A stretch of 64,000 bases of DNA, taken from the IMG/VR virus record IMGVR_UViG_3300027754_000035. One strand, written 5' to 3'. Below, one piece after another: positions 1 to 64,000 of this stretch. The translations under genes and the position numbers were made by a program. This stretch comes from a virus (lineage: Duplodnaviria; Caudoviricetes). Within the stretch, counting starts at the first letter, position 1; each line of letters begins with the position of its first letter. The notes under the pieces were generated by a model. That model was not told the origin of the DNA. It searched no databases and saw nothing but the letters and a program-made list of their open reading frames with translations.

Positions 1-9672: not shown

Positions 9673-9877
9673 ACTACATATTCAGCAAGTTATATTTGAC
9701 CTTTGCTATCATGGCAACGGCGGATTTTTTCCATCCGAAGTATACAGTTTACCTGTGTACCTTCGGAATTTTTATTACAAAAAATTGATAGAAGCCAAGG
9801 AAAATGAGGCAGCGTCACAAAAACAGTCTTCAAGTCAACCAAAGTCGGGTAAAATAGATAGACCTAGTTTCAGATAA
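9650..9877 (+). CDS. Start-less +1-frame ORF; probable frameshift extension of the tail chaperone
   Basis: 75 open codons (FGLTLEYKLHIQQVIFDLCYHGNGGFFPSEVYSLPVYLRNFYYKKL...) with no ATG; in-frame TGA at 9635; overlaps TTC TTT TGG of the upstream gene. Confidence 0.65.
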   Translation, partial: FGLTLEYKLHIQQVIFDLCYHGNGGFFPSEVYSLPVYLRNFYYKKLIEAKENEAASQKQSSSQPKSGKIDRPSFR

Positions 9878-9907
9878 CTAGATATTTATTAGTATAATAA
9901 GGACTAT

Positions 9908-12532
9908 ATGGCCGACTCGTATAAAAAAGAACTTGATGATCTTACTGCATCAGCGCAGCGAGAATTTAATAATATTCAAAAATCTGCGGCAAAATCTTTG
10001 GAGGAGTTGAGAAAAAAGACACAATCATATGCGTCATCGTGGAGTGAAGTTGGTAAAAAAATTACAGATTCACTTAGTCCTATTGCCAGTATCAATCGCA
10101 AAATCTCTGAGTTAGAAATTGAAAAAAGCAAGAGTGAACAGACATCGGAGCTACACCAGCGCACAATTGAAAATCTTAAGCAGAAGGAATTGGCAATTAC
10201 AGCTACCGATGCAAGACAGGTTGAATTACAGGCACTTTCTCAATCTGGATTGACGAAATCCCAAGAGCGGGAACTCAACCTTCTTGAAAAAAATAGTCAA
10301 CAGCGGCAAACCGGCCTCACGGCGATCCGGGACGCCGCCAAGGCAGAAGGAGAAAAGTTGGCGAAGGTCGCCGCACAAACTGCGCTCCTCAAAGCGCAAA
10401 TTGACACCCAACAAAAAAATGCGGCGATTTTGTCGTTCATAAAAGACACATTTAGTAAGATTTATCAGATGGCCGGTGATTATGATAAATTTTTGAGTGA
10501 TCAAGCAAAAATTCTTGGTGTCAGCAAAGACACAATCGATGCTCAATATCAATCGATTCAAAAAAACAACACGGCAACCGACTACAATTTGGCATCCAAT
10601 CGTCAAATTGTTGAGGCACAAACCAAGTTGGTACAAAGCTATGCAATTACTGGCCAGGCAGCAGAGTCGATTGCAACAAGCATTGCGCAAACAGCCAAGT
10701 CAACTGGTTTAACTGTTGATGAAGCAAGCAAACTTAACGAAACACTTGCTGAAATTGGTGGTACATCGTTGGACGCTCAGAAAAACATGGCGGGTTTTGC
10801 TATTCAAGCTGCTAAAGCTTATGGTGTTCCGCTCAATGTGTTGTTGAAAGACGTAATGAATTCTAGCAGTTCTGTGCGATTGATTTTTAAGGGTAACACC
10901 GAAGAGTTGATCAAACAAGCTGCTGAAGCAAGAAAGATCGGAACTAGTTTGGATGCTGCTGCAAAATCAGCCGAGGCATTGTTGGATTTTGAAAGTTCTA
11001 TTGGTGCCGAGCTAAAAGCAAGCGCATTGCTTGGTCAAAGTTTGAACTTCAACGAATCTCGTAGATTGGCATTTGCTGGAGATTTGATTGGTGCGGAAAA
11101 AGCATTGCAACTTGAAATTGAAAAGGTTGGTGATCTTGATAAATTAAATTATAATCAACGCAAGGCACTGTCTCAAGCAACTGGTAAACCAATTGAAGAA
11201 CTACAAAAGATTGAGACACAAAAGAAAAATCAATTGGAGATTGAAAAGCGATTTCCGCAAGAAGCCGCCAAGTTGCGAAAATTGCAAGAAGAGCTAAACA
11301 CGATGCAAAAGAAAAGCAAAGAAGATCGTGACGCTGAGTACAAGAAAATGTTGGATCAACAAAAAGTTGAAGCAGAAAGCGCACTTCTGAATCAGGCCAA
11401 GGTAAAGGCAATGGATCGTATCGGTCAAGTTCTAAAACCAATTTATGAAAAGATCAACCAGATCCAAGCTGCATTTTACGAATTCGTCGCAGGCCTGGAC
11501 AAAGGTTGGATCATAGGGGGTCTCATATTAACCACATTCGTTGGGATTGGTATTGCAGTTGGCGGCGCAGCCCTCCAGATTTATCTGTTGGGTAAATTTG
11601 GTGGTAAAGCAGCAGAACTTTTGGGAGGAGGTGTAGGCAAGGGCTTGATGCGTCTGTCTGCCGGAGTTCGTACTCTTGGTAAATCTCTTCAAACATTTCC
11701 AGTTGGAAAGCTTATTGGTATAGCAGCAGCACTTGCTATAGTATCTTTGGCAGCTATTGGATTTGCAACCGCATTTCAAATGATGCGAGAAGTAACCTTT
11801 GGTGATGCCGCATTGCTTGTTGGCTCGTTGACCGCCATAAGTCTTGTATTATTTGTTATGGCCAACGCGGTAACCGCTGCGGCACCTGGGTTTGGAATAT
11901 TGATAGGTGTTATGCTAGGAGTGGCTCTCGCTGCTGTGGGAGTTGGATATGCCATATCGCTGACAACTCCTGCAATCACCGCCGTAGGTGCAGCACTAAC
12001 AGCTTCGGTACCAGTATTTGCAACGATGCTTAGTATTTTTATGGCACTACCTGTGGTGGTGCTGAGTGTGGCAGCAGCATTGATTGGACTAGCATTGGCG
12101 AGTCCAGGATTGCTTGGTGCTGCGATCGGTATTGGTGCTGTAGGTGCTGCTATGGTTGCGTTGGGCGTCACACTAGCATTGTTTCCAACCAGTGAGCTAA
12201 CACGCATTACAACTCAATTGGTGGCCCTTAGTGAAGCAGCAGCTGGTATTGGTGTTGCCGCAGCGTCATTGAAGCAATTGTCTGGAATTGAGCTACCAAA
12301 AATTGATATTGGTGGATTAGCAGCAGTTAGTCTGCTGGGTGGCGGCGGCAAAAAAGAAGAAAACAGTGAAATTAAAGCTGGTTTGGAAGCTCTTGGTGCA
12401 AAATTTGATGCGTTGACCAACATGATGGCCAGCGGCGGCATTGTGGTCAATTTAGATGGTACCAAAGTCAACAACGCTTTGGCACGAAGTGCATCAACAA
12501 GAGGTGCATACGGCCAAGCAACAATCGCTTGA
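9908..12532 (+). CDS. Tape measure protein
   Basis: 874 aa, helical coiled-coil then Ala/Gly/Leu hydrophobic helices; follows the chaperone genes. Confidence 0.85.
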   Translation: MADSYKKELDDLTASAQREFNNIQKSAAKSLEELRKKTQSYASSWSEVGKKITDSLSPIASINRKISELEIEKSKSEQTSELHQRTIENLKQKELAITATDARQVELQALSQSGLTKSQERELNLLEKNSQQRQTGLTAIRDAAKAEGEKLAKVAAQTALLKAQIDTQQKNAAILSFIKDTFSKIYQMAGDYDKFLSDQAKILGVSKDTIDAQYQSIQKNNTATDYNLASNRQIVEAQTKLVQSYAITGQAAESIATSIAQTAKSTGLTVDEASKLNETLAEIGGTSLDAQKNMAGFAIQAAKAYGVPLNVLLKDVMNSSSSVRLIFKGNTEELIKQAAEARKIGTSLDAAAKSAEALLDFESSIGAELKASALLGQSLNFNESRRLAFAGDLIGAEKALQLEIEKVGDLDKLNYNQRKALSQATGKPIEELQKIETQKKNQLEIEKRFPQEAAKLRKLQEELNTMQKKSKEDRDAEYKKMLDQQKVEAESALLNQAKVKAMDRIGQVLKPIYEKINQIQAAFYEFVAGLDKGWIIGGLILTTFVGIGIAVGGAALQIYLLGKFGGKAAELLGGGVGKGLMRLSAGVRTLGKSLQTFPVGKLIGIAAALAIVSLAAIGFATAFQMMREVTFGDAALLVGSLTAISLVLFVMANAVTAAAPGFGILIGVMLGVALAAVGVGYAISLTTPAITAVGAALTASVPVFATMLSIFMALPVVVLSVAAALIGLALASPGLLGAAIGIGAVGAAMVALGVTLALFPTSELTRITTQLVALSEAAAGIGVAAASLKQLSGIELPKIDIGGLAAVSLLGGGGKKEENSEIKAGLEALGAKFDALTNMMASGGIVVNLDGTKVNNALARSASTRGAYGQATIA

Positions 12533-12550
12533 TAACCCTATTTATATACA

Positions 12551-15055
12551 ATGGCAAATAGCAATACATTCGTTGACGGGTTCACATCAGGCGGTGAACA
12601 AGTTACCACACTATCGCAAGTGCAAGGTGCTGGTCTTACTATACCATCTGGTGATTTTATCAATGTTCGTGCTCCTGGCAAACTAGAAATGCTTTTCAAT
12701 AGCAACGGCAATGCAGCCAAGCTATATAGCATCAATAAACCAGATGATGTGGGTTTGGCAGATGCGTTGAAGCGTCGCTATGACTACAAAAATCCAAATC
12801 AAGGTCAAGCCAGTCGAGTTACGAGTATGGTTGGGTTTGCTGCACAAGACGCCAATTTGGTCAGAAAGTTTTTGGGATCTGGACCGGGTACTCGTTTTAT
12901 AACCAAACAATTGGTGCTACAAGGATTTCAAGCATTTGATGAAACCAAAGTTTATAATCCAGCATCACCATTGATTGCTGCTATTAAACCCGCTTCATTT
13001 GGTGTATTGGATAGACCAACACGACACGTAGACACCAGCAACATTATTGGTGGTATTATCAACGGAGTTGGTCTGGGTAGTGTAGTATCCACCATCGGAG
13101 CATTGGCTGGTGGCGCACCAGCACAACCACCACCACCACGCTCATCTGTTGCAAGCACAGCAAGCAATGGTTTGGGTCTCAGCACACTCACCAGTTTTAT
13201 AGGTGGTGGTGATCGAACCAGCGAGGTTGTGACACCAATTGCCCGTGGTGATGTAAAAGACTTGTTGCGTGGACAAACGGCAACCAATGCGTACAACGCA
13301 CCACGTTATGCTCGACTTGTAAATAATTCAGGCGGCGGATTTTTCAGCAGATTGGTTGGTTCTGTGGGATCATTTTTTCAAAACAATACGGTTGTTGGAG
13401 GTATTCTACCACCAAAGCAACCTTGGGCATCAAAGTATCGTGCCGATGAAGAAACATACGATCTGATGTTGAATGCTGGTAAATTGTTTGATCCAAATGC
13501 AACGGGTATTGGTGGTGGTGGAATCATGAGCGGGTTGTTGAATTCAATTGGATTTGGAAAAAAGGCCAATTATTCACAAAAAGTAAACCAGCGTTTTTAT
13601 GCAACCAGCAAAAATGTACCAGACTATAACCGATTGGTTATTGTTGGTAATTCATACCAATCAAGTGCGAAATCTGTAACAACAAATGCAACAGATAAAG
13701 TGGGTATGTACGCAGGAGCAGTACCATTCACAGCCAACAATATCACCACGGATTCGATTAGCAGCAACGTTAAAAAGAACTCATTACGATATGGTGATGT
13801 TGTGGTATCCAATCTTAATGAAGAACGTAGCGATCAGCTTCTAAACTACAAAACGCTAACCAAAAATCTAAAAGATTTCAAAGATCAATTTGCGACAGGA
13901 GTGGATGAACGGGTGCGAAAGATAGAACTTGATCTAAATAATGTTATCACAGCTATTGGCGGAGCAATCCCAGAAAAATACCAGATTCTTGATGAGAATA
14001 CCAAGTACATAAAACCACTACAATTTGCCAGGTTCAATACTGTTAATGTTGGTGCTGCTCAAGTTGCGGAGATTGGTGACAATAAAGATCAAAATTATGT
14101 TGCTAAATTTCGCCAACCCGGCAATAAAATGCCGACTCGTTTGGGTAAGGACGCCAAAGCCGATAGATTTATTCGTCCAACCAACAATGTGGATTATGTA
14201 AATTCACTGGAAGTATTGTTGCCAGATCAATTTGATGCACTGTATACACAGCAGGCCAATGGTTATGGCCCTGATATCATCAAATTTTACTTTTATGATA
14301 TTGTCAACAAAAAGTATATACCGTTCAATGCCACAATAAAAAGTTTGAGTGACAACAACGCTGCGGAGTGGGAAACTGTTGAGTATTTGGGCCGCCCAGA
14401 TAAATTAAAATACTACAAAGGGTTCACTCGTAGTGTCAGCTTTAATTTTACAGTCAATGCACACAGTATCAAGGAACTGATGCCAATGTGGAATCGAATC
14501 AACTATTTGACTGGTTTAACTCGACCAGCAAATTATACAAATCAAGCAGCAGGTGGATTCATGGTCTCACCAATGGTACAACTAACACTGGGCGATTTTT
14601 ACAAAAATCATAACGTTACAATCAACAGTTGCAACGTAACAATTCCAGAAGATGCAAGTTGGGAAACCATACCCGAGGAGAAAAATACCACGGATGGTTG
14701 GTATTATGGACCCAACGGTGCAATCAAGTGGGATTATGATACTACAATGTTGCATAGTATAGACACAAATGGTGTGATTGAAAATCGTGGTAATTCAAAA
14801 GGAAGGGTAGCACAATTTCCAAGAACAGCAGAAATTCAGATTGAAATGAGTGTGTTGGAAAAAGATCGTCCAAAAACGGGTCGTGGCATCTGGGGTGATG
14901 CTCCAGTTCCAGTCGTGGATGGCGTTGACGTTATTGGGACTGTTGATAACAACGGAGCGGTCACATATAATCTCAAAAATAATTTTTCTACGTATATACG
15001 ATATGACAATGATATAGCATCATTTGCACAATATAGTAAGGGGCAACAACCATGA
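12551..15055 (+). CDS. Baseplate/tail-tube initiator protein (gp48-like domain near C-terminus)
   Basis: YIPFNATIKSLSDNNAAEWETVEYLGRPD..YYKGFTRSVSFNFTV; position after the tape measure gene. Confidence 0.6.
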   Translation: MANSNTFVDGFTSGGEQVTTLSQVQGAGLTIPSGDFINVRAPGKLEMLFNSNGNAAKLYSINKPDDVGLADALKRRYDYKNPNQGQASRVTSMVGFAAQDANLVRKFLGSGPGTRFITKQLVLQGFQAFDETKVYNPASPLIAAIKPASFGVLDRPTRHVDTSNIIGGIINGVGLGSVVSTIGALAGGAPAQPPPPRSSVASTASNGLGLSTLTSFIGGGDRTSEVVTPIARGDVKDLLRGQTATNAYNAPRYARLVNNSGGGFFSRLVGSVGSFFQNNTVVGGILPPKQPWASKYRADEETYDLMLNAGKLFDPNATGIGGGGIMSGLLNSIGFGKKANYSQKVNQRFYATSKNVPDYNRLVIVGNSYQSSAKSVTTNATDKVGMYAGAVPFTANNITTDSISSNVKKNSLRYGDVVVSNLNEERSDQLLNYKTLTKNLKDFKDQFATGVDERVRKIELDLNNVITAIGGAIPEKYQILDENTKYIKPLQFARFNTVNVGAAQVAEIGDNKDQNYVAKFRQPGNKMPTRLGKDAKADRFIRPTNNVDYVNSLEVLLPDQFDALYTQQANGYGPDIIKFYFYDIVNKKYIPFNATIKSLSDNNAAEWETVEYLGRPDKLKYYKGFTRSVSFNFTVNAHSIKELMPMWNRINYLTGLTRPANYTNQAAGGFMVSPMVQLTLGDFYKNHNVTINSCNVTIPEDASWETIPEEKNTTDGWYYGPNGAIKWDYDTTMLHSIDTNGVIENRGNSKGRVAQFPRTAEIQIEMSVLEKDRPKTGRGIWGDAPVPVVDGVDVIGTVDNNGAVTYNLKNNFSTYIRYDNDIASFAQYSKGQQP

Positions 15056-15345
15056 GATATCAATATACGCCGATCAATAATAGATACGATGGTAGCAAGG
15101 TCTATAGAACCACATATTATCCTGTGATTCCTAATGATCCATCCGACACATATATTATTGCCAGCGAGCAACAATATCTTGACAGTTTGGCAAAAAAGTA
15201 TTATGGTGATGAACAGTATTGGTGGGTTATCGCAAATGCAAACAATTTTGGCAATGGACGATTGTCTATACCAGTTGGCAAGCAATTGCGTATTCCAGGT
15301 AATTTACCAGTAATCATGCAACTTTTGAGAACGTTAAATGCGTAA
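15052..15345 (+). CDS. LysM-like baseplate wedge protein (T4 gp53/P2 gpX-like)
   Basis: LDSLAKKYYGDEQYWWVIANAN and GKQLRIP. Confidence 0.75.
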   Translation: MRYQYTPINNRYDGSKVYRTTYYPVIPNDPSDTYIIASEQQYLDSLAKKYYGDEQYWWVIANANNFGNGRLSIPVGKQLRIPGNLPVIMQLLRTLNA

Positions 15346-15348
15346 GTT

Positions 15349-18300
15349 ATGGCAACACCAAAAACAGATTTAAGTAACACCCCAAGCTGGGCAACACCTC
15401 GCACAGGCGAGATTCGTGAAGAAATTCGTTGGTGGGAAGCCCAAAATATTCCGTGGCAAATTGTGCGAGAATTGCGTCGCAGAAGCAGCAATGTAAATCA
15501 TGGTCAGTATGCAACTGTGAATGTTGTGACTGATTTCAAAAATCAACATGAAAAATACAGAGGACCACTTACTCCTTGGGTACGAGCATTTTCAAATGGA
15601 ACCGGCAACGTCGTAAATCAAACAATACCAACCAGCACATATTTGTACAAGAATGGACAACTACCTGCGTATAGGGGATTTTTGTTGCAAGGTGGTGACG
15701 GATTTGATAATGCTTATGGTTACAAGCGTCAAGGAAATGTGTTGGTGGAAGACAAAGCAATCATTGGATATCAATCCGATGGTGCTCCACATTACATAGA
15801 CCCCAAGTATAGAACTGCATATTCGTATAATAATCAAGACAACAATCCCCAATTTCCTCAAAATTCAGCGGTACCTTCAGTTTTGCCGCCGCCTGGTATT
15901 ACGTCTGTACAAGTCAGAACCAACAAGGATATGATGAGCACAGCAACCATTCAGTGGAAATGTTATGGTCTGGCCCAACTGGAATACATGATGCCATTTT
16001 GGCTGAGTCCCAAAATCAATGTATTTTTGGAGTTTGGTTGGAATTTATACAACAATGCGTCGTTGTTGGAGTTGAATAATGAGAATAAATGTTACGAGTT
16101 GATACTGCGACCAGAACTGGCATTGGAGCAGTATTACAACAGTTTTGGTAATTATGGATTAATAACGGGCATCATTAGTAAATATAATTTCAGTACAGAT
16201 GACGGGTTTGTATACACATGTAATACCGATATTATCAGTCGTCAGGCCATGTATTCTGGTTTTCGTGTGGATAATCCAACGGTCACTGACAACCAAGATG
16301 GTACCACCACAGAATATGTAGATTTCAAAGAATGTTTAACCACATATTTACCATTTATCAAGCAAGTTGTTGAAAATCGTGCCAACTACATGGATTACAT
16401 CATCAAAAATGCTGATAAACTACTCGCAACAAATAAAAAGGGTGCCAAGGATAAACAAAAGAGTGCTCAATTAGCAACAATGTTGCGTGTGCAACCAGAT
16501 AATAAAGATCCGCTCAACATATTTTACAATGGTAAACCCGAGAATCGAATTTTTATGGGTAGGTATGAGAGTGTGTATGGAAACCGTAAGTTACCAATAG
16601 CAGGCCAAACTGCTGGTCAAATGGATGCCGCCCGAGCGAGCCAAAATTTTGCCGGTGGTCTGGGTGGTGCGTATATACAACCACAGACATATACACAAAC
16701 TCCTAGCATCAGTGGTGTTATCAAATATGGCTCCACCACGTCGGCCAAGTGGGCTGGCCGTGAAATTATTTCATTTGCCGACAAGGATACTGACTTTGAT
16801 TTTGTGGAAGATGGCAACGACGAGGTTTGGTTCCAGATGGATTTTGTATTTGAATTACTCAATTTATTTTGTTCCGAGAAGACAACCAAGAACAACAAAA
16901 TTGATATTTCGGATTTTATTGTTAGTGCGCACCCAAATTTAATTTCGTGTGATCGAGATGTGTTGATCCCAAATTCTATTGCTCCCAAAATCAATATGGG
17001 GCGACAGCCTCGGACTGCAACCGAGACTCGCCCAGGCCAAGACGGTTATTTAGATAGCGTGGATGCAACATCCAACCCGTTCTTGACACAATACTATGCT
17101 AGTGACTATACGCTTGCCATCGCCGCCGGAGAGACAGCGGAAAAATCCACAACAAACAGTGCAGTAAATAATGTTGATTCTGGTATTTGGCGAGCAGCAA
17201 GAAAGGCAAGAACCACATTCAAGACTCTCGGCTCACCCCGTGATGATTTAGATAGTTTGATCAACAAGCTGTACTATCAAATTAGTGGTCCAGACGTAGG
17301 TACAGCAGCATTTCCTTTCAAGGAAAAGAAAGTAATAGGTACCCGAACCTATCAAGCATATTACCACGGATATTTCAAACATATATACATCAGCAAAAGC
17401 AAACTAATTGAGATTGGTAAAGATGGATCAATTAAAACCTTGCAGCAGATGGTCAACAAGATTCTGAATGTAATCAACGAATCGGTAGACAATTTTTGGA
17501 AGTTTGAAGTAGTGGAAAATCCACAAGGTGGTATGGCGATCATTGATAAAAATTTAATTATGCCACAAGGTACCAATCTTTATCAATTTGATATTGGTTC
17601 AACCAGTGGTGTGATCAAAAAGTTTAGTTTTGATGTAAACATGACCAACGAACAAGTCAATCAAGTATTGTATGGTAGTGGTCAAAATGCTGCTAATATT
17701 GCAAATGAAGTCACCAAGGTCGCCGGTGATCCGGCGACCACACTTGATCAAAAACGAATCAAGATTACTCAAATAGGTTGCGGAATTCCGGCGATTGCAT
17801 TCACAGACAGATTTGAATCTCGTCAGTTGCGGGACACGATTGCTAAAAAATTGGAACAACTTGACAAGGAGGAAAAGCTCGCACAAAACAAACCAAATGC
17901 TACTACATCGCCCCCACAAGATAACGATAGGGTACCCCACGGTCCAATCGTTGATAAAAATGAAGCGATTCGTCAATTACAAACGCATGGTAAACAAAGT
18001 GATGATGTGTTGGTTATGCGTATTCGGGCAAAAACCGCCAACGAAGATATTTATGCACCGATTGAAGAAAGTAGTTATAAAACACAAATACTAGGAATTT
18101 CTAATCCGTTTTCTGGAACAGTTAAAACGTCATCCGCACTATTTGGTTGGGTATATTTGAATTTACCCGGCAGCATGAAAGGTAAACTACGTGAAATGTT
18201 GGATGATGGTGATACCAAAAACAACACGGCCCGTTATGCTGGACCAGCGGATAACTTTACACTATCATTGACACTTGATGGTATTATGGGTTTTCGTATG

Positions 18301-18468
18301 TTCCAACACTTTTCGGTTTCCAATTTACCAAAACCATATGTGCCGGGTAATGTAATATTTATGGTCACCGAAGTTGAGCATCAACTCAATGCTGGTAAGT
18401 GGGAAACTGTGGTAACCGCACTGTTGAAACCAGCCAATGATAGGTTGTTCAATTATATACCTATATGA
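15349..18468 (+). CDS. Large baseplate hub-like protein
   Basis: 1039 aa after the LysM-like gene; PPPGITSVQV, VFLEFGWN, ITGIISKYNF; C-terminal FMVTEVEHQLNAGKWETVVT beta-barrel-type motif. Confidence 0.55.
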   Translation: MATPKTDLSNTPSWATPRTGEIREEIRWWEAQNIPWQIVRELRRRSSNVNHGQYATVNVVTDFKNQHEKYRGPLTPWVRAFSNGTGNVVNQTIPTSTYLYKNGQLPAYRGFLLQGGDGFDNAYGYKRQGNVLVEDKAIIGYQSDGAPHYIDPKYRTAYSYNNQDNNPQFPQNSAVPSVLPPPGITSVQVRTNKDMMSTATIQWKCYGLAQLEYMMPFWLSPKINVFLEFGWNLYNNASLLELNNENKCYELILRPELALEQYYNSFGNYGLITGIISKYNFSTDDGFVYTCNTDIISRQAMYSGFRVDNPTVTDNQDGTTTEYVDFKECLTTYLPFIKQVVENRANYMDYIIKNADKLLATNKKGAKDKQKSAQLATMLRVQPDNKDPLNIFYNGKPENRIFMGRYESVYGNRKLPIAGQTAGQMDAARASQNFAGGLGGAYIQPQTYTQTPSISGVIKYGSTTSAKWAGREIISFADKDTDFDFVEDGNDEVWFQMDFVFELLNLFCSEKTTKNNKIDISDFIVSAHPNLISCDRDVLIPNSIAPKINMGRQPRTATETRPGQDGYLDSVDATSNPFLTQYYASDYTLAIAAGETAEKSTTNSAVNNVDSGIWRAARKARTTFKTLGSPRDDLDSLINKLYYQISGPDVGTAAFPFKEKKVIGTRTYQAYYHGYFKHIYISKSKLIEIGKDGSIKTLQQMVNKILNVINESVDNFWKFEVVENPQGGMAIIDKNLIMPQGTNLYQFDIGSTSGVIKKFSFDVNMTNEQVNQVLYGSGQNAANIANEVTKVAGDPATTLDQKRIKITQIGCGIPAIAFTDRFESRQLRDTIAKKLEQLDKEEKLAQNKPNATTSPPQDNDRVPHGPIVDKNEAIRQLQTHGKQSDDVLVMRIRAKTANEDIYAPIEESSYKTQILGISNPFSGTVKTSSALFGWVYLNLPGSMKGKLREMLDDGDTKNNTARYAGPADNFTLSLTLDGIMGFRMFQHFSVSNLPKPYVPGNVIFMVTEVEHQLNAGKWETVVTALLKPANDRLFNYIPI

Positions 18469-18851
18469 TATTAGATACCGATTTAACTTTGAAAAATCGT
18501 CTGGGGTTGGACAATTTTAACTTTATGATACCTGCTACGTATTTTCCTACACCAAATAAGAACAATTACGATGATGGTTCATTTGTTCGGTATTTTATCA
18601 ACAAACGCAACCAAAATCAAATCATTGAAACAAATGCCAGAGACTACTCTGCTACAAATGATTGGTTTTTTATCAAGGGCGAATTAACTTGGCAACTTAC
18701 GGGTGTGCGCAATAACCAGTACAATGGTAAGATGTTGGTGGAGCCTGGTGTTGAAGAATACAACATTATTCAGATCAACAATCTCAAAAAAACAATGCCT
18801 GGCATTGAGAATATATTAACCAACCCAGTACAGTTTTGGCAAGGTTATTAA
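18465..18851 (+). CDS. Hypothetical protein (baseplate module)
   Basis: ATGA-coupled to the hub gene; FPTPNKNNY..GSFVRYF. Confidence 0.5.
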   Translation: MILDTDLTLKNRLGLDNFNFMIPATYFPTPNKNNYDDGSFVRYFINKRNQNQIIETNARDYSATNDWFFIKGELTWQLTGVRNNQYNGKMLVEPGVEEYNIIQINNLKKTMPGIENILTNPVQFWQGY

Positions 18852-18856
18852 CAAAG

Positions 18857-18884
18857 TTGACTTTCGCAGAAATTCTGATACACT
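18857..18884 (+). promoter_or_regulatory. Sigma70-like promoter with extended -10
   Basis: TTGACT-16 nt-TACACT with TGn; GTG start 6 nt after the -10. Confidence 0.6.
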
Positions 18885-18890
18885 CAGAAT

Positions 18891-20177
18891 GTGCAGGAAC
18901 AGTCTAAAATTTACATCAAGTTGATTTTGCGAGATGGATATGTGCATCCATCGCAAGACACTCCTATTGCTGCGTTTCTCTACAACTACAATACACAGAC
19001 CAGAGAATACTATAATTTCGCACATCCCGATGTAATCAGCAATAGTACATTCAAACAGTTCAAACAACTGATTGTGAATAAAAAGGTGTATGTTCGCAAC
19101 AAAAAACGCAATCGATATCATCTTAATGATATTGATCTTTACGATGTGAACCTGTTTCCATTTCTAAAAAGTGGAGATATTATTGAAACGTCGGATCATC
19201 TTTTCACATCACATTTGCGCATGACGCATCACAAGATCAAAGATACAAACATTATTGTGCCGTATGCAATTCACCAAAATGAATTTGACGATGAAATTTT
19301 TGTGGTAAAAGATTTTGATTCTGAGAAGACTGATAGTTACTGTTACAAATTTTTCAACAACATTGTTAGTGATACATTGTTTGAGGTAGAAAAGAATGGA
19401 CTTCAAATTGATACCAAGATATTCACAACACACTTTGATGCCAAGGTTCGCAACAACATGGTGTACAGTGAGTACAACATTTACAATCCAACTGGTCGGC
19501 CCAGCAACCGATTCGACAATGTAAACTATGTGGCTCTCAACAAAGAAGATGGATGTCGAGCTAGTTTTGTATCACGATATACCAATGGAAAATTGTTGTT
19601 GGTAGACTTCACTGGGTTTCATCCATATATTGTTGCCAATTTGACTGGCTACAAAGTGCCTGACAACGAAACTGTGTATGAGCACTTGGCAAAACAATAC
19701 TATGGTGTTGATGTGGTCAGCAAGGAACTATTGGGTAAATCCAAGAAACTCACAATGGTCAATCTGTATGGTCAAATATCCAAACAATACATACAAATAC
19801 CTTATTTTACACAGACCGAAGAATTGAAGGAAAAATACTGGACAACGTTTATAGAAAAGGGATATGTAAAAACTCCGATTTATAAGCGCAAGATCACCGC
19901 AAACCATATCTCGGATCCCAATAAAAATAAGCTATTTGCATACATAATTCAGGCCACCGAAACTGAATATGGTCTCAATAGTTTGAGTAATTGCCTCAAG
20001 TATGTATTTGGTAAACCAATCACTCCGATTTTCTATATCTACGATAGTGTGGTGTTTGACATAGCCGATACCGTGAACCAAGCCGAAATCGACGAGTTGG
20101 TGAATATTATCAAGAATAGACGATTCAAGGTCAAGGTATATATGGGAAATAATTACAATGATTTGGCATTAGTCTGA
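18891..20177 (+). CDS. Truncated, divergent family-A DNA polymerase
   Basis: TGRPSN..NYVALNK..GCRASF, motif A LLLVDFTGFHP, motif B KKLTMVNLYG, motif C FYIYDSVVFD. Confidence 0.75.
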   Translation: MQEQSKIYIKLILRDGYVHPSQDTPIAAFLYNYNTQTREYYNFAHPDVISNSTFKQFKQLIVNKKVYVRNKKRNRYHLNDIDLYDVNLFPFLKSGDIIETSDHLFTSHLRMTHHKIKDTNIIVPYAIHQNEFDDEIFVVKDFDSEKTDSYCYKFFNNIVSDTLFEVEKNGLQIDTKIFTTHFDAKVRNNMVYSEYNIYNPTGRPSNRFDNVNYVALNKEDGCRASFVSRYTNGKLLLVDFTGFHPYIVANLTGYKVPDNETVYEHLAKQYYGVDVVSKELLGKSKKLTMVNLYGQISKQYIQIPYFTQTEELKEKYWTTFIEKGYVKTPIYKRKITANHISDPNKNKLFAYIIQATETEYGLNSLSNCLKYVFGKPITPIFYIYDSVVFDIADTVNQAEIDELVNIIKNRRFKVKVYMGNNYNDLALV

Positions 20178-20198
20178 AGTCAAACATATTTATAATTG

Positions 20199-22094
20199 AT
20201 GAAATTCGAATCAATTATAAACGACGTTTGTTGTGACGATAGAATCAAGGATGGTACTCTGCGCCTTGAAAACCCAGAACACGTATTTGTTTTGCAAGAA
20301 TACTTGGAAAAAGCTGGTTACAACATCAATGAAATTGTAGCCAAGACTGCCAAGTTATTTATTGAAGGTAGATTCCCAGACCGTCAAGCTTATAATAAAG
20401 ATGGTATTCTGGTAACATTTCCAAGCAAAGAATATCGTACCCGAGCCGTAGATAAAGGAACTCACTTTGCAGAAAATCCCAAGAAGAATGCTGGTACTTT
20501 ATATTCACCATCTGATACTGGAGATTTATCAACATCTGATGTTTCGACAGATTCAACCAATACTGATGCCACACCCAAGAAAAAATCTGACACAGTATCT
20601 CTTGACCAAGAGTTGAATAAAAAGGTGGCTGGCGATGTTGATGTTGATAATCGTAGCACCAAGGATAAAGTGCAAGATGCTGAGGCTGTACAAAGTATTT
20701 TAACTACCGCTGCTCCACTGGTAAATTACAGTGTGGATGAAGCAAAAAAATTTGGATTCTACAACAAAGGATTTGATTGGTATGATTGCGATGGAAATCT
20801 ACTAGGTGAGCAAATCTATGATGACTTATCGGGTCAAGTGATGATTCAGGCTGAACGCACTACAACCAACGAAACAAAACCCGCTCCGGCCGGCAAATTC
20901 AAATCAATAGACCTTGAAAACTTCTTAGCATACGAAATTAATAGCTATGCCAAAACAAAGAAGTTTGTTACCCAGAACGCAACTGCACAAATTTTAGCCA
21001 AAAGCTTGGTTGATAAGTATAAAATAAAAGATTGCATAAACCTTGGAAAAACAGGCTGCAAAATTACAAATCCTTTGTTTGCTCAAATCAAAGAAACATC
21101 AAAAACAGATCTTGTTCTGATTGGTAATACAAAAATGCGTGCAAGTTTGAAAGAAAACGGCGCACAAGGTTGCAGCGCACAAAACCGTGAGGTCAACGCC
21201 ATCATTACCACGGTTTTGCAAGAAACCGGAGAAAGCCAGCAAACGATGGAAAGCGTGAGTTCGTTTATCATGGATGGTATCAAACAAAAGTTCTATGTAC
21301 CTTTGCAAGACGAAGTTAAAAGTAAGCTACAAAAAAGTCTTACAAAGGTTATAAATGGTAAAAGCATCGATTCAATCAAAAAAGATATTGCGTCTGTGGA
21401 GTCAATCATCAAGACCAATAAAGATTATGTCATCAACGGAGAAATCCCACTGGACATGACAATGGTGTTGGCCAAGATCAATGAAGTGTTTAACCAACCA
21501 GAAAAGCGTTATATGTTTATCGAAGAAATGCTCACTGGCAAGAGAAGGTTTAGATCTGGTGCCAAGTTGGGTGGAGGTGCGGGTGATGTACAGTGTGTTG
21601 CGGACCATATGATGACTTGGAATCGTGAAGGTAACTATCATCTATACACGGTTCAAGACTTCATCGACAACAATCAAAACAACATCACGTTTAGATTTTC
21701 AAATCGTGGCGGCGACCGAGGCATGGCTGTTCGTAGCGATTTTGCGAACATGTTCAACGAATCTATTCTGGACGAAGGCTTGTTTGACATGCTCAAACAA
21801 GCTGGAGCATCAATCACAAAGTTCTTTTCGGATATTACCACACAAATTTCTTCTTTGTATGGTGAAGCAAAAGCCTATTTCACAAAAGTTTATGAATCGA
21901 TCAAATCTGGACTTGAAAGCATCTATGAAGCCATTCTGAAGTTTGGTCGATTCTTGAAAGAAATTATCAAGGCCGGCTGGGCAACATTTGCAGACTGGGT
22001 GGGTATCGAAAGTGAGGCAACTGGCACTTGGAACAATCTAATGCCAACATCATCGTCATCGGTTTCTGAGCCAGATGTAATTTCACAAGTATGA
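20199..22094 (+). CDS. Hypothetical protein with possible PD-(D/E)xK nuclease-like domain
   Basis: SKTDLVL....MRASLK resembles a restriction-endonuclease-fold active site; start moved to ATG 20199, 4 nt after TATTTATA. Confidence 0.4.
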   Translation: MKFESIINDVCCDDRIKDGTLRLENPEHVFVLQEYLEKAGYNINEIVAKTAKLFIEGRFPDRQAYNKDGILVTFPSKEYRTRAVDKGTHFAENPKKNAGTLYSPSDTGDLSTSDVSTDSTNTDATPKKKSDTVSLDQELNKKVAGDVDVDNRSTKDKVQDAEAVQSILTTAAPLVNYSVDEAKKFGFYNKGFDWYDCDGNLLGEQIYDDLSGQVMIQAERTTTNETKPAPAGKFKSIDLENFLAYEINSYAKTKKFVTQNATAQILAKSLVDKYKIKDCINLGKTGCKITNPLFAQIKETSKTDLVLIGNTKMRASLKENGAQGCSAQNREVNAIITTVLQETGESQQTMESVSSFIMDGIKQKFYVPLQDEVKSKLQKSLTKVINGKSIDSIKKDIASVESIIKTNKDYVINGEIPLDMTMVLAKINEVFNQPEKRYMFIEEMLTGKRRFRSGAKLGGGAGDVQCVADHMMTWNREGNYHLYTVQDFIDNNQNNITFRFSNRGGDRGMAVRSDFANMFNESILDEGLFDMLKQAGASITKFFSDITTQISSLYGEAKAYFTKVYESIKSGLESIYEAILKFGRFLKEIIKAGWATFADWVGIESEATGTWNNLMPTSSSSVSEPDVISQV

Positions 22095-22489
22095 TTCCTC
22101 AAAAACAACTTCTTTGCACATTTTCGACCAGTGATAAATACCTTGATGTTGTCAAAGCAATCGCCGGGGTGTATGAACTGCCCGACAAGAAAATGTTTTT
22201 GTTTGTCAATGAAAAAAATATACGAGAAATTTATTTGACGTTCAACGTGGTCAAAAATCCAGATAGCAAAGTCAAATACCCCAACACCATCAGTGTTCAC
22301 AGAAAAAAGCAAACCAATACGTTGTACACTCTCAACGCCATGAATAGGTTGATTGAGGATGAGAACAATGGTGTGTTTGATAAGAGTTACCAATTAAATT
22401 GGGATTTATATAAAAACAGTATTATACTGACTTCAGATCCTGGTGTGAAAATAGTATCGTTGCGACTGTTTTCTATACTGCCCATTTGA
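22091..22489 (+). CDS. Hypothetical protein upstream of SSB
   Basis: ATGA-coupled ORF; KQLLCTF, VHRKKQTNTLYTLNAMN. Confidence 0.6.
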   Translation: MIPQKQLLCTFSTSDKYLDVVKAIAGVYELPDKKMFLFVNEKNIREIYLTFNVVKNPDSKVKYPNTISVHRKKQTNTLYTLNAMNRLIEDENNGVFDKSYQLNWDLYKNSIILTSDPGVKIVSLRLFSILPI

Positions 22490-22503
22490 TACTTATTTAT
22501 AGC

Positions 22504-22532
22504 TTGACCGCACAGCTACTTAGGTGTAGAGT
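22504..22532 (+). promoter_or_regulatory. Sigma70-like promoter for SSB
   Basis: TTGACC-17 nt-TAGAGT. Confidence 0.55.
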
Positions 22533-22610
22533 GTATCAAGTTAGTTACACTTCCGAGCTTGAGTGAGCTTGGACACTTAACTAATTAACCAGTAAACTAA
22601 TTAACTAATT

Positions 22611-23477
22611 ATGGCATTAAATATTGCACAATTGAAGAGTCGCTTGAACTCACTTTCAAGCCAAAATACCAACAAGAAGTCTGATCTTATTTGGAAACCA
22701 AAGCCAGGTAAGCAAGTTGTTCGTATCGTTCCCTACAAATACAATCCCGAAAATCCATTCATCGAACTCAAGTTCCATTATAACATCAATGGCAAGACTT
22801 ATTTGAGTCCCGATAGTTTTGGTCGTCCAGATCCTATTGTTGAATTTGCAAACCGTTTGAAGAAGACGGGATCGAAGGAAGATTGGTTGATGGGTCGTAA
22901 GATGGAACCCAAGATGCGCACATTTGCTCCCATCATCGTTCGTGGTGAAGAGAGCGAAGGTGTGAAGTTCTGGGGATTCGGAAAGCAAGTTTACCAAGAA
23001 ATTGGTGCGCTGATCCTCGACGGTGAATTTGGTGATATTACTGACGTGGCAAACGGCCGGGACATCACAGTTGAATTCAAGACGGCAGAAGAGTCTGGTA
23101 AGAGTTTCCCAATCACTACTATTCGTCCCCGTGGTACATCAACCACAGCAGTTGATCCGTCAAAGGCTGAGTTGGTGGAAAGCCTCAAGAATCAGACCAA
23201 CATCTTGGACTTGTTCCCAGAGTTGAGCTATGATGAACTCAAGGATGTTATGGACAAGTGGCTGAACCCTGAGACCGGTGAAACCGAAGCTGTGCCTGTG
23301 GTTGTAGCCGATGATGATGTTGATGTTGATGTTGCACCAGTGGCAACGGTCAAGCCAACAGTCAAGCCATCTGCTCCGGTCACTGTTCCTAAGACTGCAT
23401 CCCCAAGTGCAGCAAAGTCAAAGGCCGGTGCTTCTACTGACGTAGAAAAGGCATTTGATGATTTGTTCAACTCCTAA
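22611..23477 (+). CDS. Single-stranded DNA-binding protein (T4 gp32-like)
   Basis: IWKPKPGKQVVRIVPY, FHYNI, GVKFWGFGKQVY, DITDVANGRDI; low-complexity linker and acidic FDDLF tail; first gene of the SSB-RecA run. Confidence 0.8.
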   Translation: MALNIAQLKSRLNSLSSQNTNKKSDLIWKPKPGKQVVRIVPYKYNPENPFIELKFHYNINGKTYLSPDSFGRPDPIVEFANRLKKTGSKEDWLMGRKMEPKMRTFAPIIVRGEESEGVKFWGFGKQVYQEIGALILDGEFGDITDVANGRDITVEFKTAEESGKSFPITTIRPRGTSTTAVDPSKAELVESLKNQTNILDLFPELSYDELKDVMDKWLNPETGETEAVPVVVADDDVDVDVAPVATVKPTVKPSAPVTVPKTASPSAAKSKAGASTDVEKAFDDLFNS

Positions 23478-23491
23478 ATCCAAATAAAAAT

Positions 23492-23521
23492 AGCTGGCGG
23501 AGTTTTTATGCTCCGCCAGCT
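23492..23521. other. Strong stem-loop between SSB and RecA
   Basis: AGCTGGCGGAG-8 nt-CTCCGCCAGCT; no T-run on +, A-run upstream. Confidence 0.6.
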
Positions 23522-23535
23522 GTCTACATATAGTT

Positions 23536-24681
23536 ATGGCAAAAAAATCAAACAACGGCGGAGCGTCTTCCGATAAAGACGACCTAATTGATCTGCTTCA
23601 AAGTGAGCTTAACAAAGCCAATAAAGATGGTGGAAAGATTGCGTACAGGTTGGACGAACAAGATAGTCCAGCAGATGTTACGGATTGGATCAGTACTGGT
23701 TCATCTATGTTGGATCTTGCTATTAGTAATCGACCACATGGTGGTTTACCGGTGGGAAAAATGGTGGAATTCAACGGACTCGAAGGAACAGGAAAATCTT
23801 TGTTGGCAGCACACGTTGTTGCCGATACGCAAAAAAAGAAAGGACTTGCGGTAGTTATTGATACCGAAAATGCAGCCGCTCCCGATTTCTGGAAGAGTTT
23901 GGGTGTTGATCTATCTAAGTTATTGTATGTTCAATGTGAAACCGTTGAAGATATTTTTGATCAGATGGAGCGTATGATTGCAATTGTCAGAAAAAGCAAC
24001 AAGGATCGTATTCTTACAATCATTGTTGACTCTGTGGCAGCAGCATCAACCAAGGCAGAACAAGAAAGTGAGCACGGCAAGGATGGTTATGCAACGGGTA
24101 AGAGCATCATTATTAGTAAGGCGATGCGCAAGATTACAACCATGCTTGGTAAACAGAAAGTACTTATTGTGTACACCAATCAACTACGGCAGAACTTGAA
24201 AGCAATGGCGTTTAGTGATCCGTATATAGTAAGTGGTGGTAAAGCTCTTGCGTATCACTGTAGCGTTCGTGTTCGGTTGAACAATGCAGGCAAACTCAAA
24301 AAAGGTGATGAAGTCATTGGAAATGAGTGCAAAGCTGTGGTTGTAAAAAACAGAATGGGTCCACCACAGAGAATCACAAATTTCGATATCTATTTTGATA
24401 GCGGAATTGCAGATTATAGCAGTTGGATAAAAGTGCTAAAGGATAATAATATTCTCAAGCAAGGTGGTGCGTATTACACGTATGTTAAAAATGATGGCAC
24501 AGATTGGAAGTTTCAAGCAAAAGATTTCATATCAACACTGCGAAACGACAACGCTCTCAAGGAAGAAGTCTACTTGAAGATTTGTGATGCTGTTATTATG
24601 AAATACAAAGATCCAAACAGCAAGATTGTTGAAGATGTTGAATTGTCAACTGACGATGTGTCGGGATTAGAAGAACCGTAA
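23536..24681 (+). CDS. recA: RecA/UvsX recombinase
   Basis: ISTGSSMLDLAI, Walker A GLEGTGKS, IIVDSVAA, YTNQLR, GGKALAYHCSVRVRL, KNRMGPP. Confidence 0.95.
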   Translation: MAKKSNNGGASSDKDDLIDLLQSELNKANKDGGKIAYRLDEQDSPADVTDWISTGSSMLDLAISNRPHGGLPVGKMVEFNGLEGTGKSLLAAHVVADTQKKKGLAVVIDTENAAAPDFWKSLGVDLSKLLYVQCETVEDIFDQMERMIAIVRKSNKDRILTIIVDSVAAASTKAEQESEHGKDGYATGKSIIISKAMRKITTMLGKQKVLIVYTNQLRQNLKAMAFSDPYIVSGGKALAYHCSVRVRLNNAGKLKKGDEVIGNECKAVVVKNRMGPPQRITNFDIYFDSGIADYSSWIKVLKDNNILKQGGAYYTYVKNDGTDWKFQAKDFISTLRNDNALKEEVYLKICDAVIMKYKDPNSKIVEDVELSTDDVSGLEEP

Positions 24682-24687
24682 ACCATC

Positions 24688-25755
24688 ATGAGCGGTTTCA
24701 CTTCCAATGAAAAAAAACGATTGTTCTCTTTGTTTGAGAACGTCAAGGAAGAGATCGGAGTTAACGGACTTCAAAAAACCGTTAACTCCGATGTTCTGCT
24801 GATTGATGGCTTGAATACTTTTATTCGATCTTTCATGGCAATTCCGTCGATGAATGCTGACGGTTTGCATACCGGCGGGATCGCAGGTTTTCTAAAAAGT
24901 GTGGGTTACGCAATTAAGTTGCTTAATCCAACAAGAGTCATTGTTGTGTTTGATGGCAACGGTGGCTCGCAAAAACGTCGCAAGATTTATCCAGACTACA
25001 AAAAGGGTCGTAAGACTCGTATTCGGTTCAACAGAACATATGATGAAATGACCAGTTCTGACATTGAACAGAAAAACATCAGATTGGAACTTTTGCGGTT
25101 GATCAATTATTTGGAGGTTTTGCCGTTGACCACAATGGCAATCGATAATATTGAAGCCGATGATACCATTGCGTATCTATCAGAACAAACATTCAAGGAC
25201 AGCAATGTATTCATTATGTCATCCGACAAGGATTTCTTGCAACTGGCAAGTGACAAGGTGAAATTGTGGAGTCCTACCAAGAAAAAGCTTTTCGGCTGCA
25301 AGGAAATTGTGGACGAGTATGGAATTAGTTGCGGCAACTTCATATATTACAGAGTAATGGAAGGTGATGCCAGCGACAATATTCCGGGTATTGAAGGAGC
25401 GGGAGCCAAGCGAATTCTACAAGCATTCCCGTTTCTTGCTGACGAACGAGTCACTTCTTTGCAGGAAATCTACAACTACGCAGAGAATAATAAAGGTAAA
25501 TACAAACTCTACGAGCGAGTATTGGAAAACAAACTCACGATGGAACGTAACTATGAATTGATGCAGTTGAAAGATACTCAAATTCAAAGTTTCACACAAC
25601 TTCGCATCGAAGAGATCATGCAAAAACCCACACCTCGCATCAACAAACTGGCATTCAGTAAATTGATCAATGAGGATAAAATGTGGAATAACCTACCGAA
25701 TTACAACGTCTGGCTCAGCGAGACGTGGGGCAAGGTTAACAGCTTCGTGCTGTAA
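24688..25755 (+). CDS. 5'-3' exonuclease/flap endonuclease (T4 RNase H-like)
   Basis: LLIDGLN, VVFDG, YKKGR, EADDTIA, SSDKDFLQL, GDASDNIPGIEGAG. Confidence 0.9.
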   Translation: MSGFTSNEKKRLFSLFENVKEEIGVNGLQKTVNSDVLLIDGLNTFIRSFMAIPSMNADGLHTGGIAGFLKSVGYAIKLLNPTRVIVVFDGNGGSQKRRKIYPDYKKGRKTRIRFNRTYDEMTSSDIEQKNIRLELLRLINYLEVLPLTTMAIDNIEADDTIAYLSEQTFKDSNVFIMSSDKDFLQLASDKVKLWSPTKKKLFGCKEIVDEYGISCGNFIYYRVMEGDASDNIPGIEGAGAKRILQAFPFLADERVTSLQEIYNYAENNKGKYKLYERVLENKLTMERNYELMQLKDTQIQSFTQLRIEEIMQKPTPRINKLAFSKLINEDKMWNNLPNYNVWLSETWGKVNSFVL

Positions 25756-25786
25756 TTGTAAATTGTAAATTCAAACTTCATATACG

Positions 25787-25815
25787 TTGCACACAGCAAG
25801 CCTGTGGTGTACAGT
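25787..25815 (+). promoter_or_regulatory. Sigma70-like promoter for helicase
   Basis: TTGCAC-17 nt-TACAGT, then an A/C-rich leader. Confidence 0.45.
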
Positions 25816-25853
25816 AACTAACATACGGTAACACAAGAACAAAAACAAAGAAA

Positions 25854-27242
25854 ATGAACGATACGCACATCATCGATAACTTAAAGAAATTTGGAAATGA
25901 ATTCCAGATCAAATGCATCTCCGGCTTAGTCAGTGACCGACCATTTATTGAACGTCTAGCAGACCTCGTTGAACCAGACTTTTTTGAAACCGATGCACAC
26001 AAGTGGATTGTGAAAGAGAGTATTAAGTATTTCAACGAATACCGCGATCTACCAACACTGAATGTTTTCAAGGTAAAAATGGATACCTTGACAAATGATG
26101 TGTTGAAGCAAAGCATTGTCAACAACCTCAAAGTTGTTTATATGAAGATGAATGATGGTGATCTTACATTCATCAAAGAGCAATTCCTTGAATTCTGTAA
26201 GAATCAGAAGCTCAAAATGGCAATCAGCGAAAGTATGGATTTGCTTGTCACGGGTGAATATGAAAAGATCAAGAGCAAAGTTGACGAAGCTTTGAAGGCT
26301 GGTATGGAGCGTAATCTGGGACATGCTTATGATGAAGATGTTGATAAGCGCATGTCTGTTATGGCTCGTAACGCAATCAAAACTAATTGGGAAGTTATTG
26401 ATAACTTGATGGATGGTGGACTTGGGCCGGGTGAACTTGGCATTATCACAGCGTGTGCGGGCAGTGGTAAATCGTGGGTTCTCAGCAAGATTGGTGCTGA
26501 AGCCATGAAGCAAGGCAAGAACGTTCTCCATTTCACTTTGGAATTGAATGAAAACTACGTGGGTCTGCGTTACGATGCTTGTTTCACTGGTATTGATTTC
26601 CAAAATATTCGCAACAATGTTGATATTGTCAAGCAGAAAATTGGCGAAGTTTCTGGTAAATTGAAGATCAAGTATTTTCCAATCAAGACCGTATCTGCAA
26701 ACAGCCTCAAGAATCATTGTGAGCGGATTCAAACACTGGGCACAAAAATTGATTTGATTATTGTTGATTATGCTGATATTTTGAGACCAATGCACAGTGA
26801 GCGCAACAGCAACAGTTACAGTGAAGCTGGTGGCATTTATGAAGAACTGCGTGGTGTTGCTGGTGAATTGCAAGTTCCTATTTGGAGTGCATCTCAAAGC
26901 AATCGTGCGGCAATGGACGAAGACATTATTCAAGCCAACAACATTGCTGATAGCTATCGTAAAATTATGACCGCCGATTTTGTTATGAGCTTGAGCCGTA
27001 AGGTGCAAGATAAGGTAGCTAACACAGCACGATTCCATATTATTAAGAATCGTTTTGGACCTGATGGTTTGACGTTCCCAAGCAAAATGAATGCTGGCTG
27101 TGGTCACATTGAAATTTTTGCAGAAAATAGCCGAGAAGGTGTTGCTCTTCAAAATGAAATGATGAATGGTGAAAACCAAGTCAAGAGTGTATTGAAGAAT
27201 AAGTGGAACGCACATAGCAGTTCCGAGGATGCTGACGAATAA
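25854..27242 (+). CDS. dnaB: DnaB-like replicative helicase (T4 gp41-like)
   Basis: GGLGPGELG, Walker A AGSGKS, FTLEL, IIVDYADIL, WSASQSNR, IADSYRKIMTADF, IKNRFG. Confidence 0.93.
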   Translation: MNDTHIIDNLKKFGNEFQIKCISGLVSDRPFIERLADLVEPDFFETDAHKWIVKESIKYFNEYRDLPTLNVFKVKMDTLTNDVLKQSIVNNLKVVYMKMNDGDLTFIKEQFLEFCKNQKLKMAISESMDLLVTGEYEKIKSKVDEALKAGMERNLGHAYDEDVDKRMSVMARNAIKTNWEVIDNLMDGGLGPGELGIITACAGSGKSWVLSKIGAEAMKQGKNVLHFTLELNENYVGLRYDACFTGIDFQNIRNNVDIVKQKIGEVSGKLKIKYFPIKTVSANSLKNHCERIQTLGTKIDLIIVDYADILRPMHSERNSNSYSEAGGIYEELRGVAGELQVPIWSASQSNRAAMDEDIIQANNIADSYRKIMTADFVMSLSRKVQDKVANTARFHIIKNRFGPDGLTFPSKMNAGCGHIEIFAENSREGVALQNEMMNGENQVKSVLKNKWNAHSSSEDADE

Positions 27243-27247
27243 TGCAT

Positions 27248-27324
27248 AGTCTGGCGATGCTAAAAGTTTAATAAAAAAATTAAAAAAACTGCTGATTAAA
27301 CATCAACATCGCCAGACTCAGCAG
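27248..27324 (+). other. Structured intergenic element upstream of nrdA
   Basis: 12-bp inverted repeat 27248-59/27307-18, inner 7-bp stem 27266-72/27295-301, alternative 7-bp pairing 27289-95/27318-24. Confidence 0.45.
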
Positions 27325-27352
27325 ATAGTTATTTACCACCATCGAATAGATT

Positions 27353-29647
27353 ATGAACAAAGAAATTTTTATCAAAAAACGCAGCGGAAAAGTTGAAAAG
27401 TTTAATGCAGACAAAATCAACAAGATTCTGCAATGGGCTACAGAAGATATAAAAGGTGTAAGTTTTGAAGAAGTTGCTATGAATGCCCATCTGTCATTTT
27501 TTGATGGTATGAGCAGCAAGAATATTCACACAATGCTCACTGAGGCAGCATCCAATCTTATCAGTGAGGAAAAATCCAACTATCAATTTGTAGCAGCACG
27601 ATTGTTGAACTATCAGTTGCGCAAGGAAGTTTGGGGTGGTAAGAATCCTCCAAAGCTATATGATCTTGTCAAGGATAACATATCTCACTTGGTGTATGAT
27701 GATGCAATTCTGAATTGGTATACTAAACAAGAGTTTGATAAACTTGATGAATATCTTAAGCATGATCGTGATTTGAATTTTGCGTATGCTGGTATCAAAC
27801 AACTATGTGACAAATATCTTGTACAAAATCGTAGCACCAAGAAAATCTATGAAACTCCACAGTTTGCATACATGTTGATTGCTATGACCTTCTTTAAGGA
27901 TTATAAGGAGCACCGCCTTGAATATGTGAAGCGAGCATACAACTACTTTAGTAAACATAAAATCAATCTACCCACGCCAATCATGGCGGGTGTACGAACA
28001 GCAATGAAAAGTTATGCTTCATGCTCTCTTTTCACTGTGGACGACACACTACACAGTATATTTGCTAACAACAGTGCGGTAGGATTCGCAACCGCAAGTA
28101 GGTATGGTATTGGACTCAATTTGAGCCGTCTACGTGCCACTAACGCACCCATTCGTAATGGTGAAGTGATTCATACAGGTCCTATTCCATTTGCCAAAGC
28201 ATTTGAGTCAACCGTGAAGTGTTGTCACCAGAATGGTATTCGTGGTGGAAGTGCAACTGTAAACTTTGCATGGTTCCATTACGATATCATGGACATTCTG
28301 GTGTTAAAGAACAACGCTGGTACTGATGACAACCGAGTTCGTAAGTTGGACTACTGTGTTGGATTAGATAAACTAATCTTTGAACGTTTTTTGAAGAATC
28401 AAGATGTAACATTATTTAGTTATCATGAATGCCCATCGTTGTGGAATACTTTCGGATTGGAAGGATTCAAGGAAAAGTATGAGAAGGCTGAAGCCAATAA
28501 AAATCTCAAATTTAAGAAAAAAATACCTGCCCGTGAATTGATTGGTCTTCTTGCCAAGGAACGTCTGGAAACAGGCCGCATCTATACGATGTTTGTGGAT
28601 CACGCAAATGAACATGGAAGCTGGCTTGACCAAGTGGATACGAGTAACCTGTGCCTAGAAGTCAACCATCCTTTGATTCCTATTAGTGATGTTAATGATC
28701 CAAATGGTGAAATTGGCGTTTGTATTCTTGCGGCAGTGAATTGGCTCGAAATTGCATCTGAACAAGAAATGGAGAGTGTTTGTGATATTATTGTCAGAAT
28801 GCTTGATTCTTTGATTGAACACCAAAATTACTTTGTTCCAGCCGCCGAGAATTTTGCCAAGAAACGTCGCAGTCTTGGTGTTGGTGTTTCCAACTTGGCT
28901 GCTCTTCTTGCCAAGGAGGGTTTGAAGTATTGGGATCCCAAGGCTCCCAACTTTGTTGCCAAGTGGATGGAAATGATGAGTTTCTATTTGATCAAGGCTA
29001 GTGTTGAAATGGCAAAAGAACTTGGTAAGTGTGAGAAGTTTGATAGAACCAAGTTTAGTCAAGGTATTCTTCCAATTGATACTTATAAGAAAGACGTTGA
29101 TGAATTCATCACTGAACCTCTACATATGGATTGGGAAGGCCTGCGTAGCGACATCAAGCAGCACGGTATGCGGCACAGTACATTGACAGCGTGTATGCCG
29201 GTGGAATCGAGCAGCGTTATACAGAGTAGTACCAATGGTATTGAACCTCCACGTAGTGCCATCAGTTTCAAGGGAAGCAAAAGCAATATTTTACCAGTGG
29301 TAATTCCCAACATTGATAAATATAAGAACAATTATACTTTTGCATTTGATATGCCAAGTAACGAAGGTTATCTAAAGGTTGCAGCGGCAATTCAAAAGTT
29401 TACTGATATGAGCATCAGTACAAATACATACTATATTCCATCTCGCTATGAAAAGAATGCGGTACCTGTAGAGACTGTGATCAAAGACATGCTTTTGGCC
29501 TATAAGTACGGACTCAAGAATTTGTACTATGCAAACACTGATGATGGTGATAAGCAAAGTGCGATGGAACAAAAAGCAGTTGTGGAAAAACTACAACCAA
29601 AGCTGGAGCAAGAAAGTGGTTGTGAAAGTGGTGCCTGTGCCCTATAA
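27353..29647 (+). CDS. nrdA: Ribonucleotide reductase class Ia alpha subunit with ATP cone
   Basis: IKKRSGKVE ATP cone, PTPIMAG, SCSL, SNLCLE, GVCILAA, MPVESSS, LKNLYY, C-terminal CESGACAL. Confidence 0.96.
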   Translation: MNKEIFIKKRSGKVEKFNADKINKILQWATEDIKGVSFEEVAMNAHLSFFDGMSSKNIHTMLTEAASNLISEEKSNYQFVAARLLNYQLRKEVWGGKNPPKLYDLVKDNISHLVYDDAILNWYTKQEFDKLDEYLKHDRDLNFAYAGIKQLCDKYLVQNRSTKKIYETPQFAYMLIAMTFFKDYKEHRLEYVKRAYNYFSKHKINLPTPIMAGVRTAMKSYASCSLFTVDDTLHSIFANNSAVGFATASRYGIGLNLSRLRATNAPIRNGEVIHTGPIPFAKAFESTVKCCHQNGIRGGSATVNFAWFHYDIMDILVLKNNAGTDDNRVRKLDYCVGLDKLIFERFLKNQDVTLFSYHECPSLWNTFGLEGFKEKYEKAEANKNLKFKKKIPARELIGLLAKERLETGRIYTMFVDHANEHGSWLDQVDTSNLCLEVNHPLIPISDVNDPNGEIGVCILAAVNWLEIASEQEMESVCDIIVRMLDSLIEHQNYFVPAAENFAKKRRSLGVGVSNLAALLAKEGLKYWDPKAPNFVAKWMEMMSFYLIKASVEMAKELGKCEKFDRTKFSQGILPIDTYKKDVDEFITEPLHMDWEGLRSDIKQHGMRHSTLTACMPVESSSVIQSSTNGIEPPRSAISFKGSKSNILPVVIPNIDKYKNNYTFAFDMPSNEGYLKVAAAIQKFTDMSISTNTYYIPSRYEKNAVPVETVIKDMLLAYKYGLKNLYYANTDDGDKQSAMEQKAVVEKLQPKLEQESGCESGACAL

Positions 29648-29658
29648 TAAAAAATAAC

Positions 29659-38980: not shown

Positions 38981-39008
38981 TTGACATTGTTATAATCTGT
39001 GCTATGAT
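38981..39008 (+). promoter_or_regulatory. Sigma70-like promoter with extended -10
   Basis: TTGACA-16 nt-TATGAT with TGn; ATG 6 nt after the -10. Confidence 0.65.
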
Positions 39009-39014
39009 TGTGAC

Positions 39015-39947
39015 ATGCGAAAAAGTCTGTGTTGTATATCTCTAAAATTGCAAGACCGTGGCATTAAAGCCCAAACAATGACCCGCCAACGGTTTTTGTT
39101 GCTAGAAAACAAAGTAGCACTAGCCACTCTCAGCAAACGTGTACTCAATAATTTAGGAGTAACACACGATACCATTAAATATTGTATCGAAAAAAACTGG
39201 AACTACAGAATCAGCAGTGATTTGTTTCCATTGGCAACTCTACCAGACGCAAACATTTCATTGGATATTCTACCAGATAAACTCATGATTGATGCAATGT
39301 TCGCAAAAATCGCATTGCTCATCAAAAATAGCAATATTCGATGCAGTATGCACCCCGATCAATTTGTGGTTCCAGCCAGCGCAAACCCTGCGGTTGTGGT
39401 CAAATCTTTGGTGGAACTTAAACATCACGCAGACCTGATGGATAGAATGGGTCTTCCCCGTTCCTACGAGGCTCCTATAAACATTCACATGAATAGTTTC
39501 AAAGGAGACCTTGCCGAGACATCAAAACGCTTTATAGAGGCATTTAGAACGCTTCCCGAGGCCGTTACCAGTCGTTTGGTATTGGAGAACGAAGACAAAC
39601 CCAATAGTTGGAATGTGGAACAGTTGTATGAATACATTTATCAAAAAATCAACATACCTATTACGTATGATAATTTGCACTTTGAGTGTAATCCAGGCCG
39701 CACAACTGCGAAACGTGCTGTAGATTTGGCAGTATCAACATGGACTACGTATCGTCCGTTGTTTCATTACAGCGATTCAATTGGCAAAACAGGCGTCAAT
39801 CGTCGTGCTCATGCCGACAAACCCAGTGTGTTTCCTACTGAATACCAGAATTTGGATGTTGATTTGGAATTTGAGTTCAAGGCCAAAGATTACGCTATTG
39901 AACATTTTGAGCAGACCCTACAAAATAAAATAAGTGGTACCTGTTGA
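39015..39947 (+). CDS. uvsE: UV-damage endonuclease
   Basis: LCCISL, YRISSDLFP, SMHPDQF, LVLENEDK, YDNLHFECN, PLFHYS, RAHAD, EFKAKD. Confidence 0.92.
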   Translation: MRKSLCCISLKLQDRGIKAQTMTRQRFLLLENKVALATLSKRVLNNLGVTHDTIKYCIEKNWNYRISSDLFPLATLPDANISLDILPDKLMIDAMFAKIALLIKNSNIRCSMHPDQFVVPASANPAVVVKSLVELKHHADLMDRMGLPRSYEAPINIHMNSFKGDLAETSKRFIEAFRTLPEAVTSRLVLENEDKPNSWNVEQLYEYIYQKINIPITYDNLHFECNPGRTTAKRAVDLAVSTWTTYRPLFHYSDSIGKTGVNRRAHADKPSVFPTEYQNLDVDLEFEFKAKDYAIEHFEQTLQNKISGTC

Positions 39948-39972
39948 CAATGCCGCAGATTGGGTGTATAGT
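39944..39972 (+). promoter_or_regulatory. Sigma70-like promoter
   Basis: TTGACA-17 nt-TATAGT, long A-rich leader. Confidence 0.7.
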
Positions 39973-40028
39973 AATATCAAGTTAGCGAACAACTAACGAA
40001 ACAAACAAAAAAAGAAAAAAACATAAAT

Positions 40029-40232
40029 ATGTATACTCGTAAAAATAGCAAGAACAAGACAAACTTCGTCGGCCACAACAGCACTGGTGTTGAGCTTTAT
40101 CTCTCAACTCCACTCTCTGGTGCCAAGAAGCCCACACGTCTGACCCTCCGTGCCGGTGATACCCGTTTGGATTTGAACGGTCGTCAAATCAAGGCTCTGC
40201 GTGAGGTTCTTGCCGTTGGATTCAAAGCCTAA
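40029..40232 (+). CDS. Small basic hypothetical protein
   Basis: 67 aa behind a near-consensus promoter. Confidence 0.6.
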   Translation: MYTRKNSKNKTNFVGHNSTGVELYLSTPLSGAKKPTRLTLRAGDTRLDLNGRQIKALREVLAVGFKA

Positions 40233-40235
40233 TCA

Positions 40236-40667
40236 ATGAGCATTGGACCAACAATTAGTGTTGGGGTGTGGCTCCTAATTTTGGGAGCCACACTTTTTTT
40301 TGTTTATCGCAAATGGGTATGCCCGTTACGAAAAAAAATTAATGAACTCACCAACACACTAACATCCCTCAATGAGTCATTAAATAAAACGTCACAAGAT
40401 TTAGTTGATATACACCAATCATCAAATCAACAACACGCTATAACTGAGCAAAATCATTTGCGTCTTGCCAAGGAAATTGAAACACAAAAAACTGAGACCA
40501 ACAGAATGTTTGAAACGGTCACAGAAGCGTTTGAGTTTTTAAGTACTGAGCGAAGTCAGATGTTGAAAGATGTTGCGGATTTGAATCGACGTGTTAGAAT
40601 GAATAGTAATGAAACGAAAAGACAAGCCGTCCATAGACGCCGTGGTGAGAACCAGAGGTCTGTTTGA
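40236..40667 (+). CDS. Membrane-anchored coiled-coil protein
   Basis: N-terminal TM segment VGVWLLILGATLFFVY followed by heptads. Confidence 0.55.
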   Translation: MSIGPTISVGVWLLILGATLFFVYRKWVCPLRKKINELTNTLTSLNESLNKTSQDLVDIHQSSNQQHAITEQNHLRLAKEIETQKTETNRMFETVTEAFEFLSTERSQMLKDVADLNRRVRMNSNETKRQAVHRRRGENQRSV

Positions 40668-41088
40668 TCATGTAAAACACATTCGTCAGACTCAAAGCAG
40701 CGATTACTACAATACATTGTCAGAAGCAGAGCGCAAGACATTCAACAAATATATGATTTTGCGAGTGTTGAGTATGGATGTCAATGTTATTGAAGAGATT
40801 TCGTACATCTCAAAATACTTTGAAGTTTTGCCGGATGCTCAGTTTTATCAACTGTTGATCAAGTGTTTGCCCAAGGATTACAAGTTTTATCCTTACATCA
40901 AAAAGAGTGGCAAAGATATCAATTCAACTGTGATGGGTTGCATTTGCAAAAAGTTTGGTGTGGGTAGCAAAGATGCAGCCGATTATTATCGTGTATGGAT
41001 CTCAACGGAGCCGGGTATCAATGAGTTGATTTCATTGGTATCTTCGTATGGACACTCACAATCGGAAATTGAAAAAATGTTTGAATAA
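40609..41088 (+). CDS. Clamp-loader small subunit (T4 gp62-like)
   Basis: LFDHVKHI, LSEAERKTFNKYMILRVLSM, QFYQLLIKCLPK. Confidence 0.65.
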   Translation: MKRKDKPSIDAVVRTRGLFDHVKHIRQTQSSDYYNTLSEAERKTFNKYMILRVLSMDVNVIEEISYISKYFEVLPDAQFYQLLIKCLPKDYKFYPYIKKSGKDINSTVMGCICKKFGVGSKDAADYYRVWISTEPGINELISLVSSYGHSQSEIEKMFE

Positions 41089-41094
41089 TAATAT

Positions 41095-41754
41095 ATGAAT
41101 ATCATTGGTATATCTGGTCTAGCCAGAAGCGGTAAAGATTTGTTTACGAGTGTCGCCATCGACATTCTTAAAACTGAACACAACATCAAGGCTGAACGTC
41201 ACGCCTTGGCGTATGAACTCAAGAATGATTTACACGATCTTGTGAAAAACAAGGTGGGCATCGACACATTTACAGAGGATACAAAGTCCAAGACAGTTAT
41301 TAGACCTTTATTGGTCGCATATGGTGACGTAATGCGCAAAACCAGCGAAGGTAAGTATTGGACGCAAAAGATGGAGCAGCGAATTGCCAAAAGCAAGGCT
41401 GATGTGTTTTTTGTAACAGATATTCGGTACGATTTGTATCCAGAAGATGAATGCAACTGGGTACAACGCAAAATGGCGGGAAAACTCATTCATATTACGA
41501 AGTATCAGGTAACTGCTCCGCCGCCAGGTCGCAGAATTAGTAGCAAGAAGCCAACCAAGATTTATGAGATTGCCCCAAACGAGCATGAATTGTTTAACAA
41601 TCCAAAAGTCAAGAAACGTGCTGACTATGCGTTTGAGTGGGAAGATGTATCCAATAAATGTGCTGCATCAGAAGAACTCATACAAAATGAATACATCCGA
41701 GACATGGTACGGACTGCTTTGGCAAGTATTGGACAGATTTCAGCGCAATTGTAA
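41095..41754 (+). CDS. Deoxynucleoside monophosphate kinase (T4 gp1-like)
   Basis: IIGISGLARSGKD, ALAYELK, RPLLVAYG, FVTDIRY. Confidence 0.8.
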   Translation: MNIIGISGLARSGKDLFTSVAIDILKTEHNIKAERHALAYELKNDLHDLVKNKVGIDTFTEDTKSKTVIRPLLVAYGDVMRKTSEGKYWTQKMEQRIAKSKADVFFVTDIRYDLYPEDECNWVQRKMAGKLIHITKYQVTAPPPGRRISSKKPTKIYEIAPNEHELFNNPKVKKRADYAFEWEDVSNKCAASEELIQNEYIRDMVRTALASIGQISAQL

Positions 41755-42021
41755 TCTTAGTACGTAATGATGAGTGTCATGATTAAACAATAATTCAGCA
41801 TCACTTGTTTTAGTGGCGAAGTACTCTTTGAGTGCCTCGCCATTTTGTTTAATAAAATTGATGTACATGATGTTGCATTCGTTTGACTTCTTTTGCTTTT
41901 GTTCTTTTTTACAATTGCAAATAGATGCTACGTTACGAATACAATCGCCCAACGGGCCAGCAATAACGGGCAAATCGTCTTTGACTAAGTTATAAAATGA
42001 TTGATAGTTTCCAATGTTCAT
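41740..42021 (-). CDS. Hypothetical protein with CxC motif
   Basis: Start moved to 42021, ATGA-coupled to the upstream ORF. Confidence 0.5.
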   Translation of the reverse strand: MNIGNYQSFYNLVKDDLPVIAGPLGDCIRNVASICNCKKEQKQKKSNECNIMYINFIKQNGEALKEYFATKTSDAELLFNHDTHHYVLRLQLR

Positions 42022-42389
42022 AACAGTTTGCGTATCACCAAATAAATAGTCAATGTCAAACAATAGTTGATTGGAAACATAACAATGGCTTGTTGCCAAT
42101 TCCAAAACACAGCTGTGTGTACCAGAGTGGACCAAAACGTCAAACAAATCGGGCAACTCAATAATTTGCTCAAATAACCAGAATATTCAGCATACAAAAA
42201 ATCTGGATACGATGCCATGACATTTACATTATTGATATGATCTTGATATTCGTTGATTTTTAACCAACGCCATACAAAGTCCAATGTCATCAATTTTGAT
42301 AATTTGGCAATTGTGTATATAATATCGCTGTGTAACCAAACGATCATAGCAAATATTACATAAAAATTTGGGTATAGAGTGTATAACAT
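42018..42389 (-). CDS. Small membrane protein with CxxC (DUF1360-like)
   Basis: Hydrophobic segments and LLSCPICLTFW. Confidence 0.55.
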   Translation of the reverse strand: MLYTLYPNFYVIFAMIVWLHSDIIYTIAKLSKLMTLDFVWRWLKINEYQDHINNVNVMASYPDFLYAEYSGYLSKLLSCPICLTFWSTLVHTAVFWNWQQAIVMFPINYCLTLTIYLVIRKLL

Positions 42390-42391
42390 AG

Positions 42392-43567
42392 TTATTTTAT
42401 ATTTATCAACGTTTCCTTGTAATCCACCAATTTGTTGACCTTGATTTTGAAAATGTCATATTCAAGCTCACCCGGTTGACCACTGTCTTCCAACATTTGT
42501 TGCAATATGTTAAAGAACTCAAAACTTTGATTGGTAATTTTGTTACCATCAAAGGTCACTACAACATCATTATTTTTTGGTTCATCATATTGTTTGAGCT
42601 TCTTGTTAAGATCATAGCGAGTGTTTTTTTGCTCTGCTTTGATGTATCTGCTGTATTCAACATCTGTATATAATGTATCGCACCAAGGTTCAAGTAGTGC
42701 CACACGATACTCATCACAATTAATCACAACAAAACCTACGTTATACCTATTGGGTACCACAGGCTTCATCATGTCGTTGTGTTTTACAAAATGTCCCCAT
42801 TTACGAATAAAGTTTCTGGCACTCTTGACGTTTTGTTGTTGCCACTCATCACTGTCCTTACCAATGGCCGTGATGGTTGGATTGAACCTACTACCACGAC
42901 ATGTTAGATGATACACACACGCTTCCCACAATTGTACAAACTTGTAGCCCGACAAAAAGAATCGATTGAAGATATCGCTATCTTCTTTGCTGGTTGGTGC
43001 AAAAAGCAAATCGTGACCACCAATCTTTAGAAAATCTTGTTTGTAAATTGCCCATGGAGCAAACACACCCTCTGTGGTTTTATCTTTTCGGCTTACTTTG
43101 GTGGTCAACAACCATTTGTCAAATTCATCCTTTTTGAAAGTTTCGGGTTCCATACCAAAATCTTGGACAATCTTTTCTGGACCGCCTGGATGCAACGGTG
43201 GTTCTATGCGGGTCAAACAAACAACTGTTTGTGGAACAAGATGCTTTTCAATCAACAGATCAGCATTTTTGCTGATATACATGTCAGCGTGGTAAATCAT
43301 CACCACATCATTGGTGGCAACGGTCTCCACCAAAATATTGTAAAGCTCAGTCATACCTTTGCGAGCAGGACCATCATTGCGTATGGCTTTGAAATTTGGA
43401 TCTTGCTGTTGCATTTCTTGACACCATTCCCAAGTACCATCTGAACTAGCATCATCAGCAACACACACTTCGTGATTTTTATGGCTGAGATTGTTACGAA
43501 TCGCATCATAACACCATTTTAGATATTTGAGATTGTTTCTTGCGGGTATAATAAAACTAATGTTCAT
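42392..43567 (-). CDS. GT2-family glycosyltransferase
   Basis: ISFIIPARN, VADDASSDGT, YHADM, GGHD..FAP..KEDSD, VYHLTCRGSR. Confidence 0.88.
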   Translation of the reverse strand: MNISFIIPARNNLKYLKWCYDAIRNNLSHKNHEVCVADDASSDGTWEWCQEMQQQDPNFKAIRNDGPARKGMTELYNILVETVATNDVVMIYHADMYISKNADLLIEKHLVPQTVVCLTRIEPPLHPGGPEKIVQDFGMEPETFKKDEFDKWLLTTKVSRKDKTTEGVFAPWAIYKQDFLKIGGHDLLFAPTSKEDSDIFNRFFLSGYKFVQLWEACVYHLTCRGSRFNPTITAIGKDSDEWQQQNVKSARNFIRKWGHFVKHNDMMKPVVPNRYNVGFVVINCDEYRVALLEPWCDTLYTDVEYSRYIKAEQKNTRYDLNKKLKQYDEPKNNDVVVTFDGNKITNQSFEFFNILQQMLEDSGQPGELEYDIFKIKVNKLVDYKETLINIK

Positions 43568-43581
43568 AACTATAAATATAA

Positions 43582-44334
43582 CTATATCACAACTCCTAAT
43601 GATTTCAACTGATTTAATAATTCCATTATTTGATTTACTTTTGTGACAAGAAATTTAGCATTCAACCGTTGTTGTACAACATGTGTTGCAAAACAACTAA
43701 CGTCAAGTACCTGAGTTTGATTAAATGTGAAAAAGTTGTATTTTTTAATTTCATTTTTTAACAACAATTCGGTAAATTTCATATCAAATTCGAACGGATT
43801 GTAGTCTTCGGACCACACTGGACAGTTCAAAATAGAATCCACATGCACAGCATTTAATCCTCCTCTGATCCACTCGTTTTCTACACCCACCAACAAATTT
43901 TTGTTTTTGGCAAAAATTTTTCGTATTTGTGATTGAAATTCTTCGGATCGATAATGAACCAAGTCAGTGTCTATTTTACAAAATATAGCATCGATATATT
44001 CGTCTTTATGTTGTTCAAGATACTGCTTCAATAAATTGAATTTGCAAGCCATAGAGTTTTGTTGACTTTCAATGAATATTGTTTTGGGACCAAGAAGCGA
44101 CGACAAATACTGTTTGTAGCTTGTATCACCCTTTTGTCCAGACACCAGAACAAAATATGTGTATTTGTGAGTTAATTCTATAAAATTGGTATTGATGGAT
44201 GTGTAGGCATCCATAGAAACATCCAAGAATGTATAGTAACAAATTTGGTTATTCATAGTATCTTCGATTGGCTGTTGCTGCAATACAATCGACTTATGTA
44301 ATACATTCGGTAAAAAACGTTGTATGTCAATCAT
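43582..44334 (-). CDS. Putative GT-A glycosyltransferase-like protein
   Basis: FCKIDTD DxD-like motif, IRGGLN; AT-rich; inside the island. Confidence 0.45.
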   Translation of the reverse strand: MIDIQRFLPNVLHKSIVLQQQPIEDTMNNQICYYTFLDVSMDAYTSINTNFIELTHKYTYFVLVSGQKGDTSYKQYLSSLLGPKTIFIESQQNSMACKFNLLKQYLEQHKDEYIDAIFCKIDTDLVHYRSEEFQSQIRKIFAKNKNLLVGVENEWIRGGLNAVHVDSILNCPVWSEDYNPFEFDMKFTELLLKNEIKKYNFFTFNQTQVLDVSCFATHVVQQRLNAKFLVTKVNQIMELLNQLKSLGVVI

Positions 44335-45101
44335 AAGTATAGTTTATTATAAGTCTTGGTCATCCAATGGTGTACTTGATTACCATAACTAGTATCTGGT
44401 ATACCGTTGAAATGATATACCCAACCAAACTTGGTGAATGGTAAACCGTCGGTAAGACCCTCCAATAAATTCAGCCCCATCATATTGAATTCATAAGGAA
44501 GTATTTTTGTAGAAACACTGTTTGTCTGCAAAAAGAAATTCATGGGTGTTTGGTCAGTACCCAACTTGATTTGTGTTTCACACTGATAAATCAAGTCTTT
44601 ATTGTCAGAGTAAAACTGTTTGAACTTGTTGAGATGATTTTTATGAGCGGCATTTACAATTTGAAATCCACCATTGATGTAACTCCAAATATCTAGTTCG
44701 TAATCGTTGAACAAAGCTTTGCTGTAACACTCAACACTGCGCATTACCCACTCATACACAACACCGTCATGAACTCCTGTATACAGTCCATTGGTCAATT
44801 CAAAGAAATTTGGACAGTCGGGATGTACAATGGTATCCGCGTCAACAATCAACACTTGATTGTAATCAACACCACTGTTCTCTAATAAATCCAATACGTA
44901 ATAACGCTGCCAAGCCATGCTTGTGATGTTGGTATCCATCAATGGTTGATCCAATACCACAACGTCACAATTATGTTTTTTAGCAAAGTTGCGCCAACTA
45001 CGAATACTCATATCAAATATGCTGCTTATCAATGGTGTATTACGCAGCTTCTTTTCACCGTTATTCGATACAACTGCTGGTATAAAAATAATATTTTTCA
45101 T
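44331..45101 (-). CDS. GT8-like nucleotide-diphospho-sugar transferase
   Basis: VLIVDADTIV, YINGG, DQTPMN, LPYEFN, VYHFNG; start moved to 45101. Confidence 0.75.
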   Translation of the reverse strand: MKNIIFIPAVVSNNGEKKLRNTPLISSIFDMSIRSWRNFAKKHNCDVVVLDQPLMDTNITSMAWQRYYVLDLLENSGVDYNQVLIVDADTIVHPDCPNFFELTNGLYTGVHDGVVYEWVMRSVECYSKALFNDYELDIWSYINGGFQIVNAAHKNHLNKFKQFYSDNKDLIYQCETQIKLGTDQTPMNFFLQTNSVSTKILPYEFNMMGLNLLEGLTDGLPFTKFGWVYHFNGIPDTSYGNQVHHWMTKTYNKLYL

Positions 45102-45859
45102 TGATATTTTATTTTGATATCTGCCCAAATTTGGTTAATTAAATGATTGCGTTGTTCAATCGGAAATCCAGTAAAGTGCCAAAGATATGTGTATTTGAAA
45201 AAGAAAGGAACTGTGTCGTTGAGTTTGTCATTGTACCACAACAATCCTTTTTTGACCATACCAACTGTGTTCCATGAATATGGAAGATATTTGCACTTTA
45301 TACCCTCTTGCTTCAGATGAAAATTAAGCAAAGTTTGTTCTTTACCTGTGTTTGGTACGTTCCAATTATCTAGCACGGATTTGTTGTCGAGGTAAAACTT
45401 TTTGAGCTTTTCAAAGAATGGTTTGTGGTCTTTTGTGAAAAATAGCACACCACCATTGATATGCTCGCTTAATCCAACATGCATGTCTTTGAATTGTGGA
45501 AATGCTTTGCGATATGCGGTTTGACTGTTGTCCATCCAACTGATGCTGGTTTGGTCCAATACACCAACAAATTCATCGGTGTATAGATCAAAAATATTTG
45601 GAGCATCCCATTTGATCATGGTATCAAAATCGACAATACCAATTTTTTCATAGCTATCACCAACATAGTCAAACACAAACTCTTTGTGCCAGACACTGTA
45701 TTTGACATTGGGCATTTTATTTCGCACAACAAAAAAGTCGATATTGTTTTTGTTGCAGTAATATTGCCATGCGTCAATTGTATGTTCAAAATAGGTTTTG
45801 TGAGAATGTTTTGATAACTCATCCTCAATCGCAACCATCATAATGCAATTTTTATTCAT
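45098..45859 (-). CDS. GT8-like nucleotide-diphospho-sugar transferase (tandem paralog)
   Basis: IVDFDTMI, HINGGV, EQTLLN, LPYSWN, LWHFTG. Confidence 0.75.
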   Translation of the reverse strand: MNKNCIMMVAIEDELSKHSHKTYFEHTIDAWQYYCNKNNIDFFVVRNKMPNVKYSVWHKEFVFDYVGDSYEKIGIVDFDTMIKWDAPNIFDLYTDEFVGVLDQTSISWMDNSQTAYRKAFPQFKDMHVGLSEHINGGVLFFTKDHKPFFEKLKKFYLDNKSVLDNWNVPNTGKEQTLLNFHLKQEGIKCKYLPYSWNTVGMVKKGLLWYNDKLNDTVPFFFKYTYLWHFTGFPIEQRNHLINQIWADIKIKYQ

Positions 45860-46422
45860 GAAATCTCTTTGCAGATTAGTCCCTCATAATCATGCAACTT
45901 GCGAGTAAACACTTCACCTGTAGCATGTCCGATTTTTTTAATAATCTCAATTTTGTTGGACAAAATCAACGCATCAACTGCATCTTTAACATCTGGTATG
46001 CTGCCGTAATCGTCGTAGATAAAGTACTTCTTACCAGACGAATTGAAGTTCAATGATCGCAGAGTATCATTGATTACAGCGTCATAGCTATGATTGGCAT
46101 CAACCAAGAATACATCACCCGTATCAATTGGAATTTTTGTGGTATAAATATCTTGGGTATAAAATTTCACATTGGGTCTGTTGGCGTTAAATTCCACGGC
46201 TTGATCAGCACAACTAAGGTTGAAACCAGATACATCTTTGAATAGATAGCTCAATATCTTGGTGGTGTAGCCCAAATTACTACCCCACTCTACACAAATC
46301 TTATCTTTGAATTCCGGCTTGTCAAAAAATTCAAACACATCACGTTTGAACCTATGGCTGGTTGTATCTTTGTGTTGAAACTTATCGGGAATAGTTAACA
46401 ATAGTTCATCAATGATAGCCAT
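45856..46422 (-). CDS. Class I SAM-dependent methyltransferase
   Basis: CVEWGSNLGYTT, FLVDANHSY, FIYDDYG. Confidence 0.75.
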   Translation of the reverse strand: MAIIDELLLTIPDKFQHKDTTSHRFKRDVFEFFDKPEFKDKICVEWGSNLGYTTKILSYLFKDVSGFNLSCADQAVEFNANRPNVKFYTQDIYTTKIPIDTGDVFLVDANHSYDAVINDTLRSLNFNSSGKKYFIYDDYGSIPDVKDAVDALILSNKIEIIKKIGHATGEVFTRKLHDYEGLICKEIS

Positions 46423-46425
46423 ATA

Positions 46426-47232
46426 TTAGTTGTTTCTTTTGTTCATATGTTCGTTGCTCTCCAACACTGTTTTGAGAATGCTCAGATCCACACCAACTTT
46501 GTCGCCATACGCAACCATAGCTTTTGTATCTTTTGGCAAACACTTGCCACCAAATCCACGTTCATCGGCAAACACAGCGGTATGACTACGGTTTGTGCGC
46601 GGGTCCAACAACCACAGATCACGGACTTCGGACCAATGCGTTCCACTCTTTTCACACAAATCGTACAATTCATTAACAAATGCGACTTTCATTGCAAAAT
46701 ATGTGTTTTCAACATACTTGGTAATTTCCGCACTGATACTGTCTGTGACACGATAAGTTTTGCTTGGCCCAGTAATGGGCATATACAAATCAACTAGCTT
46801 ATGACCAACTTCTTTATCATCAGTACCAAAAATAAAGAATGGAGTTTGCTTTACATCTGTAGTAAATCCTTGTGGTGTCCAATATTTACTCTCACCCGCA
46901 AATTCAGGACTAAATACAATCTTCTTGTTGTATTTTTCAGCGAGTCGTTTGGTGGTACCAATTTCGATTGTGGATTTGATCAAAATGATTGGGGTCTGCA
47001 ACCACGCAACACTATCTTCAACAAAGTCTGTGTTGCAGCTATTGTCATCATTTGACGGCGTAGGCACACACACAACACCCACATCGCATTCATTAATGAT
47101 GTCTTTATCGTTGAATCCGGCAATGGCTGGGTCATAGATCCGCACTTCATAATGATCCTTAAAAAAGGCGTGAAATGCCTTGCCCACATAACCAAATCCC
47201 ACGATACCAATTTTAATTTTTGATTTGCTCAT
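46426..47232 (-). CDS. UDP-glucose/GDP-mannose dehydrogenase family protein, lacking C-terminal domain
   Basis: GIVGFGYVG, VCVPTP, IKSTIEIG, FSPEF, AEITKYVENTYFAMKVAFVNE, GFGGKCLPKD. Confidence 0.88.
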   Translation of the reverse strand: MSKSKIKIGIVGFGYVGKAFHAFFKDHYEVRIYDPAIAGFNDKDIINECDVGVVCVPTPSNDDNSCNTDFVEDSVAWLQTPIILIKSTIEIGTTKRLAEKYNKKIVFSPEFAGESKYWTPQGFTTDVKQTPFFIFGTDDKEVGHKLVDLYMPITGPSKTYRVTDSISAEITKYVENTYFAMKVAFVNELYDLCEKSGTHWSEVRDLWLLDPRTNRSHTAVFADERGFGGKCLPKDTKAMVAYGDKVGVDLSILKTVLESNEHMNKRNN

Positions 47233-48157
47233 AAATTGTATTCCAACGTACTTTCCAAATTGTCTCTGAATAATATAGTTGATATAAATCTTTAGATTTC
47301 AAAGAAACGTAATTATAAAATTCAACATCATTCTTTAGTTTGATCGCCAATGCATTTGCACCAACAATGTCACCAACGCCCACCGATAGATCTGGAAACA
47401 AAGTTTGCTGTGTATCCAATCCTTTGTAACCGATGCATGGTATGCCCCAATAAGCACAATTGAGTGCAAATGTGCCGGCAGCGTGTGTACGCATCAAATG
47501 TACTCCTACGTTGAAATTGGCTAGTGTTCGCATCCAATTAGTCCACGTCATATATGGCAGATGCAGAAGATTTGGAAATTGTTCTTCGTTGTTTATTTTG
47601 CGTCCCATACTTGGAACGTAAATTGGCTTACCGAAATTTTGTGCCACAAAATAGCTATCCACGCCACCATACCAACTACAGAAATTGCCGCCAATTATTG
47701 GCATACCATTATTTTCTCTAATAACTCCAGCTAGAGTATCTGTAATCATTAGTGATTGTAGATTGAATGTGGGTTTTTTGAATATACCTTTGAAGTACGC
47801 AATATCACTAATATTATGAACCAGCAGAAAATCCATCTCACTTAGAAAATTGATATAATTGACTTGTTGAGCATAATCGTAGTCTTGATAATACCAAGCT
47901 GGTCCTTCTTGCATCACCGCCACTTTTTTGCTGCGACGTTTTACACTATCCAACAATGCGCCTGTATCAATCAATTCTAATTTCTTTGGTAGAATTACAA
48001 CGACGAGATCGTATGTTGTATTTGAAAAAAACCAGTCTTTGTAATTTTCATGGTGTGCGTTCAATGCAATTTGCCAAGCAAACTCAGTTCTACAGTTATC
48101 AAAGGTTCTGGAGGTCTTGCCTGTAAATCCATTTTGGCTAATAAAACAAATGTTCAT
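47213..48157 (-). CDS. Putative GT-B glycosyltransferase
   Basis: AAGTFALNCAYWGIPCIG resembles a GT-B donor-binding motif; island context. Confidence 0.55.
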   Translation of the reverse strand: MNICFISQNGFTGKTSRTFDNCRTEFAWQIALNAHHENYKDWFFSNTTYDLVVVILPKKLELIDTGALLDSVKRRSKKVAVMQEGPAWYYQDYDYAQQVNYINFLSEMDFLLVHNISDIAYFKGIFKKPTFNLQSLMITDTLAGVIRENNGMPIIGGNFCSWYGGVDSYFVAQNFGKPIYVPSMGRKINNEEQFPNLLHLPYMTWTNWMRTLANFNVGVHLMRTHAAGTFALNCAYWGIPCIGYKGLDTQQTLFPDLSVGVGDIVGANALAIKLKNDVEFYNYVSLKSKDLYQLYYSETIWKVRWNTIYEQIKN

Positions 48158-49239
48158 AACAGATATTTTTTGTCTGAAATGGATCGCACCGTGTCTGTAA
48201 TAAACATACTTAGTGCATAATCCAACCGATTTCTTATATTTTTAATTTTTATTTTATGATTATTAAAATTTTGTATTCCATCCACCAACTTATCTTCAAA
48301 ATCTGACAAATCATCTTTATAAAAGATACACGTATCATCATGAAATAAGTCTGGATTTGTAACTATGTGTCTAATATCACCTTTACAAATTACATTTCCA
48401 TAATTTATTGCGTCTAATTCTCTGGAATTTATTTCCCCAAATCCATGTGGTGAAATCATGATTTTTGATTCTAAACAAACTTGCGCATAAGAGTTCGCAT
48501 CTAATTTTCCAGATTGTTCGGATGTTAAAATATTGAAATTATATTTTTCTAAGTTTTTTAACGTTTTGAAGATATTCAATCTATGATCGTTATAATATTT
48601 ACTTATTTCTTTTTTATAATTAGAATGTGTATTCGAAATACCGACCAAACAAATCGCATCATACTTGTAATTTACAATATCAATATTAATATTGCTTGGA
48701 TTATAAGTCATGCCACTGTTGTAAATCCAATTTGTATTTGATAAAGCTATTTTTGAGTTGAGTAATTCTACGTCGTTATTGGACAATTTATATTCTAAGT
48801 CTGGCACAAGCGGCCACCAATATCGACCAAACGACGTTGGTTTTGTATATAAACTTAAATCTCTATAATAATGCGACTTAAAGTATTTCAAACCAGGACA
48901 TTGTTTGAATACATCAAAAATACCATGCAACATGACGGAATCGTTAGTATCAAAGAAATAGAATGGCTTATCCAATGATTTTAGAAATTCAACACCACTT
49001 GCCACTGATTGTTCATATTCCAATTGCGTATTAACCACAGATCCCCAACCTACAAAGTAACAATCCGCACGTCTTTTATCATCTACAAAGTCAATTTCAT
49101 GGTTTTTGAACTTGTTCTTTAACTCTATATATGGAAGAAATGTTCTCCTATTTCTTCCTGTTATTTTAGAGACATTATTTTGACACCTTTTATTTGATAC
49201 AAATTCTATGTCTTGAGTTTCTAAGATTTTAATTTTCAT
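48154..49239 (-). CDS. Putative GT-B glycosyltransferase (AT-rich)
   Basis: ESKIMISPHGFGEINSRELDAINYG, CIFYKDDLSD. Confidence 0.55.
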   Translation of the reverse strand: MKIKILETQDIEFVSNKRCQNNVSKITGRNRRTFLPYIELKNKFKNHEIDFVDDKRRADCYFVGWGSVVNTQLEYEQSVASGVEFLKSLDKPFYFFDTNDSVMLHGIFDVFKQCPGLKYFKSHYYRDLSLYTKPTSFGRYWWPLVPDLEYKLSNNDVELLNSKIALSNTNWIYNSGMTYNPSNINIDIVNYKYDAICLVGISNTHSNYKKEISKYYNDHRLNIFKTLKNLEKYNFNILTSEQSGKLDANSYAQVCLESKIMISPHGFGEINSRELDAINYGNVICKGDIRHIVTNPDLFHDDTCIFYKDDLSDFEDKLVDGIQNFNNHKIKIKNIRNRLDYALSMFITDTVRSISDKKYLL

Positions 49240-50231
49240 CTTGACTTGATACGAGCTTTGAAGTCTTGATATGTTAAAAATTTACCGTCACCTGACGTCA
49301 AAACTTGCATATTCTTGCTGGAAATTTCTTTGAATACTTTCCACCAATCACCCTTTTCATCACCACAATATCCTCGGTTATTGTCTTCACCAAGAACACA
49401 GGTGCGTTTACCAGCCCTACGACGTGCATGAATCTTCAATAAATTCTTGAATACGTATTGAACATACTTGGTTCCCATCATCTTCTTGGCGACGAACGCA
49501 AAGCTTTCGTCATCATTGTGAACAAAGCAACCTGGAATATTTACGCCGCTGCGCACCAGATCACTGCTGATGACAAAGCAACTACCATCGATCTTGGGTT
49601 CTCGCAATACTTCGATCTTTAGATCATCAATTGTGGCGTTGATGGCGTTCATATTTTCTATTGGTAGATATGATTTGGCTTGATTCACATTGTCAACATC
49701 TGTATCATCGTAAACGTGATCGATATAATTTGGATGCACTGTGCAGTCCCAACTGTTGTCCCACATCTTGCGGTCAGCAAAACATGCCGTGAATCGATAT
49801 ACCGATAGATTGTTTATACTTGGTACCAATGACTCCAAAGCCATAAATGCTTCTTTTGGAAAACAACTGTCGGTTTCACCCCACATTAGTATGTCTACTT
49901 TGTTGCAGTAATTGGCGTTGAAATCTCGACGATAACAAGTCTGTGTATACCACTCATCATCGTTATCAACAATTCTGATATTGGTTGGTATTGCCGATGA
50001 CAATCTGGAAGCTTCGGCGTGAAATCTAGCGATGAGTTCCTTTTTACCTGTCTTGGTGGTATCTATCTTTTCAAAAAATTGAGATACGTTAAACACAAAA
50101 TCGAGATACACATTATCTTTGTTTTCAACGGTACTCAATAAGTTTAACAATCCATCAACATATGTGGACACCATATTGATTTCGTAAAACATTACGTGTA
50201 CACCAATTGCATATTTTAATTTCAGTATCAT
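49236..50231 (-). CDS. Putative GT-A-like protein
   Basis: MWGETD, DGSCFVIS, HNDDESF, KIH; island context. Confidence 0.45.
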   Translation of the reverse strand: MILKLKYAIGVHVMFYEINMVSTYVDGLLNLLSTVENKDNVYLDFVFNVSQFFEKIDTTKTGKKELIARFHAEASRLSSAIPTNIRIVDNDDEWYTQTCYRRDFNANYCNKVDILMWGETDSCFPKEAFMALESLVPSINNLSVYRFTACFADRKMWDNSWDCTVHPNYIDHVYDDTDVDNVNQAKSYLPIENMNAINATIDDLKIEVLREPKIDGSCFVISSDLVRSGVNIPGCFVHNDDESFAFVAKKMMGTKYVQYVFKNLLKIHARRRAGKRTCVLGEDNNRGYCGDEKGDWWKVFKEISSKNMQVLTSGDGKFLTYQDFKARIKSR

Positions 50232-50968
50232 AGTTTATATTGTTGGATAATATCATGCAGATGTTGAGGTATCAATACTTTATTTTCACATAGCCCCAAA
50301 AATTTGTTGCGATCTTTTTCATGCAACAGTTTTACATGAACTGCCTTGATCGGTTTTATAGCACATTCATATCTGTCTTCAAACGACGTCATACCCAAAT
50401 TATACTGTGGAGTCAGTGTGGTGCAGTCAGCATTAAAAGTTGGTAGTGTGGTTTGTAGATGCAAAACGATTTGTTCATCAGAATACCATTTGGGCCCACG
50501 ACCATCGTCCAGCTTAGAAATTCCGTCTCTATTTGTTTCGTAAAATTCGCATATAAAATCCAATAGAATCTGTGACCGTTTGTTGAAAAAGAACGATCCA
50601 CCGTTCCAATTTGTATTTTTTTTGCTATACGGACAGCCTGCAAATCTACCAACAAATTCTGGATATTCGAAATGATCTATTTGCCAAACATCGTAGTCAT
50701 GTAACCAAATATCGTCGTGGTATTGTGCGAGTAGATCTTTACACACATAAAATTTGTTGGCCCATACGTTGAAATCACACAACCTTTTTGGAAATGTGTT
50801 TTTAATACCACGATACTCAAAATCAAAATTAGTAACAACAATCAGATCCTCTGGGTTACAACCGTAGTGCAAGCTATTGTCAATCTGGGCATATAAATAC
50901 CGCAGTATGTTATCGTGAGCATGATATGGAGTATCATCCAACTTTAGATATAAAACGACATTCTTCAT
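50228..50968 (-). CDS. Putative nucleotide-diphospho-sugar transferase
   Basis: IWLHDYDVWQ, NWNGGSFF, SDEQ, YNLG, VH. Confidence 0.6.
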   Translation of the reverse strand: MKNVVLYLKLDDTPYHAHDNILRYLYAQIDNSLHYGCNPEDLIVVTNFDFEYRGIKNTFPKRLCDFNVWANKFYVCKDLLAQYHDDIWLHDYDVWQIDHFEYPEFVGRFAGCPYSKKNTNWNGGSFFFNKRSQILLDFICEFYETNRDGISKLDDGRGPKWYSDEQIVLHLQTTLPTFNADCTTLTPQYNLGMTSFEDRYECAIKPIKAVHVKLLHEKDRNKFLGLCENKVLIPQHLHDIIQQYKL

Positions 50969-51603
50969 CGCTTTTCTACCAATATCTGATAATCTTTATG
51001 GATTACATTGATTTTTTTGTTGAATGCTTGTAAGAATGCTTCAATACCAAGACCACATTCTCCCCAACCATAGTCATCAAACAGAATCAAACCGTTTTGT
51101 TTGACACAATCAAAGCTGCTGATAGCATCTCGCAACACCTGATCCGGGTCGTGTGACGCATCGATATAAATAAAATCAAATTGTTGTTGATTCGTCCTAA
51201 AGAAATCGTTGGTGCTAGTTTGTACAAATGTGCATTGGTTTCTATCAATATATGGTTGTAAATTTTGCAAACAATCAATCACAATTTCTTGATTGTCCAA
51301 CATTCTTTTTTGTTTTTCTCCGTGTGTCAGACGAATGTTTGTGAGGTCGATTGTGGTCAGATGGCAATTTGTAGCCGTCAATACATTCTCCATCATCCAA
51401 ACTGATGCTCTACCTTGCGCAGTTCCCAATTCTAGAAATTTCAAATTTTCAATATCATAAAATCTGGTAAGAAACATTTCCCAATTTTTGATATGAATAG
51501 TGAAATCATCCCAAGGACAAAAGAAATGGTCTGGGTAAGTATATAGATTGGCGGTTCTATTAAACGGATCGCCATATTTAGCACGTAATTCGGTAGTATT
51601 CAT
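50965..51603 (-). CDS. Class I SAM-dependent methyltransferase (Methyltransf_24-like)
   Basis: FLELGTAQG, FDFIYIDASH, GLILFDDYGW. Confidence 0.85.
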   Translation of the reverse strand: MNTTELRAKYGDPFNRTANLYTYPDHFFCPWDDFTIHIKNWEMFLTRFYDIENLKFLELGTAQGRASVWMMENVLTATNCHLTTIDLTNIRLTHGEKQKRMLDNQEIVIDCLQNLQPYIDRNQCTFVQTSTNDFFRTNQQQFDFIYIDASHDPDQVLRDAISSFDCVKQNGLILFDDYGWGECGLGIEAFLQAFNKKINVIHKDYQILVEKR

Positions 51604-52247
51604 ACAGCATAACCCATGTTTTCTTGTGTCGTAAAATTCTTCATATAGTTGTTGTTGTTTTCACGTTGCTTCTCAATAGTTTTATTGTGTAGGATTGCGT
51701 AGTCTTGTTGCGGAGGAACAAACACATACGATTTGTTGCCTTCAACTTTTTCATGTAGTCTACGTTGATAGCGAATGTGTGGTTGGTTGCAAAACAATCT
51801 TGCTTGATAATCGGGGAAGTTAACCAAGCCACCATGGCTGATTCTCCAACCCCAATCATCAATATCTTTTTGAGTATATCCAGAAAAATGATTGCATCTG
51901 GGCAACCAAATTACTTCGCTAGAATCATTGGATTCAAGAATAAGATCAATATTGGTCACCAAAGCATCCGTGGGAAGCTCATCAGCATCCAATTGGAAAA
52001 TCCACTTGCCTGTACACTGTTCAATACCATAGTTTTTGTGAGCACCATAATTGTTGTTTAATTTGTGCTTGTATAGCTTTATCTTGGCTTTGAATAATTC
52101 CAAGACAGCCAATGTTTTGGGACAATCTGAGTAATCATCCACAACAACAATTTCATGATTTGGTTTGAGTGTATTGCATAATTTTGTCAATAACAACCCC
52201 AAACTTTCACCTTCATTGTGACATGTGACCAGATACGATAGATACAT
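51600..52247 (-). CDS. GT2-family glycosyltransferase
   Basis: LVTCHNE, VVVDDYSD, KNYGIEQCTGKWIFQLDADE, FPDYQARLF, LHEKV. Confidence 0.88.
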   Translation of the reverse strand: MYLSYLVTCHNEGESLGLLLTKLCNTLKPNHEIVVVDDYSDCPKTLAVLELFKAKIKLYKHKLNNNYGAHKNYGIEQCTGKWIFQLDADELPTDALVTNIDLILESNDSSEVIWLPRCNHFSGYTQKDIDDWGWRISHGGLVNFPDYQARLFCNQPHIRYQRRLHEKVEGNKSYVFVPPQQDYAILHNKTIEKQRENNNNYMKNFTTQENMGYAV

Positions 52248-52249
52248 AA

Positions 52250-53581
52250 TTATCCAATTTTGAGTTTTGGCAATACAATTTGTGATGGTTGTGCATCACC
52301 AGCCACCTTTAGCTTCGGAAGTACAAACTGATTTTCGACAGCAAATTGAGGTACATACTTGTCAAGAATTTCCCACAACCGCTTGTCCATAGACTGCATA
52401 CTGAATTTTTCAGCATTCTCAGCACGCAACAGTTCGGCATTATTGCACAGCTTTTTATCGCCAATATTGTTGAATATCTGCTTGAACTTATCACCTGCGA
52501 GACTATACGAAACCTTGAACCATTGACTTTCCTTCAACAACCACTGATTAGCCGCTTTTTTATCGATTTGCTCAAGTCTACCGGGCAACAGATTTGCATA
52601 CTTTGGATTCAAGAAATCCAGATGCCCACTCCAATTTGGAGCCAGCAAAGGTTTGCCACTCAACGTTTGCAACAACAGAGGATGACCATAACCTTCGCCG
52701 TGTGTGAACGACACATGACATTTAACCTTTGGGTGATTGAATAAAGCATTCATTTCCAATTCGCTCAATTCTCCGTGCAATACATACACTTGGGGTGGAT
52801 TGCCTGTGAATGTTGAACGAATCTTATTGATCAGATTTACCACTTCAAAACGATCCATTGTGGAAAATCCAACACCGGATGTCTTGAGAATCAAACATGG
52901 CTTTACTTGGGCATTGTTATTAAATGCCTCGCAGAATGTTTTTACCAGATTACCAATATCTTTACGGTCATGATATAATCCTGTATGTGTCAATTGTCCC
53001 ACAAATAGGAACGCAAAATTCTCGGGAATCTTTTCAAGTACTTCGTCAACAGTACCAACACGTTCCTCTGTTTTTTTGAAGATATTGGTATCGGCACCCC
53101 AAAAGCAAACTTCGATGGGCTTTTTTATTACAACATCTTCTTTGCGACCATCAGGCAATTGCTTGGTCATCTTGGTGTTCAAAAACACGTTCTTGGCATG
53201 ATTGCTCAAAGCTATAGTTAAATCAACTCTATTGATTCCTTCCAAGAACTCGCCACTGGCAACTGTGGTTTCGATACCTGCGGTCATGCCGATATTATAC
53301 TTACCAACTTTTTGAAATTCGTTGGGAATACTCAATTGAACAAATAGATCGGGTTGTTTTTGCAATTGACCTTGCAACAACTTACTTGCCAATATTTTGT
53401 CCTCTGGATCAGTGATATCGTCCATGTACCGTTTACTTTGACAATTACCCCATTTTTGTGGAGCAACCTTCACGTCAAATTTATCATATCGAATGATGCT
53501 CTTGGCTACTGCTGTAGCCCAATCACCATATCCGCTGCGGTTGAATACTGGCCCTGAAATTAAACAAAATGGTTTGCTCAT
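52250..53581 (-). CDS. GT4-like (GT-B) glycosyltransferase
   Basis: SGYGDW, FLFVGQ, RKDIGNLVKTF, SFTHGEGYGHPLLLQTLSGKP, WSGHLDFL. Confidence 0.85.
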   Translation of the reverse strand: MSKPFCLISGPVFNRSGYGDWATAVAKSIIRYDKFDVKVAPQKWGNCQSKRYMDDITDPEDKILASKLLQGQLQKQPDLFVQLSIPNEFQKVGKYNIGMTAGIETTVASGEFLEGINRVDLTIALSNHAKNVFLNTKMTKQLPDGRKEDVVIKKPIEVCFWGADTNIFKKTEERVGTVDEVLEKIPENFAFLFVGQLTHTGLYHDRKDIGNLVKTFCEAFNNNAQVKPCLILKTSGVGFSTMDRFEVVNLINKIRSTFTGNPPQVYVLHGELSELEMNALFNHPKVKCHVSFTHGEGYGHPLLLQTLSGKPLLAPNWSGHLDFLNPKYANLLPGRLEQIDKKAANQWLLKESQWFKVSYSLAGDKFKQIFNNIGDKKLCNNAELLRAENAEKFSMQSMDKRLWEILDKYVPQFAVENQFVLPKLKVAGDAQPSQIVLPKLKIG

Positions 53582-53584
53582 ATT

Positions 53585-54157
53585 TTATTGAAATTGTTGT
53601 TCACGTTCTTTGATTGCATCCAGATACCGTTTGCTCGGAGTTTGTGGTGCATTTCCCAAATTTTTGTAAAGGTCTTCCATACTTTTCATTTGCTTGGTAG
53701 CCTGGTCCACAGTTTCACGTTTAGTGTCGCTGCTACCAAATCCACCACTACCACGTTGAGTTGCGGTTAGATCATCAACCTCAACAAATCCACCGACGAT
53801 AGATCCACATGATACAAATATGATTTGTGCAATCGCAGTTTCTTTACCATCCTTGATAATTGGAAGTTGAATTGGTTTGTCACCAAGATTGATGAGTGCC
53901 ACCAAGATTTCTCCACGATAGTCACTATCAATAACTCCGGCAAGAACGTCAATGCCATGTTTTACAGCCAGACCACTACGAGGAGCAACCCGACCATAGA
54001 ATCCTTCGGGGATAGCCAATGAAATATCCGTTTTGAATGCCTTACGTTCACCCGGTTTTAGTTCATACGATTCTGTAGCATACAGATCATACCCGGCCGC
54101 TCCTGCGCTACCTTTACTTGGTACAACTGCTTTGTTTGATAGTAGTTTGATATTCAT
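53585..54157 (-). CDS. dut: dUTPase (trimeric)
   Basis: AAGYDL, GRVAPRSGLA, GVIDSDYRGEI, IAQII, RGSGGFGSSD. Confidence 0.95.
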   Translation of the reverse strand: MNIKLLSNKAVVPSKGSAGAAGYDLYATESYELKPGERKAFKTDISLAIPEGFYGRVAPRSGLAVKHGIDVLAGVIDSDYRGEILVALINLGDKPIQLPIIKDGKETAIAQIIFVSCGSIVGGFVEVDDLTATQRGSGGFGSSDTKRETVDQATKQMKSMEDLYKNLGNAPQTPSKRYLDAIKEREQQFQ

Positions 54158-55122
54158 GACAATTCTTGTTTGATTTTATCAATGTCGATTTTGTGCAAAT
54201 CGAAACCCAATTGATTCTGAGGCAGCTTCTTCAAATTGAAGTCCTCATTGTAGGTAAAGATATCAAACTTTCGTGATGGTGTAAAGTTATTAATAGTGAA
54301 CTCCATTGCTTTAATGAATTGATCACTCATATTTTTTGAATTGATACCACCATCCGCTTGTGCCCAAGCACGGCCCTCAGCACCACACTTTTCACGACGC
54401 TCAGATCCTGCAAGATACCAGTACATGATCGCATCTGAAATCTCCTTGTAATCCACAATGTCATCCATGATATATGGAGTGGGAGGACTACCCTGCAATG
54501 TATTGGTTGTATTCCATAAAGGCCGTACCCAACAACCATGGTTCTTGTGACGCCCCGTGACATTGGTACCAAACTGTAGGTTAAATTCAATTGGCTTACC
54601 ACTGTCGTCGGTGATACCCATTTGATCTTGCAACCCACCAGTCACAGTGGCAATCACGGGAGTGCCACACATGATGGCTTCAGCAATGCTCAAACCAAAT
54701 CCCTCGTTGCTGCTGACGTTGGCAACAACATCACATATGTTGTAGAATGCCACCATTTCTTCTGGGGTTCTGCGGCTATCTTCAATTATTACTTTGTAGT
54801 CTGGACAAATGGCATCCACCACAGCAACTAGATCTGTACCCTCGACGCTACTCTTATCGGTATGCAACCACAACGCACATTTACTGGCTTGCTCTGGGGT
54901 CAAATGATCGCAGAACGTTTTGAATGCCAGAATCAAGTTTGCTGGATGCTTACGATGTGAATTGCGACTATTGAAGCCCACCACAAATTCATAGTTGGTT
55001 TCACCAAAATATTCTTTGCGGAGTTTCTTGACCACACCTTCATTTTTATCCAGTGGTTTGAAGTATTCGGCATTGATACCGTGTGGCACATAATGTAACA
55101 GATGTTTTCCTTTTACTGGCAT
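54154..55122 (-). CDS. GT4-like glycosyltransferase, C-terminal half
   Basis: YVPHGIN, NSRNSHRK, YNICDV..NVSSNEGFGLSIAEAIMCGTPVIA..TGGLQDQ. Confidence 0.85.
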   Translation of the reverse strand: MPVKGKHLLHYVPHGINAEYFKPLDKNEGVVKKLRKEYFGETNYEFVVGFNSRNSHRKHPANLILAFKTFCDHLTPEQASKCALWLHTDKSSVEGTDLVAVVDAICPDYKVIIEDSRRTPEEMVAFYNICDVVANVSSNEGFGLSIAEAIMCGTPVIATVTGGLQDQMGITDDSGKPIEFNLQFGTNVTGRHKNHGCWVRPLWNTTNTLQGSPPTPYIMDDIVDYKEISDAIMYWYLAGSERREKCGAEGRAWAQADGGINSKNMSDQFIKAMEFTINNFTPSRKFDIFTYNEDFNLKKLPQNQLGFDLHKIDIDKIKQELS

Positions 55123-55658
55123 ACTAGTTTTCCTTCCTTGTCAAAATCACCATAGATTGAAGTGCAGTTTTCTGGTCCAAGAACCCACTTATTGATGTTA
55201 TCGGTTTGTTTACTGATTGCAAATAGAGCATCACAACTCTTGTAATATGGTTTGTTCCACATCGGATATGGTAAATCATCCCAAATGTCAAGATACGTCA
55301 GTGGAATCTTGCTGCGCAGTTGGTTCTCAATGGCATACAACCAAATCCAAAAACGAGGGTCGGTGAAGTGCAATATTGCATCTGGCTTTTCAAGTGCCAT
55401 AATTTGGAACAATGTTTCCTCATTACCATATTCATGTGTAGGATATAATCGTAAATAACAGTCTTTACGATTTGTTAGTTGATTACACGGTTCGTCCATG
55501 TTTACTACTTGACCTTGATCGGGATGCTTAATTGCGCCTGCCATTTGAACCCAATCAAAGTGATGGACAGTGCCCATCACCAATTCTCGACTCATGGTGG
55601 CAACACCACTATGCATTCTTAGGTCATCCGATAGAAGTAGAATCTTTTTCTTGCTCAT
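55113..55658 (-). CDS. GT4-like glycosyltransferase, N-terminal half
   Basis: ILLLSDD...SGVATMSREL, EKPDAILHFTD, YLDIWD, AISKQT. Confidence 0.8.
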   Translation of the reverse strand: MSKKKILLLSDDLRMHSGVATMSRELVMGTVHHFDWVQMAGAIKHPDQGQVVNMDEPCNQLTNRKDCYLRLYPTHEYGNEETLFQIMALEKPDAILHFTDPRFWIWLYAIENQLRSKIPLTYLDIWDDLPYPMWNKPYYKSCDALFAISKQTDNINKWVLGPENCTSIYGDFDKEGKLVCQ

Positions 55659-55879
55659 TTTTTATCTTTATTAGGAGTGGAAAGTTGAAACGGCTGATCA
55701 TAGCTAAGTTTTTGACATAGACTATCACTAATTTCTTTGCGAAAATTAGAATCCTCGATATATTTCTCAAGGCACTTATTGACAAAATCTTGAAATGAGA
55801 TTTTGCCTCTGACATTTATTTCTTTGAACTGAGTGTACAGTTCAATGTCTAGTTTTACTGTGGTAACAAATGGATCCAT
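55655..55879 (-). CDS. Small ribbon-helix-helix-like protein
   Basis: TTVKLD strand then two helices (LYTQFK, SFQDFVNKCLEKY); probable start 55879 (alternative 55900). Confidence 0.5.
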   Translation of the reverse strand: MDPFVTTVKLDIELYTQFKEINVRGKISFQDFVNKCLEKYIEDSNFRKEISDSLCQKLSYDQPFQLSTPNKDKK

Positions 55880-55952
55880 AACATATTCACATACATACAT
55901 ATGCAGATATGTTTGGCTCGATTATTTATATTTAAGGTATATTATCGACGTG

Positions 55953-56723
55953 TTACAAAAGTTTTTTGAATTTTAACTTGACCACATCGTCGGTACCATT
56001 TTCATAATTATATACTGCCACACTTCCTTTTTGAGCATCCCGCATTAAACCGACTCTATTGTTTTTTATAAAGCCAAGCTTTGTATTATGATCCAATAAA
56101 TTTTGCAACAACAATGATTCGTTACTGAATCTATTGCATCGTTGATTAGTAGTAATATTCGATGTTGTATTTTTAAGATTGTTATATATGGAACAATACG
56201 TGTCCATGTTTTTTCCAGACCCAATTGCGAACGCATCGTTGATTCCCCAATATCGATTTAGATCCATATTGAATTTGCGATCATACACCGTGTACAATGT
56301 GTCGATGTCTAGTAGCAACACATCGATTGGATTAACAACGTATGCGTCCAATCTGAGTCGCACAACAAAATCATAGTGAACATTGTTTTTGATTTCATAG
56401 TTTTTGCGAAGTTGGTTTGCAGCAGCAACAGAATAATACTGACTACACGTATTAAACCACCACTTGGAAGAACACTCCCTTGCATCCCGCATAGTTGTGG
56501 CACTCAATATTTGTGACAAGCTGTCACCTTCGGACGAAAAATCACGCTGTGGTTCAAATACAAATTCTTTTGGTTGAAAATGTTCAATTAGATTGTGTTG
56601 AACAGTATCCGACCATTGATGCATAAAAACATCAATGTTTGCATGATTGACAATTGCAGACAATATATTTGCATTGATCCACTCGGATCTATATTGACCC
56701 GACACACATACGGCGATATTCAT
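55953..56723 (-). CDS. Glycan-related hypothetical protein (GT-A-like)
   Basis: IAVCVSGQYR, YDFVVRLRLD, NDAFAIGS, ESLL. Confidence 0.5.
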   Translation of the reverse strand: MNIAVCVSGQYRSEWINANILSAIVNHANIDVFMHQWSDTVQHNLIEHFQPKEFVFEPQRDFSSEGDSLSQILSATTMRDARECSSKWWFNTCSQYYSVAAANQLRKNYEIKNNVHYDFVVRLRLDAYVVNPIDVLLLDIDTLYTVYDRKFNMDLNRYWGINDAFAIGSGKNMDTYCSIYNNLKNTTSNITTNQRCNRFSNESLLLQNLLDHNTKLGFIKNNRVGLMRDAQKGSVAVYNYENGTDDVVKLKFKKLL

Positions 56724-56730
56724 ACTAATT

Positions 56731-57468
56731 TTATTTGATGTTATATACCTTTTTGAAGAACCCTACATATTCTTTTCTAAAATCTTTCCACTTTGCCACA
56801 GACAGTTCTTTTGCTTTTTTAGAAAGTTCAATTAGCTCGGAAGAATCTTTCATTTTTAGCCTAAATGGAGTCAGATGATGTATCGCACCAACATACTGTG
56901 GTTCAATAAGATAATTTTTGAACCCCGCGCGCATCGCTTTGTATGCAAAGTCTCCACTTTCACAATCACTGATAAACTTTGTAGAAAATAGTCCTATTTC
57001 TTCAAATAGCTCCGATTTGAAAAACATGATTGCGTCGGCAAACAAAACGTGATGTATACCAGGGCACACTGTGTATGCAAACTCAGAGACATCGGAATGT
57101 TGTTGAATTCCTAACACACCAGCATGAGGCAACGTGTTTGTCAAATTTCTGAACGCATCTATCCATTCAGGATTACAAATTTCAACGTCTGAGTGTATAA
57201 AACAAAAAAACTCAGTGTCGCATTGCTTTGCTACCATGTTGATTGGCTCGGAAATGCTATATTTTGTGTTGTAACAAATTTTTTGAATGTTTGGATCAGT
57301 AACGTTCCAATTTAGAAACTCTGTATTATCTTTATGTCCTGCAACAAATAACTTGTTGTTCTGGTTTTTTTTGACTGAATCCCATAACTTGTTTATGCAC
57401 TGAACCTCCAGGTCCTTCCGAACTGAGAATAGCACTGGACATACAAATGTCGTCGCATTTTTTGTCAT
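56731..57468 (-). CDS. GT2-family glycosyltransferase
   Basis: FIHSDVE, FADAIMFFKSELFEEIG, ESGDFAYKA, AIHH; start moved to 57468, 7 nt after the upstream stop. Confidence 0.75.
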   Translation of the reverse strand: MTKNATTFVCPVLFSVRKDLEVQCINKLWDSVKKNQNNKLFVAGHKDNTEFLNWNVTDPNIQKICYNTKYSISEPINMVAKQCDTEFFCFIHSDVEICNPEWIDAFRNLTNTLPHAGVLGIQQHSDVSEFAYTVCPGIHHVLFADAIMFFKSELFEEIGLFSTKFISDCESGDFAYKAMRAGFKNYLIEPQYVGAIHHLTPFRLKMKDSSELIELSKKAKELSVAKWKDFRKEYVGFFKKVYNIK

Positions 57469-57475
57469 ACTGAAA

Positions 57476-58369
57476 TTATTTGGTAGCCTTTCCATCGCAC
57501 GCTTTCTTGTAATGTGTACAATACTTGCAGTTCTTTTTGCTGTTACCGGGAATTTTTGGATACTCATTGTCGGCATTATAAGTACCATCGGTATTGAATC
57601 CGTGATCCAGAAACCCAATGAAATTATTGATACTTTCTTTGATAGCCATTGTACCATGTGCGGGTACAAATGATTGAATACGATTCTGAGGGAAGGTAGA
57701 ATCAGCAAATAGCTTGCGTTTCACAATAAAGAATTCCACATCAATAGCGTCAAGCGGAACGTTGAACTTTTTGCTGTACACGCTCTTGTATAGATGCAAC
57801 TGTGCATATTTACTTTCATCGGCTTTTTGGTATTTATTCCAACCATTGCTGCTGGTTTTGATATCAATAATCCTATACTTTTCTTTGTTGGTTTCCTTCA
57901 ACACAACATCAACAAAACCAACAAAGTCTACATTATTTTTGAGTGAGATTTCCAATGGCAATTCAATACCAACCAACTCAAATTCCTTGGCTGGGAAATA
58001 TTTGACACGATTGCTTTGCTTGCTGAATGCGGCGATGATGTCCTCACCATCGTAGCAGAACTCGTTGTAGTCATCATCACTCAATACAACGCCAGCTTTG
58101 CGAATCTTATCCACTTCCTCGTCAAATTTGATCTTGAACATTTTGTTGAGTTCCAAATCAGCAGCAACACCTACACCTTCTTTGTACAGTGCGGTCAAGT
58201 ATGCTTGCAACACATGGTGGATTGCTGTACCAAAAGCGGTGTGGATATTATCGTCACGAACTCGAAGATTCTTAACGTAATCCAAATACCACTTATGAGG
58301 ACACTTCAGAAAAGTCGAATATTGACTAAAACTCACTCGGTTTTTCTTTTTTTGTTCTTGATCAGACAT
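57476..58369 (-). CDS. Cas4/RecB-like PD-(D/E)xK exonuclease with probable Fe-S cysteines
   Basis: SFSQ..TFLKCP, AFGTAIH, GFVDVV, IIDIKTS, QLHLY, CKYC......C; start moved to 58369. Confidence 0.85.
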   Translation of the reverse strand: MSDQEQKKKNRVSFSQYSTFLKCPHKWYLDYVKNLRVRDDNIHTAFGTAIHHVLQAYLTALYKEGVGVAADLELNKMFKIKFDEEVDKIRKAGVVLSDDDYNEFCYDGEDIIAAFSKQSNRVKYFPAKEFELVGIELPLEISLKNNVDFVGFVDVVLKETNKEKYRIIDIKTSSNGWNKYQKADESKYAQLHLYKSVYSKKFNVPLDAIDVEFFIVKRKLFADSTFPQNRIQSFVPAHGTMAIKESINNFIGFLDHGFNTDGTYNADNEYPKIPGNSKKNCKYCTHYKKACDGKATK

Positions 58370-58375
58370 ATACCC

Positions 58376-58403
58376 ATGATACACTATAACTAACGACTGT
58401 CAA
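58376..58403 (-). promoter_or_regulatory. Sigma70-like promoter
   Basis: On - strand TTGACA-16 nt-TATCAT; ATG 6 nt after the -10. Confidence 0.6.
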
Positions 58404-58426
58404 CTGTAACAACTATTTATTAGCGT

Positions 58427-59173
58427 ATGAAAAAATTATTCGCAATTTTGCTATGTTCTCTTGTTTTGAGCGTCCATGTTTATACAAATGATTTGTATCT
58501 ATATGATGCTGTTGAAAAAGTGGAACTCAACGAGGTCATCAACAACAAGTTAAATGTTCTACCAACCGCAGTTGGAAAGACATTCACGCTCACCAATGGA
58601 TTATCGGTGAACACGTCTACCAACGCAAACACCACCTATGTTTTGCCCCACCGCCTCGCAGTGTATCAGAAAGATAGTGGCGCAGCATACTTCAGTGCGG
58701 GTCAGATTGAATACACCAATGATTTTGTGCTACCAGCCGTGGTCAATGTAAAGGATCATGTGTTTAATTTCTCATATCAGGGTGAACTCTACTGCGTTAG
58801 TGAATCATCAAAGCAAAGCACCATTGGTACCAGCATGAACATGATTGTATTTGATCGTACCAAGCTATTTGTCAAAGCAGGCGACAAATTCACGCACGTT
58901 TATGTATTAGAAGGAACTGCAACAGTTCTTGACAATAAGAGCAAAAAGAAAAAAGTATTGAAGGCTGGAGATTATTTGGTCATTACTCCACAAGCTACAT
59001 TGAGTCCCCGTGAAGCAACAGTGACCAGTTTGGGCAATAGTTTCAGCATCAAAGAAGTGGAAGATGTGGAACGTGATGCACACGCAGCAGAAATTAAGAC
59101 TTTACAAAGCAAGTTGGATAATGTATTGTTTGTGAACTATGGCACCAACATATTTGGTGTTAAGTTACACTAA
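58427..59173 (+). CDS. Secreted FecR-like domain protein
   Basis: Signal peptide MKKLFAILLCSLVLS; THVYVLEGTATV...VLKAG is the FecR-type motif; late motif upstream. Confidence 0.55.
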   Translation: MKKLFAILLCSLVLSVHVYTNDLYLYDAVEKVELNEVINNKLNVLPTAVGKTFTLTNGLSVNTSTNANTTYVLPHRLAVYQKDSGAAYFSAGQIEYTNDFVLPAVVNVKDHVFNFSYQGELYCVSESSKQSTIGTSMNMIVFDRTKLFVKAGDKFTHVYVLEGTATVLDNKSKKKKVLKAGDYLVITPQATLSPREATVTSLGNSFSIKEVEDVERDAHAAEIKTLQSKLDNVLFVNYGTNIFGVKLH

Positions 59174-59400
59174 TGAGAATAGAACAACTAAAAAGTCTTG
59201 ATGAAGATGAATTGGCAATACTGTGGTATTGTATCAATAAAATTGAACCAACAGTAATTACGGGCATTGAGTTAGAGCCAGAATTGTTTACTTCTATTGA
59301 TCACAAAGCGTTGATGAATCGGGTAACAAACTGTAGAATTAACATAAAAGAAGAACACCACCAAGTTTTTGATGGACTTGTGGCGAAGTTACGAGTATAG
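59173..59400 (+). CDS. Hypothetical protein
   Basis: TAATG-coupled 75-aa ORF. Confidence 0.55.
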   Translation: MRIEQLKSLDEDELAILWYCINKIEPTVITGIELEPELFTSIDHKALMNRVTNCRINIKEEHHQVFDGLVAKLRV

Positions 59401-59415
59401 TAGTTACTGAACTGT

Positions 59416-62133
59416 ATGTATCAGAATATTTATTTCGACCGAAAAAGCAATACTTGCCATCTTTGGGACGATAAACAAGGTTATACCAATTTTGTATTTC
59501 GTCCATATGCTTATAAAAAGCGTCAAGGTGGTAAATACAAGAGTATGTCGGGCGAAGACTTGGAGAAGGTGTACAGCTTCAACCCCCGTGATCCTAGTTT
59601 GTTTGAGAGCGATGTACCCATTGATACTCGCATTCTAATTGACGCATACGAAGACAGCGATGATTCGTCTGAAGGTAACCGTGTTTTGTTTTTGGATATT
59701 GAGGTCAGCACCGAAGGTGGCTTTGCCAAGGAAGATGAAGCTGACAAAGAAATCACAGCTATTGCTATCTATGATAGTACAACCAGTAAGTACACAGCAT
59801 TCATTTTGGACCGCAATGGTCTGATGGAAGATATTGATACTCCCGAGAAAGAGATCAAAAGTTTTCGTGATGAAGATAGTATGTTGATGCACTTTCTCAG
59901 TAAATGGGAAGAGATTCAACCAACGATTGTCACTGGCTGGAACAGCAATCAGTTTGACATGCCGTATATTTACCGCAGGCTGAAATTTGTGGTGGGTTAT
60001 GACAACGCCAAACGTTTGAGTCCTATTGGAATTGCGTACATCAATGATTGGAACAAGCGATTGGTAATTGCTGGTGTCACGCATTTGGACTACATGAAGC
60101 TTTATGAAAAGCTCAATATTAAGAAAGAAGCAAGCTATTCATTGAACGCCATTGGTAAAAAAGTGGTGGGCATGGAAAAGATTAACTATCGTGGTAGTCT
60201 TGATACACTTTACAAAGAAGATATTAAGAAGTATGTGGCATACAACTTAAATGACGTGGAGATTATGGTGGCAATTGACAAAAAGTTGCAGTTCATTGAA
60301 CTAGCAAGAGCTATTTGTCACAAAGGTCACGTTCCATATGAATGTTATGATCGAAGTTCTCGATTCATTGAAGGTGCAATTTTGATGTTTCTACGCAGAA
60401 ACGGACAGGTTGCCAAGAATAAGCCTGTCGATGGTCGAGAGGAATATGAAAATAGAGAGGATTCAGATGAACAAGGATTTGAGGGAGCATATGTTAAGGA
60501 GCCTATTCCTGGTCGTTATGATTGGGTGTTTGATTTGGATCTCACATCAATGTATCCGAACATCGTCATCAGTCTTAACTTATCTCCTGAGACTAAAGTA
60601 GCAGTGATTGATCACATCGAATATGACGACGTTCATGTTGCGGATCGCAAACGTGAGCTTACTGATGATTGGGAAAATTTGAGCGATAAAGCCAAGAAGG
60701 AAACTTCGTTGGAGCAATACATTGATTTGCGACTTTATAGCTACAATTCTCGCATGTTTACTGCTGGTAAGATCACCAACTATTATGTTGGGTCAACTAA
60801 ATATAGTAGTACCGAACTTGTAAAACTATTGGAGACTTCCAATCTGAGTATTGCTAGTAATGGTGTATTGTATGACAAAACAACTCCAGGTGTGATTCCA
60901 AATATTCTGGTTAAATGGTTCGATGAGCGCAAAGAGATGCGAGCATTGGCAAAGAAATACGCCAAAGAAAAAGATTGGGAACAATATGAGTTTTATGAGC
61001 AGCGTCAAAAAGTGCAAAAGGTACTTCTCAACTCCATTTATGGTGTTTTGGGTCTGCCGATTTTCCGCTTTTATGACAAGGATAATGCTTCGGCTGTGAC
61101 GATCACTGGTCAAGATATTATCAAAACCACGGGCAAGGCAATCAACGAATACTTCAAAAATTCGCTGAATGAGACCGATGGTAATTGGGTAATTTATACC
61201 GACACCGACAGTTGTTTTGCCAGTGCATTGCCCATCATTCAGAAGAACATGCCCGATGTGGATTTGAATGATGATAAGCAAATGACCGATGCTATTCTAA
61301 AAGTAACTACTGAGGTTCAAACATTCGTGAATAAATTTTATGATCGAATGGCTCTACGATTGTTTAACATTTCTACACACCGATTTGACGCCAAGCAAGA
61401 AGTTATTGCCAAGACTAGTTTTTGGTTGAGCAAGAAACGCTATGCTCAGTTCATCATCAACGTTGCGGGTATTGATGTAAAAACAATGGAGGTCACCCAC
61501 GAAAACAAGGCAGAATTTGTGTTGGATGAATGTGGTAATCCCATCGCCAAGTTGGAAGTCAAGGGTATTGATGTGGTCAAGAGTTCATTTCCAATTTATT
61601 TTCGCAAATTCATGGAGAAGTTTCTACAAGATATTTTGCGCAAAACACCAAAAGAAAAAATCGACACAAACATTTTGGGATTGCTTGATGATTTGCCCAA
61701 CGCCAGTATCATTGATATTGCAAAAAACACAGGTGTCAAGTTTACGAGTAAGGATAAAAAGACTAACTTTAATCCTGTGACCCGCAATAAATTTAAGTAT
61801 GTCAAGGGTACAACCGCTCAATGCAAAGCTGCATTGGCATACAATGACTTGCTGAAGCATTGGGGTATTGATAATATGGTACCCCCGATCTTTCATGGTC
61901 AGAAAATCAAGTGGGTGTATTTGAAACAAAATCAATTTGGTCTGGAATGTTTGGCTATGAAAGCAGACGGTACCGACCCAGATCAAATGTTGGAATTTCT
62001 CAATTCGTATGTCGATAAACACACTATGTATGAGCAAGAGCTTAAGGGCAAGTTAAGCGATTTTTATTCAATCTTGACGTGGGCCTATCCCAATCAGAGC
62101 GATCAAAAATTGAATGAGTTTTTTGGATTTTAA
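59416..62133 (+). CDS. Family-B DNA polymerase (T4 gp43-like)
   Basis: Exonuclease FLDIE, GWNSNQFD, YNLNDV; polymerase DLTSMYP, KVLLNSIYG, YTDTDS, KKRY. Confidence 0.97.
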   Translation: MYQNIYFDRKSNTCHLWDDKQGYTNFVFRPYAYKKRQGGKYKSMSGEDLEKVYSFNPRDPSLFESDVPIDTRILIDAYEDSDDSSEGNRVLFLDIEVSTEGGFAKEDEADKEITAIAIYDSTTSKYTAFILDRNGLMEDIDTPEKEIKSFRDEDSMLMHFLSKWEEIQPTIVTGWNSNQFDMPYIYRRLKFVVGYDNAKRLSPIGIAYINDWNKRLVIAGVTHLDYMKLYEKLNIKKEASYSLNAIGKKVVGMEKINYRGSLDTLYKEDIKKYVAYNLNDVEIMVAIDKKLQFIELARAICHKGHVPYECYDRSSRFIEGAILMFLRRNGQVAKNKPVDGREEYENREDSDEQGFEGAYVKEPIPGRYDWVFDLDLTSMYPNIVISLNLSPETKVAVIDHIEYDDVHVADRKRELTDDWENLSDKAKKETSLEQYIDLRLYSYNSRMFTAGKITNYYVGSTKYSSTELVKLLETSNLSIASNGVLYDKTTPGVIPNILVKWFDERKEMRALAKKYAKEKDWEQYEFYEQRQKVQKVLLNSIYGVLGLPIFRFYDKDNASAVTITGQDIIKTTGKAINEYFKNSLNETDGNWVIYTDTDSCFASALPIIQKNMPDVDLNDDKQMTDAILKVTTEVQTFVNKFYDRMALRLFNISTHRFDAKQEVIAKTSFWLSKKRYAQFIINVAGIDVKTMEVTHENKAEFVLDECGNPIAKLEVKGIDVVKSSFPIYFRKFMEKFLQDILRKTPKEKIDTNILGLLDDLPNASIIDIAKNTGVKFTSKDKKTNFNPVTRNKFKYVKGTTAQCKAALAYNDLLKHWGIDNMVPPIFHGQKIKWVYLKQNQFGLECLAMKADGTDPDQMLEFLNSYVDKHTMYEQELKGKLSDFYSILTWAYPNQSDQKLNEFFGF

Positions 62134-62138
62134 CTGTT

Positions 62139-62852
62139 ATGAATATAGACCCACAGGTGGATAATGGAATCAGAGAAAATGTCGCCGCACCACAAGATGT
62201 ATACGACAATTTCAATGCATTGATGTTGGGCAACGATATTCGGGTTTTGACAAAGCTAGTAGCCAGAACAACCTTATTTCAGAGAGTAATAGATGTGCCC
62301 GGCGACATTGTGGAATGTGGTGTGTACAAAGGCACTGGCATTATGACGTGGCTTAAACTCAAGCGTATTTTGGCACCAAACGCATTCAAAAAAGTGATTG
62401 GTTTTGATATGTTTGACGCCGATGAATTGTTGAATACGTTGGATGGATTTGACAAAGATCGTATGTCTGATATGTTCAAAAATAGAAACTTTAACTACGA
62501 TTCCAAGTATTTGCAGACACTACACAATACCATCCAATCGGCGGGTTTCTCCACCAGTGACTACGAATTGATCAAAGGTGATATTTCCAATACTACTACG
62601 CGGTATGTAGCGCAACGTCCTGGAGCCAAAATCTCGTTGCTGTATCTTGATTTGGATCTGGAAACTCCCACGTATTATGCACTCAGTGCTTTATGGGATA
62701 GAGTTTCCAAAGGTGGATTGGTGGTATTCGATGAATATGCGTATCACCAATGGAGTGAAACACAAGGTGCCGACAAATTCTTTGCAAATAAAAATGTCAA
62801 GATACAAGCTTTGCCATTTTCAATGCCAACCGCAGTTGTGATAAAAGAATAA
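62139..62852 (+). CDS. TylF/MycF-family O-methyltransferase
   Basis: PGDIVECGVYKG, GFDMF, LIKGD, LLYLDLD, GGLVVFDEY. Confidence 0.85.
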   Translation: MNIDPQVDNGIRENVAAPQDVYDNFNALMLGNDIRVLTKLVARTTLFQRVIDVPGDIVECGVYKGTGIMTWLKLKRILAPNAFKKVIGFDMFDADELLNTLDGFDKDRMSDMFKNRNFNYDSKYLQTLHNTIQSAGFSTSDYELIKGDISNTTTRYVAQRPGAKISLLYLDLDLETPTYYALSALWDRVSKGGLVVFDEYAYHQWSETQGADKFFANKNVKIQALPFSMPTAVVIKE

Positions 62853-62855
62853 TTT

Positions 62856-63269
62856 ATGAAAAAAAATGCAGATTTGCTAAATATGCCCATTGGTGGTGGT
62901 AAAATTCCACTAAAATTTGTGGGTGGTGACACAGTTTGTACTGGGTATGATCGTGTTGTTATAGGTCAGCGTGGTCCGTATGTTGAGGTATCGCCATCAC
63001 AAATGTTGCTGCGTAAGCTATACATTCCTAAAAATCAATTGTACAGACTCAGCGATCCCAAAGTATACTACATAGAATTCAGAACCAACGATGATGCCAA
63101 CGCAATGGTGTATTATCAGATGCGTAATGTAGCATATGCTGACTATAAAATTGGATTCTATTACATTTCCCCCGACAACTTGGAACAAATTATCGATAAT
63201 ACAACAAAACCTTGTATGAAAAAATCGGTGATACACGTTCTATCCGAAGAATTTTTCGAAACAGTTTGA
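62856..63269 (+). CDS. Hypothetical protein
   Basis: GYDRVVIGQRGPYVE, YADYKIGFYYISP. Confidence 0.55.
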   Translation: MKKNADLLNMPIGGGKIPLKFVGGDTVCTGYDRVVIGQRGPYVEVSPSQMLLRKLYIPKNQLYRLSDPKVYYIEFRTNDDANAMVYYQMRNVAYADYKIGFYYISPDNLEQIIDNTTKPCMKKSVIHVLSEEFFETV

Positions 63270-63294
63270 CAAATACATAACCACACCATACACT
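63266..63294 (+). promoter_or_regulatory. Sigma70-like promoter
   Basis: TTGACA-17 nt-TACACT; ATG 8 nt after the -10. Confidence 0.6.
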
Positions 63295-63302
63295 ACATAG
63301 AT

Positions 63303-64000
63303 ATGAAGAAGACTACACTGAACACGTTCATCGACAAATACTCTCTCAATGGCACCATCGAATCAGTCAAATGGGTTGTTGACAGCAAAAATAAAGTAAT
63401 CACTACCAGTTCCATCAGCGACGACTCTGGTGTATTGAGCTTTGTAAGCATCAAAGATAATGCTGGATTGGATTCAATTGAAATCGGCGTAAATGATACA
63501 GCCAAACTCAAGAAGTTGCTCACAGTTCTGGGTGATGATGTTGAGATTGTACCCAACAAGACCAATGATAAGGTTACATCGTTGAGTATTGTCTGCGGCG
63601 AAACCGACGTGCAGTATTGCACTGCCGATCTGGGAGTCATTCCACCAGTTCCTCCACTTAAGAAGTTGCCACCATTCAATTTGGAAATTCCGTTGACCAA
63701 GGAATTCGTGGCAATCTTTATCAAAGCCAAGAGTGCTTTGAATGACATTGATGTTGTGACACTAAGCACAGATAAAAAGGGTAAGATCAAGATGACAATT
63801 GGTTATAGTAATGTCAACAGCAATCGTATCAATCTTGATATCAAGCCGATTGATGGTAAAGATAAGTTGGGTAAGACTTTGCACTTCAACGCTAAGTACT
63901 TGAAGGAAATTCTCACCAGCAACAGCGATTGTGAAAATGCGGTCTTGAAGGTGAGTGACGTTGGATTGGCACATGTTGAATTTAACAACGATATGTTTAC
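63303..64000 (+). CDS. Sliding clamp (gp45/PCNA-like), 3' partial
   Basis: Not in the ORF track because it runs off the end; my translation MKKTTLNTFIDKYSLNGTIESVKW...FNAKYLKEILTSN...LKVSDVGLAHVEF fits a clamp fold; near polB. Confidence 0.7.
   Translation, partial: MKKTTLNTFIDKYSLNGTIESVKWVVDSKNKVITTSSISDDSGVLSFVSIKDNAGLDSIEIGVNDTAKLKKLLTVLGDDVEIVPNKTNDKVTSLSIVCGETDVQYCTADLGVIPPVPPLKKLPPFNLEIPLTKEFVAIFIKAKSALNDIDVVTLSTDKKGKIKMTIGYSNVNSNRINLDIKPIDGKDKLGKTLHFNAKYLKEILTSNSDCENAVLKVSDVGLAHVEFNNDMF

What the first reader, a model, noticed from the sequence alone, without database searches (positions are those of the whole stretch)
42392..57468. ~15-kb phage glycosylation island
A contiguous minus-strand run, mostly with overlapping or closely spaced genes, encodes about 12 GT-like ORFs of both folds (GT2, GT8-like, GT4-like, unassigned), two SAM methyltransferases and a nucleotide-sugar dehydrogenase; a TylF O-methyltransferase lies 5 kb away. 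That is enough to build a branched, methylated, uronic-acid-containing glycan. I see no flippase, polymerase, ABC exporter or lipid-carrier initiating transferase, and the enzymes look soluble. This favours a cytoplasmic acceptor (virion protein or DNA) over O-antigen or capsule conversion. The last GT2 has its own late motif (43571).
Basis: partly seen in the sequence, partly recalled or inferred. Interest (0 to 1): 0.78.

Follow-up and report, generated by a model that had tools for sequence, protein, structure and literature searches.

The report
Phage sugar-chain factory, swappable genes
An uncultured freshwater giant phage carries a real 16-kb block of about a dozen soluble sugar-adding enzymes, with four conserved enzymes framing a strain-variable set; it probably sugar-coats a phage protein rather than DNA, but no sugar has yet been shown on anything.

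Summary
Window 42392-57468 (minus strand) is one tightly packed run of glycan-synthesis genes. Six glycosyltransferases are solid and about six more are tentative.

New here:
- Four GTs form a conserved frame: a split GT-B, its paralogue, a GT2 and a terminal GT2. The frame is shared with Flavobacterium phage immuto, Microcystis phage Mel-JY01 and hundreds of IMG/VR contigs.
- The genes between differ between relatives: 142 families in 79 loci.
- Strains about 95-97% identical lack single GT or MT genes cleanly.
- No relative carries a multi-pass membrane protein such as a flippase, polymerase or exporter.

DNA is an unlikely acceptor. No hydroxymethylase, TET or C5-MT gene lies in the window. 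Mel-JY01 has no ThyA homologue. Published LC-MS of immuto DNA shows no glycosyl-nucleoside.

My odds on the acceptor: phage (virion) protein about 0.5, host envelope glycan about 0.25, DNA about 0.07. A mucin-like late protein at 37123-38706 is a candidate acceptor, but its orthologue in the closest relative lacks the stalk.

The scan already reached a similar reading on adjacent DNA of this genome (e1-5410979). I class this as a new variant of a known kind.

The parts
57476..58384 (-). PD-(D/E)XK nuclease. It is the conserved upstream neighbour of the island, not a glycan gene.
   Evidence: PF12705, 78.9 bits. Adjacent to the GT core in 66 loci, immuto and Mel-JY01.
56731..57468 (-). Tentative GT-A-like gene (245 aa from the ATG at 57468). 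It is strain-variable.
   Evidence: PF13712, 19.7 bits, below cut-off. One distant homologue carries PF13712. Cleanly absent in contigs of runs X6 and X14.
55953..56723 (-). DUF7796 protein. Fold and role unknown.
   Evidence: PF25072, 29.4 bits; PHROG 13607, 8e-23. DUF7796 recurs in other cassette variants.
55655..55900 (-). Conserved 81-aa ORF of unknown function at the head of the core.
   Evidence: Found in 54 loci at about 70% identity. No Pfam match.
55113..55658 (-). N-terminal half of a split GT-B glycosyltransferase.
   Evidence: Found in 77 loci at 72% identity. In immuto it is fused in frame with the next gene as one annotated 480-aa GT, gp181. Six IMG/VR loci also carry a fused form.
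54154..55122 (-). C-terminal half of the split GT-B (GT4-like), with an extra C-terminal domain.
   Evidence: PF00534, 50.4 bits. Profile to chlorovirus NY-2A B736L (3oy2), E 4e-14.
53585..54157 (-). dUTPase embedded in the core. Probably a passenger gene.
   Evidence: PF00692, 117.8 bits. Two divergent forms occupy this slot in relatives. It lies elsewhere in Mel-JY01, and tblastn found no match in immuto.
52250..53581 (-). Core GT-B glycosyltransferase (443 aa), paralogue of the split pair.
   Evidence: PHROG 2170, 1e-11. hhalign 96.6% to the 322-aa family. 266 IMG/VR relatives. At least 8000 90%-identity clusters in metagenomes.
51600..52247 (-). Core GT2 glycosyltransferase (215 aa).
   Evidence: PF00535, 60.7 bits. 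Found in 77 loci, immuto and Mel-JY01.
50965..51603 (-). SAM methyltransferase (Methyltransf_24, TylF-like class).
   Evidence: PF13578, 53.7 bits.
50228..50968 (-). Tentative GT-A (GT8 / Nucleotid_trans-like) with a conserved HDFDD motif.
   Evidence: Invariant H90 D91 D93 in alignment A6. Atlas lead to PF03407 / PF01501. No Pfam or PDB sequence match.
49236..50231 (-). GT-A fold glycosyltransferase with no named family.
   Evidence: AF2 pLDDT 91.5. Foldseek E 6e-8 to COLGALT1, LH3 and RmlT. VIA Z 15-16.
48154..49239 (-). Tentative GT-B-like gene (Glyco_trans_1_2 / RXYLT1 / exostosin-like). It is strain-variable.
   Evidence: Atlas lead, score 0.98, 225 shared features. Exostosin-like C-terminal motif seen by eye in alignment A5. 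Cleanly absent in a contig of run X11: the contig skips 48152-49235.
47213..48157 (-). GT-B (GT4-like) glycosyltransferase.
   Evidence: AF2 pLDDT 89.5. Foldseek E 3e-10 to BshA, then Gtf3/GtfC, TarM and T4 AGT. Swiss-Prot models of O-antigen and capsule GTs also match.
46426..47232 (-). UDP-glucose/GDP-mannose dehydrogenase-like protein lacking the UDP-binding C-domain.
   Evidence: PF00984, 84.2 bits, and PF03721, 42.7 bits. It keeps GxGxxG and GFGGKCLPKD but ends at residue 268. This length is conserved in 32 loci.
45856..46422 (-). Probable class I SAM methyltransferase. It is strain-variable.
   Evidence: PF13578, 21.4 bits, below cut-off. Family profile hits PDB methyltransferases at 1.4e-5. 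Cleanly absent in a contig of run X14.
45098..45859 (-). GT8-like GT-A, tandem paralogue of the next gene.
   Evidence: About 30% identical to 44331-45128; both are in one cluster. Conserved DxD and His in alignment A11.
44331..45128 (-). GT8-like GT-A (tentative).
   Evidence: PF01501, 22 bits against a cut-off of 24.3, covering 71-244 of 253. Only sub-threshold PDB hits, all to glycogenin.
43582..44334 (-). Possible glycosyltransferase, weakly supported.
   Evidence: PHROG 4447, 1.7e-4. No Pfam match. Found in only 2 related loci.
42392..43567 (-). Terminal GT2 (391 aa). It closes the island and is part of the conserved frame.
   Evidence: PF00535, 58 bits. 86% identical in G003, 47% in immuto gp169, 24% in the Mel-JY01 COG1216 GT. 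The TATTTATA motif lies 3 nt upstream but is interrupted by a 6-nt deletion in other strains.
42018..42389 (-). Small DUF1360-like membrane protein downstream of the island. It is the only hydrophobic product in the run.
   Evidence: PF07098, 21.1 bits. Two hydrophobic segments.
37123..38706 (+). Mucin-like protein: an N-terminal domain, about 40 TPSLTA repeats, an AASP array and a Cys-rich tip. Candidate acceptor.
   Evidence: Translation. TATTTAT motif upstream. The orthologue in G003 and in L004/L005 is the N-domain only, 133-138 aa.
62139..62852 (+). TylF-type O-methyltransferase directly after PolB. Possible decorator.
   Evidence: PF05711, 45.8 bits. No homologue in G003.

Best explanation
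The island is a self-contained cytoplasmic assembly line for an oligosaccharide.

**Conserved frame.** Four GTs form the frame: a split GT-B, its paralogous GT-B, a 215-aa GT2 and a terminal 391-aa GT2. I infer that they lay down a common core on an acceptor that the phage lineage itself supplies.

**Variable genes.** The genes between them are further GT-A and GT-B enzymes, two SAM methyltransferases and a dehydrogenase-like enzyme. They extend, branch and O-methylate that core. These genes are gained and lost one at a time between strains, so the glycan differs from strain to strain.

**Acceptor.** The most likely acceptor is one or more virion proteins. In this genome the candidate is the Thr/Ser/Pro-rich stalk protein at 37123-38706. 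This would give the particle a variable sugar coat, as in chloroviruses, mimiviruses and mycobacteriophages.

**Shown versus inferred.**
- Shown: enzyme folds and families, the frame-plus-cassette architecture, strain-level gene indels, absence of membrane machinery, and absence of known DNA-hydroxylation routes.
- Inferred: the acceptor, the order of steps and the sugars used.
For: **GT folds and families.**

**Split GT-B.** It is a single fused gene in immuto and in six IMG/VR loci.

**Frame across host phyla.** The frame is shared by phages of Bacteroidota (immuto) and Cyanobacteria (Mel-JY01) at about 24-57% identity. This fits an acceptor carried by the phage rather than a host-specific glycan.

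**Cassette content.**
- 142 gene families occur in the cassette across 79 loci.
- Sampled families include GT2, GT11, GT61, GT6, Methyltransf_24, FkbM, CmcI and C-methyltransferases, epimerases and dehydratases, Glf and DegT.
- No multi-pass membrane protein and no phosphoglycosyl transferase was seen.

**Strain-level indels.** Clean single-gene absences occur at 48152-49235, 45861-46425 and about 56719/56730-57465/57476 in strains about 95-97% identical from other freshwater studies.

**Closest solved relative.** For the core GT-B it is chlorovirus NY-2A B736L.

**Actinophage homologue.** A distant homologue in Arthrobacter phage KellEzio sits between the tail terminator and the tail genes.

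**Candidate acceptor.** A mucin-like protein with the structural-gene upstream motif lies 3.7 kb from the island.

**DNA routes absent.**
Against: - No glycan has been observed on any protein.
- The island lies in the replication and nucleotide-metabolism module, not among structural genes.
- The nearest large relative, G003, has the island, but its orthologue of the mucin-like gene is a 133-aa N-domain without stalk or tip. That protein therefore cannot be the universal acceptor.
- Structural neighbours of the two folded GTs are generic. They include O-antigen, capsule and teichoic-acid enzymes as well as protein GTs.
- Soluble GTs could equally act on host undecaprenyl-linked intermediates.
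Confidence: 0.5

Rival explanations
1. Host envelope remodelling. The soluble GTs act on host undecaprenyl-phosphate-linked intermediates. Host flippase, polymerase, ligase or ABC exporter then displays the altered LPS, capsule or S-layer glycan. The purpose might be to block superinfection or grazing.
For: - The families present (GT2, GT4, GT8, GT11, GT25-like) are typical of O-antigen and LPS loci.
- Swiss-Prot structural neighbours of the 47213-48157 model include WclY, cps-region and LPS-core GTs.
- A variable cassette between conserved flanks mimics O-antigen loci.
- GT-rich islands in T4-like cyanophages have been read this way in the literature (PMC12801897).
Against: - No initiating phosphoglycosyl transferase, flippase, polymerase, ligase or exporter was seen in the window or in the ORFs of 79 related loci.
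- The same frame occurs in phages of two host phyla with very different envelopes.
- No GtrA/GtrB-type membrane parts are present; the GT2s have no hydrophobic helices.
Confidence: 0.25
2. DNA hypermodification. The GTs build an oligosaccharide on a hydroxylated base of phage DNA to evade restriction.
For: - The island sits between the dNMP kinase and the PD-(D/E)XK nuclease plus PolB, with a dUTPase inside it.
- Phage GTs are known to add mono- to tri-saccharides to 5hmC or 5hoC (bioRxiv 10.1101/2023.12.21.572611; PMC13326640).
- T4 alpha-glucosyltransferase is among the structural neighbours of 47213-48157, at rank 24.
Against: - Known routes need a TS-family hydroxymethylase/hydroxylase, or a C5-MT plus a TET enzyme. 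None is in the window.
- No Tet_JBP was found in five relatives.
- A C5-MT occurs only in Mel-JY01.
- Complete Mel-JY01 has no ThyA homologue.
- ThyA in relatives scores as a true thymidylate synthase, and it is replaced by ThyX in one relative.
- Published HPLC-UV-MS of immuto DNA shows normal dA, dC and dT plus formyl-preQ1 only.
- Twelve GTs far exceed any known DNA glycan.
- The dUTPase is not linked to the frame in immuto or Mel-JY01.
Confidence: 0.07
3. Another cytoplasmic acceptor. The enzymes might glycosylate a host protein, such as a defence or translation factor, or make a soluble methylated oligosaccharide or glycoside.
For: - All enzymes are soluble.
- GT4 neighbours include small-molecule GTs such as BshA, MshA and SenB.
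- The island lies among early or middle-type genes.
Against: - A dozen GTs and strain-level cassette turnover fit an exposed, selected surface structure better than a metabolite.
- No precedent is known to me for a phage-made cytoplasmic oligosaccharide of this size (own knowledge).
Confidence: 0.1

Closest known systems
Giant-virus autonomous glycosylation (chlorovirus PBCV-1 and NY-2A capsid glycans, including GT B736L; Mimivirus fibril glycans)
   Same: - Virus-encoded soluble GTs plus sugar methyltransferases, with no membrane machinery.
- The core GT-B family's best solved relative is NY-2A B736L (E 4e-14).
- Conserved core chemistry with variable decoration is established for chlorovirus glycans (own knowledge).
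   Different: - This is a tailed bacteriophage, not a eukaryotic virus.
- No glycan or acceptor has been shown.
- Identity to B736L is limited to the C-terminal Rossmann domain.
Mycobacteriophage virion O-glycosylation (Che8, Corndog, Myrna; Freeman et al. 2023, as cited in PMC12619734)
   Same: - Phage GTs, and in some cases methyltransferases, modify capsid and tail-tube proteins.
- A distant homologue of the core GT-B lies inside the structural module of Arthrobacter phage KellEzio.
   Different: - Those systems have 2-4 genes next to structural genes in small actinophages.
- Here about 12 GTs form a 16-kb island in the replication module of a phage of about 300 kb, probably with a Gram-negative host.
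- I could not read the primary paper.
GT-rich 'cell-wall/LPS' islands of T4-like cyanophages (P-SSM2, S-SCSM1, S-SCSM2R with 13 GTs; PMC12801897)
   Same: Large aquatic myophage with many GT and sugar-nucleotide genes of unknown target.
   Different: - Different phage lineage: PolB is 27-30% identical.
- Those islands include KDO and epimerase genes and are read as host-surface modifiers.
- No frame-plus-cassette architecture has been reported there, to my knowledge.
'Moraphages' (freshwater jumbo phages of 200-307 kb, predicted Bacteroidota hosts, four core GT orthogroups; PMC12619734)
   Same: - Habitat, genome size (syntenic relative G003 is 303.6 kb) and PolB.
- A link to Rhodothermus phage RM378.
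- Four conserved GTs.

   Different: - Membership is not tested, because no moraphage sequence was available to me.
- The paper only lists the GT orthogroups and names DNA, serotype and virion options without deciding.
T4-type DNA glucosylation and 5hmC/5hoC glycan hypermodification
   Same: Phage-encoded GT-B enzymes located near replication genes.
   Different: - The prerequisite base-hydroxylating enzymes were not found.
- Published DNA analysis of immuto, a carrier of the frame, shows no glycosyl bases.

Membership tests
Virus-encoded autonomous protein glycosylation (chlorovirus / mimivirus / mycobacteriophage type) | Several virus-encoded soluble glycosyltransferases without lipid-carrier or export machinery | tested here: met
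   Six solid and about six tentative GTs. No transmembrane helices. No membrane machinery in 79 relatives.
Virus-encoded autonomous protein glycosylation (chlorovirus / mimivirus / mycobacteriophage type) | Glycan covalently attached to a virion protein | not testable with these tools
   This needs virion glycoproteomics. The only evidence here is a candidate mucin-like late protein, whose stalk is absent in the G003 orthologue.
Virus-encoded autonomous protein glycosylation (chlorovirus / mimivirus / mycobacteriophage type) | Virus-encoded nucleotide-sugar synthesis or sugar-decorating enzymes | tested here: met
   Methyltransferases at 50965-51603 and 45856-46422, plus a TylF MT at 62139-62852. 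The dehydrogenase-like gene is truncated. Relatives carry Gmd, RmlD, Glf, DegT and CapD-like genes.
Phage DNA glycosyl hypermodification (T4 AGT/BGT; MT+TET+GT clusters; 5hoC arabinosylation) | An enzyme that makes a hydroxylated pyrimidine: a TS-family hydroxymethylase/hydroxylase, or a C5-MT plus a TET/5mYOX enzyme | tested here: not met
   None appears in the window's ORFs scanned against Pfam. No Tet_JBP in five relatives. Mel-JY01 has no ThyA homologue. ThyA in relatives scores as a true TS. The rest of this phage's own genome was not available.
Phage DNA glycosyl hypermodification (T4 AGT/BGT; MT+TET+GT clusters; 5hoC arabinosylation) | Glycosylated nucleosides in virion DNA | not testable with these tools
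   Literature proxy only: immuto, which carries the same GT frame, shows dA, dC and dT plus fdPreQ1 by HPLC-UV-MS (10.1101/2023.04.13.536721).
O-antigen / capsule loci and Gtr-type seroconversion | Initiating phosphoglycosyl transferase plus Wzx/Wzy or an ABC exporter, or GtrA/GtrB/Gtr-type membrane proteins | tested here: not met
   Hydropathy census: no ORF with more than one hydrophobic segment other than the DUF1360-like protein. The Pfam census and single-TM clusters show no Bac_transf, Wzx or Wzy. Only half of the cassette families were scanned with Pfam.
GT2 (PF00535) | Match above Pfam's gathering score | tested here: met
   42392-43567 scores 58 bits and 51600-52247 scores 60.7 bits, against a cut-off of 23.3.
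GT4 / GT-B (PF00534) | Match above the gathering score, or a two-Rossmann GT-B fold | tested here: met
   54154-55122 scores 50.4 bits against a cut-off of 26.4. The 47213-48157 model has a GT-B fold, TM 0.69-0.73 to BshA. The 443-aa protein is homologous to the 322-aa family.
GT8 (PF01501) | Match above the gathering score | tested here: not met
   44331-45128 scores 22 bits against a cut-off of 24.3. The family profile gives only E about 0.3 to glycogenin. A conserved DxD and His keep 'GT8-like' as a lead.
UDP-glucose/GDP-mannose dehydrogenase | Three-domain architecture: NAD-binding, central and UDP-binding C-terminal domains | tested here: not met
   The N and central domains and the catalytic Cys motif are present. 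The protein ends at residue 268, which corresponds to about residue 317 of the 444-residue chain 3vtf.

The most novel reading that the evidence does not exclude
An abundant clade of large aquatic phages infecting Bacteroidota and Cyanobacteria carries a phage 'serotype' locus. A four-GT frame writes a common core glycan onto virion proteins. A recombining cassette of single-gene modules makes the outer glycan differ between co-circulating strains. This would be a bacteriophage counterpart of bacterial O-antigen diversity and of giant-virus glycan coats.
Probability: 0.35. Interest if true: 0.8.

Novelty: new variant of a known kind. Interest (0 to 1): 0.6.

Why it matters
**Current state of knowledge.** To my knowledge, virion glycosylation by phage-encoded enzymes has been shown experimentally mainly in mycobacteriophages. 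Large autonomous glycan systems are known from giant eukaryotic viruses.

**If the best explanation is right.**
- A very abundant freshwater and marine phage family coats its particles with strain-specific methylated glycans. The core GT alone has at least 8000 90%-identity clusters in metagenomes.
- That would bear on adsorption, on particle stickiness and survival in water, on grazing, and on recognition of particles by hosts.

**Why it is testable.** Two cultured phages, Flavobacterium phage immuto and Microcystis phage Mel-JY01, carry the same frame, so the question can be tested directly.

**Independent of the acceptor.** Conserved GTs flanking a cassette with single-gene indels is a concrete example of modular glycan-gene evolution in a virus.

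Tried and rejected
- **Nucleotide search.** Megablast of the island against 50,697 phage records gave no match.
- **Own genome.** No whole genome is held for the window, so the rest of this phage could not be searched.
- **PDB profile searches.** The 181-aa, 331-aa, 361-aa and 246-aa families gave only chance-level hits.
- **hhalign comparisons.** Unknown families against the GT2 or GT-B families found nothing: A4 and A6 versus A8, A5 versus A1, A1 versus A3.
- **Literature.** No paper mentions Mel-JY01. The primary mycobacteriophage glycosylation paper (PMC10527164) is not held.
- **Expression.** No RNA holder was listed for the island, so expression and timing are untested.
- **Mucin-like proteins in relatives.** A composition filter over complete Mel-JY01, immuto and G003 gave Gly-Ser/Thr collagen-like and SASxA tail-fibre-type repeats, but no TPS-type stalk. 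I therefore dropped the idea that a mucin-like stalk is the universal acceptor.
- **dUTPase as a functional part.** Rejected. The dUTPase lies elsewhere in Mel-JY01, tblastn found no match in immuto, and two unrelated forms fill the slot in relatives.
- **Neighbour 58427-59173 as a TET-like dioxygenase.** It has a weak cupin hit. The Tet_JBP search of G003, which has its 65% orthologue, found nothing.
- **Complex prediction for the split GT-B.** Not run, because the fused orthologue in immuto already answers the question.

Full report
**What the window is.** The 64-kb window comes from a large tailed phage.
- Positions 1-22,000 hold T4-like tail and baseplate genes: a head-tail adaptor, a gp19-like tube, a T4 baseplate protein and a gp15-like protein.
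- The rest is a replication and nucleotide-metabolism module: gp32-like, UvsX/RecA, 5'-3' exonuclease, DnaB-type helicase, class I RNR, UvdE, dNMP kinase and PolB.
- The nearest cultured relative by PolB is Microcystis phage Mel-JY01 at 39% identity. T4-like cyanophages follow at 27-30%.
- A 303.6-kb IMG/VR contig (G003, reached through L069) is syntenic with nearly the whole window at 60-90% protein identity.
- Near-identical DNA occurs in freshwater metagenomes from many studies.
- Size, habitat and the count of conserved GTs match the recently named 'moraphages' (PMC12619734). I could not test membership.

**The observation.**
- Minus-strand ORFs run from 58384 to 42018, mostly with 4-nt overlaps.
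- Pfam, PHROG, PDB-profile, AlphaFold and Foldseek results give six solid GTs:
  - two GT2 enzymes;
  - a GT-B split into 181-aa and 322-aa products;
  - a paralogous 443-aa GT-B;
  - a further GT-B at 47213-48157;
  - a GT-A at 49236-50231.

- Six more are tentative: a GT8-like tandem pair, 43582-44334, 48154-49239, 50228-50968 and 56731-57468.
- One methyltransferase is solid. A second is supported by its family profile.
- The dehydrogenase keeps its NAD motif and catalytic cysteine but stops after the central domain. This 268-aa form is conserved in 32 related loci.
- A dUTPase and a conserved 81-aa ORF also sit inside the run.
- None of the enzymes has a hydrophobic helix.

**Architecture across relatives.** The 443-aa GT has 266 relatives in IMG/VR and at least 8000 90%-identity clusters in metagenomes.
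- In 79 fetched loci the order is nearly invariant: PD-(D/E)XK nuclease, 81-aa ORF, split GT-B, dUTPase, 443-aa GT-B, GT2.
- Downstream, gene content changes from locus to locus. I count 142 protein families, 54 of them singletons.
- Where the far end was reached, it closes with the 391-aa GT2. This holds for the window, G003, L002, L004, L005, immuto gp169 and the Mel-JY01 COG1216 GT.
- Immuto infects a Flavobacterium and Mel-JY01 infects a Microcystis. Both have this frame with quite different fillings. Immuto's includes WecE-type aminotransferases, an acetyltransferase and an epimerase.
- In immuto the two halves of the split GT-B form one annotated 480-aa gene. Six IMG/VR loci are also fused. 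The split is therefore a natural two-subunit form, not an assembly error.
- A Pfam census of 71 cassette families found GT2, GT11, GT61, GT6, Methyltransf_24, FkbM, CmcI and C-methyltransferases, Gmd/RmlD-type enzymes, UDP-galactopyranose mutase, DegT aminotransferase, a CapD-like dehydratase and a dehydrogenase.
- No ORF in any locus has more than one hydrophobic segment, except the small DUF1360-like protein.

**Strain-level turnover.** I laid contigs from four other metagenomes on 41000-60900. They show strains roughly 95-97% identical in which whole genes are precisely missing:
- 48152-49235, the GT47/RXYLT1-like gene, in X11;
- 45861-46425, the second methyltransferase, in X14;
- about 56719/56730-57465/57476, the tentative GT-A-like gene (PF13712-like), in X6 and X14.

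The coupled start/stop junctions make each gene a removable module. This is the behaviour expected of a locus whose product is under diversifying selection.

**Which acceptor.** DNA is the least likely.
- All described phage routes to glycosylated DNA begin with a thymidylate-synthase homologue that makes 5hm- or 5ho-pyrimidine nucleotides, or with a C5-methyltransferase plus a TET-type dioxygenase.
- Pfam scans of nearly all the window's ORFs of 80 aa or more found none of these; the mucin-like gene was scanned against PHROGs only.
- Five relatives have no Tet_JBP. Only Mel-JY01 has a C5-MT.
- The complete Mel-JY01 genome has no ThyA-family gene at all.
- Relatives carry either a ThyA that scores 263 bits against true thymidylate synthases, or ThyX.
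- Published HPLC-UV-MS of immuto DNA shows normal dA, dC and dT, with formyl-preQ1 replacing dG and no sugar adduct (10.1101/2023.04.13.536721).
- The dUTPase inside the island lies elsewhere in Mel-JY01, and tblastn found no match for it in immuto.

Between a phage protein and a host envelope glycan the evidence is circumstantial. For a phage protein:
- The frame is conserved across phages whose hosts belong to different phyla.
- Initiation, flipping, polymerisation and export genes were not found in any of 79 variants.
- The best solved relative of the core GT-B is chlorovirus GT B736L.
- A distant homologue is embedded in the tail module of an Arthrobacter phage.
- This genome has a 527-aa protein with about 40 TPSLTA repeats, an AASP array and a Cys-rich tip. 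It is preceded by the TATTTAT motif that marks the structural genes.

Against a phage protein:
- The G003, L004 and L005 orthologues of that protein are N-domain-only.
- The island is not in the structural module.
- The folded GTs resemble O-antigen and capsule enzymes as much as protein GTs.

My odds are: virion or phage protein about 0.5, host envelope about 0.25, other cytoplasmic target about 0.1, DNA about 0.07.

**Earlier scan notes.** These are unchecked leads. They report more mucin-like fibres and a second 15-kb GT operon just beyond the window's end. A follow-up on that region (e1-5410979) reached a similar 'sugar-coats its own fibres' reading. I could not access that DNA, so I do not count it as independent support.

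**The late motif.**
- TATAAATA/TATTTATA occurs 18 times against 3.9 expected.
- In the orientation TATTTAT(A/T) it lies 0-25 nt upstream of many structural genes.
- It also lies upstream of 6187, 37123 and 58427, and 3 nt before the terminal GT2.
- All four other strains carry a 6-nt deletion at 43571 that interrupts the octamer. A dedicated late promoter for that gene is therefore not a conserved feature.

**Verdict.**
- This is a real, conserved and evolutionarily active glycan-assembly locus.
- GT-rich islands in aquatic phages and the four core GTs of this probable lineage have been noted before without a function.
- New here are the frame-plus-cassette anatomy, the split and fused GT-B forms, the single-gene strain polymorphisms, and the case against DNA as acceptor.
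- I class it as a new variant of a known kind, virus-encoded autonomous glycosylation, with the acceptor still to be shown.

Noticed in passing
window 35916-37094 (+): Solitary DruA-like gene (PF14236, 71.5 bits) in a lytic-type phage, with no other Druantia gene nearby. It is absent from G003 but present in 10 related loci.
   Followed up: partly
window 18891-20177 (+): 428-aa protein with no Pfam or PHROG match. Its homologues in immuto (26%) and Mel-JY01 (29%) sit just upstream of the gp32/UvsX/helicase genes. That is the place described for the divergent 'divPolA1' polymerase of immuto-like phages (bioRxiv 10.1101/2024.04.26.591309).
   Followed up: partly
window 46426-47232 (-): The UDP-glucose-dehydrogenase-like protein is conserved at 268 aa in 32 loci. 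It keeps the catalytic Cys motif but has no UDP-binding C-terminal domain. It is unclear how, or whether, it binds a nucleotide sugar.
   Followed up: partly
window 59486-59527 (PolB gene): In one lake metagenome (run X5, depth about 230) a near-identical strain has 1159 extra letters replacing 40 nt inside the PolB gene. This could be a mobile intron, an intein or a homing-endonuclease insertion.
   Followed up: no
window 53585-54157 (-) and the same slot in L006, L008, L014 and others: The dUTPase slot in the GT core holds two very different dUTPases in relatives. One is a 190-aa form about 72-85% identical to the window's. The other is a form of about 229 aa at only about 30% identity. This looks like replacement in place.
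   Followed up: no
window 27353-30720 (+): The class I ribonucleotide reductase pair (NrdA/NrdB) has no counterpart in the otherwise syntenic 303-kb relative G003.
   Followed up: no
window-wide; for example 542-549, 3848-3855, 8014-8021, 12539-12546, 20187-20194: The motif TATTTAT(A/T) in coding direction lies only 0-25 nt upstream of start codons of structural genes. The octamer occurs 18 times against 3.9 expected. Recognisable Shine-Dalgarno sequences appear to be rare. This may be a lineage-specific late promoter with very short leaders.
   Followed up: partly
window 6187-7350 (+): Fusion of a 5'(3')-deoxyribonucleotidase-like N-domain (PHROG 2643) with a nucleotidyltransferase-like C-domain (PHROG 36119; weak Pfam NTase hits). 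The TATTTAT motif lies upstream.
   Followed up: no
L087 (Mel-JY01 2-3049 and 9143-9983): Mel-JY01 encodes long Gly-Ser/Thr collagen-like repeat proteins (GTS/GSS triplets over more than 500 residues). These are possible alternative glycan acceptors in that phage.
   Followed up: no
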